Assembly (NCBI GenBank): GCA_039621445.1
Contig: CP154954.1
Coordinates: 6,459,425-6,523,424 of the forward strand
Length of the DNA: 64,000 nucleotides
From: Euglena gracilis
Lineage: Eukaryota
Direction of reading: 5' to 3'
Position numbers and translations under genes: made by a program. Positions within the stretch are counted from its first letter, which is position 1, and every line of letters starts with the position of its first letter. This document shows positions 1-64,000 of this stretch, piece by piece. The notes beneath the pieces are model-generated. The model was not told where the DNA came from. It did not search any database and was given only the letters and a program-made list of their open reading frames with translations.

Positions 1-419
1 CTTGGACAGCGGGATCTGACCACCCCAAACCGCTTTATTTTTGAACTCAGGGGTCAGCACCCCCCAGGCGGCACCTCCACCTCACCAGGCCTTCCTGTGC
101 CCTCCCCTCAGGGTGGGAGTTAAGGGGAGGGACAGGTTTCGTTGAAAGCGGACATTGACCCCCCCCCCCATGACGCCAGGCAGCGTTGCTGCGCATGGAG
201 TGGGTTCCGGGGGGGGGGTGTCGACCCCCATCTTTTCCATATTGCCGGGGGCGCCGATTTTTACGTTGAGTGTTTCTTTCGGCGCCAAAGGAACGTCACT
301 TTGGGGTGCTGTGGTGGGGGGGTCGACCCCCCCCCAGGCCTTCCTGTACAGCCCTGGCACGGCCTCTCGGCGTCGTCAACAGCGGGGTGCCCTTTGCGCC
401 ATCTCTCCCCCTCCCGCAG

Positions 420-2665
420 AGTGGTGCCCCGACCAGCCGTGGACCATCAACGTGTTCTCCTACTCGGACATCGGGGCCCCCGCCACCCCGTACCGCTCCG
501 ACTTCGAGGGCAGCGCTGTGGCCCTCGGCAACGTGTACTACCCCCAGGGCGGCCCACACTGGGTGTCTTTTGAGCGTATTTTATGTCAATTCTAAAAAAA
601 ATCCGAATCCATATCATTTATGTTTTTTTTAAAAAAAAGTTCTTCCCCCCCCCAGCTTGTTGTTGTTGTTGTTGTTGTTGCCTCCCGGCTCTAAACAATT
701 CATGGCAACAGTCAGAATGTGCGGATGAGGAATTTTTTCTGCAGCAGAGGATATGGGAAGCATCTGTCTGGCTGAAACGCATTTCAACGCACTCCTGGTT
801 CAGCCGTCCAAGTGCGCAGTGCCCAAAGGGTGGGGCCATTTTGGCCCAACAGGTCGGGGAGCCAATTGGGAGGGGGTTGATACCAACTAGTCCCCATTCA
901 ATCCTTGCGCTCTCATGCGCATGTGGTTTGAATTCAGTTTGAATTCAGTGTTATCGCCTGCTGCCTCGCTGCCCGGAGCCGCCCTGCCCCCGAGGCGTTC
1001 TCCCTGAACGTCAACAAGTCCGGGCAGGAGCCGTACCCGGTGGCCGTGGCGCAGTACGCCGGGGGCAACCTCACCATGAACGGCGGCATGGTCGGCTTCG
1101 GAGGTGTGCCCCGGCTGGCGCATGGGTGCCTGTAACTCTAACCACCCCCCTCACCTGAATAGTACCCCAGATAAAAACCCTGTGTGGGAGGGTCTCGGTT
1201 TGCCGCTTTTGGAGGATTATTTGCTTGCCCATTTCAAGCTGCAGGGGACTGAAGGATTTGCTTGCCCATTTCAAGCTGCAGGGGACTTCCACGGTCAGGC
1301 CGGGGGACGGTCAGCCATTTTCCAGCCAGCCCAAAGTTGCCAGCCGGCGTGAGTTGTTTTTTCGGGGGCGACGCCTTGGCAGTGCCACCGTGGGTGGCCA
1401 ATTCTCACCCCACCAGGATTTCTGGTGTGCCCTGCCCCCTCCCTGCCCTGCCCCCCCCCCCAGAGTGGGGCCGATTCGGCCTGGCATGGACCCCCCCCCC
1501 TACTCTTAGACGTGGAGGCGGGCGGCAACGTCGTGCTGGACGGCGGGGCGTACATCAGTGGCAACGTCCGGGCGGGCGGCGACGTCACGGCGCGCGGCCG
1601 CAGCCCCGGCAGTATTGCCGGGCAGCTGACGCTGACGGCCAGCGCCGGACCAACGTCCTGTCCATCCGATTGGGACGACCCTCCCCCCTTTCTGCGCTGA
1701 CCCCCTGTGCTGATCAGAAAATGCCCCTGGGGGGATGTGGCTCACCATTGCTTGACGTGTGTCCGACCCCCCCCCCCCCGGGTGGCTTAATTGTTTTTTC
1801 GGAGGGTCCGACCAGGCACCTATGCCGACCGCAGCCGACCGCAGCCGACCGCGGCCGACCGCGGGTTTCAGGACTGTCATAGGTGGGGTGCCGACCGCAG
1901 CCGACCGCAGCCGACCGCGGCCGACCGCGGGTTTCAGGACTGTCATAGGTGGGGTGCCGACCGCAGCCGACCGCAGCCGACCGCAGCCGACCGCGCAACT
2001 TTTTTTCTAATTGATGTCAATTTTTCAGTGAGAATGAGGAATTAGGCTCATTTTTATCCCAGATGTTGAGATTTTTCTGGCTCATCTGGCTCATGTTGTC
2101 ACTTTTGGCCACTTTTGGCCATTTTTGGTCGCTTTTGTCCCCTTTTGGCCCATTTGTCACCATAATTCACCCATTTTGACCTATTTTGACATTTTTTGGC
2201 CACTTTTTGTCCACTTCTTGTAATTTTGGGCCATTTGTCCTGCTCTTTGGCCATTTTGGGCCATTTTGGGCCATTTTTGACCATTTAAAGCCATTTTCGA
2301 CCTTTTCTTTTGCTATTTTTGCCCATTTTTTGGTCTCTTTTTGGTCCAATTTGACGATTTTGAGCATTTTGCGCCAGTTTGTTGCCAAAAGTGAACAAAA
2401 GCTGCTAAAATGACCCAAATTGGCCAAAAGCAGGGTCATTTTGGGCCATTTTTGGCTTTTTTGGACCACTTTGGGCATTTTTTTTTTTCACATATGGCAT
2501 AAAGTCAGGCCCCCTTACCCAGGTAAGGGGTGGGTAAGGGGTGGGTAAGGGGTGGGTAAGGCGTGGGTAAGGCGTGGGTAAGGCGTGGGTAAGGGGTGGG
2601 TAAGGGGTGGGTAAGGGGTGGGTAAGGGGTGGGTAAGGGGTGGGTAAGGGGGGGGTAAGGGGGGG

Positions 2666-2701
<36 letters not shown>

Positions 2702-4488
2702 GGGGGGGGGGAGGGGGGGGGTTGGGGGGGTGAGAATGAAGTGTATGGGGATGTTGTTTATTATGTTTGTTGACAAAATCCGCTCTTTGCCCTCAAAATC
2801 TGCCAAAGACGAGGATGAGGTTTATTTTTTGCCGGGGGGGGTCCGGGGGGGGGGCGGGAGCCCCCCCCCCGGGCCGCGCAGCAGTTCAATGGGTCCCGCT
2901 ACTTGCCATCAAAATGGGGCAGAGACGAACATGAGGTTTATTTTTTTGCCGGGGGCGGGTCCGGGGGGGGGGGGGGCAGGAGCCCCCCCCCGGGCAATGG
3001 AGCAGTTCAATGGGTCCCGCTACTTGCCATCAAAATGATGCATCCGAAAATTTTTTTGTCCCACATGACTTGGGGTAAGGGGTGGGTAAGGGGTGGGTAA
3101 GGGGTGGGTAAGGGGGGGGGGTAAGGGGTGGGTAAGGGGGGGGGTAAGGGGTGGGTAAGGGGTGGGTAAGGGGTGGGTAAGGGGTGGGTAAGGGGTGGGT
3201 AAGGGGTGGGTAAGGGGTGGGTAAGGGGTAAGGGGGTGGTAAGGGGGCTTCACTTTGTGCCATGACTCTTTTTTTTTGTTATTTTTGTCTGCTTTTGGAA
3301 CTTTTGGCCATTTTAACCATTTTTTGTCACTTTTAGGCCATTTTTAGGTCACGTTTGACTGCTCTTCGTGTCAAAAGCAACAAAAAGACGTTTAAAGCGG
3401 CCTGAAAGTGGCCAGAAGTGGGTAAAAATGGCCAACAGCAGAGAAAAGTGGTCAAAAGTGGGTTAAAGAGGCCAAAAGTGGTCAAAAGAGGTCAAAGCAA
3501 AGCAAAAGCTGGCCAAAAGAAGCCAAAGCCCAGCAAAAAGTGGGCAAAAGCAACAAAAGTGACCAAAAGAAAGCAAAAGGCAGGAAATAATGGGCAAAGG
3601 CAGCAAAAATTGACCAAAAGTTGGCAACAGTGGCCAAAAGCAGTCCAAAACATCAAAAACTGGCCAAAAGCAGCGAAAAGTGGCCAAAAGTCGGCAACAG
3701 TGGATTGTGTGATTGTGATATATGCTCATTTTTTGTTGGCCTGCCCCCCACCTATAGCCAACTACTTTGTCGACCGCTGCCGACCGCTGCCGACCGCAGC
3801 CGATCGCGGCCGATCGCGGCCGACCGCAGCCGACCGCGGGCTAAAATTTGGAATCTGTCATAGGCTTGGGTCCGACTGTTTGACTGATTGACTGGTTGAC
3901 TGGTTTTTGGCTCCAGACCCAGAGACCCATTTTTCAAACAACTGTCCCCCACTTCCGACCTCTTCTTGGGAGGGAGGGCATTTTTGCCATTTTTGCCAAA
4001 AAATAGCTCAAGACCAATGGATTTTGGCCAAATAAACCCAAATAAAAGTCACAAATTGAGCATTTTCAAAGGTGGGTTTATTTTCAAACACAAATGAGGG
4101 GTTTTCCAACAATGTGGGCCTGGTCTCCAGCCCTTTGACCCCCCACAGAAACCGAAGAATTTCCTCCCCTTGCCATCTTCTAGGAAGGACCCTCCAGGTT
4201 GCCAGGGCTTCCCATATTTCTCGGCCCTTCGCCACCCCGGCGCTGAGGGCGGGGACGCACAACCCGGTGGTGGCGGTGGCCAAGGGTACCACCGTGGCCC
4301 CGTTCCAGTTCTCCCTCCCGCCGAGCCCCCTCCTCGTTCCTGTTTTGTTGTCAGAATGTGTGTGTGTGTGTGTGTGTGTGGTCCTTGGACAGGGGGAGGC
4401 ACACACATACACACATGCACGCATACACACACGCACATATAAACACATTCACACGTACATAACACATACACATACACCCACATATGCA

Positions 4489-4520
<32 letters not shown>

Positions 4521-4528
4521 CACACACG

Positions 4529-4611
<83 letters not shown>

Positions 4612-4612
4612 G

Positions 4613-4658
<46 letters not shown>

Positions 4659-6396
4659 GCCCTTGATGTGCAGCTTTAGCTTGAGCGCAAATCCCCCCCG
4701 GGGCTCTGGGGGTGGCTCTGCCCGCTGGACACACTGGCGCAGTATTACACACACCTCTCCGCCACGCTGGCCCAGCTGCCGAGCACGCTGCCGACCAGCA
4801 GCCGTGACGGCCGGGGCCATGCCGGAATGCCAGATACCCCTACCCCCCAATTTAATGGTGGGGCCTCCAGACTTCTTTTTAAACCGAAGGTGGGTTTTTG
4901 GAGGTGGGCCCAGGCTTCTTTTCAAGACCCCGGAGGGAGCCTCCCCCAGCCACCCAGCCTGGTGCGAGACCCCCCCAAATCGGGTTGCATTACCCGAAAA
5001 AATTTCCCCCGATAGCCACACCCAGGCGTCTGTCCCATGCAATTATTCAGTCACTGCCCCCCCCGGGGGGGGGTGTGACTGGTTTTTGGCCTCCTCCCCC
5101 AGAGGGACGCCGGAAAAAAATTCACGTTTATGGTCAAGTTTCACTTGGATTGGTCGACCCCCGGGGGGGGGGGGAATTTCCGGGGGGAAAAATTGGCTGG
5201 TTTTTGGCTCCCTTCCAGCTCCCGGGGGGGGGGGGGGGGTTGGTAAAATAATTGAACGCTCCAGCCCCGGACCCAGGGTTTGATATAAGGAGGGTGTACA
5301 TGGTTTAGGTGGGGAGGGTGTCCCCCCCCTCCTGGCCCGCAGGGGGGGGGGGGCCGGACCCCCCCACCCTGGGGGGGTCCCCGGGACCCCCCCCCAAAAA
5401 GGGACAATTTTTTCCTCCGGCGCTTTGCGCCGAAATTTTTTTTTGCATTTTTGGCAAATTTTTGCCCAAAAAGTGCCCCAAATGGCACTTTTGGTCGTTT
5501 TGGGGGGTCAAAAAATTTCGGTCACCCAGACCACGCCACTGTTTAGGTGGGGGGTGTCCCCCCCCACCCCCCCCCCCTCCTTGCCCGCAGGGGGGGGTGC
5601 AGGCCCACCCCCCCCCCCACCTATCCTTATATCAAACCCTGCCCGGACCCCCCCCCCAGGCCGTCCGGCACAGCCCCGGCACTGGGGGCCAGCTGGTGAT
5701 CAACGCCGAGGGGGCAACAGGCCTGGCCGCCGTGGGTGGGCGGCCCCCTGCTGGGGCTGGGGGGGCAACAACGTTTAAAAGAACAGACAGAGCATGAAGC
5801 TGTATAAAGCTACGTATAATACACACACACACACACACACACACACCCCACATGGATCCTTTGCATTTCTCCCTCCTCCCCAAAGGGAAACCCTGACCAC
5901 TCACCATCACCATTCAGCTGCGTGTCCAAGGGCACCATCTCAAAATACGGGCAGGCTGCCCCCCCCCAACCTCAGGGGGTGGGGGTGTCCTCGCCTCGAA
6001 GTCCTGGGGCGCCCTCCCACGCAGCCCCCCCCGTGCTTTTTGCATTCTTTTGAGCTTCCTCGCATTTTTTTGGTTCTGTTGGGAAATGGCTTCCACTCAG
6101 AAGAATTTGATGTTTTGGTCCAAATTTTCATTTTGATTTCTTTGGCCCATCTTCAGCCGGAATGTTCCTAAAGTTATCAATAGTTTTTTTTTTTGCATTT
6201 TTGACACGCAGAAAATGCATCAAATCTTTGCAGACTGGTAATTTTTCAAAAACATTGCATTTCAAGCATTTTTTTTCTGTGTTGTGTGTGTGTGTGTGTT
6301 GTGTGGGTGTGTATGTGTGCATTGTGTGTGTGTGTGTGTGTGTGTTGTGTGTTGTGTGTGTGTGTTGTGTGTGTTGTGTGTTGTGTGTGTGTGTGT

Positions 6397-6457
<61 letters not shown>

Positions 6458-6469
6458 TGTGTGTGTGTG

Positions 6470-6535
<66 letters not shown>

Positions 6536-9468
6536 GTGTGTGTGTGTGTGTGTGTGTGTGTTGTGTGGTGTGTGTGCTCATATTTCCATACACCGCTGCG
6601 GACTGGGCAGGAGGACGGCCAGGGGCGACCCTCCCCGCAGACCAGTTCAAGTCCATCTGGAGCATCGTCCTCCAGGGCCCCCCCACCGCGGAGGTCGTCA
6701 TCAACGTCCCGGACAGCGACGTGTCCATCCGCCCGGCCCCCGGGCCACCAGGTGGCATGCGTTGAAGTGCACGGGGTGCTCACATTATTGGACGGTTGTT
6801 TCGGACCCTCAGGGGTGTTAGGGGTGTGACACTTGTTGGGCACACCCGAAAGCAATTCAGTGAATTTTGTTTTTGGGTGGTGCACCCTTTTTTTGGATTT
6901 CATTTTCAGACCCTCGGAAGGTGTGACACGTATTTGGTCCCTCCGCACCATTTGGGCACCGCGCACTGAAATGGGGGGGGGTTGCATCCATCCCCCAGGG
7001 TGGGTAGTGTTCTGCACAGCAAGTCACAAGTGTCACGCATCTCCCCCCTTTCCTTGAGAATGCGGGCGGGGTCCACTCTGGCCACAACCCCTTGTTGGGC
7101 AGTTTTTTTTTCGACTCAACTCCCTTTAAAGACCCGTTTGAGAAACTTTGCAGCAAACACCCATTGTTTTCGGAAAGATGAAAAGATGCGAAGCATTGGG
7201 TCGTTTGCAGCTCCCAATGTCCAAACCCCTGATGTTGTGAAGCATATGGGACAGTGAGATTGTTCCCTGAAAATATATCCAAAGATCATTTTTTGAAACA
7301 AAAACGAGCAAATTCTTGGGGATAGCGGGAGAGAATTGTCCGCATCAATGGAACCAAAATTGAACCAAACCAATGGAAAAAATGCAACCAAACCAAAAGG
7401 TGCTCATTTTTTGATTTATGAAATTGGGGAATCTTTCTGTGGGGCGGCTGCCCCCTCCCCCCAAACCAACTGTTTGGGATTTTTTTGGACCACAAGATGA
7501 TGTGCAGGCATAATGTATCCCAGTGTGGGTCGACCCCCCCGGTCGACCCCCCCCCCCCCCCCGGGGGGTCGTGCATGGATGGGTTTTTGGAAAAAGCGGG
7601 CGGGTGGGATTGGACCCCAGAAAAAGCACCTCCTGGGGTGGGAATCGCCAGTGAATTTTTTTGTAATTTATTTATCCTTGTAGTTTATTTATTTGTAATT
7701 TTTGTAATTATTTTATTTAATTTATTTAATTTATTTTGCAATTTAGTGCTAGTGAATTTATGAGCAGAAGCACCCACCTTCACGCTGCCGGGGGGGGGGG
7801 TCCGGGGGCCGCCCCCAGTCCCTCATCTGGACATACAGTAGCGGTGCAGACCAGGCCCGCGCGGTGCTGAACCTGTACAACGCACGGACCGTCCGGCTGG
7901 AGGGCGGCACCCATGAGGTGTGTGTCCCCCGCGGAACAGAAAGACCTCCCCGGATGACTTTGTCCCCCCCCCGGCTGCACGGGAATCCCCGAGACCATGG
8001 GTGGTGGGGAGGGGCGGAGTACCGGGGAGGTGATTCACAGGACGGGATTAATTCCGGAGCGGCGCAAGTCCCCCCTGCCAGAGTGGCCATTTTGGGGTCC
8101 CACGGTTCCTGGAGGGTGGCCACTTTGAGGGGGGGGTGAGGGTATTTTGATAGGCAAATTCCTAATTAATGAAAATACTCCAAATTTTGAGGGGCAACTG
8201 CCCAAATTTGGGTGGCGAATGCCTAATTTTGGGTGTGAAATCCTATTTTCGGGTTGAAAATGCCCAATTTTGGGTGGCATGAGTGGCAAAGGCTTATTTC
8301 GGGGTGAAAATTGCTTGATTTTTTTAATTGGTCTAAAGAAACCAAAATTGGGGCCCCGAGGTATTGGTGATGGACTTTTTGGTGGTCGCTATCAACCATT
8401 TTCTAGCGACTAGTCGCTGGCGACCATTGGTGGTCGGAGCGACTAGGCGCTCCGACCACGAGCTGGAATAAAACCACCAGGGAAAAACCGAAAAACCGAC
8501 CGCCGATGGAACCATTTTTCTTTGGCTGCAGTGGGGGAATGGATGCTCTACCGCCGCGCGCATTCAGTGAGGTGCCCTGCCCCCCCCCCCTCTCACGTGA
8601 AAGTTTTCCCCCCGGAAATTACCCAAAAAACAAGAAAAAATCAAACACAAAACAGAAAAAGGCACCATTTTTTGTTTTTAAAAAACACCAAAAAATGAAA
8701 AAAGCGTGAATTTTTTAAAAAAAGGGGAAATTTTTTAAAGAAAAGTTCAAAAGTGTAAACAAAATTTGCAAAAAAGGCAAAAAAAAGTTTGAAAAAAATG
8801 AAGAAAAAAAAACGCAAAAACGTGCAGAAGACGCAGAGGTGCAGGTCATCTCCCCCATGACACACAGGGTTTCTTTGCCAACAACCCCACCAGCACCCCT
8901 CACCAGAATTAAGTCCTCTTCAACAGATAATTAGAGGGAAGACATGACCAATGACAAAGAGCAAACACACCAGTCAGCAGAGGGGGTGTCTGGGGTTGCG
9001 GAGGGGGAGCCCAGCTTCGCAGCGACCTTCCAGTCGTGCACCGTTGACTTGGGTGGGCATGTATTCATTCACCATTCGGGTGCATCAGCTGCAACCCCTG
9101 ATGGCCAACTTCTTCATATTCTTGGGCCAGCTTCTCTTTCGTCTCACTGGAGACCGAACTGACTCTGGCAATTTTTTTTTGCAACGCTCCCGGGGTCTTC
9201 TCCAGAGCGGTGGCCAGGGCTGCCTCCAGTTCATCCATTTCCTGTGGACATAAAAATGGGAAAATTAAGATCATTTTTGGAATCGCGAGACTCCGTGGTA
9301 TTAATCATTAGACAGCAATTCCGCACAGGTTTAAGCCCATCGGATTTTGCCATCCGCTGATAATGTCGTCCGGTAAATCACCTCCCCCGGTAGTACGTAT
9401 ATTTTTTGCAGCTATTATCATTGTTTCATATTGTTTTTATTATTATTTTATTATGTATTATTATATTA

Positions 9469-9566
<98 letters not shown>

Positions 9567-10392
9567 TTGAGAGAGAAATTCTTGTTCGCAGTTTTTGTGT
9601 GCGGGGCTTGCCGCCCCCCCCCCCCCCCGCAGGGCACAGTGCTGGCGCCGCAGGCAGGGTTGAAGTTCCCGCAGGGGCTGGTGGTAGGCACGGTGGTGGT
9701 GAAGGCGCTGCTGGGCGGCGGGCAGGTCAACTTCCCCCGCCGCCGCAACGCCATCCGCTGCGTGAAGGGCGGCGCCCCCGCGAAAGCGCTGTCCCTCCTG
9801 GCAGACCCCCGGCGGCCCGGGGCCCCGTGCGTGGTCCGGCACACTGGCATGGGAGTGAATGCACACACACGAGCGCGCGCGCACTCATGCATGCACATGC
9901 ACACACACACATGCGCACGCACACACGCACGCCATGACAAACTCACCTCCCCAGGCCAGTGTGTGGCAAATATTTAACCCCGCAAGTTGTTTGCGTGTAC
10001 ATTGGGGGCGTGCATTGTGTTGATATATGTTTGTGGCTCTCGCTGTCTGTGTGTGCGTGTGCGTGTGCCTGTGTGTGTGTGTCTGTCTGTCTGTGTCTGT
10101 ATGTCTCTCTGTGTGTGCGTGCATGCGTGTTTTGCGTGTTTTGTGTTTGTGTGTGTGGGTGGGTGGGTGGGTGGGTGGGTGGGTGGGTGTGCGCGCGCGT
10201 GTTGTGTGTGTTGTGTGTGTGTGTGTGTGCGTGTGTGTGTTGTGTGTGTGTGTGTTTTGCTTGTTTTGTTTTTTTTGTGTGTTGTGTGTGTGTGTGTGTG
10301 TGCGTGTGTGTGTGTGTGTGTGCGTGTTTTGCGTGTTGTGTGTATGCGTGCATGTGTGTGCGTGCATGTGTGTGCGTGTGTGTGTGTGTGTG

Positions 10393-10423
<31 letters not shown>

Positions 10424-10638
10424 GTATGACGAGTCACGCAGCGCTGTGGGGGCACAGGGCCCCGCCGCCAGCGTACCACCCCGAGAGCCTGGGGGCCCCC
10501 TCGCCACAGCCCCGCCGCCTGTGGGCCCGCCACAGCCTCTGGCTGGCGCTACTGCTCGCCGGCTGCGCCACGCTGGCGCTGCGCCACCGCCGCCGCCGCC
10601 CCCGCCCCGCCGACCTTGTGCTCGAGGTCCTCCTCTAG
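420..10638 (+). CDS. Host gene (5'-partial): choice-of-anchor A / ice-binding-adhesin-like domain protein with C-terminal TM anchor. Exons 420-541, 992-1103, 1510-1636, 4251-4319, 4724-4808, 5684-5733, 6627-6730, 7817-7917, 9633-9814, 10470-10638
   Basis: The ten GC-rich exons splice into one open frame of ~370 aa ending TAG at 10636-10638. Motifs in order: INVFSYSD...SDFEGSAVALGN...YAGGNLT...LSATLAQLP...AEVVINV...VLNLYNA...GTVLAPQA...GTVVVK, matching my recollection of the choice-of-anchor A domain. The C-terminus LWLALLLAGCATLAL-RHRRRR is a TM helix plus basic stop-transfer. Introns 1104-1509 and 7918-9632 are GT-AG; the other seven are hairpin-ended. The first exon start rests on a CAG acceptor at 417-419. 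Confidence 0.8.
1823..1995. repeat. Tandem GCCGACCGCA 10-mer array with ~56-bp higher-order unit; related copy at ~3770-3880
   Basis: Repeated gccgaccgca units and a duplicated gcgggtttcaggactgtcataggtggggt block are directly visible. Confidence 0.8.
2494..3263. mobile_element. Non-autonomous TIR element with internal (GGTAAGGGGTG)n arrays
   Basis: Imperfect ~26-bp TIRs atggcataaagtcaggcccccttacc / ggtaagggggcttcactttgtgccat. G-rich 11-mer arrays at ~2522-2660 and ~3072-3245, and a ~120-bp internal tandem duplication at ~2815-3035. Confidence 0.65.
4357..4656. repeat. (GT)n/(CA)n microsatellite in intron 4
   Basis: Direct inspection. Confidence 0.95.
5274..5641. mobile_element. hAT-type MITE (TIR CAGGGTTTGATATAAGG), 8-bp TSD cccggacc
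   Basis: Perfect 17-bp TIRs; cccggacc at 5266-5273 and 5642-5649. Confidence 0.85.
6278..6576. repeat. Imperfect (GT)n microsatellite in intron 6
   Basis: Direct inspection. Confidence 0.95.
9440..9565. repeat. (TTA)n microsatellite in intron 8
   Basis: Direct inspection. Confidence 0.95.
10045..10417. repeat. Compound (GT)n/(GGGT)n microsatellite in intron 9
   Basis: Direct inspection. Confidence 0.9.
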
Positions 10639-11829
10639 GCGGCCCGCCCCCCAGGGCGGCCCGCTTCGCCGAATCGACACCGTCGCATCGCCCTGTGAAG
10701 GGCCGGATGGACTGGCATCCGGGTTCTGGTCCTCTGGCCTGGACACATGTATGTGCATTTGGGTATGGGTAGGCACACACGCACGTGCACACACCCTCAC
10801 ACCCACCCACCCACACCCACCCACACCCACACCCACACCTATACCCGCACACATGCACACACGCGCGCGCGCACGCATGCACGCGTATGCACGCATGCAA
10901 CACCTGCAGAACATGGACGATGGGCAAAACATAGCCACTGTGCCAGTCACGCATACATACGGGGTCCAGAAAAATAAGTGACGTTTTGGAGGTTGTGGGT
11001 AATTTTTGTGCATACTGGATACAATCTTCCTCGGTGTGTGGGTGGATGGGTGGGTGGTCCCTTTTCAGCCCTTGCCCCCCTCCCCCTTTATGCGGCCGAA
11101 GTCCCTCCCCATCGCCGCACCATTCCATCGGCTGCTCATTCTTCGCATCGATGTTGTCGCATGTGTCCCATGTCTCCAGTCCGACCTTTTCTGGTTTCAA
11201 TTGCTGAAGGGAAGGTGCAGCCCCCTTTGGAGGCTGGCTTTGGGAGTCCCCAATGGGGCCGTACTATGGAGACCTTTCCTGCTGGAAAGCCCCTGGCAGA
11301 CAATCATCGGTGTCATCGAAGCCACCCTCCCCCCCACGTGTCCAACGAACCAGGCTGGTTTGGACCGCAATTTTTGTCGGACCTCGCTTTTTTTTTTTTG
11401 CTTTTTGCTTTCTTTGGACACTGAGGGGTGATTTTGGTTTCATGTCCTCGGGCGTTTCGTTCCAGCATTCCAAAAAAAGAACAATTTCATTTGGTTTTTC
11501 TGAATTGCAGAGGATCCAAGTGTGCTGTCTCGTTTGGTTGCAGGCCCCCCGCCCTCAGTCAGGGGGCCGGGTCGGCCCGGCGCGCAGACCGTTACGCAAA
11601 CTGTGCTTCGGGCCCTGGCCGGCCGGCCCTGAATTTCCAGGAGGCGGGCGACGCCATTGCCTGCCCGGATTTCTTTCAACAACCCTCCCCCCCCCGTATT
11701 TCAGCTCGTTTTCCCACTCTCGTTCTGCTTGGTCGGTGATTATTGCCGGAACCCCACTCACCTGATGCCTTCCACGAATGATAAAATTGTGGTTGCCGTT
11801 TTGTCAGGCAGGCGGCGGCGTCATCTCCG

Positions 11830-12200
11830 ATCGTTCCCAACAGACAGCTCCTGAGACAAACAGTTTTGCTTCCCTGCCCCTCGTTGTATTTTCCTCTGTA
11901 TGTGGCAGGCTGCGGTCTTGAATGCATGGCATTCTGATTTCCAATCTTTTTTATTGCGCAGGCGCGAAGCGCCACGGGTTGCCGGTGCGATTGTTTTTCA
12001 GTGAATGTTCGCTGTTTGCTTTCGATCAAGTTTGTTTCAGTGGCGCGAGGGAGTCACGGTGAAAAAAACAGTGGGAATTGATCATGGATTTGACATCCAG
12101 AAAATGTTTGTGCTCTTTGGCAACGTTGTTGGATTTGTCACATCCGGCTTGCGGCGCATTTTCACGCGAAGCTGGATGCACCTGCGCACATCTGCACATG
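11830..12200 (-). pseudogene. Possible decayed hAT transposase fragment
   Basis: The minus frame contains INSHCFFHRDSLA, resembling the hAT CxxH motif (HCxxHRxxLA). The flanking frames are broken and I found no other clear motif. Confidence 0.3.
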
Positions 12201-13014
12201 CTGCGCGCGGTCTCTTGCGTCACGTGTGACATGGATGGAGCGGGTCGGGTAAGGGTCATCAGGGTTCGGGTGGATGGAGCGGGTCGTGCGCGGCAGACCA
12301 CCGCGAGGGCGCAGCCTGGCGGGGGTCGCTGCGCCTCTGGTGCAGATGAGTCATTCGCTCCCGGCATGGCTGCAGGGGCGATGTGCCTGCCGCGTCGCAT
12401 CGTACGCCCTCCCCTTCGCGCACTTGCGGGAACCGCCAGCTCTCCTCCGGCGATTTGTTTGCGTTCCAAGTTCCGCGGCCGTCCAGCGTCCCAGCGATGG
12501 TTGTTCAGAAACATTGGCCACTGGAACGGGTCGAATTTTTCCCCAAAATTTTTTGAGAGGCCAACATTTTGAAGGGGGCATCCTTCCAGGGGTTTTTTTG
12601 GTGGGTTTTTTCCCGGAGGGGAGGGTGGGGGGTGGGTGGGTCCGGCCAAGCCCCCAATGCCAGGTGTTCCTGCCCGTATTGGGACGGGCTCCTTCCTCCT
12701 TCTGGTCTTTTTGACCACTGTGGTCCACAGTCCGTGGCCGTCCCTGGGTGGGGCTTTTTGTTGAAAAAAATTTGATGCAGAGATATGGGGGGCAGTGGCG
12801 GCCACGGTTCGCCGTTTCCTCCGCACGGTTCGCCCGCTGCTGCGGCGACTGCACCCCCCCTGGGGGGGGGGGTCCGGCCAAGCCCCACCCCCCACCGGGG
12901 GGTCTCCTCGGAGGGGGGTGGGATGTACTTGTCGCAATTTCGGCCATTTTTGGGGGTCCCCGGGACCCCCGCCCCCCCAAGGGGTGGGGGATGGGGGCAA
13001 CCCCAACCCACCAC

Positions 13015-13136
13015 CAGGGTTCGATATAAGGGGGGCGTGCATGGTTTAGGTGGGGGGTGTCCCCCCCCCCCCCCGCCTCCTGGCCCGCATGGGGGGGTCC
13101 GGACCACCCCCCCACCTGTCCTTATATCGAACCCTG
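13015..13136. mobile_element. Short hAT-type MITE, same family as 5274-5641, 8-bp TSD cccaccac
   Basis: TIRs cagggttcgatataagg / ccttatatcgaaccctg; cccaccac at 13007-13014 and 13137-13144. Confidence 0.85.
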
Positions 13137-14126
13137 CCCACCACTCTAAAACATACACGACGCCGCCGAAAAAATAAAAGACGTCTTTTATCCCACCCCC
13201 TCTTCACCGTCGTTTTTTTCTTGGACCGGTGACTGCGGGACTTCTAAAAGGTGAGGCCAAGTCGAATTGAATTTCACCAGGCAAAAAGCGAAACATATGA
13301 ACGTAATCCTGTACCTATTGACCCATAACATGTATCATATTATATCATATTATGTATACCAATATTATTCCAATTTTATTGATAATATGATTGCAGTAAT
13401 AATTATTCTACAATTACATATTTTATCAATAAATGTTATTTTTACTTAATACATATATTTATTAATTTCAACTTATTCCTAGTTTATTACTACATTGTAT
13501 TAAAACATGTGTTATTTGTATTACTAAAACTGCATTAAATATAATCTTAACGTTATATTTCATAATTCCACAATAAAAAAATTAATGACGATAATATCTT
13601 TATAAATATGGAAAATGTATCAACAAAATTGATAATAATGAAATACCCACACGAAATATCCATATAAAATCATGCAATATCTGTAATATTTTTATGTCTA
13701 TTCATAAAGATGAAATTAAATGAAAAAATGAAAATAATTGAATTTACTTAAAAAGTTATATTTATATGAGAATGCCAGAATTTCATATTTCAATTGAGAT
13801 TTTTCAAACATCTTTCATCTTTGTTTTGACTTTTCCCCTATGGTTCCGTTTCATTATTTGCGAAACAAACATCGGTGCAAACCAACAAGATAGGAGTAAG
13901 AAAAAAAGTCTGTGCAAACCTTCAAAATTCAGCCACCAAAAAAAGGTTGGGCTGTGGATTTGGGGACTGATACGACTGTTATTGGGAAAAAACCATGGGC
14001 CTTGTGGGGCTGTGCTCCTCCACCAAATCCACTGTTTGCCGCCCACGTTAACCAAAGACACCAAAAGTCATTTCCTACTGGCTTCAGTTGTTCACAAAAA
14101 AAAACTGTTGTGCAACAGAATTTTTA

Positions 14127-14292
14127 CCATTTTAGGCCATTTTAGGCCACTTTAGGCCATTTTAGGCCATTTTAGGCCATTTTAGGCCATTTTAGGGACC
14201 CCCACCTACACGGGGTCAAAAAGTCATTTTAGGCCATTTTAGGCCATTTTAGGCCATTTTAGGCCATTTTAGGCCATTTTAGGCCATTTTAG
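14127..14292. repeat. Tandem (TTTTAGGCCA)n 10-mer minisatellite in two blocks
   Basis: Direct inspection. Confidence 0.9.
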
Positions 14293-15739
14293 CTATAGGT
14301 GCTTGCCTCCGGCCAAAGTTGTCCACAACAGTGCAGACAATTGCAAATCCGGTTGAAGAAACGTTTTAGCTACACCACACAGCACTGGAACCAGGGATCA
14401 TACATTTTTATACTGACCCCCGGGGGGGTCACTCCACTTTTCGAAAAACCAGTCAGTCACTACCCACCCCCCCCCCCGGGGGAGGAGGGGTCGGCCACTC
14501 TGGAACCCAAAGGAAATTTGACAAAAACATGCAAAAAAGCCAAGAAACTTTTCCGGCGCCAGGTCACTTTAGTGGTTTTTTTGCCGACCACCCCCTCCGG
14601 TGGGAGGAGGTCCGGGCCAAAATCCAGTCAGTCACTGCGAAAAAAAACAGTCACCCACCCACGGGGGGGGGGGGTCGGACAGTGCTTAAGCAATTGTCTG
14701 ACAGGGATTCTGCTGAGACCTTTTGGTGTCAACCTTGGGGTCAAAACGGCTCTTAGCGTCGGGGGGGGGAAGCGGAAAATGACCGAAACCACACAACCCA
14801 GCGGGGGACCTACAAGGCGGAACCACTCATCCTTCCCCGCCCCGAGACACAAAGTTATAAAAAATCCCTGGCTGGAATGATCCGCCAATTCCGGTTCACA
14901 AAACACAACAACACGGGCAGACCTGTTGGCCTGGGCGGGCCACAGGTGTGCGCGTTGGGAGACAAATGCTGGCGCCAGAACGCAGCTTTGAATAGGGCGC
15001 GGACAGTGGCCGTCGTGTGCAGAAAGAATGCGGGGTTGGAGGAAAGGAAACGCTTGCATGATACAGATGGGGTCGACAATTCTGCAATCGTTCATTTTGT
15101 CGGCTTTGCAACAATTTCGAAGTGATTGGTAAAATGTGCAGAATGGATATTATTGCACTGGGGGGACCTTGGGGAAATATCCATGTCAAAATGCGGAAAT
15201 AAAAAAACAATAAAAACTAGTTCAAATTGAAATTGATTAAAAAATGTGATTATGATTAGATTGTGATCATGATCATGATTATGCCTACGATTATGATTAT
15301 GACTCTAATCATGATAATCATGGACGACACACCACCTTTTGATGCCTGCCTGATTATTATTAAGCATGCTTAAAGATGGGAATACATGTGCCACCCATTT
15401 TGAGGGGGATGATCCTGGGAGGAACGGGTAAACAGTGTTGCTCGATTTTAAACGTTCTGCTGTTAGTTTAGGAATGATCTCCTCTTTGTGATGTTTCAAA
15501 CCAGCGGTTGCCCAATCGTCACTGGGTGGGGTTGTTGGTCCAGTTGCACCGCGAAGAGTCAGGGCTAGGGATGGTTCAGGAGTGGCCCTTTCCCATTCCC
15601 TGCGGTGTTTGCCAGACAATTCCAGACACCCTGACACCCCGAATAAGGCATATGTGTAAACAGCTAGATCAAAAACTTGAGGAGCAATGGAAGAGACAGA
15701 GCACGAAGCTGAGACTCAAACCCCTGCCCCCTGCCCTGC

Positions 15740-16139
15740 AGTGTATGTCCTACCTTATCGCTTTCGCTCTTTGGTGCGCAGAAAAAGATATAAGTAGGAG
15801 TAACAGGAAAAATATAAAATAAATATAAAAGTTGTATTGCCCTTTTCCCCAATTAAGAGGCAGAGCACAAGACGCTGTTGGAAGCCCTATGGGCTACGAC
15901 AAAAGATGCCAAGTATCTGGCAGTCCTTTCAGGACTTGTTTGATCAAATCAAAACTTGAAGATTGAAAGAAGAAAAGAATACCACCTGCAGAGAGGAGGT
16001 CACGTGATCACACGTGATCGTGATCACGATTATCCCTAGGCTCTGCCACAATCCTAATTCTGAGACTATGCTCAGCATTCAGATTGTGGATGAGCAGTTC
16101 TATGGCGAACCACAGAACTGGGATCGTGCCCGGTACACA
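15740..16139 (-). repeat. Element A 3' LTR (TGTGTACC...CATACACT on minus strand)
   Basis: Direct repeat of 32389-32789, immediately preceded on the minus strand by the PPT. Confidence 0.95.
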
Positions 16140-16150
16140 TCCCCCTCCCA
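16140..16150 (-). other. Element A polypurine tract (GGGAGGGGGA)
   Basis: Abuts the 3' LTR and is identical to the element B PPT. Confidence 0.85.
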
Positions 16151-16983
16151 GGGCTATAGCCCGATTTCCCTCATGGACCAGGCTATCCCAGGCACATGGG
16201 GGTTCGGACATAGTCCTGAGGGATATGTTCCAGCACATTGCTGCCGACCTCCTATCTGCCAAATGGCAAAAGGAAAAAGGGAAGAAAAGTGCAAAAGCAC
16301 GCAAAAACGCGCAAAAGTGGTTAACTGCTTATGCGGTGCCTACTTATTGCGGCAAAGGGGTAGAAGCGGAAGAGCCCATTGGGAAATGGGGCTGGAAGGT
16401 TTCCTTTCCAGAAAGTCCCATCCACCCAGTTTGGGGTGTGTCTATGACACGCGGGGAGGTCTGATTCCATAATCGGAAAAGATTGAAGGGTAGGGTGTGG
16501 AAGGAGGGGGCACCTGGCCAGTCATATCTGACCAGGGAGAAACACCTATTTACAAAACCAACTGCCGGCGACAGCGATATTTTGCCCCGGGGGGTAAAGG
16601 AGAGAGGAGTGGGGGGCTGGTCAAAAGACCTCAGCAGAAGTTTTGCTGTCTGGCAGTCTTATGTGGCCTTATAGCCGAAAAGTAACAAGTTGGGGGCTAT
16701 TATTACGGTGTGCGCGCTGTACGCTGTGTGTCTTCTTACTGGCGGCATATACCGCTAGGAGAAGGCTTCACAGCGCTGCTCGGACACGATGTTGTCGATG
16801 GGGTATCCCCAGAGGCATATACCTCGATAGACGGGCAGTAGCCCAAAAGAGAGGGGGTAATATGTAAAGTAAAAATACATATTGGCAGATGTGCCTGGGA
16901 TAGATACCGAATACAGGGCCTGTAGGCCTGATGGAAAGGTCAGAACAGGGTCCATGGACCGGGTGCCTGTAAGCCTGGGGTAT

Positions 16984-19900
16984 CTATGGCACAGATGGCC
17001 ATTTCCTGGGAGTCGGTGGTCTGATCTCCCGAACGTAATCTCCTTCAGGAGATTCCACTATCTCCAGTATCGGAGGTTCGAAATTTACAAGTTGCCTTTC
17101 AGGCTCATCGACATCAAAGTCGGGATATTCCCATTTTTGTGTATACCCATCGGGTAATCGTACTCCAAGCATGTTGGCTTCGCTATGAAGAAAATTCTGG
17201 AGGTTATCCCAGAAGAAAAGTAGCAACATTGCCGGCCAGATACATAAATTTAGTCGGGGATGGTTGCATTGAACCTGTGGGGGTATCCCCGGATAAACGG
17301 CAGGATCTGCCTTGGTGTGCCAACCTGCGACTCGCGCTCGGATGGTGAATGGCCTTAAAACTTCTCTTACCCAATCGGTAAATTCCATTTTATAGGCCTC
17401 AGGGGGGTATTCAGGCAACAAAAAGGTAAAACTTGGTCGTGTTGGCAGGCTTTGTGCCGTAAAAAGTGGGTATATCACCCTGTCCCAATCGGAGTCTTGA
17501 AAAATGTATGGCACTTTGGCCTTGCCTGCTGACTCGACTGCGAGTCGGACAGCTGCGCTGTCAAGATGAAAATCTTTGGCGATTCCGCCTGTGCGGTAGC
17601 TGTGTACAGCTTTAAACTTCTTGAACTGGTAGAAATTGATTTGGGACTTATAGTCCTGCTTGAATTTGACCAGATGGTCTTCATTTTCTGGTATGACTCT
17701 AGTCATACCGCCAGTGGCAGGTAGCCAAAAATCTGCCTGTAGGCAGTTGATGCAACGGACAGGTATGTCCTTGTCATAATCGTTTTCCGTCCAGCGGAAA
17801 TTGTCCATATTGGACCATGTCAGTAGGCAATCGCCACAAACCAGTGCTGCGCAATTGCGCACATATGCATCATGGTGGAAGCTTATGCTATCCGGGTTGC
17901 GTGTGCAGATATGCACTGCGGGCATGTCGTTTCGTAGCCTATGGCATGCTGTACATAACCACAATAGTGGATCGTTATCCTGGAAATCCAGTACGAAATT
18001 TCCTCCAAAATATTGGGCTAATACCCTTGGAGATTTCGCATTCCAAAAACGCCAAGTGTGGCTGGTCGTGAAAATTCCGGGTTGATCCCGGTGGAACAAG
18101 GGCTTGATCCACTTGTTCAGCCAGGGGTCACTGCTATTGCGGATCATATTGATCCTAGCCTGGCGAGTGTTGAGGGGGTCTACTCTGGACAATACGTCCT
18201 CAGTCCAAAATGGCTCATCGGCCTCGTGAGGGACATTTGACCGAATCGGTCTGATTGTGGGTTTGCGCTTAGCGCCTTCAGAGGTTGCAGCCACATAGCT
18301 GGCCATGGGTATCGTAGGCCTATGGCCTGTGCCAGAGCCATCTCCACCAGACGGTGGTGGCTCATCATCCCGCCGCTGTTCAGCGGGCTTGCAGCCTTCG
18401 GCTGGAGGGTTACCCTTGGGCTTGTTATGCCTGCCATCTCGGCGTTCTTCACGAGGGTCTGCCGGAGGCAGAGGTCTCTCCGCCGTTGGCGGTTTCGGAG
18501 CTGCCGGTGATGCCGATGCTGCCGGTTTGGCAGGAGGTGGTTGCATTTCCGCCGTTGGCGGTGCTGGTGCAGCTGGTTTAGCTGCTGGGACATCCAACTC
18601 CATTGGAGTTGTAGCCGTAGGCTGTACGGCTGTTGAGCTGCTATCTGCCGTAGTAACCCTTTGGGTTTCGGGAGGGGATGTGGCTGGTGAGCCTCGAGGG
18701 GTCAGTACTGCTGATACTGCGGACATCGCCGCGGTCAGACCCTGTAACACACCACCTAAAACACCTGTAGGTATTGTTGGTGATGCGACAGGTTCTGTCG
18801 GGGTTGGTGCCGTTGGCACTGCGGGTAAGGAGAGGGGTGGTACGGGAGGTACCGGTGGCCGTTCGGCCTCGGATGTAGGAGATTCCGTCTCTGAGCTGAC
18901 ATCTCCTTCAGGCGGAAGGGGTGTCCTGGAGCCCTTTGGGACTAATGGAAGGGCTGATGGCTGAGAGTACTCAGCACATATGTCTTCCAGGCCTTCCATG
19001 CGGTCTTCACCGCCCTCACCATCACTCTCCTCACTGTCCTCCACCGTTTCTGGTGAAGCGGCAGGGGCTGCTGGCTGTTCCGCTATAGCGGTGGGCACAG
19101 TTGTTGGTTGCGCAATCGCGCTGGTGGGGGGTGCCGCAGTAGCGGGCTGGGGTGAAGAGGTAGCGACAGAAGATTGACTCTCCTGAAATCCCATAGGGAT
19201 AAATGGTTCCGCAGTAGCCGATAGGCTGGAACCTAGGTAACGCCGACCGCGCCCAAAGACGGGTGGCGGTGTGTGTGTCACCAGGAGTACCCTGGGGAAC
19301 AGGCGTTGCCGGTTGCGGCTGCGTTGTGGGTACTGATGCCGGTTGCGGCTGTGTTGAAGGTTCCGATGGCGGAACTTCCGAAGCCGGTTGCGGCTTTGGG
19401 ACAGGTGCCTGTGGCACCTGTCTTTTCCGTAATCGGAAAAGATCCCATGGTTTCCTTTCGTCTTCAACCATTCTGTGGTTGAAGCGCAGGAGGGGTAGGG
19501 CCATGCCCAGCTCGTTCCGTCTGCCGCCTTGGAAAAACGGCTGGAACAGCGCTCTATCGAGCGTATCGCCGAATCGGCGTTTGACATAATCGTCTATGCT
19601 TTCCTTCTCGAACCGTGGCCTGATGGGGACATAGTCCGGAGGAATTTCCCTATCGGGATTGAGATAATAATATATCTCCATAATCTGGCAGGTCCAAGCC
19701 CTGAACCAGAATTGCTGCAAATACAGCAGGAGTTGACGGTGGTTGCGTCGCCCATTCGAGCTTTGGTGAACATCCTTTGGATTTCTGCAAAGGTGCAGGA
19801 GCATGATGCGCTTTGGCGCTGCGTACGGGATATTGGCCTGTTGGCCTTCCTCGTCCTGGCCTTCGGCCTGTGGTTGAGTACTGCGTACTCCGAATCCCCA

Positions 19901-22827
19901 GAAGTCCACTGCAAACTTTTCGTGACAGTGGGTGCATCTGACGATATACGTCTGGGGGAAGCGGAGGTCAATATCGACCACTTCAAAATGATAGGCATAT
20001 TGCCAGTGGTAGAAGACTTGCAGATTGCTGCAGAACATGTTCTCTGCCAATTTGGCAATATTGTCAGGCAGTGGGTAGATTTCCCACTCCAGGCCTTTTG
20101 GGCCTACACTGCGAATGCAGTCGAATAACTGCCGTAGCAAATCTTTACCTGTATTGTATCGGTCTTCCCGACCGCAATCCAGATAAGGATATCCACAGGA
20201 GTTCAGGAATCTGCCGAAATTTTGGGTGGGGTATCCCGCCCAGAACCAAACGTGCCAGAATCCCGGCAGTCCGTCCAGTATCGGACCGAGAATTACGTTG
20301 CCCTCATAGGCATACAGGGTTCCATCGTGGTGGAACTCACGATTACGCTCCAAATAGAGCTGTCTGGTCACAGTCACGACGGGGGATGCAACCAGCATTG
20401 GAAGAGAAAGTTCGTTTTGAAACTTTCTCATGGCCTCGAATGCGAGTGCATGAATCTCTTTGATGTGCTCGAATAGAGCTTCCATGTCGTCCTCATAGAC
20501 GTTCCGGTATTGGCCTTTCTGGCCTTTGCCTTGGCCTTTTTGGCCTGCTGTCGGTGCTCGTTTGGGAGCACTTTTGGCTTTACCCTTGCCCGATCGGGCT
20601 TCGCTTCGGGCAATCTCTTCTCTAGCTTGTTTCCAAGCATGAGGATTGAGATTGGCTGCAAAACGAGGGCCTATAAAGGCAGGATTCATATCGCTTGTTG
20701 TTCCAAGCAATTCCTGCGGGGCATAAGCCATTTTGGCTGCTGGGTAGGCTGCAGGTTGATCCTGCATATCGGCCAAAAATGGTGGGTTATTGATAGGGAG
20801 GGGTTCGCCTCTAGGCGGATCGATGTAAGTGGGGTTGCGTGTACGTTCACGCGTGTCATCCAGTATTTTCTGGACGCTCAGCAGCTTCGTGCTCGATTTC
20901 TGCCCTATGGGCTCTCTGGGCCCGTTCAGCCTGTTCGAGCTGCTGCTGTGTGGGTTCAGGAACAGACAGTACCTCGTTTGTGGCCTTTTGGCCTGGAGTT
21001 TCCGGTTTTTCCTGGGATGCCTGGGATTGGCGTTGTTACATGTTGGTGCGCCGTAGGCGCTGCTACCGGCAATGGCGCCGTTGGCGCTGCTGGAGCTGTC
21101 GGCGCTGCTGCTTTTGCTGGCACCGGCCGGGGGGGGTTGCGCCATCGGCGCTGGCTTCGCCGCAGCAGCATACGGTACGGGCACGGGAGGGGGTGCGGCC
21201 TGTTGGCCACCCGATGCCCGCCGTTGCTGTGCCGGGGTAGCCTGTCTGGCTGGGGCTGGGGCAGGGGCCGGGGGTTTCGGTCTCCCCATTGGGGATGAAG
21301 ATTCTGGCCTGCCCCGTTTACTACCTAGGTCTGCTGGCCTGTACGGCTGTGACGCATATCTGCGTTCTGCCGACCGTGGGCCCTGAAGTGCTCCAGGGAC
21401 TGGTAGTACTGGATGGCCTGCTGAGGTGATGTGAAGCGAGGTGTTGGGAGAGGTTCAGGTGCCGTTGGCACATCCTCTTCCACGGCCATTCGGCCTTCGG
21501 CCTCGGCTCGCTCCACGTCCTCAGCCCAGGATCCAGGATCCTGAGCCACCGACATATCCCGTTGTACGGGTAACTGACTTCCAGCTTCCAGATGGGCTGG
21601 ATAAGGAAATGGTGGTTGTGCTGTTGACGGTTGCGTCATTGGCTCCGCCGCATATTGCGTTGGTGGTTCCCGATATTCGGGTGGTGGTGGTCTCGGCATA
21701 CGAGTTGGGGACGGGATATCGCGAAAAATTTGTGATGGTTGCACCGTTGGTGCTGGGATGTCTCCCATCTCGCTTTCCTCCACTGGGGGGCTATGCTCCC
21801 GCATGTATTCGGTGAATGCACCTGCGTGATGGCGTATCCGCGGGATAGGCGGTACTGGAATACCCAGTGTACGCATGCTGACCTCAGGGGGATATTCCCC
21901 GGGCATGAAGTACACTTTTCCTGTCATCAAAGTCTGGCCACATGCGCACCATTGTGCAATGGGCCTATTGGCCAGGCCCAGAATTTGACGACAGTGGGTA
22001 TCCCACAGCACCTGTAGAGATGGGTCTACTCTCTCTAGGTTGCTGGCCCGCAAGGCCGTTCGCAGAGTCTTCTCTGCGAGATTCACCAATTCTGCGGTGA
22101 AGGCGGGGTATGGCACCGTTGGTGCTGCCTGTGGCGTCTCATGTGCCACAGGGATCGCGTAAGCGGATATACTACTGCTGCTAGCTGCGGTTTGGGCAGC
22201 GGGTTCCCGGACGGGATAAGCAGCAGGTTGGGGCATCGCCTGTACGGCGTGTACTGGATGCGGGGTACCCTGTACGGGTTGAGATTGGGGTTGGGATTGG
22301 GGTTGCTGAGATGTAACATACTGTGGGGTATACAGGATGGGAGGTGAGGGGCCAGGCATGGCGTAATGCGCCTGCTCCATTGGAGGTGCCTGTCCCTGCC
22401 TCGCATACTGTTGTTGTTCCATTGGAACTTGGTGTACCTGCTGGGGTTGTGACTGTTCCATTGGAACTTGATATGCCTGTTGAGGCTGTGCCGCATATGC
22501 AGCTCCCATTGGCACAGGGGCCGCATAAGCGACAGGTGGCGGTTGCGCCTGAGATGGGGGCGGCATTTGTGCCTGAGAGGGAGGCGGCATTTGTGCCTGC
22601 GAGGGGGCTGACATATGTGACTGAGAGGGGTATGGCATTTGTGCCTGAACCATTTGAGGGGGGGGTGGCATTTGTGCCTGAGCCGCATAAGCGGCTGGAG
22701 GGGGTTGATATACCGCATATGCGGGCGCCCCTTGGGCTGGGGGTGCCGCCGCATAGGCGTGTTGGGGGTAGGGAGGGATGGCATACTGTATAGGGGGCGG
22801 ACCGGGGCCGCGCCCTGGATCTTGCAT
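16984..22827 (-). CDS. Element A ORF3: large accessory protein of unknown function (Pro/Gln-rich linkers, three Cys/His-rich domains), frameshifted
   Basis: Overlapping ORFs 21325-22908, 19031-21289 and 16984-19587; likely ATG at 22827 (MQDPGRGPGP). Three blocks align by eye with element B ORF3. Confidence 0.8.
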
Positions 22828-22944
22828 CGGTCCGGGGACCAAAAAGCAAAAAAGTAGCTTTGATGAGCTGTAGAAAAAGAAGAGAAATGAATTGGGTTTG
22901 GGAGACAATCACAGAGAGGGGAGGAAAAGGCCTATAGGCCGATT

Positions 22945-25900
22945 TCAAAAATTATTCACAGTAATGTCTATGTTATTTCTTTTATTCCAGAGCTTCCAGT
23001 CCTGTTGGACATAACCAATAAAACTGGAGGCTGGCTCCCAGGTGTCCTCCTCTGGCCCATAGCCTTTCCACCTGACCTTCCAGTAGTGGACTCCTCGATC
23101 AATTTTGTGATCGAGAATTTTGTCCACCACAAAATCATCCGTTTCGGGTAACTTGGAACGGGGCTTGAAATAAAGGCACGGTAGTGCTTTGCCATTAGGC
23201 GGGGAAAGATATGGCTTGAAATCATCCATGTGAACATCCTCGATCCCGTTGGGCAGTGCCACTCTATAGCGGCCACTGTTACCAACGCGTTCGAGTATTT
23301 CACAGGGTCCGAGCCAGAGGGGGTCTAGCTTGGAAGCCTGCATACCTATGGCTATTCCGAACCCATACGCGATCACCAGCACTATAGCCAGGTGATTTGA
23401 ATTCTTGTAAAAATTTATTTCTCTTTTGAGAATGGATATCTGTAATGCTTTTCTGAACAGTAGTTCTGAGAGACTCTACCTCAGAGAACCATGTCTCACA
23501 GGTTACGCTACTTCGAGCTGGTCTCTCTGATGGTATATCACCAATTGCTGGGGGTTCTCGCCCAAAAACAATTTTGTATGGGGAGTGGGGTAAAACTAAA
23601 CCCGGTAGGGTGTTTATATAAAAGAGGGACCATGGCAAAACCTGGACCCAGGCCTGGCGCGAATCAGCCAGTGAAAGACGGAGCATATTTACAACAGCTT
23701 TCACTGCTGCCTCGGCGCGGCCATTGCCCTTCGGGCGATATATAATGGAAAAATGCTGCTCGATTCCCAGTAAACCACATAGGGTTGTGAAGAATCGAGA
23801 GGAGATCAAATGATCTTGATCACTGACAATCTCATTCGGTAAGCCCATTAGGCATATGCACTTCTCCATAAATATCTGCGCTAAAATTTGCGCGGTCAAC
23901 CCTGCCTTTTGGCATGGAATGGCTACTATGTAACCACTCAGCCTACAGACGACAACAAAAACATAATCGTAAATTTTGCCGTCTGATCCTTTGCAAGGTT
24001 CTAATTCCAGAAAATCCATGCAGAGGGACGTAAAAATGTCAGGGGGTACGGGGAAAAATCAAGCGTACCAGGGGGGGTACCTCTGCGCGGTTTTTCCGCT
24101 TGACAAATTTGGCACCGTTGCGAAATTTGCAAGCAGCGCGAATGCAAATCGTTTTCTTTCAGGGTTGTACAGTACCTGCGACCCACCAAAGAAAGAAGTT
24201 TGGGGGCCCCAGGGTGACCTTGGTTGTGATAACACAAAAGTACTTCATCAACCAAGTCACGGGGTATACAATATTTATATCCCGCATCATCGCGGTAAAC
24301 CAACCGTAAAGGGGAAAGGGAATAATTATGTACAACCTCGCCATTGCGCAGTCTGTGCACTATCGTGCTATATACAGGGTCATGGGAATAATCCCATTCG
24401 CGAAAGAAGAGGGGGGAAGGAGATTCAGATCGCGTAATGCGACGGGGACCAGGTGTGCGGCCTCGCCGCCTTCTCCCCCGTATAGGAGAGACTGGCAACG
24501 AACGAAAAATCGATGAAACGGGAAAAGAATCCAACATATCGTCGGCTGCGTCATATCGACGTGCATATTCATCAGCCTCTTGGCTTCCATGAAAGGTGGC
24601 ATCACCTTCATCCGGGTTACCGGGGTAATGCCAGGGTGCTCGACTGAGCGGGTCTGCTACTTTTTGTGTATGGCCAGGGGTATATACAACCACTAGGTTG
24701 AACTGGCTCAAAAATTCATGCCATCGGCATCTTCGGCCTACGGATGACATGGCTTTGTTCAGATCCTCGGTATACCAGTGTTGAAGACTCTCATGGTCAG
24801 TCAACACCAGTATTTGCACCAAGGAGCTGGCGACCCAGCTACGGAATTTTTGTAAAATAAGTACGATTGCGTACGTTTCCTTCTCACGGATACTCCATTT
24901 AACTTGGCCTTTGCCATCCTCACCTTGTATAGCTTTCTAGAAGAATGCTACAGGTCGCAATTCGTTAGCCGCGTTATGCTGGCTTAGAACCCCGCCTACA
25001 GCATAATCGCTGCTATCGACTTCTAGCACATAAGGCTTGTAGGGATCCGCGATGTCGAGTACGACATTTTCAAGCATTAGCTTTTTAATGCTCTCTAGAG
25101 CTTCACGCATATCTGCGTCCCATTTGACTTTGGTATTTTCGGGTGCGCGATTTTTGAGTTGCCTCGATAGAGGTACCGCGATTTTCGCGAAATCTTTCAT
25201 GATCGCGTAATATTGGTTGGCCAAAAATCCTTTCAAATGGGTGATGGTCTTGATGACCTCAGGTCGTGATGTCTTCTTAATTCTCTAGTTTGCGCGCCGC
25301 TCGTTGGAAATGATGTGACCGCAAAACATCATTTGGTTTCGCAATAAGTGCATGCGGATTTTGACCATTGAGTTCTGTGGTATGCTGGGGGGGGAACCAC
25401 AATCAATGTTCCAGCGCGCCGTAACGTATGAATGTGAGCGCCATTTATTGGAAAAATCCATGGACCTTTAACAAAAGCCGGTAAATCGGTAATCCCGGAT
25501 CCATAAATCAAAATATCGGGATGTGAACATTCTTTGGGTAAATCCAACATCCTATACCACAAACGTAACCGAAGCTTGGCATGCGTAAACAGCTGTCCAT
25601 GTCAATTGAATCCAATAAGTTGTAACATTTTTCTCCTGAGGGTGTAGCTTTTTCACAAGCCGTATATCCGCTTTCGAATTTCCATCTCTTCTGGGGAGGG
25701 GTACAGATTTGGTGGCCATCCTTCACAAAATCCAAAGCGGTCCGCTGAAAATCTCTATTGAGACAAAGGATTTGGTTCCCATGTGGATTCTGCTTTGCTG
25801 CTTCCGCTCACATGAACAAGTAAACCTGTCTTTTCTACATACATTAAGTTCAGGGGGGGCGACTGAGCCTCCAACACAAAAGCTGTTGATCCCACTTTGG

Positions 25901-28001
25901 AGGATGAATGTCAAGGTCAATCAAAATCACGGAACCATGTTTTCTTGTTAAAACGAAAAATTTCCGATGCATTGGTGTTCCGAGCTATCAACAAATCCCA
26001 TCCGCGAATCGGATCAGAAAGTAAATCCAACACAGAAACATCAGGGGGGGTGCGCGAAAATCATTCATGGCGTTGGATGCTCGCGCAATGTCACTTTCCA
26101 ATGCGCAAAAATTTATTTCATAGGCCAAGGTTTCAAATTGATGCGCTATCGCATTATGAAAAAGCCTATCGGCTCGCACTGGAATCCAACAAATTTCGGG
26201 GGGATTTGAGAGCTGGAAACATCGCAACGAAAGATTTCTTGAAAAGGTGTAATCACCACTCCAGGATCCTCGAATAAGGTGGTTTGGGAATAAATGTGCA
26301 TAAGCAAGAAAATCCTCTGCGGGATTCACAGAACAATTATGCGCCATCGCGCTTGATCCTGTGAATCATCTCCAGCGGGATATGCGGGGGGATGCATCAT
26401 AGGTGCAAACTTATCAAATGATGTTGCGACCAATGCGCGTAATCGCGAATGCGCTGGAGGGATGCACACTTTCCAAGGTCAATCGAATCGATATCGCGGA
26501 AACCTGTTTTCAAATTTGACTATTGCAATTGGAAAAGCATTCCAGGTGCCTTGGTGTACTTGGAGATTCTATTGGGGGGAACACGCGTAAAAGCGGGGTA
26601 TGTGAATCATCCCCTACATGTCCATAGGACTCAATCGGGGGGTGGGTGGGTTGGGCAAACCAATCACCACGGAGCGGAATCCGATATGCGGGGATTCGCA
26701 CATGTGCGCGCGCGATATGCGCGGTTCGCACTATGTGCGGGACGCGATATGCGCGGGGTGTGGGAGAGCGCCATAGGCGCAGGGGGCGCTATGCCAAATC
26801 CGAAGAGGGGGCTATGCACTGTGGTGCTTCGATTCACATCGCGAATTGCAAAAACTACCAAGTGGATTTGTGAGCTGTGCATAATTACCAAGGTGCTGAT
26901 GGGGTATCACCCTTTCAAGGCTTGTACCTTTGGTTATCTATTAAATCCGTACCAATTTTAGTCACTACCAGGTAGAGGGAAAAGTTCCCGGTTGCGGGAT
27001 CCAATCGGATTAGTTGGCAGTTTCAACTAGACATCCCAATCAAAATCATGGTAAGCGAAATTTCTCCGACAGTGCGCATTGGTAGGAGGGTGTGATGTAG
27101 TGCGCGTTTGTGTGGGTGTCAGTGCATAAGTTGGTGTCGGTTGGGGTGCTGGGGGTGTACAGGGGGGGTCTGAATCGCGACACACCTGGTGGAAAAACAA
27201 AGTTGTGCAGCTGGGCGGCTAGTCGACACCGAAAACCAGGCCTTTGGGCTTTCGCCTGGGAACCCAGCGAAACGTGCGGGGTTAAGCTACTGGCTTTCCC
27301 TACCGCATGGAAACGAGCGGAAAGTGCGGTGGGTAGGGGGGCTTTCTCTTACCCCAGGGTAGGAAACGTGTTTTCGGTTGTGGAAAACGTTGTGGAAATG
27401 CGGGGGACATCCTGGGGGATCACGGGGACAAGTTCGGGGGTTTGGTGTGCGGGGGTAGTGCGCAAACCGTGCGAGGACAATCCACCACCAATCGGTGTTG
27501 CCGAGGAACGAAAAACCGAGTATGACTTCTGACCCGGCGATATTCGCCTCGAATGCCCAAGTACCCAGAAAATTTTGGATGTGGGGGGTGTGTGTGGTGC
27601 TTCGGATGGGGAGGACTATGTCCAAATGACAGTCACCGCCTGCCGCATGGGCTGTTGTCAGCGGTCATAATTTTGATGGGATTCTTGGCATGAACCAAGA
27701 GGGGGGTGGGTATGAGTCCTTTGCGGAAAAGAAGGGGGATTAGACACCCTGTGTCGACTAAAATTTTGGTTTGTGCACAGAAATTTTGAGTTTTGATTTT
27801 CGCTTGGACCAAAAGTTCCATGGGGGGTATGCAAAGCGAAGGGTCGGGTGTAAAATTGTTGTTGCGCCAACTGTTCCATGACCCTTGGCTTACTTTGCTC
27901 AACATTCCAAGCAAAAATTTGGCGCGGGGAGTGGGGGACCCGAAACCTACCTCCATCTGTTCATCAGCCCAGAGGTCCGTGCCCTCAGACCTCGGGCTCC
28001 C
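22945..28001 (-). pseudogene. pol: Element A pol: protease, MTase and RT (heavily disrupted at ~25200-27100), RNase H, integrase, chromodomain
   Basis: ILVDTGC protease motif; RNase [15 protein letters not shown]; integrase HNQGH...CQIC and SDQD/GRAE core; WLGPCEI; chromodomain [18 protein letters not shown]. Several frameshifts. Confidence 0.9.
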
Positions 28002-31000
28002 CTACTCCATATCGGAGTCGGCCTTTTGGCCTATGGTGGACTTCCTAGAATAAATTGCGCGTATCGCGCGAATGGCATTCCTGTCTTCCGCCAACTCATC
28101 CTCGGTGCTCTCATCCCCCTCCCTGCCCGAAACCAGGTCTTTTTCCTCGGTAGAGGATATTTTGAAACCAACCCGTTGCCTATTGGCAGAACCGCGATTG
28201 GAATCGCGATGACCATGGCTAGGGCGGGGAGAGCGGGACCGGGGGCACTTGGATGAATGGTGGTCTTTAGACCCACAAAGGGAACAACCGGTTCGCGAAT
28301 GCGATTGCCTTTTGGCATCATAGCGACGCGGGGAGCGGATATCCGCTCGACCGCGGTCGGATCGCGAAGAGGATGACCTACTTCGCGACCGAGATCGCGA
28401 AGAATCGCGATTGGCATCCCGATTGCGGGTATGGGGACGGGGGGACCGACCTCGCGGTTTGAAACCACGTCCGCTATTGCGGTGGGGTGAACGGGAACGC
28501 GGTCTTCCATCACCCGATCGGTATCCCGACCGCTGCGAATGCGCAGATCGTGAGGAACGCGAACTCCAGGAAGAGAGGGATCCTCGGGGGCTCTTACTGC
28601 GCTTTCGCGCTTGGGGGTTCGGACATTCGCGAGACATATGTCCCGGTTGATTACACAAAAAGCACACTTTGTGCGAAACTTGGTCAGAAGAGCGCGAATA
28701 GCGCGGTTTGGATTCCCGTGTCGGGGATTTTTGAGCGCGGATAGCGCGTTTTGGGATCACTGGATGGTGATTTTGGTGATTTTGGGGAGGTAGTCCTTTG
28801 GACTGCATGGACTGAACCGGTGGGTACACCCGCGATAGGGTGGTGGTGATATGCCGATTCAATCTGTCCCAGAAGTTGTGATAACTTCATTTGTTTGGAA
28901 ATATAATTCCATCTCTCATCAAGAGTCAAAATGTGTCCCGCGAGTTCCTCGCGGTGAATTTCCTTGATGAGTTTGGGGATATAGCGCAGTAATACCGCAT
29001 CAAATTGTTCTTTGATTTGCTTTTCCCCTAACTCATCAACCTCGGCTGCTAATGCAAGCCACTTGGAGTACCACAAGTCTATCGACTTCCATTTGCGGTC
29101 CGGGGGGGTGAATTGGCGCCATTTGTTTTCCAGACTGATTCTGGAAACCAAACTGGAGCATGAAGAAGCATATTGCTCAACCAATTCTTCAAAAGAAATG
29201 CGCCTGCCAATGACCAATTGTCTGGCGCGTTCTTTTTCGTCCCTGGGGAGGCAATCGATGAATTCCATCTTGATTACCTCCGGGTTGTCATCTTGGGTGG
29301 GTCCCTTCAAATCCCAGTAATATTCCCAATTGCGGAAAAATTGTTTCCACGTGGTGGGGTCACCGTCCCATTGGGGCTTCACCTTGTTCGCCATCGCGAT
29401 GGTGCCTTTGAAATCTTTCTGAGAAACCCGTGGGCCTTCGGTGGTATTCCAGGGGCGTGGGCCCGGGCGCGAAATCGCACCATGTGCAGGTACTCCGGTG
29501 GTTGCACCAAGGGTATTGTTCGGGTTATTCTGCGATTGCGCATGGAACATACCACTTAGTGTACCATAGGTACCATGCAAATTAGGGGAATCGCGATTGC
29601 GCGAATGGTGATGCGGTTGCGCATGTGGGGGTGAGGTATCACATGGTTGCACCATTGGTGCTACTAAGCGAATTTGGGAGGTGTGACCAATACCCGGTGT
29701 AGTGGTGCGGATCATACCACGAATAAGTTCGGATTCCCGAATCTCTTGATTTAAGAGGGGGGTAGGTCTGGTTTTCGCTTGAAAACCCGACTCATCATCC
29801 GAAAACTCGTCCATTGGGACTGGTAATGCTAGTGGGGAAACGCGATTTGGTGGCAATGTGCCTGTGGACTCGGGAATTGGTGCGCGAATAGCGCTTTTGG
29901 AGCTGGAAGATGCGGCAAGTGTGCCAACCATACCCGATTGCGGGTTTTGGTGGATGGAACGCAGTTGTGCGTGAATTTGGTCCAAATTTGTTGCAAATTC
30001 ATGCACACTTTGCTCCAAATGGTCAACAACCTGCCAATTGTCGGTTATCCGACCCACATCCTCCTGCAAACGCTTAATCCGCCTACGGTATGAGGGTAGT
30101 TCATCCAAAAGCGGGATTTTGTCAGAAATTGACTGAAAATCGTGCGAAATTGCACCAAACCCAGTGTCCAATTCCTGTAGTCTTGTCACCAAAGTGCGCA
30201 TCGCACTGGAAATGGCCTCCAATTGTGGAGATGGCTTGGTGGGGTGGTCCGAATGCGGACTTTTGACTTTTTCAGCCATTGGCTGTTCCATCAAGACAGA
30301 AACTTGCGCGGATAGCGCGGTAATGTCATTTTGCAGTTTTGTGACATCCTGCTTCACCGTTTTCTCGGTGTTCATGAGACTGTCACAAAATCCTTGCATG
30401 ATTTGGTGATTTTCCGCGCGCATTTCAGCGCAAATCTTGTCCAAGTGTGTTTTTGGGAGTGTGGGGGTAGGTGTTGGTAACGGCAATGTGCCTTGGGGTG
30501 GTGATTGCACCTGAAGCATTTTTGTGCTCATTTCTTGCATGCGTTTGTGCAAATCCGCTATCGCGGTTTGAATGCCGGTAACATCCGGGATCCTACCAGC
30601 TACTTCCGCATAGCGGGTGTGTAACTTAGCCAATGAGGCTTCAATGTTACCAACATCCTGTTGTAACTGTTTGTGCAAATCGGACATGGTGGCTTTGAGT
30701 CCACTAATATCCGGTGTTGGTGCACGGGTTGCCGCATTGCGGTTTTACAAATCCGCGATTGCGGTTCGGAATTCCATTGTGTCATTTTGCCACTGTTGTT
30801 GCAAATTCTCAATCCTACTCGCGATATTCGCGATTTGGGTGTGAAAACTTGCAATTTCAGCGGGAATCTCACCACAATGGCAAGATTTCTGCTCCAATCG
30901 GGAAAGTCTTTCCTCCAATTGTTGCACATACGTGCGGGGGGCAAAACTTTCATTGGCTTGTGCAGAAAAGTTGGCAAAATTCGCGGAATCACCGCTCAGT

Positions 31001-32127
31001 TGGAAAATGCGCTGTTGCGCTTCCTGAAATGCGGTTGCAAGTGTGGAGAATTGCTCCATGGTAATAAATTGTCCCAAATCGGGATTTTTGATGGGGGGCT
31101 CATGCAACTTTTGCTGCAATTGTGGAAAAATTGCCGTAATTGGCTCCAATTGATGAGACAAAGCTTGCAAACTATGTTGCATGTTGGAGAAAATCGCATC
31201 ATTGCGGGATTGTGTTTCACACATGGCTTCACTCACTTTTTGGAAGTGTTGTGGCAAGTATGCCTGCAAATGTGTGTCTAAACCTTGTCGCAAAGTTGCT
31301 AGGTCCACATTGGTGGATTGAAAGTTTGTTTGGCAATATTGACCAACATCACGCACATAACTCCAAAGGTAATTGAGCTTGTGCTCTACAACCTTTTGGT
31401 TGTTCTCATCAAAATCCAAAACCTTGTTAAGTGTCATAGCGCAATCCGCTACACAAGTGTGGACATGGGAAATTTGCCGCGTTAGCGGGTGGTCCACTGG
31501 AAGATTTGCGACTATGCGCTGAATCACGGTGATGGGTTGAGGGGAAATATTTTCCAACTCTTCCGCATCACTGCTCATGGACTCTGTGGGACTTGTATAA
31601 GCTGGAACTGTCAAACGCATCTCCGGATGCCATGGCAATGCCGGAAAAGAACCCGTATCGGGTGGTGCGGGCAATTGTCCAATCGGACTTGTGGGTTGAA
31701 GAATAGGGGGGGGCTGAAAAAAACATGGTGTTTCTAACCCACCCTCACCAAAACTTTGCCGTGGCGTATCCGCCTCAGAGTCAAATGTGCCTATCGGCAC
31801 CAGTGCGAGATCTCGCTGGGGGGAATGGGTGTTAGCCGATCGGCTTTCCAACAAAAGGGGTTGTGCCTGTTGGGCATGGGGTTGCTCTATAGAGCTTGAC
31901 ACCGGTAGGTGTGGGGAGGCCCATTGGGCGGGGGGAGGATTACTCGACACAGACACCGATAGGTGTGACACACGCGGGGAAGGAGGATTACCTTTGGAAT
32001 GGATCAATGCTTGATTACCCCTATGGGGTTGTGAATGCTCAATAGAGCTGGTCAATGGTGCTGCATGTTCGAGTCCACGAAGTGAACCAATCAATGCAGC
32101 GTAGTCGATGGGAGTTGTGCTCTGCAT
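28002..32127 (-). CDS. gag: Element A gag (coiled-coil N-terminus, capsid-like domain, two CCHC knuckles, RS-rich); one in-frame TAA and one frameshift
   Basis: ORFs 30745-32184, 28684-30687 and 28002-28862; motifs PQWDGDPTTWKQF, CFLCNQPGHMSREC and CSLCGSKDHHSSKC; colinear with element B gag. Confidence 0.9.
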
Positions 32128-32362
32128 TTTTAAGGCAAAAACGCAAAAACCAAGTGTAGATTGTGGGGTAAAATGCAGGAACAAGTGTAAAAAGAGGGGA
32201 TAGTATAAAAAGTAAGCAGAGACCCGGAACTCTGACGTTTGAAGCAGCGTATACTGCGAACCGTCAGAGGACGTGTCCGTGCGTACGGCTTTGGCCGGAA
32301 ACGGCTTGTAGTGCCTGTGGTCGCCTATAGGCGGGGCACCACACGACCGTTTGCGGTTAAAA

Positions 32363-32388
32363 GGATCGAAAAACCTAAACTGCTACCA
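32363..32388 (-). other. Element A primer-binding site (initiator tRNA-Met type)
   Basis: The minus strand reads TGGTAGCAGTTTAGGTTTTTCGATCC directly after the 5' LTR. It resembles the complement of the eukaryotic tRNAiMet 3' end (...GGATCGAAACC...CTGCTACCA). Confidence 0.8.
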
Positions 32389-32789
32389 GGTGTATGTCCT
32401 ACCTTATCGCTTTCGCCCTTTGGTGCGCAGAAAAAGACATAAGTAGGAGTAACAGGAAAAATATAAAATAAATATAAAAGTTGTATTGCCCTTTTCCCCA
32501 ATTAAGAGGCAGAGCACAAGACGCTGTTGGAAGCCCTATGGGCTACGACAAAAGATGCCAAGTATCTGGCAGTCCTTTCAGGACTTGTTTGATCAAATCA
32601 AAAACTTGAAGATTGAAAGAAGCAAAGAATACCACCTGCAGAGAGGAGGTCACGTGATCACACGTGATCGTGATCACGATTATCCCTAGGCTCTGCCACA
32701 ATCCTAATTCTGAGACTATGCTCAGCATTCAGATTGTGGATGAGCAGTTCTATGGCGAACCACAGAACTGGGATCGTGCCTGGTACACA
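32389..32789 (-). repeat. Element A 5' LTR
   Basis: 401-bp direct repeat of 15740-16139. Confidence 0.95.
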
Positions 32790-33019
32790 CCTGCCCCCTG
32801 CCAGATCTCATTCCCCATTCCGAAGCCCCTACCACACAGGTTCCGGTTTGTGCCATGTGTGCAATGGCACGAGGGCAGACCCCGAGGTTGACGTTGCGAC
32901 TTCCCTTCAAGGCATGCGCGTACCCACGTTTCCCGAGAATTTTCTGCGCAACACTGCGTCCCTGATCACCGGAAATCACGGTGGAATTGGATCCGCAAAA
33001 CGAGAAGATATGGGCCCAG

Positions 33020-33333
33020 TGTGTACCAGGCGTATGCTTCTGTCCCCTTCCGTTGAGGAAGTTAGGATGGAAGCAGATCCTATTAGGATCTCCTAACGGG
33101 TGCCCCTTCTCTCTCCACAGGTGGTATTCTTCTTTATACCTTTTCCTTCCTTTCCATCGGACGGGACTTGGTTATCCAGTCCGTCCTCTCTGCATTGCTC
33201 TGTGCTTTGCTTCTTGGGAAGTGGGAAAAGGGATTTTCTGTTACTCTGATTTTCAGTTCCCAAGTAGGTGCGCCAAGGCAAAAGCGAAGGCTTTTGGGAA
33301 TTGGGAAAGAGAATTGGGAATCAGACGTACACT
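33020..33333 (+). repeat. Element B 5' LTR (TGTGTACC...CGTACACT)
   Basis: Direct repeat of 49281-49594. Confidence 0.95.
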
Positions 33334-33490
33334 TGGTAGCAGATTGGTTACGATCCTATACACACTTCACAAACAGAAAGGCTACCAGGTATTACACTTG
33401 GTAGCAGATTAGGTCACGATCCTACACATACAGCCCATACAGAAAGAAACGCTATCAAGTATTACGCTTGGTAGCAGATTGGTTCGATCC
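33334..33490 (+). other. Element B primer-binding site (tRNAiMet type) in three tandem copies (33334, 33399, 33469)
   Basis: TGGTAGCAGATT(A)GGT..CGATCC occurs three times at 65/70-bp spacing. Confidence 0.85.
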
Positions 33491-33682
33491 TACGCTGACT
33501 GGCAGCGGAGAGCCCCTGCACCGTTATTACACGGTCGCAGCGTCAGCTCCCGGCTTCTAGTCAACGTCTAAGCAGACGAGCAGGCTCCGGAAGGCTCTGT
33601 ACGGTATTACCCGTTACAGCCCCTCTGGTGCCAGCACAACTGCTTAGTTTTGTGGGTTTTTGCTGTTTTTGTCATCAGAAAG

Positions 33683-36600
33683 ATGCAAAGCACAGGCCCC
33701 AACCATCAATTCACTTATGCCTTATTACAGGCATCATTGCAAGACATTGACCAATAAAATGGGGATTGGAAGCTTTTATGTGAAAGTGCTTCCAGTTCCC
33801 ACGCCGATGAGGCACAATTGGCTCAATTGGCACAATTGCAACATTTGTCATCATTGACAGTGGTCGGCGATGAGCCCTCCACATCATTGGCTTCAGAGGC
33901 TAATGCGGCCTCTTCCGCACTCACCTTGCCACAACGGGGGTATTCGCCTCTGTCTGCGGCAATGGTGCAGCTGCGCACACCGGAGAGACCCGTGGTGATT
34001 CCGCCACCGGGCTTCTCTGGTGATGGTGGGCTAGAAACCCCGTGTTTCTTTCAACCACCACCCGTTCCTCCACCGGCAAGCCCTTACAGAGCTTTGCCAC
34101 CACCACCCGATCTCGGGTGCTATCCCGCACTACCTTGGCAACCGGAGACTCGCCTAGTGGTACCAGAATTCTCTGGCACGTCCCAACCCATGGATGCCTA
34201 TGGGAAGGGCACTGGTGAGCTCCTTACCGCTGAGGATGTGCAGGATATCGTTGCTCGGCTTCCAGGGGATCACCCCCTTGTGAGGCAGTTCAACCATGTG
34301 CAACAATGCGTTGCAGAGTGTGCAACCGCACTCAACAAAGTGCTCCAGTTTGATGATGACAACCAAAAACATGTCTTCACCAAGCTGGAATTCTGCTGGA
34401 ATTATTTGCAGGAAGTTGGCAAATATTGCCAGAGGAATTTCGAAAGTGCGGGTATTGACCTTGCAAACTTTCGGGAAACCTTTGACAAAATGTGCCAACA
34501 ACTCCCGCAACACTTCCGGCAAATTAGTGAATGCATGCATGAAGCGGAAACCCGGAATGACTCCAAGTTTCTGCACTTGCATGACTCACTACAACGGTTA
34601 TCGGGACAAATGGAGTCCTGTTCATCCGCGTTGTTGCATTTGCAACAACAGTTGCATGCACGAGATTCCTCGTCTGCAACACTCAGCAGTGGTGGATTTT
34701 TGTCTATGGACCATTTCACCACATTGTCCGCAACTTTCCATGAATCGCAACACCGCATTATGCAGTTGTGCGATGAAACGGAAAAGTTTCGGCAATTCCA
34801 GTCACAAGCCAACGAGAATTTTGCTCCCCACACGTATGTGCGGCAGTTGGAGGAGCGACTTTCCCGTTTGGAGCAGAAAACCTGCTATTGTGACGCGAAT
34901 CGGGTTGGATTATCCAATCTGAGCGCGAAAGTCGCGGAAATGGCACAACGGCAGGATTCCCTGCAGTTGCAGTTGCAATCCGACATTGGCGGGATTAACT
35001 CGGCCATTGCGGGTTTGCAACAAAGCTATTCCGCACTTTCCCACCGAGTTCCGGACATTAGCGGTATTCAGACTGCTATTGGAGAACTCCAGACCCGGTA
35101 TGCATCGGTGTCTACCAAAGTAACGGAAATGCAGTCTCTACCTGCAGGTTCCAGTTCTCGAATTACCGAGAACCCTGATTTCAAGGCATTTTATGACAAA
35201 ATGCTCACTAACAATCAGGAAACCTTGCAAGATTTCTGCAACAGCCTATTACGGCTTGAGGAATCGGTGAATCGGAATGCCCGATCCACGCAAAGTGATA
35301 TTACCAGGTTGGATGAGCGAATTTCCGCGTTGGTGGATAAGCCACAACCCGGAAATTTGCCCGTGGGTACCACAACCGCGTTCTCGGATAACCCTGCACC
35401 GGTTGCACCCACCACCACACCAACCAAGGTGACATCACCTTTGCAGATTCTCTCAAATGCTGTAAAAGCATTAATGGGACAACTCCAATTATTGGATAAG
35501 TCTCAAGGGAAACTTGTCCAAGATGTTACCGGAATTTCCGAAAGGATTCCGCACTTGGATGACTTTTCCCGTTATCGCAAACGTATTCGCGCTTTGGAGG
35601 ATGAAGTTGACCGTATTTGCGGCCAACTCCAACTCGTTGAGCATTTGGAGCAAAGTGTGCATGACTTGTCTGTGGGTTTGGATAATGTGTCCAACCAACA
35701 GCGGGTTTCACACCGCAATTCGGCAGTATGCATTGCCGAAGATGCGCCAAATGTTCCAGAGTCGCGTTTTCATAACCCGGCTCTGGGTGCACATGCACCA
35801 CCACCACCCGTGTCCCGAGTGTCACAATCCGCGATTCCGCGAATTGTGCCACCATTGGCCTTGTCCACAACCCAAACCCAGTTTTCGGATGAATCTCCCA
35901 TTACGGGAACCGAATTCGCGGAAAACATGGCGATTCCGCCAAGTCTCCACCAAGAAATCCATCATTCCATGCTTGTGCGTGGAATGAGCCAAACCCGTAC
36001 ACCGGGAGTGGGTCACATGTTGCATGCGCGACATACCCCCACACCGGAGAGTCTCCCTATTACGGGTGACCAACAGGGTTTGCGACCGGATTTCCGGTAC
36101 CAGGATTCACCTTCACCAGAAATTTCGCGATTCCGACAAGAATCCGGAAAGGATACGCTTGGTGCTCGAGCGTACCCGGGCCCGAATCCACGGAATACCA
36201 CCGAGGGCCAACGGGTTTTTCAGAAAGACTTCAAGGGCACCATCGCAATCGCGAACAAGGTGAAACCCCAGTGGGATGGTGATCCAACCACATGGAGACA
36301 GTTTTTCCGGGACTGGGAGTACTACTGGGCATTGAAAGGGCCAACCCAGGACACAAACCCGGAGGTGATCAAGATGGAATTCATCGATTGCCTCCCTAGG
36401 GATGAGAAGGAGCGCGCGCGACAACTCGTCATTCGCTACCGCGTTTCCTTTGATGACCTGGTGGAGCAATACGCTTCCACCAGTTCAAGTTTGGTCGCTA
36501 GGATTACCCTGGAGACCAAGTGGCGGCAATGCGCCCCACCCGATCGCAAGTGGAAGTCCATTGACCTTTGGTATGCCAAATGGTTGGGACTTGCCGCTGA

Positions 36601-37659
36601 AGTGGATGAACTCAGTGAAAAGCAAATGCGCGAACAGTTTGACGCTGTTCTAATGCATTTCACGCCTAGCCTCATCAAGGATATCCATCGTGAGGAGTTG
36701 GCGGGTAATGCAATGACTCTTGACCAACGCTGGAACTACGTTTCCAAGCAATTGAAGCTATCACAGCTTCTTGGTCAAATTCAATCCGCGTATACCGCAC
36801 ACCCAACCGCTGGATTACCGGCTGGTTCGGTGAACGCATTACAAAAATCACCGGTTTCACCCACTTCACCCACCACGGGATCGAAAACGCGATACCCGCG
36901 TTCTTCGGACCAAGCCACGGATAAAGTGTGCTTTTTGTGTAACAAATCGGGACATATGTCTCGGGAATGTCCTAACCCTGAAGCGCGAAAGCGTATTCAG
37001 AGTCCGCGAGGCTCGACTTCATCACGAGGTTCGGGTTCCTCCGCGTTTTCACGCCAATCGGGCAATTCACGGTCATCGGGTCCCCGTTCCGGTGGTATTA
37101 GCCCCGGATCCCGTTCCGCGATGAGCGGAAACACGGTACCCCTCGGGGTAGGTCACCCGGTGCCCCGGCCAAGAAGCGTGATTCTCATCGCGAGACATCG
37201 CGATCGCGTTCGCGAAGCGGATCATCTTCTTCGCGATCCTCATCGGGAAAACCCCGATACACCGGTCATGGTCGACGGGATACCCGGTCACCACGACGGT
37301 TTGACGGGAAATCGGGAAACCGATCCCCCCGTTACCAAGAATCGCGACCCAAATCTCGGTGTTCGCTTTGTGGATCGAGTGATCACCACTCATCCAAATG
37401 TCCGCGTTCTCGTTCTCCCCGCCCTGGCCAACGTCATCGCGGTATGAATCGCGGTGACAAGGGTCACTCCTCCAACCGCCATAAAGTCGGTTTCAAGATA
37501 TCTTGTTTGGAGGATGACACCCCGGCTTCGGGCAGGGAGGGGGATGAGACCACGGATACCAATTTCGACGAGGCCCGCATGGCGGTGCGCACGTTGAAAT
37601 CCATTTACAACTCTAAAAGGCCCATAGCCGGCTATTCGGCCGGTTCGGACCTGGAGTAG
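33683..37659 (+). CDS. gag: Element B gag (~1320 codons); in-frame TAA at 33755 and one frameshift near 37110
   Basis: ATG 33683 (MQST, as in element A) is in frame with ORF 33818-37447. Knuckles CFLCNKSGHMSREC and, after the shift, CSLCGSSDHHSSKC; ends SDLE-TAG. Confidence 0.9.
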
Positions 37660-40600
37660 GGGAGCCCGAGGTCCGAGGGCACGGACCTCTGGGCTGATGA
37701 ACAGATGGAGGTAGGACCTGATCAACCCTGCCCCCCCTGCCCATCTGCCTTCCTGGTCGGTACCCGGAAAATTTTCGGGTCCCCCACCCCCCACTCCAAC
37801 TTTCCGCTCGGAATGTTGTGCAAAGTAGGAAAGGGTTCATGGGAAAGCTGGCAAGAAAACGTATTTTTGCCAGACCCTTCACTTTGCCTACCCCCCATGG
37901 AACTTTTGGTCCAAGCGGAAATCAAAATCCAACATTTTTGTGCAAAAGTCAAAATTCTCATTGACACTGGTTGTCGCATTGCACTACTTTTTCGGTTCGG
38001 GTTGATACCAACCCCCCTCTTGGTGAAAGCCAAGAAGCCGATCAAAATTACGACGGCTGACAACACCCCCATGTGCGGTGGTGACTTGGGATGCTTTTTG
38101 GACATTGTCCTACCCCTCATCCCCAAGCACCACTCACACCCCCCCCAACCGCAAAATTTTCCGGATACCTGGGGATACGAATCGGGAATCCATGGTTCTG
38201 ACGTAATCCTGTGATACCCCTTTTTACGTCAGCACCGGCTGGTAGTGGATTGCCACTCCCACGGTTTGCGCACATCACCACTCTCTTCATTGCCCCCCAA
38301 ACCTTCATCACCCGTGGCGTCAACCGCGACAGCCACCAATTTTTCCACACCGTTTTCGAAAACTTTTACCCCGTTACCAAGCACACCAACCAACGTTTTC
38401 CACACCGGGTGTACCGAGAAAGTTCACCCCCTGTTCATTACCATACAAACTTCCGTTCCCCATGAGGCAGGGCAAGCGAGTAGCGGTACCCCCCTCGTTC
38501 CACTGGGTTACAAGACGAAAGCCCAAAGGCCTGAAGTGATCACGGTGTCGAGTAGTCGCCCAGCTGCACCAATACCCTGTTTTCCACCAGATGTATCGCT
38601 TTCAGATACATCTGTACACCCCCCAGCAGCTTCAAAAGCGCATCCCAACTTTTACACACACCCCCACCAGACCAACATGAGCGACCAGGACCACTACTCC
38701 CACACTTCCTTCCAATGTGTGCACTGTAGGAGAATTTCCGCCCAGCCAGATTTCGCTTGTGGATGTTTAGTCCAAACCCCAACACTAATCCCGATTTCGC
38801 GTAACCATACACTTGGTTTCGGTTCGCAATGCGCGACCGTACACCAAGTGCTCCAACAACGAGGTATTGCCTTGTTGTTTGGGACCGCGAAATCTGTGTC
38901 ACATACCTCCCCCACCTCCATCTGGCATGATATGGACTGGGTATGTACCCATCCAACCCATCAACCCTCGGGAATGCCCCTAGGGAGTGTGGATGACACA
39001 CCCTTGACCTATGTTTGCGGATCCCTGAATTGCGTTACCGCTCTTCAACCCGCGAACCAGGTTGACACCTACGCGATGCGCGTATGGAACGCATTTAATT
39101 TTGGTCAATACCGTATTTTGGAGGAATGGTTCTCCAAAATCGCGGCTTTGGCTTATTCCTTCGATTTGTCGTTGGAAATTGATGCGTTCTCATCAAAAGC
39201 GCATGCGCGCTTGTCGCGATATTGGTCGCGAGATATCAACGCATTTCTTAAATTCTGGGGTGATACGGTGCTGTGGATGCATCCTCCCCCAAAGCTTATC
39301 CCGGATGTGGTGGAGAAAATCCTCCGCGATGAAGCGCGAGGAGCTCTCCTCATACCGGTCAATCCGAATGCGGATTGGTTTCACCAACTATCCTATGTGT
39401 GTTTTCATTGGTGGGATTTACCCGCTGATGTACCACTATTTGAGGATTTTTGTGGTATATTATTACCACCTGTTAAAGAAATCATTTTTCGCGTTTGTTT
39501 CTTCGACGCATTCGGAATATCCGATTTGCGTGTGCCAAGATACCTTGGTACGGATGGGGATGCCACACCCTCAACGCAGATTTCTGCGGTCATTGAGAGT
39601 GCGGACCAACACCCCAAGTCTGCTGACTATTGTTCGCGAATTACTCGCGAATTCCATGGTGTACTGGATAATCCAGTTTACGCCTGCGACATCGACCCCG
39701 CGATTCGCGGTCCGTTCGGTGTTTGCAAAATCGAGCTCAAGGATGGCGCTAAACCCATGCACCGGAAATTCTTCCGTTGTTCGGGTGAACGCGAACAGGC
39801 TCTCAACGAGATGATTGAGAAGCTCATCCAGCGGAAGTGGATTATCCCTTCCAAGAGCGAGTGGACATCACAAGCTTTTGTGGTGCCCAAACCCGCTGAC
39901 CAGTCTGGTCAGAAGAAGTGGAGACTAGTGCTGGATTACCGGTACCTGAACTCCCAAACGAAGGATGACCCCTTCCCGTTACCGCTGATCGAGGATTTGA
40001 TCACAAAACAATCGGATAACCGGTTGTGGTCAATCTTTGATCTGGAAGACGGTTTCCATCAGATGCATTTGCATCCTGATTCGCAACCGTACACGGCATT
40101 CGTGACATCCAAGGGTGTACCAGTGGACGGTACTCCCCATGGGTGTTAAGAATGGCCCAGCCATGTTTCAACGCATGATCCAGTGGGTTTTGCGCGATTT
40201 ACCGTTTGCTCTGGTGTACATCGATGATGTACTGGTGGGAACCCAACCGCCATCCGCGAAATCGGGCGAGGATATCCTCGACCCGCATTATCGCGATGTG
40301 CGCGCGGTATTATCCGCGTTCCAAAAGCATGTGCTTTTTGTGAAGGGTTCCAAAATGCACCTGTTTCGCAAAATTATTAAGTTTTGCGGACACATCCTGA
40401 GCAACGGGCAGCGTAAAGCCGCACCCAGTAAGATGGAGGCCATTAAGAAATGGACTCCTGAGGTCATTAAGACCTTAACGCATTTAAAGGGATTTTTGGG
40501 ATTAGCCCAATACTACGCGATTTACATGAAAGATTTCGCGAAAATCGCGGTACCCCTAACCCGACAACTCAAAAATCGGACACCCGATAACGCAAAAGTC

Positions 40601-42782
40601 ATTTGGGATGACCAAATGCGCGAGGCCTTGAATAAAATCAAGGACTTGCTCCTCGAGAACGTGGTTCTCGATATCGCGGATCCATACAAACCGTATGTCC
40701 TGGAGGTCGACAGCAGCGATTACGCTGTTGGCGGGGTTCTTAGCCAGCATAATGCGGCAAATGAACTCCGACCTGTGGCTTTCTTCAGCAGGAAGCTACA
40801 GGGCGACAACGGGAAAGGACAGGTTAAATGGAGCATTCGCGAAAAGGAGACATATGCCATTGTGCTAATTCTCCAGAAATTCCGCAGCTGGATAGCCAGC
40901 AGCTTGGTCCAGATACTAGTGTTGACGGATCATGAGAGCCTTCAACACTGGTATACCGAGGACCTGAACAAGGCCATGTCATCAGTTGGCAGAAGATGCC
41001 GATGGCATGAGTTCTTGAGCCAGTTTAACCTGGTGGTAGTTTATACCCCAGGTCATACGCAAAAAGTTGCGGATCCTCTCAGCCGAGCCCCCTGGTATTA
41101 TCCTGGGAACCCGGATGAGGGTGATGCGACTTTTCATGGCAGCCATGAGGCTGACCAGTTCGCACGTCGATCCGACGCTGCGGACAACATGCTCGATTCA
41201 CTACCGGTTTCCCGGGTGTATCGCAGCATCGCCATTTCACCATTGCGTGGAAGGCGCCGGCGTGGACGCACTGCCGGACCCCGTCGCATTACGCGTACGG
41301 AAACTCCTACCCCCCTATTTTTCCGCGAATGGGATTATTCGCGTGACCCTATATAGTACCATTGTGAATAGACTTCGTAATGGTGAATCGATAGAGAATT
41401 ACTCTCTATCACCATTGCGGCTTATTTTCCGGAATGATTCTGGTTATAAATATTGTATACCCCAAGACCTGGTTGATGATGTGATTTTGAGCTATCACAA
41501 CCATGGTCACCCTGGGGCCCCCAAACTTCTTTCACTAGTGGGTCGCAGATATTGCACAACCCTGAGTGAAAAAAAATTATATTCGCGCTGTTTGCGAATT
41601 TCGCAACGGTGCCAAATTTGTCAGGCTGTGAAACCGCGCAGAGGTACCCCCCCTGGTACGATGGACTTTTTCCCCGTACCACCTGACATTTTTACGTCCC
41701 TCTGCATGGATTTTCTCGAACTTGAACCTTGCAAAGGATCAGATGACAAAATTTACGATTACGTTTTTGTTGTCGTCTGTCGGCTGAGTGGGTACATAGT
41801 AGCCATTCCATGCCGGAAAGCAGGGTTGACAGCCCAAATTTTGGCATCCATATTCCTGGAGAAATGCATCTGCTTAATGGGTTTACCGAACGAAATCGTG
41901 AGTGATCAAGATCACTTGATCTCTTCGCGGTTTTTCACAACTTTGTGCGGTTTACTCGGCATTGAGCAGCATTTTTCCATTATATACCGCCCGAAAGGCA
42001 ATGGTAGAGCCGAGGCAGCCGTGAATTCCGTTGTCAATATGCTTCGCCTTTCACTGGCTGACTCGGGTAAGAATTGGTTATCCGTTCTTCATTGGTGTTT
42101 ATTTTACATCAATACCTTGCCAGGGTTGGTATTACCACACTCACCGTACAAAATTGTTTTCGGACGAGACCCTCCGGCCATAGGGGATATCCCCTCGGAG
42201 AGACCCGCCCGAAGTAGCGTCAGCTGTGAAACGTGGTTTGCAGAAGTGGAATCACTCCGCTCTGCAGTCCAATCACGTATCACAGAAATTCATTCCAACA
42301 AACGGAAATCGTTTTTGCAGAACTTCAACACACCTGTGTATAGTCCAGGTGACCGCGTGTGGGTACGGAATAACCGCACCCGCATGCAATCTTCCAAGCT
42401 AGATCCTCTTTGGCTCGGCCCATGCGAAATTTTGGAGAGGTTAGGTAGTAGCGGGCGATATAAAGTTGCCTTGCCCAACGGGATTGAGGACGTCCATATG
42501 GACGACTTCAAACCGTACCTAAGCCCCCCAGACGGAAAAGCTATCCCCTGCCTATATTTCAAGCCCCGTTCCAGATTACCTGAAACGGACGACTTTGTGG
42601 TCGATAAGATAATAGACCACAAGGTCGACAGGGGTGTGCACTACTGGAAAGTTCGCTGGAAAGGGTATGGGCCAGAGGAGGACACTTGGGAGCCAGCATC
42701 CAGTTTTGTTGGATATATCCAGCAGGATTGGAAGCTGTGGAACAAGCGCAATAACATAGACATAAACATAAACACTTTCTGA
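37660..42782 (+). CDS. pol: Element B pol: PR - linker - N6-adenine MTase-like - RT - RNase H - integrase - chromodomain; TGA at 38212, frameshifts near 40115 and 41350
   Basis: [63 protein letters not shown]...CQIC, DDE core, WLGPCEI; chromodomain [10 protein letters not shown]...[15 protein letters not shown]. Confidence 0.95.
39109..39510 (+). CDS. Dam/DIRS-type DNA N6-adenine methyltransferase-like domain within Pol
   Basis: [18 protein letters not shown]...[51 protein letters not shown] follows the pattern IDLFAS..N...DAF...W...[NF]PP..LI..VL.KI...LI.P.W....W of retroelement MT domains. Confidence 0.8.
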
Positions 42783-42976
42783 AACGATTTCGTTTTGGAG
42801 AATGCATATGTTTTATGTGAATGTTTCGCGTTTATACCCCCCCTGCACTTCCTTATTTCTCTATCTTTCTCGCAGAGTTTTAATTAAGATAGAAGCCTTG
42901 CTTTTTCAGTGCTCTCGCACTCAAAGCGACTGACAACAAGGTTACCCTTAGTTGTCGTCGTCGTTCGGGTAGCATC

Positions 42977-45900
42977 ATGCTGCCTGGGCGCGGACCTGGA
43001 CCAGGTCCACCATGGCCGCAGCCTTCTGGCGCGCCATACCCCCAGTACCCTCAGTATGCTGAGGCCCCGATTCCGGGTGCCCCACATGCTGAGAGGGTTT
43101 CAGCCCGGGTATTCGCCGCGGCTACCAGCAGCCGGTCCGCATATGCGGTACCAGATCCATCTGCCGTCCAGCAGCCGGCACCTCAGCCACCAGCGCAGCG
43201 CAGATCGCGCCTGCCCCCGTATGCGGGAGAGATGATCTTCCGCACTACGGAGACGTTGGAGCGGGCGATGCGTATGTGCGCACACCCCCCAACGGAGCCC
43301 TTTATGCAAGCCCTTTGGGATGCATACTGTGCTCAGTTGTTGGTGGTAGCCAACACGCCTGTGGCTCAGTGGTGTCCCTGCGGTCAAGCCCTGATGACAG
43401 GGAGACGGTACTTCTCGTCCGCAGCCTATTCTGGCTTCGAACCCGGCGAGACCATGATGGACTTGGGCGTGTATGTGCCGCCCATGCTGCAAACGCAGAC
43501 GCCGGTGGGATCCCACACCGTGCATATGCGTGAGCACACGCCCCCACCGGTAGGTGAGGCTGTGCATGTCCCACCTGGGATGACGAGAATTTTTGCTCGC
43601 CCGCCCTCGCCGCAGCGAATGCCGCCGCGCGAGCCGCCAGCGGAGCAATTTGTCTCGCGGTACGCGACGCACGCGGATTACCCGCGCGGCGCACGCGTGC
43701 TCCCAGCCGGACAGTCGGACGTGCCCCCTGAGGCATACGTCCAACACATGTTCATGCACTGGATGCCTCAGGCATCATCGGTCGCCCCTGCCCCTGGCGT
43801 TGAGCCACGGAGGCAGGCGGAGCCCATAGTGGTGGAGGATGAACCTCCCCACCGTGAGGCAGCCCGACCGCCCAGTGCAGCCCCTGTCCAGACTGGGGAT
43901 GTCCCCGTCGGCAGGAGACTCCGTACTATCACGTGGCACCTCCGGGAACCGAGCAGGATGAGCTTGCTCGGCACTTCCTGCAGGAGCCAGTATTCGCGTC
44001 TGAAGAGCACCGGACGAGGTATTACTCCTCTCTGGCTGCCCTTCAGGGCCGTGGATACACCCCATACCATCCGTACCAGCCGCAGCTGCGGGTGGCAACC
44101 CCGGTATTACCCGGTGAGCCCCCGGCAGGTGTGGCAGTATTGCCTGCCACGAAAGCGCGACAGGGGACTACGGAGAACCTTACCCCACAGCCCAGGCGAC
44201 CCAGCCCACGGGACGCGGAAGGCGGTATGGCAATGCAAGTGGAAACTAGCCAGGATACCCCGGCTGGACGACCACCGGCAGAGGCACAGGTGGCGATGAG
44301 CCGTCCTGTTGCCGTAATGCCACCGCCGATCCCTCCGGTATGGAAGGAGCCGCGACCCCCTGCGTCGAAGCCAAGCCCACGCCAGGCTCCTAGCAAGCGC
44401 CCAGCCACGCCATCACCGCGACGTGCAGCAGAGCGGCCAGGTCCCTCCCCAGAGATGGAATGGGAAGGAACCGAACCGACTCCTGCGGCACCGAGCGCCC
44501 GACCCTCTGGTATTCGCCAGACGGGAAAGGAGACAGGCAAGGCCGAGGGCAAAGGCAAGGGAGAAGGCAAAGGCGTGGCCGGCAAAGGGAAGGGTGAGGG
44601 TAAAGGTAAGGGAACAGCACGTGAGGAGGAAGAAGAACCAGCAGAAGTCCTCTCGGACTTTGAGCATATGCTCAGGTTCAAGGAGGAGCTGGAGGACGAA
44701 GGCTGGCGAATGCAGCATGATTACCATGTTGCAGGAAACCGCCCCGTCACTCCTCCACAAGCAGTCATCGATGTGGTATTACGCCACACCGAGAACCGAG
44801 TCAGACTATTCCATTACGGAATAGATCTGTACGCTTTCGAATGTGAAGGTGGCAGACCCTTGCTGGATGCCCAGCCAGGTTTCTGGGAGCTCTGGTTTTG
44901 GCTGGGATACCTCTGCCAGAACTGGGGTCTCTTCAGCGATTCCACTGGTCGCAGTTACCTGCACCAGTTGGGTTTTCGGGACCAGCGTGTGTTGGCCCGA
45001 AGGCTGAAGGCAGTCTTCGACTGTATTCATACAGTTGGACCCCTCGGCGTGCAGTGGGAATTCTACCCACTACACCCCGACATCGAACGCCTGATCGAGG
45101 TGTTGTGGTGCAACAACCTCCAGGTGTGGCTGGTGAGCCATTACGGCTCCACCTTCCGCGTTAGGCGTGTTTCCCTGGCTTACCCGCAGAGGTACGACCT
45201 CTGCTGTAAGTACTGCCGGCAGGAATTTCCTGTCGACTTCTGGGGATTCGGCGTGCGCGGAAGTCCTCCACCGCCTCGGGATAACCCGGGCCTGGAGATG
45301 GGACGCCGCATGCTTATGCATGTGTGCCGCGACGCCCCGGATGTCCAGGGCAAAAGTCGCCGCGTCCACAAGCAGCGTATTTTTATGCTGCAGCAGTTCT
45401 GGTGGCGAGCCTGGACCACCTATGTCATGGAGGTGTACATACATCTCCGTGACCCCCAGGACGATAGGCCTGGTATGGAAAGCCTGCCACCGGATTACGG
45501 TGACGCCATCGAGGGTCCTCCTCGTCGGATTCTCGGCCACCTGCGCCCCAACTGGCACCTGGCTGATATCAGCCTGGAGGAACATTTGCGGCGACAGTTT
45601 GGTGGTACCCTCGACCGGGAGGTATTCATTCCGCTGATGTCTCACCCGAAGGCCATCCTCGACCAGCGTATGCCGATTCTGGCATGCGTTCAGGAGTTCG
45701 AGGAGGGCTTTTTCGACGTCTGGGAAGACACGCGTTACCGCGGCTTCCTGGGCCCGAACAGGCCTGCCAACGCCTGGGTGCAGCCATCATGGCCGCCACC
45801 CTGGCCCAACAGCGCCAGTAGCAGTACGCTGGCCTTTTACAGGCTGGCGGATGCCCAGGGATGCCGATGGCACCCCGACGATCCTCGTTCGCCCGAGGAT

Positions 45901-48457
45901 CTGCGCGCCTTCATCGCCCCAGAGGATGAACCTCTGGCGCGAAGGAGACGTGAGGCGTCAGTCGCTTCCACCACCGCTACTCCGCGGCGGGAGGAACGCG
46001 ACCGCAGCCCCTCTGTCACCATTCTGGAGGCAGCGCCGCCGTCTCCGACAGGAACGGCTGTATCCTTCGTCTCTGCCCCGCGAGCGGCAGGGGAACGATC
46101 GGTTTCCCCGGCTCCCGCGGCGGCTCCCGTCTGTCCACCGGCAGGTGGAGACGAGGAACTCCCTCAGGAGGAAGGCGAGAACGTGGAGGATATCAGCCTA
46201 GGCCAGACGAAGCACCCGCAGGGGATATACCTGTGGCTGCTACGACTGTTCCAACGGCTGAGCCTCCAGCCGAGGTGACTGGTATGGTCGTCGAGGATAT
46301 CCTCGAAGAACCTACCAGCCCCGCAGCACGCACCTCATTAGGAGGCCGTGTGCTCGGCGCCGTAGTCACCGGCATTACTGCCGTGGCTGCTGCACTAACG
46401 CCACGAGGTGGAGGCGTAGCATCAAGCTCCGCCGCTGAGGTCGTGGAGACACCAGATATCGGTGCCCCCACACCCCCATCTCCGGCAGCAGTGCAACCAT
46501 CTTCAGGAGATGAACCCCAGCCGACAGAGCCATCTGTCGCACCGGCTACACCGGAGGATCAACCTCCCGTAGCACCTGCGCCAGCGGTTGTGGACTAGCA
46601 ACCTCCTAGACCGGATGTCGACATGGAAGTGGAGGAGATACCCCCACGACCATCGACACCGCGCAGGGTCCCTGCCGCCCCGAGGACAATGGCAGAGTTT
46701 CTGGGAGCGCCAGCGCCTGTGGAAGCACCGATTCCGGTGACGACCACAGTGCCACGCCTCGTCGGACAGGATGAACCTGCTCGGCGACGGCCGGCTGAAC
46801 AACCCCAGGAACGAGTGCCGACCCCTCGGAGCGTCATGCGCGACCCAGCGGTCAGTATGCCCGCTTGGCCCAGACGGCAAACGTCTACTCCGGCACCATC
46901 GGCTCCTGATACCAGGAGTAAGCCGCAGGCGTCGTCTCCTGGAGTGCGAAGCCGAAAGGAGGCAAACCGGGTGCTGCACCCTGTAAGCCCCCTTCCAAAG
47001 GCGGTGATGGGAAACCACCACCGAAAGGTGGCGCTGGAGGTCAGACTGGCGGACAGCCGAAAGGCCCTACGACAATGCACGACTATTCGGCCGTTGCATC
47101 GTCCGGGTACGGCCAGAGCAAACCGAAAGGTAAGGCTCGTGGTCGACAGGCCCAATCTTCCGCCGGATCGACGGATGAGGAGCAGGATGAACCTGCTTCA
47201 CCTCCTGTGTCTGCGGATGCCCAGCTCTGGACCCAGGATATCCTGACCACACTAGGCACCGTGGAAGAGAGGACGAAGAAACTGGCTGCTATTAGGCACC
47301 AGACAGGGTCACTGAATCGATGGATTCAGCCCCTCTTCGTCCGCGGAGAACCTTTCCACTATGTCCCGGAACATACCTGGACATTCTGGAACAGGCGCTC
47401 ACCCAGAGTACTGGCACAGTACTTTGGCGAGGACTGCTTGTTGGATTTCCAGCACGGCACGTCCTTTGCCTGGACGTGCACCGTGTGCCACCATGTGCGG
47501 CACAACCAACCGCTTGTGCATGTGTGCAAGCGGCAGGTGCAATCTTCGTGGTTCCATCACAGGGCATATGTGCCGAACTGTGTGGCGCTCGTATGTGGCG
47601 AGTGCCTGAATGCCTGGAAGCACAGCTTGAACTACTCCTACAGTGAGAATGCTCACGACAGGGATATCCCTGCCTTGTGCATCAACTGTATAGGAGGCAA
47701 GTTCGTCAAGACTGCTGATGGAGCAGTCACCACCATTGTCCCCCAGCACTGGGAGACACTGGATAAGTGGAAGAAGAAGTACAAGCAGGTGGAAGGCCGC
47801 CTGAAGCACTCCGACTTCAAAAAGGTAGAAAGCTACCGCCACACGGGAATGGCCCGTGAGTTCCAGATCGACGCTGGGGCAATGCGCCTCGCCGTTGAGG
47901 AACATGCCAAGGTAAGAATGCCTTACCTCTGGACTGATGGCGACTGGGAGACACAGGTTTACCCCCTGTTCTCCAAGCGTCAGCATGGCGGATACGCCTT
48001 GCCACTGTGGCCTCCTGAAGAACACGATTTGGTGGACTTCAGAGGTTGGTTGGCGGCTGTATTACGGCCCCATACCGCAAGAGCTCGGACAGCGAGGTGG
48101 ATGTATGACATCAACTTCAAGCAGACCCCGGGGATGCCCCCGCAGGTGCCTGCGAATCACCCCCGGATGAATTACATCATCTGGCCGGTGATGCTGCCCA
48201 GAATTTTCTGGGAGCAACTCCAACGGTATCTTCAGCATCATGCTGAACGTACCAGGGAGAAGCTGCCGGATAATTGGATCAAGGACTGGGAGACCCCTTC
48301 CTTTGATGTCAACGATCCGGAGCTCAACACCATTCGGAGTGAATCAGCTCCGCCGCGTTCCCCACGCCAACTGGAGTTGGTTGAGGACTCATTAGGGGAT
48401 CCCCAACACGACTACTGGCGTGAGGTGCGCGAACGCCCAGCCGATAAAGGCAGGTGA
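42977..48457 (+). CDS. Element B ORF3: ~1800-codon accessory protein of unknown function, with frameshifts and one in-frame TAG (46596)
   Basis: Chained ORFs 42977-, 43933-, 46233-, 46623- and 47075-48457; three domains are homologous to element A ORF3. Confidence 0.8.
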
Positions 48458-49270
48458 GGTGTCTGTAAGCGCCAATGCGGCGTCTTTCAGCACCCTCGTC
48501 GGGTATTCGCCTGACACCCTGTTTGGGTATTCGCCCGAACAGCCCCTTCGAAGACCCTTTGCGGTATTCGCCGCTAGTAAGTTCCCACCGGGATGCTGCC
48601 ATGTGCAGGATTCCGTGCGCATGCATGCACACCCCTCTCCCCTCTCCCCTCTCGCGGGCGTGCGACACGCAGCGCACAGGGCCGACGGCCTCTTTTCCTT
48701 TCCCTTTCTTTTCTTTTCGGCCGTTTGAGGCCTTAAGGCTGCCAGACAGCACAACTTTTCTGGCCTAAGCCAACCCCCCACTCCTCTCTACTTTCCCCCC
48801 GGGGCAAATGCTGTCGCCGGCAGTTGGTTTTGTAGAGTAGGATTTCCTTTTGCGTGGTCAGGTTTGACTGGCCATGCGCCCTGCCCAGGTTTGACTGGTC
48901 AGAGGCCCCCCTCCTTCCACACCCTCCCCATGGGTTTTCCTGGAATGCCCATGGACCCAACCCCAAGTGCCTTGGGCACACCCAAACTGGGTGGATGGGT
49001 TTTCTTGGCAAGGAAACCTGCCAGCCCCATTTTCCCCAGTGGGCTATAATATACTATATACCCATAAGCCACCGCAGAATAGGTGAAACCATTTTGCGCG
49101 TTTTGGGCTTTTTGGGTCCCCTCCTTTCCGCCCCCCCCCTTGAGTGGACCCCTGTGCGACGGAAAGGGCCCCTGTGGATGCGCCAGGGTGCACCTCCCAC
49201 AGACCAGGTCTGTGTCCGAAGTCCCTGTGGCCAGAATGCCTGGTCCAAAGGGGAAATCGGGCATAGCCCT

Positions 49271-49280
49271 GGGAGGGGGA
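49271..49280 (+). other. Element B polypurine tract GGGAGGGGGA
   Basis: Abuts the 3' LTR. Confidence 0.85.
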
Positions 49281-49594
49281 TGTGTACCAGGCGTATGCTT
49301 CTGTCCCCTTCCGTTGAGGAAGTTAGGATGGAAGCAGATCCTATTAGGATCTCCTAATGGGTGCCCCTTCTCTCTCCACAGGTGGTATTCTTCTTTATAC
49401 CTTTTCCTTCCTTTCCATCGGACCGGACTTGGTTATCCAGTCCGTCCTCTCTGCATTGCTCTGTGCTTTGCTTCTTGGGAAGTGGGAAAAGGTATTTTCT
49501 GTTACTCTGATTTTCAGTTCCCAAGTAGGTGCGCCAAGGCGAAAGCGAAGGCTTTTGGGAATTGGGAAAGGGAATTGGGAATCAGACGTACACT
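49281..49594 (+). repeat. Element B 3' LTR
   Basis: Direct repeat of 33020-33333, followed by TSD cccag. Confidence 0.95.
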
Positions 49595-51499
49595 CCCAGC
49601 CGCGGGAACCAAGTAGCACTTGAAAGGAAAAGAATCAAATAAAAAAAGCAACAGAAACAATAAAAAGTAAAAAAAAATTGTGGCACATTTGAGCAGTTTC
49701 AAACAAACGGCAGGCCGTCCACCCGAAGGGGAAATTCATTTGGCGCGAGGCTGGCCTGGGGTACTTCTTATGCATCTCCGCCATTGTGTACCTGCAACAT
49801 GTGGCAGGGGCAGTCAGAAGGAACCTCCCCAACCCTCAAACCAATCGTTTCTAAAAAAAAAAGGCATACATCTGCATTGTTTATAAAAAGAAAGAATGTG
49901 TTTTATTTTCTCGCAATGCAGGAGGACAGGGCAAATTGCAACTGAGAAATGTGTTTGCTGAACGGTTGAGGCGATCATACCATCAATTCTTGTCGTACAT
50001 TGGCAAACATATTATCAGAAATAATATTTATTTATAAATGGCTACCCTTGCATAAATTTGGATGATGCATTCGTGCCGGACTAATTTTTGAAGACGTGAG
50101 TCATGTATAATCATGACGCAGGTGGCAAATGTGTGTACCGCATCTCAGTGCATGGGACACGCCAGTGGAAACAGTTGCAGAAATACGGCATCAATTGAGG
50201 GTAATTCTTGGCGAAGGTTTGCTCGTTCCGCTCGCCGATGATAGAGAACATTCACATGGGGTAACCCTACTGGTAGTGTGACCGGTAGCAGACAACGTTG
50301 GCAGTGGGCGTTGGAATCACAGTTTAGACAAAGTAACCAGTCGACTTGAACTTCACAATTCAACAGAACAGGCAGAAAGAAGCCAAAGTTCATTGGGTGC
50401 AACAGGGTTCAATGGGGTACTGCATCAGAGGCACTTGGGGTGGCACCTGGAATTCGAAATTCTCAAAAAAAAACTGCAATAAGGAATGCAGAATAAAATA
50501 GCTCTACATCCTCTAGAAAATGTTTATTCTCTAAATTGCAGTGGCTGAGCAAAATTGTTGAGGCAGTGGGGACCTTTGATGCAAAATCATTCACCAATTT
50601 TCACAAACAGCAGGATTCCCAAACTAAAGAAGAAATTGCTAATGGAGAATAATAAATAAAAAATAATAAATAAAATAAATAATAAGCAAAAGAAGCATAA
50701 TATAAGCATAATAAGCATAAGAATAATAAATAAAATTTGCAAAACACAAAAAGAATAATAATACCTTTGGAGGATTCTTGTTCAAATAAAAACCATCAAC
50801 CATCAACCTCGAGTTACCTCTGGTTTCCATTTCCAACTGCACATTTAATGAGTGGAACCCGGGCAACGTCCAGTTGGATTTGCCCGACTGCAACAATTGG
50901 ACCGACTCCTGGGCGGAAAGGACGGAGGTCTGCCCTTTGGCCAAACCGCCAGAAACCCATCACCGACCAGTGGCACACCCTACTGGATTTGATGTGTTCG
51001 GCGGGGGGTAAGGCTATATACAGAGGAGACAGCCTGTTCGAGGTACAGGGGAGGGGAGGGGAGGTGAGAAGGGTGAGCATAGCGAGAAGTGGGGATGCGG
51101 CGGTTGTACAGGCAGTTTGTAATCCTGTGCTTCACCGCAACATCGTTTCTGAATGGCCTTGGTCCTCTGGCGTGCAGGACTTTGGTCACGTAGTCCACCG
51201 ACATATGCCGGACTCCGATGGTATGAAGAGAAACCAAGCAGGTCGGGTGCACGAAGCGATGCGGGAAGGAGATAGACCGTAGTGAAAGCAGAGCTACGCC
51301 GCTGAAGATCAGCTGGTGCCTTGTGTCCAGTGAGGCTTGGCCGTGAACTTAGAAACGACAGTGCCGCTTGAGTGGCAGCGAGTTTTTTGCAACTGGTACT
51401 TGGCACCGATGGCGTTTTTAGAGTGAGTATGGGTGATGGGAGTTGCTTCCACCACCATCAGTCAGGTCCTCCGCGCACTGACCCCAAGCCAGCTGCTTT

Positions 51500-52075
51500 G
51501 CTAGCTCCCTGGCCAGGTCCATGCTGAGGCCCTGCCCGCAGTTTGCCTCCGTGGCCCTCCTTTCCAACGAGTCGTGCTATCCCACCAGCAGACGGACACA
51601 CTGGCTAACGAAGTTGAGGGCAGCATCTCCCATGCCTCCGTAGCAATCAAGAACGAAGGGAATAAACGTCCATCCCCTCCGTTTGCAGCCATCACCGTAC
51701 TTCTTAATTTTTTCGTCCTCCTGTGACTCGTGCCATTCCCAAAGGTGTTCCGTCCCAGGTCGCACACGGGATGGGGCAAGGGGGTGGCGGACAGTCACAT
51801 CGATGGCTGCTTGGCTATTGGCGTCATACCGCATCGCAAATACGTCTCCTGGACGAAAACCATCAGAGGCACTTTCTTCTCTTCTGGCTTGGAATCCAGC
51901 TCTTTTGGCCAGGCCCAAGAGATAAGATGGCACCGCCCCGTGTCGCCTTACAATGTTGTTTCGGTGGCAACAGACGAGATGGTGGCCTCTTACATGAAGG
52001 GGGTTGTGGCACCGGGAGCCACCATAGGCTCCATGTCCATGTCAATTTCTTCTCCGCAGCACTTTCATTGAAGCC
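51500..52075 (-). pseudogene. 5'-truncated, decayed non-LTR retrotransposon: restriction-like endonuclease (RLE) end
   Basis: AKRAGFQARRE...RPGDVF...AAIDVTVRHP...EDEKIKKY...FIPFVLDCYGGMG is the RPD..D...K..KY RLE signature of CRE/NeSL/R2-type elements, preceded by a broken Cys motif (CCGEEID). Confidence 0.8.
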
Positions 52076-53360
52076 AAATTGAAATTGTAGACTGTAAATT
52101 GGTGCTCGTCTGAGTCGTGTCATTATAGATATGCGTTTGTTAGATATGTTAGATATGCGCTCACCATCTTCTTGTGCTTCGCCCTCTTGGTCCCTTCCTC
52201 CCCCTTCCTCTGTCGTGGGAGTCCGAACTTCTTCTCTTACCTCGTAAAATCTGCTCCTGTCTTCTGGGCTTCGAAGGGCAATTTAGGAGTCAGCCAACTC
52301 CGGCGAAACAGGCGCTGAGCGGGGACTCCAGACCCAGCGCGCTGTCTTTGAGCTTCGCCCTCGGTGCCCCTTCCTCCCTTCTCGGTCTGCCTCGAGGGAG
52401 CACGAAATCGCAGCTAGCCGCCGGCGAGCAAGGAATGGCCTCAATGGAAAAGTGCGGGCCCGACGTGTCGCTCAACGACGCTGTGGCCCAGAAGCTGGAA
52501 ATTTTTGGGGCGGCTGGTGGGACAGCCTCCTGGCTGACCCCCCTGGACTGGAACTTGTCGATGGTCGAACAGGGGTGCCAAATAGTCGAAATTCCAAAAA
52601 AAATATGTCAAAAATGTTTTTTATCTGACCCATTTTGGCACCGAAAGCAAAAAAAAATGCGTCACTGAGGGCGGCTGAAATTAATAAAACTTCTGGGAAA
52701 AAGACTGGTGGCTGGCTGGATCCCCCCTGGGGGTCAAAGTTTCTCAAGCTGCACCCTCATCCTGGAATTCCCCTGCCAATGCATTTTTCCACAATGTGTA
52801 CACACACAAAAACCCATATTTTGAATCTGACACAAACATGTAAAATGCTTTTCATTGAAATCAGCATAAGGCACAAAAAGATTCCACCAATACAAGAGAG
52901 TGGTCTCGATGCCCAAATGTCCACAACTCAGCCCCCATCATTTAATGATGCTATGCAACATTCTTCTTCACCATCCAAAACACGCAATATCCTGGCTTTT
53001 CAACCCCTCAAATATTTCTCTCACTGAGGTTCGCCGGCAAAGCATGGATACCCACAACCGGCTGTACAGGGTCGGGCTTTGGAGTGCCTGTTCTGCAAGC
53101 ACCTTCGGCCCATCCAATTTTGAGGTCGGCACTGGGAAAATGAATTAAACAGGCTGAAGAGAGTTTCCGCCAATCCAGAGAAGAACCCATCAATGACGGA
53201 TCCAACCAGATCGTGTCAACTCCCCAGCAAGGAAGGATGGCGGGGGCAAAACCTTCATGGCAGCACATCTTCGCTTCATTCCACTTTCCAACAACGGCAG
53301 AAATGGGGAAAAAACAAACAAAAGAATGGGGGGGGGAATTGGTGAAAATGATGTCCCAAG

Positions 53361-53623
53361 CATGCTTGTGCATACCGACCGGGGGGGGGGAGGGGGGGTG
53401 GGTGCTATAGGGTGCCTGCCCCTAGCAGGCACCCCCCCCCGGGGGGATAGGGGTCCGGGGGGGACCCAGAAAATTTTCATTGAAAATGGCCTTTTCCGGG
53501 CCCCCGGCGCCGGGGTCGGAGGGCACCCCCCGGGGGGGGGGGGTCGGATCGGGTGCCATGGGGTGCCTGCCCCTAGCACCCCCCCCCCCCTGTGGGGTAG
53601 GCACCCGACTAAGCACAAGCCTG
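53361..53623. mobile_element. hAT-type MITE, 8-bp TSD gtcccaag
   Basis: TIRs catgcttgtgc / gcacaagcctg; gtcccaag on both sides. Confidence 0.8.
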
Positions 53624-56335
53624 GTCCCAAGGCAGGAATTTATTTAAGGGGTCGGTTTTGGGCCCCGGTGCCTGCTGACCTGGTCAATTTTCCCTTGAAA
53701 ATGGACATTTAATCTGGCCCCTCGCCCCTGTGGAAACCCAACCCCCCCTCCACACCACCCCACCAGCCGGCCTGGGAAAAAAATGACCGGAATGAAGGTG
53801 CTGGCAAAAGGGGGAAAAAAATCCTGGCCGGACTCCCAGGGCCTGGGCACGAAAGCAACGACGTGGAGCTTCGCGATCCGAGGGCACAGGTCCCCCAGGG
53901 CCGAAACTGAAACACTGGGCAACAAAACAAGGGAAAATGAAACATTCCACAACACATTTTGCGCAACAGCATCCCCAACGTGTTCATTGTGAAAAAATTG
54001 TGCTTGTTGTGCATTTGCGCAAATACTACAATTTTGACAACAACCCACCCCCACGCCTCCTGCCTTCCGAGTTTAAAAGAAGCCGGTTGCTCTGTCAAAG
54101 CGGAAGCCGTGGACATGAAGGTGGGTTTCCAAAAAAAGTGATCACTGTGACTCACATCCGCAATAGCCGCAGCTATGTGGCTGGACCAATCGGCCAAGGC
54201 AATCAGAAGCCAGCCAGACAACCTGCATAGACCTGAAAGCAATGCAATGAAGTAGGGCACGGGGGTGATCCAGAGCATAGATTCACTTGGTACTTGGTGA
54301 TCCGGGGGGGGGGGGGCAATTTTTCCCGGACCAAACCCACCCACCGACTTTTTTCAAAAACCAACCCCCCAAACCCAGCCAACATCGGCTGAAAACACTT
54401 GAAAAATTCTCCGGCCCAGCCTTCTGCCGGGCCAAAATCTTACCTATGGCGCACCCCACCCGAGGTGCACCATTGGGGGGGGGGGGGCCAAACCACCACT
54501 CATTCTTGAAACCCCATGGGGTGGGATCACACAGGTGTCAAGTGAATCTATTTTTCAGAGACTTTAAAGCTGCTGGAAAAAGAATAGGAAGGAAGGCACA
54601 TACTTAGGCGCGCATCTCGCACTTAAGGATTTTTTTCTTTGTCGATTTGGGCAAATGTGCACATCGACATTTTTGACAAAACCCCCTGGACATGACTCCC
54701 CAAAACCCAAAAATGTCAGCAGGATGATGGGGTTAGGACGGGGAGATGGAAGCAGGGACTTTGAGCATTTGAGTTTGTGCCTGAGGGTAAGGCAAATATC
54801 ACCACAGCACATGGTATACACAACATTCAGCAAATGTGTTTGGAACCCTCCAATTTCTGCCTCATTGACTTAGGATGTTGACTGAACGATTTGATGGGGT
54901 GTGCCCAAGCCTGATACTTTTGTGTGAAAAATTGGCGGTCGGAGTGTGCAAACGCGCAAATGGTTGGTGCACACAAACCTGTGTAACTGTGAAAAGGGAC
55001 ACGTGTGCCAGCGGCAATTTGTGTGTTTGCAGAATTGTACAAGTGGTTGGTTTGTGCAAATTCAAAAAAAAGTCTTGACTGGTTTGCGCATCTGCGCACG
55101 CAAACCACTTGGACAACTTAAAATACGTACCGTTCAGAGGGAGCGGCACCACTGCAATTTGGAAATCCTTAAATGCGAGGTACTTTGTAGAACTTAAATG
55201 CAACTAAAAAACCAGCGTGAGGCCCAAATTTGAACATCGGCTGTTTAGCCTGTGAAAAAAGCAATTTCTGACCCCCGAAAAAAACCATCAGAACTTCGGG
55301 ACTTCCAGGTTTTATCCTGAAAAACTGAGTTTAAAAGTGCCCTTCAACTCCAGTTTCTTGTCCAAAATGAGGCACAATACAACGGCCTGGACGTGTCAAC
55401 TGACTTGAAAATCTTGGTGTTCAGGGGGCCATGCAATGCAATACACTGAAATGCTTCATTTGACCATCTCAGACATACCTTACAGCGCCACCATTTTGAC
55501 CACAACACCCCCACACGCTGCTCTTCTCCTGTTCCCATTCTTGTCTTCTCGCATCCTTCCCTGTTGCCAAGGCTTCAAACTGAAAACAACAAGCTTGAAA
55601 ACAAATTTTGATTGGTGTGCACTATTGCGAAAAGCAGCCATTTTAATGGTTGACATGGAAATTGTGCATACCAACCGCCCAAACATACCAGCAGTATTCA
55701 AAAGAGGGGGTCCAGCGCCATGGGAACACTCCCACACAACAGCATACATGATGTCGATGTGCGCAAATGTGCACATGCACGATGTGCACATTTGCCCACG
55801 CCGACCATTTTAAATCCCAACCAGTAGACTCCTATGTGAACATGTTTGGAGCTGGAAAAACAATGGCATGAGATTGTGGCATTAACTCCTTTGCAATGGA
55901 GCCTTAAACATCAGTGGAGCATTGATGGATTTTTGCCATCGACTGTGTTCTGTATCCCCCTCATCAACTCCCAGTGGCAGAATTCTCGAACAGCCCATTG
56001 TATATGTGGCATGTGCACTTCTACTCTTTTTGTAACCAACTTCAAAAACATCCACAATGCGCCGCAAAAACTTCAGAAAGCAAGCAAAGGGGTGGACTCG
56101 CCACCCCACCTCCAGAGCACCACCTGGCGCCACAGGTTGTCATAAAGGAAAAGGGGGAGGCGGAGCTGGGGTTTTGGTGTTTTTGTCGGTGCTTTTTTAC
56201 TTTGGGGGGGGGGGTAGGACTGGGGGTGTTCGTGTCAGTCCAACCTAAAAAAAAAAACGGCAAAAAAAACATGTAATCCCTAGGAGATGACAATTTGCTC
56301 ATATTTTGGCCAATCCTGCTGCCTCTCGTTCTGAC

Positions 56336-56656
56336 CAGGCTGTTTTTTACCAACCCCGGGGGGGGGGAGGGGGGGGGTCCGGAGTGCCTGTGAGTGCCTG
56401 CCCAGGCAGGCACTACCTCCCCCCCCCCGGGGGGGGGGGGGTCGGATTTCGGCCTGTGCCTGGGCACATTCCTTTGAAAATAGGCCATTTTTGGCTCCCA
56501 GGCGCCTTTGGCGCCGGGGTTGTGCTAGGGCACTTTTCGCGTGTGCCCTACCCCCCCCCCCCCCGGGGGGTCGGATTTGAAGTGCCTTGGGATGCCTGCC
56601 CAGGCAGGCACCCCCCCCCCCGGGGTGGGGTCGGCACCCGACTAAAATACAGCCTG
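56336..56656. mobile_element. hAT-type MITE, TSD gttctgac/gatctgac (1 mismatch)
   Basis: TIRs caggctgttttt / aaaatacagcctg; internal sequence related to 53361-53623. Confidence 0.7.
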
Positions 56657-57995
56657 GATCTGACCCATGGGTGCGAAGAAACACACCCCAACCAAAAAAA
56701 GCTTAAATGCGAGATGTGCCGCCTGAGACACTTGTTGGAGAGGAAGGGGGTTCAGACAAAAACTGGGGAGGCAGGGATACTCAATGATCGCTGTTCTAAT
56801 GGATTGGACGCTTTGGTCAAGCACGCCACCTGCAAATGAAACAAAAGTGGAACTTGCCTTTTTTTCCAAAAAAAAAAAACAGTCAGCCAGATGACAACAA
56901 AACGAAACAATGCAACTCTTCCAAATCAAATTACCAGCCTTTGATGCAAGAAATCTGCGTGCACTTTTCCCAAACAAAAGACTTTTGATTTCAACGACAT
57001 TTCTTCCCTCTTACCTCTGAAACAGGGCGTTGCTGAAAGAGCTCAAAGGAAGAAAAAAAAAACACTTAAGCTAGCTGGAAAAAGGCTGAAAATCACAAAA
57101 AAAAAACTGCCAGATATGCAAACAATCGATTTTTGACCCAAAATTTGCCCTGCCTGCTGTTTTCCGACCCATTTTTGCCCATTTTCGACATATTTTTTGT
57201 ACTCCTGAAAGCCAAAAATCCGTTATCGTCCAGCCGCCCAAATTGAATTAAATGGAAATGAAATGAATAAAACCCATTGATGGGGGGAGGGGGTCTGCTG
57301 GAAAACGGCTGCTGGCGGGATGGACCCCAGGGGGTGGGGTCAAAATTTCTTAAGCTATTCTTAAAATTAATTGCCTCCCTGAATCCGCTGCTGGTTGCCC
57401 GGAATCGGCAGCTGAATTCTCAAAGTCTTCCAAAGCCTGAAATTTATTATGGTGTGGTCTGGTGCCAGGACCCTGCAATAAAAGCTTGTCAATTAGGGTG
57501 CCGGGACGTTAAATACAGCAATGCGACGCACACGACAAGCTCAGCCACGGATCTCCCAGGGGGAGGGCGGGTCCTAACCTGGGACAGCAGAAACCAAAAA
57601 TTGGACAATCGATCAAAGAAGTGAGCCGCGGGGCTCGTTCCTAAAAAGCCCACGCGACAACTCCAAAAAACCCCGGGAAAACTAAACACACCATTCGTTT
57701 GGCCATTTTTGGATTGTTTCTCCAAAAGTTTTGGAATTGCAAGACACATACACATATTTCGGGTGGATTCAGCAAAGAGGGGGCAGCCCAGCTGGGCTGC
57801 TCGCAGCACCCCCCTTGGGGGGGGGGGGTGCTTCTGCGGCTGGGCGGAGTCAAAATCGGGCCTGGCTACCAGAGCCCCCTTGGGGGGGGGGGGGCGGGGA
57901 GAGGGGCAGGCTTCTTTTTACCCACCCCGGGTGCCTTGTGCTATGGGGTGCCTGCCTATACAGGCACACACCCCCAGAGGGGGTCGGTTTTGGAC

Positions 57996-58267
57996 CAGGG
58001 GTTTTTTAAAGACCGGGGGGGGGGCAGGGGGGGTCCCACCCCCCCTCCCCCCCCCCGGGGCCCCCCGGGGGGGGGGGGGGTCCCGGGGGACCCACAAAAA
58101 ATGGCCGAAAAATCGCGAAAAATGCTAAAAATGGCATTTTTTCGGCGCCCGCGGCGCCGAAGAGTATATACCACCCCCCTCCGGGGGGACCCCCCCAGGG
58201 GGGGGGGCTCGGCCGGACCCCCCCCCCCTACCCCCCCCCCCGGGGGCCCCGACCAAAAAAACCCCTG
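57996..58267. mobile_element. hAT-type MITE, 8-bp TSD ttttggac
   Basis: TIRs caggggtttttt / aaaaaacccctg; ttttggac at 57988-57995 and 58268-58275. Confidence 0.85.
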
Positions 58268-59323
58268 TTTTGGACCCAGGTGCCTGCCGACCCAGCCAAA
58301 TTTCCTTTTAAAACGGCCTCTTTCGGGCTCCGGCAACTTTGGCGCCGGGGAGTGTGCTAGAGCACTGCCCACCCCAAAACCCGACCCCCCCCCCAAAAGT
58401 GCCTCACCCGGAGGTGCGCACTTCCGGGGAAAAAAACTGGCGAGGGAGGAGCAAATATTATTCTTTTTTGGGGGGAGACGACCCGAGGATGGAAACACAA
58501 AAAAAACCACTTGCTTGAGATATGAACTCAGGCGGCCAAACTCACACAGAAAGATTTTTCCTTGATTCTTTTCCTTCTTTGAAAGCTATGGTTCCTGACT
58601 TTTCATGTGTGTTTGATTGGGGGGGGGGTTCCCACAAAAAATATGTGGAAAACATGGGTGAAATGCGCTTGAGGGAAAAGAGCCTTGAAGAAAATGCATT
58701 TGCATGCAACAAACCCAAACCATAATCCTTTTTATTTTATAATTCTACCTGCGGGGAAATCCCAATGTGAAAGGGTCTGTCCATCCCTTGGGGGGAGAGG
58801 GCATTGGTGTGCCTTTGGGGGGGGGGGGACAGCGCAGGCATACAAAAAATCAGCAAACAAATTAGGGTCCCCAGGAGGCCGAACCAGCAAAAATGTGCAT
58901 CCTCAGCTCTCTTGCTGAAACTTGGGGAGGAGGTGACTAACATAAACTCCTGTTGGGAGACACACACATGCATGCACGCAGGCACGCACGCGCACACATG
59001 CACATACAGCAGGGACTAATGACACACAGAGTGACGCATTTGCAATTGCGCTTTCAAAAAAACATCAGACCTGCTTATTTGTCACTTTATCAACAATCTC
59101 ATCACTTTCCGGATCTCTTTCTGGCATGCAGTTAGCCTCGGTGTTGTCACCATCAACTGCAGAACGAAACAATAAAAATGCAGAAAAAAACATTTTCTGA
59201 GACAACCTGAAAGCTCATAGGCACATGATGAACTCCAGACAGAGTTTATATAAAGCCAGGATTGAAGTCCAACCCCAACCCATCAGCAAAATGGCCTCCA
59301 CATTTGGCCTGGAAGCTCCAGGT

Positions 59324-59395
59324 CAGGCTTCTTTTTAAGACCCCCGGGGGGGAGGGGGTCCCCCCACCCACCCAGGGTGGCGCCGGGCCCCACCC

Positions 59396-59428
<33 letters not shown>

Positions 59429-59610
59429 CGGGGACCCCCCAAAATCGGGCCCGTTAAAGGCAATTTCCAAAAATTTTCGGCGCTTCGCGCCGAAAAGGTA
59501 TACCCAGCGCCTCCGGCGCGGGACCCCCCCCCCCCCCCCAGGGGGGGGCGGGCCCGGACCAACCCACCCCCCCCCCGGGGGGGGGGTCTGCTGACTTAAA
59601 AAGAAGCCTG
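59324..59610. mobile_element. hAT-type MITE, 8-bp TSD ctccaggt
   Basis: 16-bp TIRs caggcttctttttaag / cttaaaaagaagcctg; ctccaggt on both sides. Confidence 0.88.
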
Positions 59611-62034
59611 CTCCAGGTGCAAAAAAATGCCCCCAAAATGGCAAAATAAAACGTGATGTTGGGATTCCTGCTGACAAATTTATGAGGAAAGCAGGATTCG
59701 GAGAACGGAGGGACGCACACCCGGGGACAAATCAGTGCTCGACTGCAGCCCATCAGGGATGCCCTTGAACCATTTCCGGGCGGACACCAGCCACGCCACC
59801 CATGAGCCGAGCAGGATCGCTCCAAGCATCACCGGGGAGTAGTTGGGGGGCAAGCATTTCCTGCTCCTGGCTTCACAGGCCAGTCCTGGCGCAATCCAAT
59901 TTGTAAACTTTAATTTTTTCCGTAATTAAATCTATTTAAATTTAAAATTGTAAATGTAAATTTTTCCTTTTTTGAGTGGAATATTAATTCTTAATTAATA
60001 TTATTAATTAATATTAATATTAATATTAATTAATTAATAATGATTCCAAAAAGTGCTGGACGATGCCCGTCAATCTCCAAAATGAAAGGTGAGCAGATGC
60101 TGATCTTTTTTGTGAAAATCCCGAAGAGACACCATTTCAGGGCAAGAGGGTGGACACTCTTGGGAATGCTTGGAATTTCTATGACATACCAAAAAACAGA
60201 AAGTTGTTTTTGGGAGTGCAAAAATGCTTGTATTGCAAACACTGGGCGACAAGACAAATATGATGAAACACAGCAATTGCAAACCACAACTTCTCCCCAT
60301 TGATTTGTACAGTTGTTAAATTGAATCTTTTCCCCTGAACTTTCAAAGGTGTGGCTCAGGGCGTTGCTTAACGACCCCCCCCCCCCCAGGTCCAGCTCAG
60401 AGGCTGGAAAATCTGGGCTGGCTGGAAAAGGCTGCTGACTGACCCAGGGAGGGGGAAACCCCCGACTGGAGCTGGCCCAACCCGGGGTCGAACCAGGTTG
60501 CAAAAAAATCGAAATTTGCAAAAATGTCAAAAAAACCGCCAATGATGCAAAAAAAAAATAGATTTGTTGACCCCAAAATTTGCCTGGCCCACCCTTTCCC
60601 GACCCATTTTCGTCCATTTTTGGCCCCCGAAAGCGAAAAATCCGTTTACCGTCCAGCCGCCCTTCAGGCAGCTGGAAATAAATAAATATCGTTGATGGGG
60701 GGAGGGGGTCCGGGGCTGGAAAAAGGCTGCTGGCTGGCTGGACCCCCTCGCGGGGTGGGTGAAATTTTCTTAAGCAACCCCCTGGTGTGGCTTTCTGTGA
60801 AAGACACAAAAAAGTTTGTTTTTTTTGTCGGCATATTTGATTCCAAGCCCTCTGATCCCATCCCTTTTCACTTTCTTTGTTCAAATGGTCCACTATCCAC
60901 TGGTATGCATCTGGGTTTTTTCGCCCGAAGTCCCCACCTGAGGGGGGGGGGTATTTATTTGGGGAGGGGGTTATTTCTTCAAACATTTTGAAATTTTCTT
61001 CGAAAATATTTAAAACCAAAACAAATACCAAAAAACACCCTTTTTTGGACATATTTTTTTTCACTTTTCACAAAAAAAGCTGACATTTTTTGTGGCCAGA
61101 TGGTCCACAAAACCCCATTTTTTTTGTCATTTGATGCCGTGAATACTGATTTTCAACCACATTTGTTGGAGCGAAAATCGAGATCTGAGACCCGAAATTA
61201 GGGGGGGGGGGTATTTTTTTGGTTGAAATCGTAAGGGGAGGTATCATTTGGGGGGGGGGGGCATTATTTGGGGGGAATTATCTGGGGGAGGGATCACATT
61301 GACATCATCGACATCATCGAGCCGAGAAGGGGGGAGAAGACATTATGTGGTGGGAAGAGTAGATGATAAATCAGCACAAATGCCTGGTTGAGTGAATCCC
61401 CTGTTATGGGGGTCGCTTGGGGCAAGCACATCACCACGAGCATGAACAACGACCACGCCACAGATATCACCCCCATGGGAACACCCCATCTTCCAGAGGC
61501 AGGAGTTGAACAGCTGAAAAGCACAGAAGAGGGGAACCAGCCAGACCAGTGACTGACCCCTCCGGTCAAGTGCCGGGGGGGGGGGATACGGAACAAGGCA
61601 CCTCATTCGGCAAAAAAAAAAAAATGCAAATCATGCAAAAAAAACGCAAAACTTCAAAAATTTGAATCATGCAACTTATGCAACTTGCATATCCCCCGAC
61701 CGAAAATTTTTTACCAAAACTCGGGACATTTCTATTTTAGAACCCAGCAAAGCGGAAAACTATGTTGACATTCAACCGCTGGCAGGAAATAAAATTTGTC
61801 AATGGGGGTCCAGAGGGGGGGAAAACCTGCAGGCTGGCTGGACCCCCCCGCGCTGACCCCCCTCCGAGGCTCTGGAAATATGCCACTAAATACTTGGTGT
61901 ATGGCCATTTGGAGGGGAACGGCACAAAGGCCAGCCCCACCGCTTCCCAAGCCATCCACACCCTTCTCACCTGAAATTGGAGTGCTACGCTCTCGGATCT
62001 ACCGCAAAAATGGAATCCTGCCGAGGAGGTTACC

Positions 62035-62225
62035 TGCCGGAGGCTCCAGGGAGGCTCAGGTAACCAGCCTCCAGGGAGGCTCCGCTCCAGGGAGCCTCCA
62101 GGGAGGCTCCAAGGAGGCTCCAGGGAGGCTTAGGTACTAAAATACTTAGTACTTAGGTACGTAGGTAACCAGCCCCCCTGGAGCCTCCCCGGAGGGAGGC
62201 TCCAAGGAGGCTCAGGTAACCAGCT
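62035..62225. repeat. Degenerate GGAGGCTCCA tandem repeats
   Basis: Direct inspection. Confidence 0.75.
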
Positions 62226-62929
62226 TTGTACACAGGCCGACAATAGGACAGGTGGAGTGCAGTGATGCAATGCGTGGTGCTGCAGACTCGGAATGCATGA
62301 ATCAGCAGTTGCTCACCAGGGGGGGAGGGGAGCGGGGGAAGGGGGGGGGCGGCCTGCCCCGCTCCCCAATAACAAAATCATTTGTATGGACAAATTTTGG
62401 CCAACAACGCGTCAGCTGTCGACGGGTAAACGGTGTGATGCAACTGCAGCAGACTTCGCCTTTCATGTCATGTAACCGAAAAATTGGCGGACGGTGCATA
62501 TGCTTTCATCATATACATCCTGTGTTAATGCTTTGAATGAAATGAACACCCACAGAGAGCAACTCCTCCGACCGCGATTTCGACAGTGGATATGGACTCC
62601 GCTGAAGGAGACCTCTTGACGGGGCGCTTCTGCTTACGCTTCTTCCGGTCACTCTTGGGAGGGGGGATGGGTGGCTGTTCCTGCACACTGTCAGTGTGTT
62701 GAGCTGGTGGTTGTATCACGTCCTGTGACACCAAATCCCGCAGCCTTCGGCGCTTCCGGAGGGGAGGTATTGGGGTGTTGTCTGTTGGGGTTGCAAACAC
62801 TGGCTGGGGGGACATGTCAAACTCCACCGACGCAAGTGGCACGCAATTGTCCAGGAGACTGCACCGTTGAGTTTCCTGTGACCGGAAGAAGATAAGGGTG
62901 TGTATAGCGTATATAGGTGTGAGGTATTA

Positions 62930-63640
62930 GTTTGGCAGGGACACAATGGATTCAGAGCCATCAGTCCCCTCGGAGTCCGCGTCTTCGGCCGTGGTCTCCT
63001 CCCAGGTCAATTGGCTGAAATTAACCGGCAGGGCTTCTGTGGTTGTTCCTTTCTGCAGAGCTGTACGATGCATGTCCTTCAGCAGAGCCCTCAGCACACG
63101 GGTCACCCATGCTGCAGTGCGGGCGTTTCCCAGCTTGGAAATGGCGATCCAGCGTGGAACGTTCCGGAATCTCCCCATGACAATGTTGGCAAAATTGACC
63201 AGACTTCACCCCGTACCATGCGGAGACGTTGCACCTGTTGTGGTTCAGGGCCTCATGTGTCCATGGCAGCCGGAGTCATTGTTGGGAACTCCAAGATGGA
63301 GTATTCCACGAGCGCGCGATCAGGTCCAACCACATGGTGTTTATGTCCAAGTCCTTCCGACCCGTCAGTCCATGATGCTCGCGCAGTTGCGCATGGAAGG
63401 ACTCACAGATGTTTGTCCCTGGGGAGTGGTCTGCAGGAGTTTGACGAAGGGCCACCACGGCTCCCAAATAATCAGCACTGGCATCGCAATAGAAGGTCCA
63501 GACGTTCTTGATGTGCTCAGGCTACAGCAGACCAGTGTGTGTTTCATGGACCATCTGATGACGCACGTCCAGGTGCAGGGTGGTGTCGAGGTCCAAGGCG
63601 GTTCCCATTTTTTGAAACATGGATAAGAAACCCTTCAACG
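62930..63640 (-). pseudogene. Probable decayed Mutator-like (MULE) transposase fragment
   Basis: GTNICESFHAQLR matches the MULE catalytic-Glu motif TNN.xES.H..LK; the surrounding frame has several stops. Confidence 0.5.
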
Positions 63641-64000
63641 TGTCGCCACAGGTGGCCATTGTTGCTGGTGATATAGCCACAAACACCACAACAATTTCAC
63701 TGGCCCACACCGACAATGGCACCCCGATTGTGCTATGTCTTGAGGCGAGGCAACGTCTGCCCCAACCACCCTTTCCGCAGCACACACCTGTCCGTCGGCC
63801 ATCCGAACCCGCTTGGCAGCAGGCGCCTCAGTGGCCATTGCAAGACAAAAGAAGCTGCGAAAGAGGATGCGCACAATGCAACCGACACGTGATTTGTGTG
63901 TGTAAGCATATAAATACATGAATGATGACATGAATGCGATGTTTTCAAACGGAAAGCACTGCCACAGGGACGGACTTCTCCAGAAATGCGCAAAACTGTC

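Follow-up and report, generated by a model that had tools for sequence, protein, structure and literature searches.

Two giant chromodomain Ty3/Gypsy insertions in Euglena gracilis, with a Dam-like domain in one and a constrained third open reading frame in both

The 64,000-nucleotide stretch of Euglena gracilis DNA analysed here (the window) holds, at positions 15740-49594, two independent LTR retrotransposon insertions lying head-to-head, element A on the minus strand and element B on the plus strand, to which all coordinates below refer. Very probably these are dead copies of two related and highly abundant families of the Ty3/Gypsy chromovirus type, each about 17 kb in length. A third open reading frame (ORF3) has been kept under constraint in both lineages, and B also carries a Dam-like methyltransferase (MT) domain within pol, in which the catalytic motif is altered.

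The boundaries of both insertions were read directly. Element A spans 15740-32789 (17,050 bp) and is flanked by the 5-bp target site duplication GCAGG (32790-32794 and 15735-15739), with a 5' LTR of 401 nt (32389-32789, TGTGTACC...ACACC) and a 3' LTR of 400 nt (15740-16139, ending in ACACT) that show 5 mismatches to each other. Element B spans 33020-49594 (16,575 bp) between two copies of the 5-bp duplication CCCAG (33015-33019 and 49595-49599), and its 314-nt LTRs (33020-33333 and 49281-49594) likewise have 5 mismatches. All LTRs start with TGTGTACC and end in ACACT, with the exception of the last base, C, of the A 5' LTR. The primer binding sites (PBS), located at 32363-32388 in A (TGGTAGCAGTTTAGGTTTTTCGATCC) and at 33334-33356 in B (TGGTAGCAGATTGGTTACGATCC), have the start TGGTAGCAG in common, and we take them to be matched to the initiator tRNA-Met. 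In B the LTR end together with the PBS was also found duplicated at about 33394-33421. The polypurine tract (PPT) CCCTGGGAGGGGGA is the same in both elements (16140-16153 in A, 49267-49280 in B) and belongs to 3' UTRs (16140-16983 and 48458-49280, respectively) which contain strongly conserved blocks. An earlier sequence-only reading had proposed two insertions sharing LTR ends, a PBS, an identical PPT and a conserved 3' UTR, and this was borne out by the features read at both elements. Paired LTRs with target duplications, a PBS at the 5' LTR and a PPT at the 3' LTR are the arrangement of a Ty3/Gypsy LTR element, which would be transcribed from LTR to LTR and would prime its reverse transcription at the PBS.

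Both copies are damaged. In element A, gag is interrupted by a nonsense codon (30745-30747) and by a frameshift (within 28684-28886), and there are further frameshifts in the protease (PR; one), in the integrase (IN) and in ORF3 (two), and element B has frameshifts in gag, reverse transcriptase (RT), RNase H/integrase (RH/IN) and ORF3 as well as a stop codon in PR. In DNA run X1, 107,170 contigs match B at an identity of at least 90%, and the summed depth on B differs little between gag, MT, pol and ORF3. At the exact sites of B's frameshifts, other copies in this run read +C at 37101, +TA at 41349 and +C at 43902, and the gag frameshift near 37101 is copy-specific.

The gag genes are large, with about 1,370 codons and two CCHC knuckles in A (28002-32127) and about 1,230 codons in B (33962-37659), where one knuckle was found by Pfam and the second was seen by eye in the translation. 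In both elements gag ends with a UAG codon (28002-28004 in A, 37657-37659 in B) that is in frame with PR, and 6 nt after it lies a 13-bp hairpin (27966-27998 and 37663-37695; one bulge in A), nearly identical between the two elements (z -3.05 and -2.63), in agreement with the stop and hairpin proposed beforehand. In gammaretroviruses, the gag-pol read-through signal consists of an in-frame UAG, a short spacer and then a stable structure. A and B have the same three parts, although the structure predicted here is a simple hairpin. By analogy with gammaretroviruses, Gag-Pol may be produced by read-through of the UAG, aided by the conserved hairpin.

In B, pol begins with the protease (37660-38300; LIDTGC seen by eye, in-frame stop at 38212-38214), and includes a reverse transcriptase (RVT_1 with YIDD, 39886-40399, frameshift within 40106-40149), RNase H (40604-41026), an integrase with H2C2, rve and SH3_Tf2-1 domains (41457-42503), and a chromodomain (42594-42701), with the pol stop codon at 42780-42782. 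The Pfam order RVT_1, RT_RNaseH, Integrase_H2C2, rve corresponds to PR-RT-RH-IN with a DDE integrase. In A, the protease region (27642-28001) is in frame with gag and 67% identical to that of B, and the C-terminal half of RT, RNase H, integrase, SH3 and the chromodomain follow in a frameshifted region at 22948-25355. Thus zf-CCHC, RNase H, Integrase_H2C2, rve, SH3_Tf2-1 and Chromo were detected by Pfam in both elements, the chromodomain being C-terminal to the integrase and after SH3_Tf2-1 (E 3.7e-10 in B and 4.7e-11 in A). Comparison of the two elements gave dN/dS values of 0.05 for RT-RH, 0.06 for IN and 0.18 for gag. The RH-IN-Chromo arrangement was confirmed in both elements, and their description as giant chromodomain Ty3/Gypsy elements is supported. 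The proposed order PR-MT-RT-RH-IN-chromodomain holds for B, but A lacks MT and the N-terminal RT half. Like chromoviruses, the two elements have the PR-RT-RH-IN-chromodomain order, SH3_Tf2-1 and Chromo after the integrase and CCHC knuckles in Gag; unlike chromoviruses, they have a Gag of about 1,230-1,370 codons, an extra ORF3 and, in B, an MT between PR and RT. They are about three times as long as typical chromoviruses. By analogy with chromoviruses, the chromodomain may tether integration to chromatin with methylated histones.

The MT of B (39052-39519) lies between PR and RT inside one uninterrupted frame of 644 codons (38215-40149), which supports the MT-in-pol claim made for this family. 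Against Pfam Dam the domain itself stays under the threshold, scoring 18.2 bits where the cutoff is 28.1 (E 0.002). At E <= 1e-3 the search gave 403 homologous representatives, and at E <= 1e-10 it gave 88; all 10 that were scanned gave a Pfam Dam match (E 1.6e-7 to 4e-3), the curated cutoff being reached in two. The structure model (pLDDT 84.8) has its best structural matches in N6-adenine methyltransferases, namely PCIF1 (Z 10.5; Foldseek E 1e-3), KsgA (9.1), METTL5 (9.0), M.BseCI (8.3), T4 Dam (7.9) and M.TaqI (7.7). Motif IV of the domain, at 39280-39291, reads HPPP. Among the 139 relatives in which the motif columns are occupied, the consensus is NPPF (46/139), position 1 is N in 92 and position 4 is F, W or Y in 91; HPPP is shared by only three, and is common to B and its closest relative, P0012 (74% identity). 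The motif therefore falls outside the pattern (D/N/S)PP(Y/F/W) of competent N6-adenine amino-methyltransferases, in which both of the residues changed in HPPP contact the target adenine. Because motif IV is HPPP and not NPPF, canonical adenine methylation is doubtful in the B lineage, and we think, judging from the motif, that it has been lost and that the domain persists as a structural or binding module. HPPP might still permit catalysis or other chemistry.

In a bioRxiv preprint of May 2026 (10.64898/2026.05.21.726589), the available text describes DAM-LTRs as Ty3/Gypsy elements, many with chromodomains, that carry a Dam domain derived from DIRS elements; a Euglena gracilis group with chromodomains is included, and it was proposed that the cDNA is marked by 6mA. 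The MT of B would be such a DIRS-derived "eukaryotic DAM" domain, and family B would thus belong to the DAM-LTRs as the preprint defines them. It is conceivable, though we consider it rather doubtful, that the B-family MT is an active N6-adenine DNA methyltransferase that marks the cDNA or an RNA:DNA hybrid so that new insertions come to lie in 6mA-permissive chromatin, which was the idea of the sequence-only reading and is, in its available text, the model of the preprint. In keeping with activity, the predicted fold is closest to N6-adenine enzymes, B retains each of the 10 family residues that are nearly invariant, the pol frame runs through the domain, whose depth in run X1 is like that of its neighbours, and DAM-LTR insertions with 6mA methylation are reported in the preprint to be more numerous in E. 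gracilis. A part in countering host silencing or in the choice of insertion sites, which that reading had also suggested, is conjecture. Set against this are the altered adenine-contacting positions in both B and P0012, and, according to the same text, E. coli assays of other eukaryotic DAM domains in which activity was not detected. The DAM-LTR logo given there is Asn-Pro-Pro-aromatic, unlike the HPPP of the B lineage, and the Pfam Dam match of B (E 0.002) would not pass the 1e-5 screen used in that work. The replacement of NPPF by HPPP is possibly new for this lineage.

The third frame covers 16984-22827 in A (about 1,947 codons, two frameshifts) and 42977-48457 in B (about 1,826 codons, interrupted in this copy by one stop and three frameshifts), and the expected ORF3 of about 5.5 kb was confirmed as a homologous frame of about 5.5-5.8 kb in both. 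It is built of three conserved modules joined by Pro/Ala/Gln-rich linkers, which are 39-41%, 35% and 41% identical in amino acids between A and B (E 7e-27 to 7e-125), and the modules gave no nucleotide match by blastn. In these modules pN was 0.39-0.46 and pS, which is saturated, was 0.76-0.83, supporting the view that ORF3 is a selected part of both families. Two of the modules have CxxC motifs and one has CxC; the Zn-finger suggested earlier was not confirmed, as only a conserved Cys/His pattern was seen and Pfam gave no match even at E <= 5. Since the searches that were run found no homologue outside Euglena gracilis and no Pfam or PDB match, and since the structure model is unusable (pLDDT 33.7), any function of ORF3 is a guess. 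ORF3 would be a soluble, non-envelope accessory protein with three constrained modules and disordered linkers, and is possibly a new, orphan frame of about 1,800-1,950 codons. Between pol and ORF3, B has a spacer (42783-42976) in which a conserved pyrimidine tract precedes CAG as a putative acceptor. The splice acceptor that had been claimed was not substantiated beyond this tract; the RNA-library contigs contained neither a splice joint nor a spliced-leader end for ORF3, and one of them runs unbroken from IN into ORF3. Expression is probably from a subgenomic RNA produced by splicing or by spliced-leader trans-splicing.

Like the env genes of errantiviruses and retroviruses, ORF3 is downstream of pol and behind a putative acceptor, and it could be suggested that it is an envelope-like gene and that the elements are endogenous retrovirus-like agents. 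We regard this as very improbable, since in six ORF3 pieces from A and B no 19-residue Kyte-Doolittle window exceeds 1.6, sequence matches are lacking in both Pfam and PDB, and the Pro/Ala/Gln-rich composition with Cys/His clusters is unlike that of fusion glycoproteins. Equally improbable is that ORF3 is not a gene and that its frames stay open because the DNA is GC-rich and poor in stops. GC is 0.56-0.61 over the ORF3 of B, many overlapping frames are open on both strands, and homologues were not found elsewhere, but the modules are conserved as protein with blastn blank, pN is far below pS, and a 123-residue fragment derived from the Euglena gracilis transcript EG_transcript_43227 in EukProt (P0156) is 99% identical to the ORF3 of A. 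By this one fragment the window is also assigned to Euglena gracilis.

In A, the place taken in B by MT and the N-terminal half of RT is occupied by a non-coding region of about 1.6 kb (25356-26982), which has no ORF and no match to B by tblastn, nhmmer or profile; the MT HMM gave E of about 1 on A, compared with 1.2e-74 on the B control. MT, the RT N-terminal half and YIDD are therefore present, within the window, only in B, and the claim that MT is conserved across the two families did not hold. A 1.6-kb replacement has removed both parts from copy A, which could only have moved in trans. That the MT is foreign to B, having arrived as part of a nested DIRS element or through chimeric assembly, is very improbable: the domain is missing from A, and according to the available text of 10.64898/2026.05.21.726589 some of the mixed DAM-LTR/DIRS signals in Euglena may be due to nested insertions or chimeras, but MT and RT share the 644-codon frame with the C-terminal end of PR at its start, Pfam finds neither a tyrosine recombinase nor a second RT, MT precedes RT in 19 of the 20 database relatives holding both domains, RNA-library contigs cover 38571-39804, and DNA depth is even over MT.

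The order of MT and RT in these relatives also weakens the novelty of this arrangement, and the claim of a new lineage is itself weakened, and in large part anticipated, by the DAM-LTRs already described in the preprint, in so far as its available text goes. B resembles these in being a chromodomain Ty3/Gypsy LTR element of E. gracilis with a DIRS-derived Dam-like domain in the pol of a non-DIRS element, a domain that A does not have. The main text of the preprint does not deal with gag, protease, element length or a third ORF, so that ORF3 is undescribed there. Its EpiLTR subset has a DNMT, unlike B, in which none of 8 coding pieces gave a DNA_methylase match (Pfam, E <= 0.01) to a cytosine-5 DNA methyltransferase. 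Tentatively, ORF3 can be viewed as an accessory protein of about 1,900 residues, restricted to a clade of giant Euglena DAM-chromoviruses and under purifying selection in families with saturated synonymous sites, that partners a Dam-derived domain which has lost the canonical motif, is non-catalytic and binds nucleic acid or 6mA. If true, chromodomain, pseudo-methyltransferase and ORF3 would make up a three-part kit for chromatin interaction, departing from the active-DAM model of 10.64898/2026.05.21.726589 as set out in its available text.

The MT domain of DIRS elements is homologous to that of B, is also Dam-like in Pfam and has the pattern DAF...LW-NPPF...K...G...P. In DIRS, however, RT-RH comes before MT and a tyrosine recombinase and split or inverted repeats are present, whereas B has MT before RT, a DDE integrase, LTRs and 5-bp target duplications, and no tyrosine recombinase was found in it by Pfam. 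Retrotransposons with a captured DNA methyltransferase have been described before, and in the available text of PMC5890265 the Gypsy-DNMT3 and SymbioLINE/DIRS-DNMT elements have one of the cytosine-5 type, while B carries a Dam-like amino-methyltransferase fold.

The repeat scan of the window returned two LTR pairs, and once their ends had been read directly these were resolved into two complete insertions. Element A (15740-32789, minus strand) is 17,050 bp long, with LTRs of 401 and 400 nt that differ by 5 mismatches and a target site duplication of GCAGG, and element B (33020-49594, plus strand) is 16,575 bp long, with LTRs of 314 nt each, also with 5 mismatches, and a target site duplication of CCCAG. 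Since the target duplications differ and the LTR interiors have diverged, the two were inserted independently and belong to distinct, though related, families. Both LTR types start with TGTGTACC and end with ACACT, and in both elements the LTR is directly followed by a primer binding site (PBS) starting TGGTAGCAG, which we take to be the complement of the initiator tRNA-Met 3' end. An identical polypurine tract (PPT), CCCTGGGAGGGGGA, adjoins the 3' LTR upstream, and in an alignment the two 3' UTRs have several long, near-identical blocks in addition to the PPT. The conservation of these blocks, against the diverged DNA of the extra ORF downstream of pol (ORF3), is consistent with cis-acting roles. 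The sequence-only reading had described two independent insertions with different LTR interiors and with LTR ends, PBS, PPT and 3' UTR in common, and all of this was borne out.

The two elements lie head to head, separated by 230 bp (32790-33019), with the target duplication intact in each; this spacing might point to a favoured neighbourhood for insertion, as chromodomain-guided integration would predict, or to chance, the genome being rich in repeats. B has its LTR end and PBS (TACACTTGGTAGCAGATT...) twice, about 66 nt apart (33328-33421). Other copies in sequencing run X16 apparently carry the second PBS version only (AGGTCACGATCC), suggesting that the doubling is a duplication specific to copy B. 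Outside the elements, the left flank contains an array with an 11-nt period, (CA)n/(CACG)n repeats and CACCC-rich low-complexity arrays (2472-3291, 4446-4688, 9833-10915), in which the long "ORFs" match no Pfam family other than a compositional mucin-like one; flanking ORFs in general gave no Pfam match except this low-complexity type, and Rfam and tRNA scans of the 64-kb window returned 0 matches.

The coding region of B contains, in order, the Pfam domains zf-CCHC, RVT_1, RT_RNaseH, Integrase_H2C2, rve, SH3_Tf2-1 and Chromo; Dam (PF05869) is matched weakly, at E 0.002 and 18.2 bits vs a cutoff of 28.1, between protease and RT, within a single open frame of 644 codons (38215-40149). As the earlier reading had it, gag is very long in both elements (~1,230 codons in B, ~1,370 in A) and stops at a UAG with a hairpin behind it. 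The UAG is in frame with the protease, and the hairpin, of 13 bp and one bulge, lies 6 nt downstream. Apart from one C/U substitution, which leaves a G-U pair in place, the hairpins of A and B are the same, and compared with shuffled sequences they fold with z-scores of -3.05 and -2.63. The UAG and hairpin fit a read-through signal, by which the protease would be reached from gag. In the chromodomains of A (22948-23343) and B (42594-42701), F, W and Y were found by eye, apparently at three cage positions (B: FVVDKI...VRWKGY), presumably those of the HP1 aromatic cage; such a cage would fit methyl-lysine binding. Neither copy is intact: B has a frameshift in gag, a stop codon in the protease, further frameshifts in RT and RH/IN and an ORF3 broken at several points, and A has a nonsense codon and a frameshift in gag, frameshifts in protease and IN, and two in ORF3.

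When pieces of B were compared with A by tblastn, identity was 45% in gag, 67% in the protease, 81% in the C-terminal half of RT with RNase H, 79-89% in IN and 32-41% in ORF3. The MT-RT frame of B from residue 188 to 644, together with the initial 82 residues of the RT piece that follows, was unmatched in A. The Pfam domains of A are zf-CCHC, RNase H, Integrase_H2C2, rve, SH3 and Chromo, with no match to Dam or to the N-terminal part of RT. The counterpart of this region in A (25356-26982) is interrupted by many stop codons in every frame and does not match the rest of the window. It might be taken for a decayed MT-RT, and a first nhmmer alignment with an E of 1.5e-16 seemed to say so, but this alignment came from the homologous flank, and the core alone found nothing in B. 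Weak colinear blastn matches in the replacement stretch (E 0.001 and 0.07) were taken as chance. A profile HMM of the MT family and the RT of relatives likewise found nothing in A before the point where homology resumes; the HMM gave an E of ~1 on the six frames of A vs 1.2e-74 on the B control. Therefore A is without the MT and the catalytic half of RT, including YIDD, and the order PR-MT-RT, which had been proposed for both insertions, holds for B only.

In B itself, the Dam-like methyltransferase (MT) domain (39052-39519) is real. In a full-library HMMER search with its 205-residue region, 403 representatives matched at E <= 1e-3, of which 88 remain at E <= 1e-10 and 9 at E <= 1e-30. A homologous-protein search with the domain had a single relative (P0012) as its sole match. 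Pfam Dam was matched by all ten relatives scanned (E 1.6e-7 to 4e-3), two of which reach the curated cutoff. The domain order is Dam, RVT_1, RNase H and integrase in three relatives (P0017, P0026, P0084) and Dam, RVT_1 in a fourth (P0005), and among the relatives listed MT precedes RT in 19 of the 20 that have both domains. An AlphaFold2 model from a 37-row alignment has a confident pLDDT of 84.8, and its top Foldseek match is PCIF1 (E 1e-3). By VIA-align Z score its neighbours are PCIF1 (10.5), KsgA (9.1), METTL5 (9.0), M.BseCI (8.3), T4 Dam (7.9) and M.TaqI (7.7), so that the closest structural neighbours of the predicted fold are N6-adenine methyltransferases.

All ten near-invariant residues of the MT family are kept in B; motif IV is nevertheless HPPP (39280-39291). 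Among the 139 of 154 relatives with the motif columns filled, NPPF occurs in 46 and HPPP in 3; at the first position 92 have N, 27 have H and 13 have C, and at the fourth 91 have F, W or Y and 6 have P. The motif of B could be put down to decay of the copy, but P0012, the closest relative (74% identity), also has HPPP, and the motif therefore looks like a trait of the lineage. In (D/N/S)PP(Y/F/W) enzymes, both residues altered in HPPP contact the flipped adenine. Since both changes fall on these contacts, canonical adenine methylation by the HPPP domain would, from the motif, be unlikely.

ORF3 starts ~195 nt past the pol stop, after a conserved pyrimidine tract followed by CAG, and is ~1,826 codons long in B and ~1,947 in A. 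The two elements have three conserved modules in common (39-41% identity over 111-188 residues, 35% over ~340-380 and 41% over 500), set apart by divergent Pro/Ala/Gln-rich linkers, and there is no blastn match between the two ORF3 regions. By the Nei-Gojobori method, A vs B, RT-RH and IN have a dN/dS of 0.05-0.06 and gag one of 0.18; for ORF3 the ratio is not computable because synonymous sites are saturated (pS 0.76-0.83), and pN is 0.39-0.46. With pN well below pS and the modules conserved, ORF3 is a constrained coding part of both lineages, in keeping with the claim that it is a selected part of the element. It has a conserved CxxC in modules 2 and 3, a CxC in module 1 and its largest Cys/His cluster in module 3. 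The whole pieces match no Pfam family at E <= 0.01, and the six modules, searched at E <= 5, gave only two zinc-ribbon-like matches (E 0.1-0.18), in one copy. An envelope-like role was dismissed because ORF3 is without a transmembrane-like segment. The modules showed no similarity to each other or to gag/pol, and there was no meaningful match among PDB sequences; searches of the ESM Atlas reached a score of 0.79 at best or had no usable match, and an AlphaFold2 model from a 3-row alignment has a pLDDT of 33.7. A protein-collection search found no homologue of near-equal length and, at shorter lengths, only an E. gracilis transcript fragment, and of 596 pattern stretches matched in metagenome contigs 0 were confirmed. 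Across the Pfam, PDB, ESM Atlas, protein and metagenome searches, neither a family nor a fold was identified, nor any homologue outside E. gracilis. The sole database homologue, the 123-residue EukProt sequence EG_transcript_43227 of Euglena gracilis, is 99% identical to A; the window can therefore be assigned to E. gracilis or a closely related strain, and ORF3 sequence is present in a transcriptome.

In May 2026 a preprint (22 May) reported that Dam-like domains, formerly known only from DIRS elements, also occur in Ty3/Gypsy elements, termed DAM-LTRs (bioRxiv 10.64898/2026.05.21.726589). Chromodomain-bearing LTRs make up 30.9% of its DAM-TEs, one of its five lineages is a Euglena DAM-LTR/DIRS group, and a DAM-LTR subset that also carries DNMT is named EpiLTRs (bioRxiv 10.64898/2026.05.21.726589). 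It found more 6mA-methylated DAM-LTR insertions in E. gracilis and proposed that reverse-transcription intermediates receive 6mA; assays in E. coli gave negative results (bioRxiv 10.64898/2026.05.21.726589). The broader concept of retrotransposons capturing adenine methyltransferases and chromodomains is thus already available as a preprint. We found no other descriptions of Euglena LTR families in the literature searched. Of the proposed new lineage with a chromatin toolkit, then, the anatomy mostly stands, an MT in both copies does not, and the novelty has largely been overtaken. The main text of the preprint is silent on gag, protease, the length of the elements and any further ORF, and its Dam screen was set at E <= 1e-5 (bioRxiv 10.64898/2026.05.21.726589), a threshold that B, at E 0.002, would fail. 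Possibly new are the full-length anatomy of the 17-kb elements (LTR, PBS, UAG read-through signal, MT before RT, PPT), the degenerate catalytic motif of the B lineage, which tests the "active DAM" model, and the very large, constrained orphan ORF3.

The family of B is extremely abundant in the DNA run compared with it (X1). Fourteen DNA runs of one organism contain 77-86% of the sampled words of B, and in X1 107,170 contigs match B at 90% identity or more, with similar summed depth over gag, MT, pol and ORF3. LTR elements account for between about a fifth and a third of the 2.37-Gb E. gracilis genome, a content given in bulk only (PMC11252322). Because this share is large and the B family so abundant, the role of the extra parts bears on how the genome grew. 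Other copies in X1 have an additional C at 37101, TA at 41349 and C at 43902, the frameshift sites of B; the breaks are therefore specific to copy B, and the first two pieces of ORF3 form one frame elsewhere. RNA-library contigs cover the MT of B (38571-39804) and run unbroken from IN into ORF3 (42308-44719). No ORF3 splice joint was seen in them, and as such contigs cannot show absence, this does not count against splicing of ORF3.

Rare internally deleted derivatives of the B family also occur in X1, with joints such as 33729>48886, 36774>48111, 39568>42754 and 42836>48795, and one contig has telomere-like GGGTTA repeats between window positions 41337 and 41427. A leaf-litter metatranscriptome (X17; window 39600-49580) contains 42% of the sampled words of B, and its contigs fill all 30 depth bins of B at 90-99% identity, an indication that cells like E. 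gracilis, or nucleic acids from them, occur in this type of habitat.

What the first reader, a model, noticed from the sequence alone, without database searches (positions are those of the whole stretch)
39109..39510. DNA N6-adenine methyltransferase-like domain between protease and RT, with HPP replacing NPP(Y/F/W)
Seen: an IDAFSS...NAF..W...WMHPPP..LI..VVEKI...LLIPVNP..DWF domain in frame in Pol of element B. The damaged homologous region of element A (~26170-26560, minus) still reads ATG ATG CAT CCC CCG (MMHPP) and IKRDGA. Known: Dam-like MT domains are characteristic of DIRS tyrosine-recombinase retroelements, where they lie after RNase H; the catalytic motif is normally [DNS]PP[YFW]. Inference: a DDE-integrase Gypsy packaging an MT upstream of RT is unusual, and the shared HPP suggests altered chemistry/substrate or a binding-only role.
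Basis: partly seen in the sequence, partly recalled or inferred. Interest (0 to 1): 0.8.

Follow-up and report, generated by a model that had tools for sequence, protein, structure and literature searches.

The report
Dam-like domain in a Gypsy retrotransposon
A Gypsy-type jumping gene carries a small methyltransferase-like domain, of a kind first described in such elements in 2026, whose usual catalytic Asn-Pro-Pro motif has become a conserved His-Pro-Pro, so it may no longer methylate adenine.

Summary
Window 39049-39540 (+) encodes a 164-aa domain between the protease and RT of a 16.6-kb chromodomain-bearing Ty3/Gypsy element (33020-49594; LTRs 98.4% alike, 5-bp target duplication).

The domain alone scores below Pfam's Dam cut-off (21.4 bits against 28.1). 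The family evidence is stronger:
- 404 relatives were found.
- 54 of 65 aligned relatives hit PF05869.
- The alignment-based AlphaFold model has pLDDT 94.
- Its nearest folds are small phage Dam proteins (E 1.5e-9) and PCIF1 (Z 10.4).

The architecture is not new. A May 2026 preprint describes "DAM-LTR" elements, and I found seven other polyproteins with the domain upstream of RT.

HPP is derived from NPP and is kept:
- It is present in a 68%-identical uninterrupted 1208-aa polyprotein fragment, P0152.
- A synonymous CAT/CAC variant occurs across family copies.
- It survives in the decayed relic in element A.

In the window's 13-row clade the framework residues hardly vary. The three positions next to motif IV (78, 81, 105) vary freely.

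My reading is a selected domain whose adenine pocket has been remodelled, probably not a canonical 6mA writer. This is inferred, not tested. It is a new variant of a known kind, of moderate interest.

The parts
33020..33333 (+). 5' LTR of element B, followed at once by a PBS-like TGGTAGCAGA
   Evidence: 314 bp, 98.4% identical to 49281-49594. The whole element is flanked by a 5-bp CCCAG on both sides.
33818..37447 (+). gag-like ORF (1209 aa) with a CCHC zinc knuckle at 36929-36970
   Evidence: Pfam zf-CCHC E 2.8e-5, 24.4 bits, above the cut-off. Coordinates.
37705..38211 (+). Aspartic protease region, active-site ILIDTGC at 37954-37974. Same frame as the Dam-like domain but cut off from it by a TGA at 38212-38214.
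   Evidence: Translation and coordinates. No Pfam hit at E<=0.1, so the assignment rests on the D-T-G motif and its position.
38245..39048 (+). Pro/Ser/Thr-rich linker with a CxxC...CxC motif at 38710-38766
   Evidence: 50% identical to P0152 with 86 gapped positions. The Cys motif is shared with P0152.
39049..39540 (+). Dam-like (PF05869-type) methyltransferase-fold domain, 164 aa
   Evidence: AlphaFold2 with a 65-row alignment gave pLDDT 94.1 and pTM 0.88. Foldseek on BFVD puts phage Dam proteins first at E 1.5e-9. PDB matches: PCIF1 Z 10.4, T4 Dam Z 8.0. 54 of 65 relatives hit PF05869.
39181..39189 (+). Motif-I-like D45-A46-F47 after strand 1
   Evidence: D in 89 of 96 rows and F in 93 of 96 rows of the family alignment.
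39280..39291 (+). Motif IV as H78-P79-P80-P81, where the family consensus is N-P-P-F
   Evidence: Position 78: N 67, H 16, C 9, other 4, of 96 rows. Position 81: F in 58 of 96. Coordinates.
39361..39363 (+). N105 just after strand 5, where the family has W
   Evidence: W in 68 of 95 rows. N in the window and in P0152.
39886..40399 (+). Reverse transcriptase, split by a frame change near 40115-40149
   Evidence: Pfam RVT_1 profile positions 2-97 in the 38245 frame and 114-205 in the 40115 frame. Translations.
40604..41026 (+). RNase H
   Evidence: Pfam RT_RNaseH_2 E 1.7e-25 and RT_RNaseH E 3.9e-24.
41457..42701 (+). Integrase (H2C2 zinc domain, rve core 41700-41993, SH3_Tf2-1) and chromodomain 42594-42701
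   Evidence: Pfam Integrase_H2C2 E 1.8e-7, rve E 5.6e-8, Chromo E 3.6e-10. Coordinates.
42977..48457 (+). About 5.5 kb of extra 3' ORFs of unknown function inside the element
   Evidence: ORFs at 42977-44299, 43933-46278 and 46922-48457. No Pfam hit and no Atlas lead. The first two are 41% and 36% identical in protein to the matching part of element A.
49281..49594 (+). 3' LTR of element B, preceded by the purine tract GGGAGGGGGA
26100..26600 (-). Decayed relic of the same domain in element A (15741-32804, minus strand), still reading M-M-H-P-P at 26400-26386
   Evidence: DNA alignment with gaps of 16, 31 and 36 nt. Score 55 against a shuffle maximum of 29, and stops in all three frames. A's LTRs are 415 bp and 97.6% alike.

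Best explanation
Shown: element B (33020-49594) is a chromodomain-bearing Ty3/Gypsy LTR retrotransposon from a large family. Its Pol carries a 164-aa domain of the eukaryotic retrotransposon 'DAM' family between protease and RT. This family is the DIRS 'MT' domain, related to PF05869. That makes element B a 'DAM-LTR' element in the sense of the 2026 preprint.

Shown: its His-Pro-Pro motif IV is derived from Asn-Pro-Pro and is conserved within this lineage.

Inferred, about 55% likely: in this lineage the acceptor pocket has been given up or rebuilt. The positions involved are Asn78, the aromatic residue 81 and Trp105. The fold framework and the motif-I-like Asp-x-Phe stay under purifying selection.

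The domain therefore most likely acts within the Pol/RT complex as a non-canonical module. It could bind nucleic acid, possibly together with SAM, on the template RNA or the new cDNA. It would not be a standard N6-adenine methyltransferase.

Identity of the domain and element: about 0.9. Functional reading: about 0.5.
For: Identity of the element:
- LTR pair, 5-bp duplication, PBS-like and purine tracts.
- RT, RNase H, rve integrase and chromodomain.

Identity of the domain:
- 404 relatives at E<=1e-3.
- 54 of 65 relatives hit PF05869, best E 2.6e-12.
- Model pLDDT 94.1.
- BFVD top 13 hits: 8 are named N-6-adenine or phage methyltransferases and 5 carry no name, E 1.5e-9 to 3.2e-6.
- PDB top hits are PCIF1, METTL5, KsgA and T4 Dam.
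- The same DAM-before-RT order is seen in P0005, P0016, P0020, P0026, P0059, P0085 and P0152.

HPP is derived and conserved:
- Window and P0152 are sisters (SH-aLRT 99). The next relative, P0002, has NPP (97).
- P0152 is an uninterrupted 1208-aa ORF with LHPPL, 68-71% identical over the domain with 1 gap. The linker is 50% identical.
- In DNA run X1 the only listed change in the His codon is synonymous, 39282 T>C, share 0.58.
- Of the 31 variants listed inside the domain, 18 are synonymous and 13 are not, over 107.7 and 384.3 sites. The crude ratio is 0.20.

Pocket remodelled:
- Of 67 NPP rows, 52 have an aromatic 81 and W105.
- Of 16 HPP rows, 13 have neither.
- In the window's 13-row clade, 15 of 28 tabulated conserved columns are invariant and 7 more differ in one row. 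Position 78 is N8/H4/Y1, position 81 has six different residues and position 105 has four.

Precedents:
- D-to-A in motif IV abolishes Hia5, Nme1821 and Hin1523 activity (PMC3299994 Table 1).
- METTL14's EPPL lacks the stacking aromatic and is inactive (PMC5023411).
- Iyer et al. predicted DIRS1 MT domains to be inactive binders (PMC4738411).
- NPP-type TE DAMs gave no 6mA in E. coli (preprint).
Against: - No activity or binding was measured.
- His could still accept a hydrogen bond from N6.
- D45, F47, A65, F66 and K90 are kept, which would also suit an enzyme that still binds SAM.
- The link between H78 and loss of F81/W105 is a raw count. The test on phylogenetically independent pairs had only 5 pairs and no power (median p 1).
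- The tree is a quick search with SH-aLRT support only, and 45 of 93 inner branches are unsupported.
- The synonymous/non-synonymous count uses only the 40 best-supported of 111 variant places, taken from contigs rather than reads.
- I could not obtain P0152's DNA for a proper dN/dS.
- The preprint reports more 6mA on DAM-LTRs in three species, which favours a writer role at least for NPP forms.
- I had no model coordinates. Placing residue 105 next to motif IV rests on fold topology only.
Confidence: 0.55

Rival explanations
1. The domain is still an active N6-adenine DNA methyltransferase. It would mark the element's cDNA or RNA:DNA intermediate, as the preprint proposes for DAM-LTRs. His78 would take over Asn's hydrogen-bonding role.
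For: - Methyltransferase fold with motif-I-like D45/F47 and the Pro-Pro of motif IV kept.
- The domain is under purifying selection.
- The preprint links DAM-LTRs with higher 6mA and with hosts that have AMT1.
- The His codon is kept, with a synonymous variant.
Against: - The stacking aromatic 81 and W105 are both lost in this lineage.
- Even NPP-type TE DAMs added no 6mA in E. coli.
- My search found no paper combining an HPP[YFW] motif-IV string with 'motif IV' or 'methyltransferase'.
Confidence: 0.2
2. The domain works like PCIF1 on RNA. It would bind or methylate the element's own transcript, for example near the cap, or mimic PCIF1, as Iyer, Zhang and Aravind suggested for DIRS1.
For: - The best solved-structure match is PCIF1/CAPAM (Foldseek E 4e-4; VIA Z 10.4, rmsd 2.6 over 127 residues). 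RNA m6A enzymes METTL5 and KsgA follow.
- 2 of 65 relatives weakly hit Pfam PCIF1_WW.
- Giant-virus PCIF1-like proteins appear in BFVD at E 1.6e-5 to 1e-2.
- Passage read in PMC4738411.
Against: - By sequence and predicted structure the family is closer to small phage Dam: 54 of 65 Pfam hits, and BFVD E 1.5e-9.
- The domain has no WW or helical cap-binding part; it is only 164 aa.
- The NPPF pocket that PCIF1 needs is the very part that has changed.
Confidence: 0.12
3. The domain is a decaying passenger with no function. HPP would be one of many neutral changes.
For: - Element A carries a wrecked copy.
- Element B itself is a dead copy.
- Motif IV varies across the family: N, H, C, F, Y, A.
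Against: - The domain is 71% identical with one gap to P0152, against 50% and 86 gapped positions for the adjacent linker.
- The framework residues hardly vary in the 13-row clade.
- Synonymous changes are in excess.
- P0152 is an uninterrupted 1208-aa ORF.
- In A the RT N-terminus decayed together with the domain, so A is better read as a non-autonomous lineage.
Confidence: 0.08

Closest known systems
DAM-LTR retrotransposons, chromovirus-like type (Fernandez-Moreno et al., bioRxiv 10.64898/2026.05.21.726589)
   Same: A Ty3/Gypsy element with LTRs and a DDE integrase. It has a chromodomain and a DAM domain in the pol reading frame.
   Different: - The preprint's text says the triplet is Asn-Pro-Pro in almost all DAMs and does not mention His. 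Here it is His-Pro-Pro-Pro, with the aromatic and W105 lost.
- I could not tell which of the five named lineages this belongs to, if any.
- This element also carries about 5.5 kb of extra 3' ORFs.
MT domain of DIRS1-like retrotransposons
   Same: The same domain family. The consensus DAFAS...DAF...W...LWxNPPF matches the family alignment. Its function is unknown (PMC3266345).
   Different: In DIRS the order is RT-RH-MT and the elements use a tyrosine recombinase. Here the order is PR-MT-RT-RH-IN with an rve integrase, LTRs and a target duplication.
Small phage/bacterial Dam, Pfam PF05869
   Same: The best structural matches in BFVD, with TM 0.6-0.7 over about 145 residues. The Pfam profile is matched over positions 20-105 of 169.
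   Different: The window's own score is below the gathering cut-off. Motif IV is HPPP. The domain is embedded in a retroelement polyprotein.
PCIF1/CAPAM cap-specific adenosine N6-methyltransferase
   Same: The nearest solved structure. Iyer et al. place DIRS1 MT domains in the PCIF1 clade.
   Different: There is no WW or helical domain. Sequence identity is 11-14%. The NPPF pocket is not kept.
METTL14 (pseudo-methyltransferase partner of METTL3)
   Same: Motif IV has degenerated to a form without the stacking aromatic (EPPL), while the fold is kept for a binding or scaffold role (PMC5023411).
   Different: It belongs to a different family (MT-A70). This is an analogy of mechanism only, with no homology claim beyond the shared superfold.

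Membership tests
Pfam PF05869 Dam | Profile score at or above the gathering cut-off (28.1 bits) | tested here: not met
   The window domain scores 21.4 bits, E 2e-4. At family level 54 of 65 relatives match at E<=0.01. Some exceed the cut-off: P0020 39.7, P0059 31.7, P0017 31.6 bits.
Pfam PF05869 Dam | Class-I methyltransferase fold like small phage Dam | tested here: met
   Model pLDDT 94.1. In BFVD the top hits named as phage Dam run from E 1.5e-9 to 3.2e-6. T4 Dam Z 8.0 and EcoDam Z 7.4.
N6-adenine methyltransferases | Motif IV [DNS]PP[YFW] | tested here: not met
   The motif is H78-P-P-P81. The family has N in 67 of 96 rows and F in 58 of 96.
N6-adenine methyltransferases | SAM-dependent methyl transfer to adenine N6 | not testable with these tools
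   This needs an enzyme assay or 6mA calling.
DAM-LTR retrotransposons (2026 preprint) | LTR element with a Ty3/Gypsy RT-RH-IN | tested here: met
   LTRs 98.4% alike with a 5-bp duplication. RVT_1, RNase H, rve and H2C2 domains.
DAM-LTR retrotransposons (2026 preprint) | DAM domain in the same ORF as, or next to, the TE domains | tested here: met
   The domain is in the same frame as the RT N-terminus, 346 nt upstream of the RVT_1 match.
DAM-LTR retrotransposons (2026 preprint) | Domain belongs to the monophyletic eukaryotic DAM clade | tested here: inconclusive
   It nests among 95 relatives, several of them in RT-bearing polyproteins. No prokaryotic outgroup and none of the preprint's sequences were in my tree.
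DAM-LTR retrotransposons (2026 preprint) | Host encodes AMT1 (an association, not a definition) | not testable with these tools
   No genome is held for this window.
Chromoviruses | Chromodomain at the C-terminus of integrase | tested here: met
   Pfam Chromo E 3.6e-10, 40.1 bits, at 42594-42701.
DIRS1-like retrotransposons | Tyrosine recombinase, RT-RH-MT order, no LTR pair or target duplication | tested here: not met
   The element has an rve DDE integrase, the MT domain upstream of RT, direct LTRs and a 5-bp duplication. The DIRS features are as stated in PMC3266345.
PCIF1 clade | WW domain, helical domain and an NPPF pocket | tested here: not met
   Only the 164-aa core aligns (model residues 12-156 to chain residues 490-653). 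There is no WW hit in Pfam. The motif is HPPP.

The most novel reading that the evidence does not exclude
The conserved His-Pro-Pro motif and the loss of the aromatic cage could mark a switch of acceptor. The domain would still bind SAM but would methylate something other than adenine N6: another base position, a ribose, or a protein of the replication complex. His would act as a general base. That would define a new catalytic class of retroelement-borne methyltransferases.
Probability: 0.1. Interest if true: 0.75.

Novelty: new variant of a known kind. Interest (0 to 1): 0.38.

Why it matters
Two views of TE-borne Dam-like domains stand in print. One holds that they write 6mA to place new copies in permissive chromatin (2026 preprint). 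The other holds that they are inactive binders (Iyer et al. 2016).

This lineage has proliferated, with 5930 contig pieces in one DNA run. It kept the domain's framework while replacing the canonical pocket residues. That makes it a natural test case. If copies of this family carry no extra 6mA and the domain does not methylate, the selected role of the domain cannot be adenine methylation, at least here.

In my sample HPP (16 of 96 rows) and CPP (9 of 96) are recurrent variants. The parts of the preprint that I read do not mention them.

Tried and rejected
- Single-sequence AlphaFold gave pLDDT 34 and was useless.
- A profile search of PDB sequences with alignment A1 gave 0 hits at E<=10.
- Two scans of metagenome contigs, with P0001 and with P0152, returned no locus. 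I therefore had no DNA for P0152 and no proper dN/dS.
- No genome is held for the window. AMT1 presence and a genome-wide copy census could not be done.
- A word-index protein search in the 348-1110 aa band found nothing. The 'longer' band gave only P0152.
- Cluster look-up gave no organism or informative names for ten relatives.
- Earlier findings of this scan held nothing, by place or by sequence.
- The independent-pairs test of co-variation of positions 78, 81 and 105 had no power.
- I recalled that Hia5-type non-specific methylases were PF05869 members. The paper shows they have FxGxG and DPPY like ordinary Dam, so I dropped that link and used only their motif-IV mutant data.
- A literature search combining HPPY/HPPF/HPPW with 'motif IV' and 'methyltransferase' returned 0 papers.
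- Pfam and the ESM Atlas gave nothing for the 3' ORFs.
- Pfam on six other long ORFs of the window gave no host clue.
- Contigs from RNA or RNA-guessed runs cover the domain (X15, X16, X20). These are contigs and DNA may be among them, so I do not count this as shown transcription.
Full report
WHAT IS THERE

The stretch 39001-39600 (+) translates without stops, in the frame that continues into the RT N-terminus. Motif IV reads H78-P79-P80-P81 at 39280-39291, numbering the domain from 39049.

The surrounding element is well defined. Two 314-bp direct repeats, at 33020-33333 and 49281-49594, are 98.4% identical. They are flanked by the same 5 bp, CCCAG. A PBS-like TGG... follows the 5' LTR, and a purine tract precedes the 3' LTR.

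Inside the element, in order:
- a 1209-aa gag-like ORF with a CCHC knuckle;
- a protease region with ILIDTGC;
- a 268-aa Pro/Ser/Thr-rich linker;
- the domain in question;
- RT, RNase H, and integrase (H2C2, rve, SH3);
- a chromodomain.

It is therefore a chromovirus-type Ty3/Gypsy element of 16,575 bp. This copy is dead. In-frame stops lie at 37657 and 38212, and the frame changes within RT and again between RNase H and integrase.

IS THE DOMAIN REAL?

Alone against Pfam it reaches only 21.4 bits for PF05869 (Dam), under the 28.1-bit cut-off. The family evidence is strong:
- A phmmer pass over 1.84 billion representatives found 404 proteins at E<=1e-3, 88 at E<=1e-10 and 9 at E<=1e-30.
- Of 65 aligned sequences (the window plus 64 relatives under about 410 aa), 54 hit PF05869 at E<=0.01, best 2.6e-12. 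Two weakly hit PCIF1_WW.
- Folded without an alignment, the model was useless (pLDDT 34). With the 65-row alignment it reached pLDDT 94.1 and pTM 0.88.

The model has an N-terminal helix, a sheet of about five main strands and flanking helices. The preprint's text describes the same layout for TE DAM domains.

Fold comparisons:
- Foldseek against predicted viral structures gives 13 hits from E 1.5e-9 to 3.2e-6 (TM 0.6-0.7). Eight are named N-6-adenine or phage methyltransferases and five carry no name. Giant-virus PCIF1-like proteins follow.
- Among solved structures PCIF1/CAPAM is best: Foldseek E 4e-4; VIA-align Z 10.4, rmsd 2.6 over 127 residues.
- After it come PH1948 (9.7), METTL5 (8.8), KsgA (8.7), T4 Dam (8.0), M.TaqI (7.5) and EcoDam (7.4).
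- A sequence-profile search of the PDB found nothing.

IS THE ARCHITECTURE UNUSUAL?

Not any more. A preprint of May 2026 (bioRxiv 10.64898/2026.05.21.726589) reports 10,030 eukaryotic DAM proteins. I read its abstract, parts 1-2 of 3 of the Results, the Discussion and searched passages. I did not see the figures, the Methods or the supplements.

Among the DAM-TEs it reports, 30.9% are chromodomain LTR elements and 21.3% are other LTR elements. It calls this the first report of DAM in non-DIRS LTR elements, and it names five DAM-LTR lineages.

My own searches agree. P0005, P0016, P0020, P0026, P0059, P0085 and P0152 all have the domain N-terminal to RVT_1. Three of them continue into RNase H and integrase.

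DIRS elements have the order RT-RH-MT and a tyrosine recombinase (PMC3266345, passages). This element is not a DIRS. I could not assign it to one of the preprint's lineages. No genome is held and the relatives carry no organism names.

THE HPP MOTIF

Of 151 relatives, I aligned with the window the 95 that span query residues 62-140. The other 56, which were fragments, were dropped.

At position 78 the 96 rows read N 67, H 16, C 9, F 2, Y 1, A 1.

I built a quick maximum-likelihood tree (LG+G4, SH-aLRT only, motif column removed, 45 of 93 inner branches unsupported). On it His needs 6 changes, of which supported branches force at least 3. The window pairs with P0152 (99), and the next relative, P0002, has NPP (97). 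His is thus derived and recurrent.

His is also kept:
- P0152 is an uninterrupted 1208-aa linker-DAM-RT-RH-IN fragment from a metagenome. It reads LHPPL and is 68% identical over the domain.
- Segment by segment against P0152: the linker is 50% identical with 86 gapped positions; the domain 71% with one gap; the spacer 71%; the RT N-terminus 89%; RT-C/RNase H 84%; integrase 79%.
- Twenty of the 24 listed public runs hold part of the stretch.
- In one DNA run, 5930 contig pieces lie on 38900-39700 at 80% likeness or more.
- The only listed change in the His codon is 39282 T>C, which is CAC and still His. Its share is 0.58 in that run, and it is present in the three other runs.
- Of the 31 listed variants inside the domain, 18 are synonymous and 13 are not, over 107.7 and 384.3 sites. 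The crude ratio is 0.20.

Caveats: only 40 of 111 variant places were listed, the data are contigs, and a variant that is not listed is not proof of sameness.

ELEMENT A

Element A (15741-32804, minus strand, LTRs 97.6% alike) keeps a recognisable but wrecked copy with M-M-H-P-P. It has gaps of 16, 31 and 36 nt and stops in all three frames. Its alignment score is 55 against a shuffle maximum of 29.

The RT N-terminus of A is equally decayed, while PR and RT-C/IN are 69-86% identical to B. Because A's LTRs are still 97.6% alike, I take this decay to predate insertion. I read A as a member of a non-autonomous lineage. It says little about the domain alone.

WHAT CHANGED AND WHAT DID NOT

The window keeps the family's most conserved positions: D45, F47, W59, A65, F66, W70, L75, W76, P79, P80, K90, P103, W110, L114, P125 and G136.

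It departs at N78H, F81P, W105N and D64N. The last of these is a common variant.

Across the 96 rows:
- 52 of 67 NPP sequences have both an aromatic 81 and W105.
- 13 of 16 HPP sequences have neither.
- 8 of 9 CPP sequences keep both.

In the window's 13-row clade, 15 of the 28 tabulated conserved columns are invariant and 7 more differ in a single row. Position 78 is N8/H4/Y1. Position 81 is I5/L2/F2/V2/P1/Y1. Position 105 is R6/W4/N2/L1.

So the framework is held tightly while the positions around motif IV drift or diversify. A test on phylogenetically independent pairs could not confirm the co-variation, with 5 pairs and median p 1. The association stands as a raw count.

That residue 105 lies next to motif IV is inferred from the fold. 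It follows strand 5, the neighbour of strand 4. I had no coordinates to check this.

MECHANISM

Established knowledge holds that in N6-adenine methyltransferases the first residue of motif IV hydrogen-bonds the target amino group, and the aromatic stacks on the flipped adenine.

Passages read here support this. D-to-A in motif IV reduces Hia5, Nme1821 and Hin1523 to background (PMC3299994, Table 1). [quoted passage not shown]

Two further points bear on TE-borne domains. Iyer, Zhang and Aravind judged DIRS1 MT domains likely inactive and suggested they bind the template transcript or mimic PCIF1 (PMC4738411). The preprint found no 6mA gain in E. coli from NPP-type TE DAMs, but did find more 6mA on DAM-LTR insertions in the species it assayed (A. 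whisleri, S. arctica, E. gracilis).

My best reading is that the domain is selected for a role that no longer needs the canonical adenine pocket. Most likely it binds nucleic acid, perhaps together with SAM, within the replication complex. I put this at about 0.5.

The rivals are an active 6mA writer with His substituting for Asn (0.2), a PCIF1-like RNA-directed role (0.12) and a neutral passenger (0.08). A change of acceptor chemistry is the boldest reading left open (0.1).

VERDICT

It is out of date on rarity.

The element is a member of the recently described DAM-LTR kind. The conserved HPP form with a remodelled pocket is a variant that the preprint's text does not mention. Its figures or supplements, which I could not see, may show it.

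Interest is moderate. The main value is as a natural test of whether TE-borne Dam domains need to methylate adenine.

Noticed in passing
window 42977-48457 (+); element A 19532-22101 (-): Both elements carry about 5.5-6.5 kb between the chromodomain and the 3' LTR. This stretch holds long ORFs (440, 781 and 511 aa in B) with no Pfam hit and no Atlas lead. Two of them are 41% and 36% identical in protein between A and B, so they belong to the element family. Their function is unknown.
   Followed up: partly
window 15741-32804 (-): Element A is a second 17-kb element of the same family, lying head-to-head 215 bp from B. Its LTRs are 415 bp and 97.6% alike. Its DAM and RT N-terminal segment is far more decayed (52-62% identity, gappy) than PR or RT-C/IN (69-86%). 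This suggests a non-autonomous lineage mobilised in trans.
   Followed up: partly
window 38710-38766 (+): A CxxC...CxC motif lies in the otherwise poorly conserved PR-DAM linker. It is shared with P0152 and is recognisable in element A. It may be a small zinc-binding knuckle.
   Followed up: no
window 33818-37447 (+): The gag-like ORF is unusually long at 1209 aa. It has a weak coiled-coil-type Pfam match (NPV_P10, E 2.2e-5, below the cut-off) well upstream of the CCHC knuckle.
   Followed up: no
relatives P0025, P0032, P0043, P0047, P0051, P0052, P0061, P0071, P0113: A second recurrent motif-IV variant, Cys-Pro-Pro, occurs in 9 of 96 rows. It mostly keeps the aromatic 81 and W105 (8 of 9), unlike the His variant.
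   Followed up: partly
relatives P0050, P0062, P0063, P0072, P0084, P0095, P0103, P0106, P0110, P0118: There is a separate 10-row His clade with HPP[DN]..W-type motifs. Six of the seven members scanned give no Pfam hit at all, and their architecture is unknown. One of them lies on a 2-Mb contig.
   Followed up: partly
window 38900-39700, run X20: A 981-nt contig from a leaf-litter metatranscriptome spans the whole stretch with 32 differences. This hints that a close relative is present, and perhaps expressed, in soil or litter communities. DNA carry-over is not excluded.
   Followed up: no
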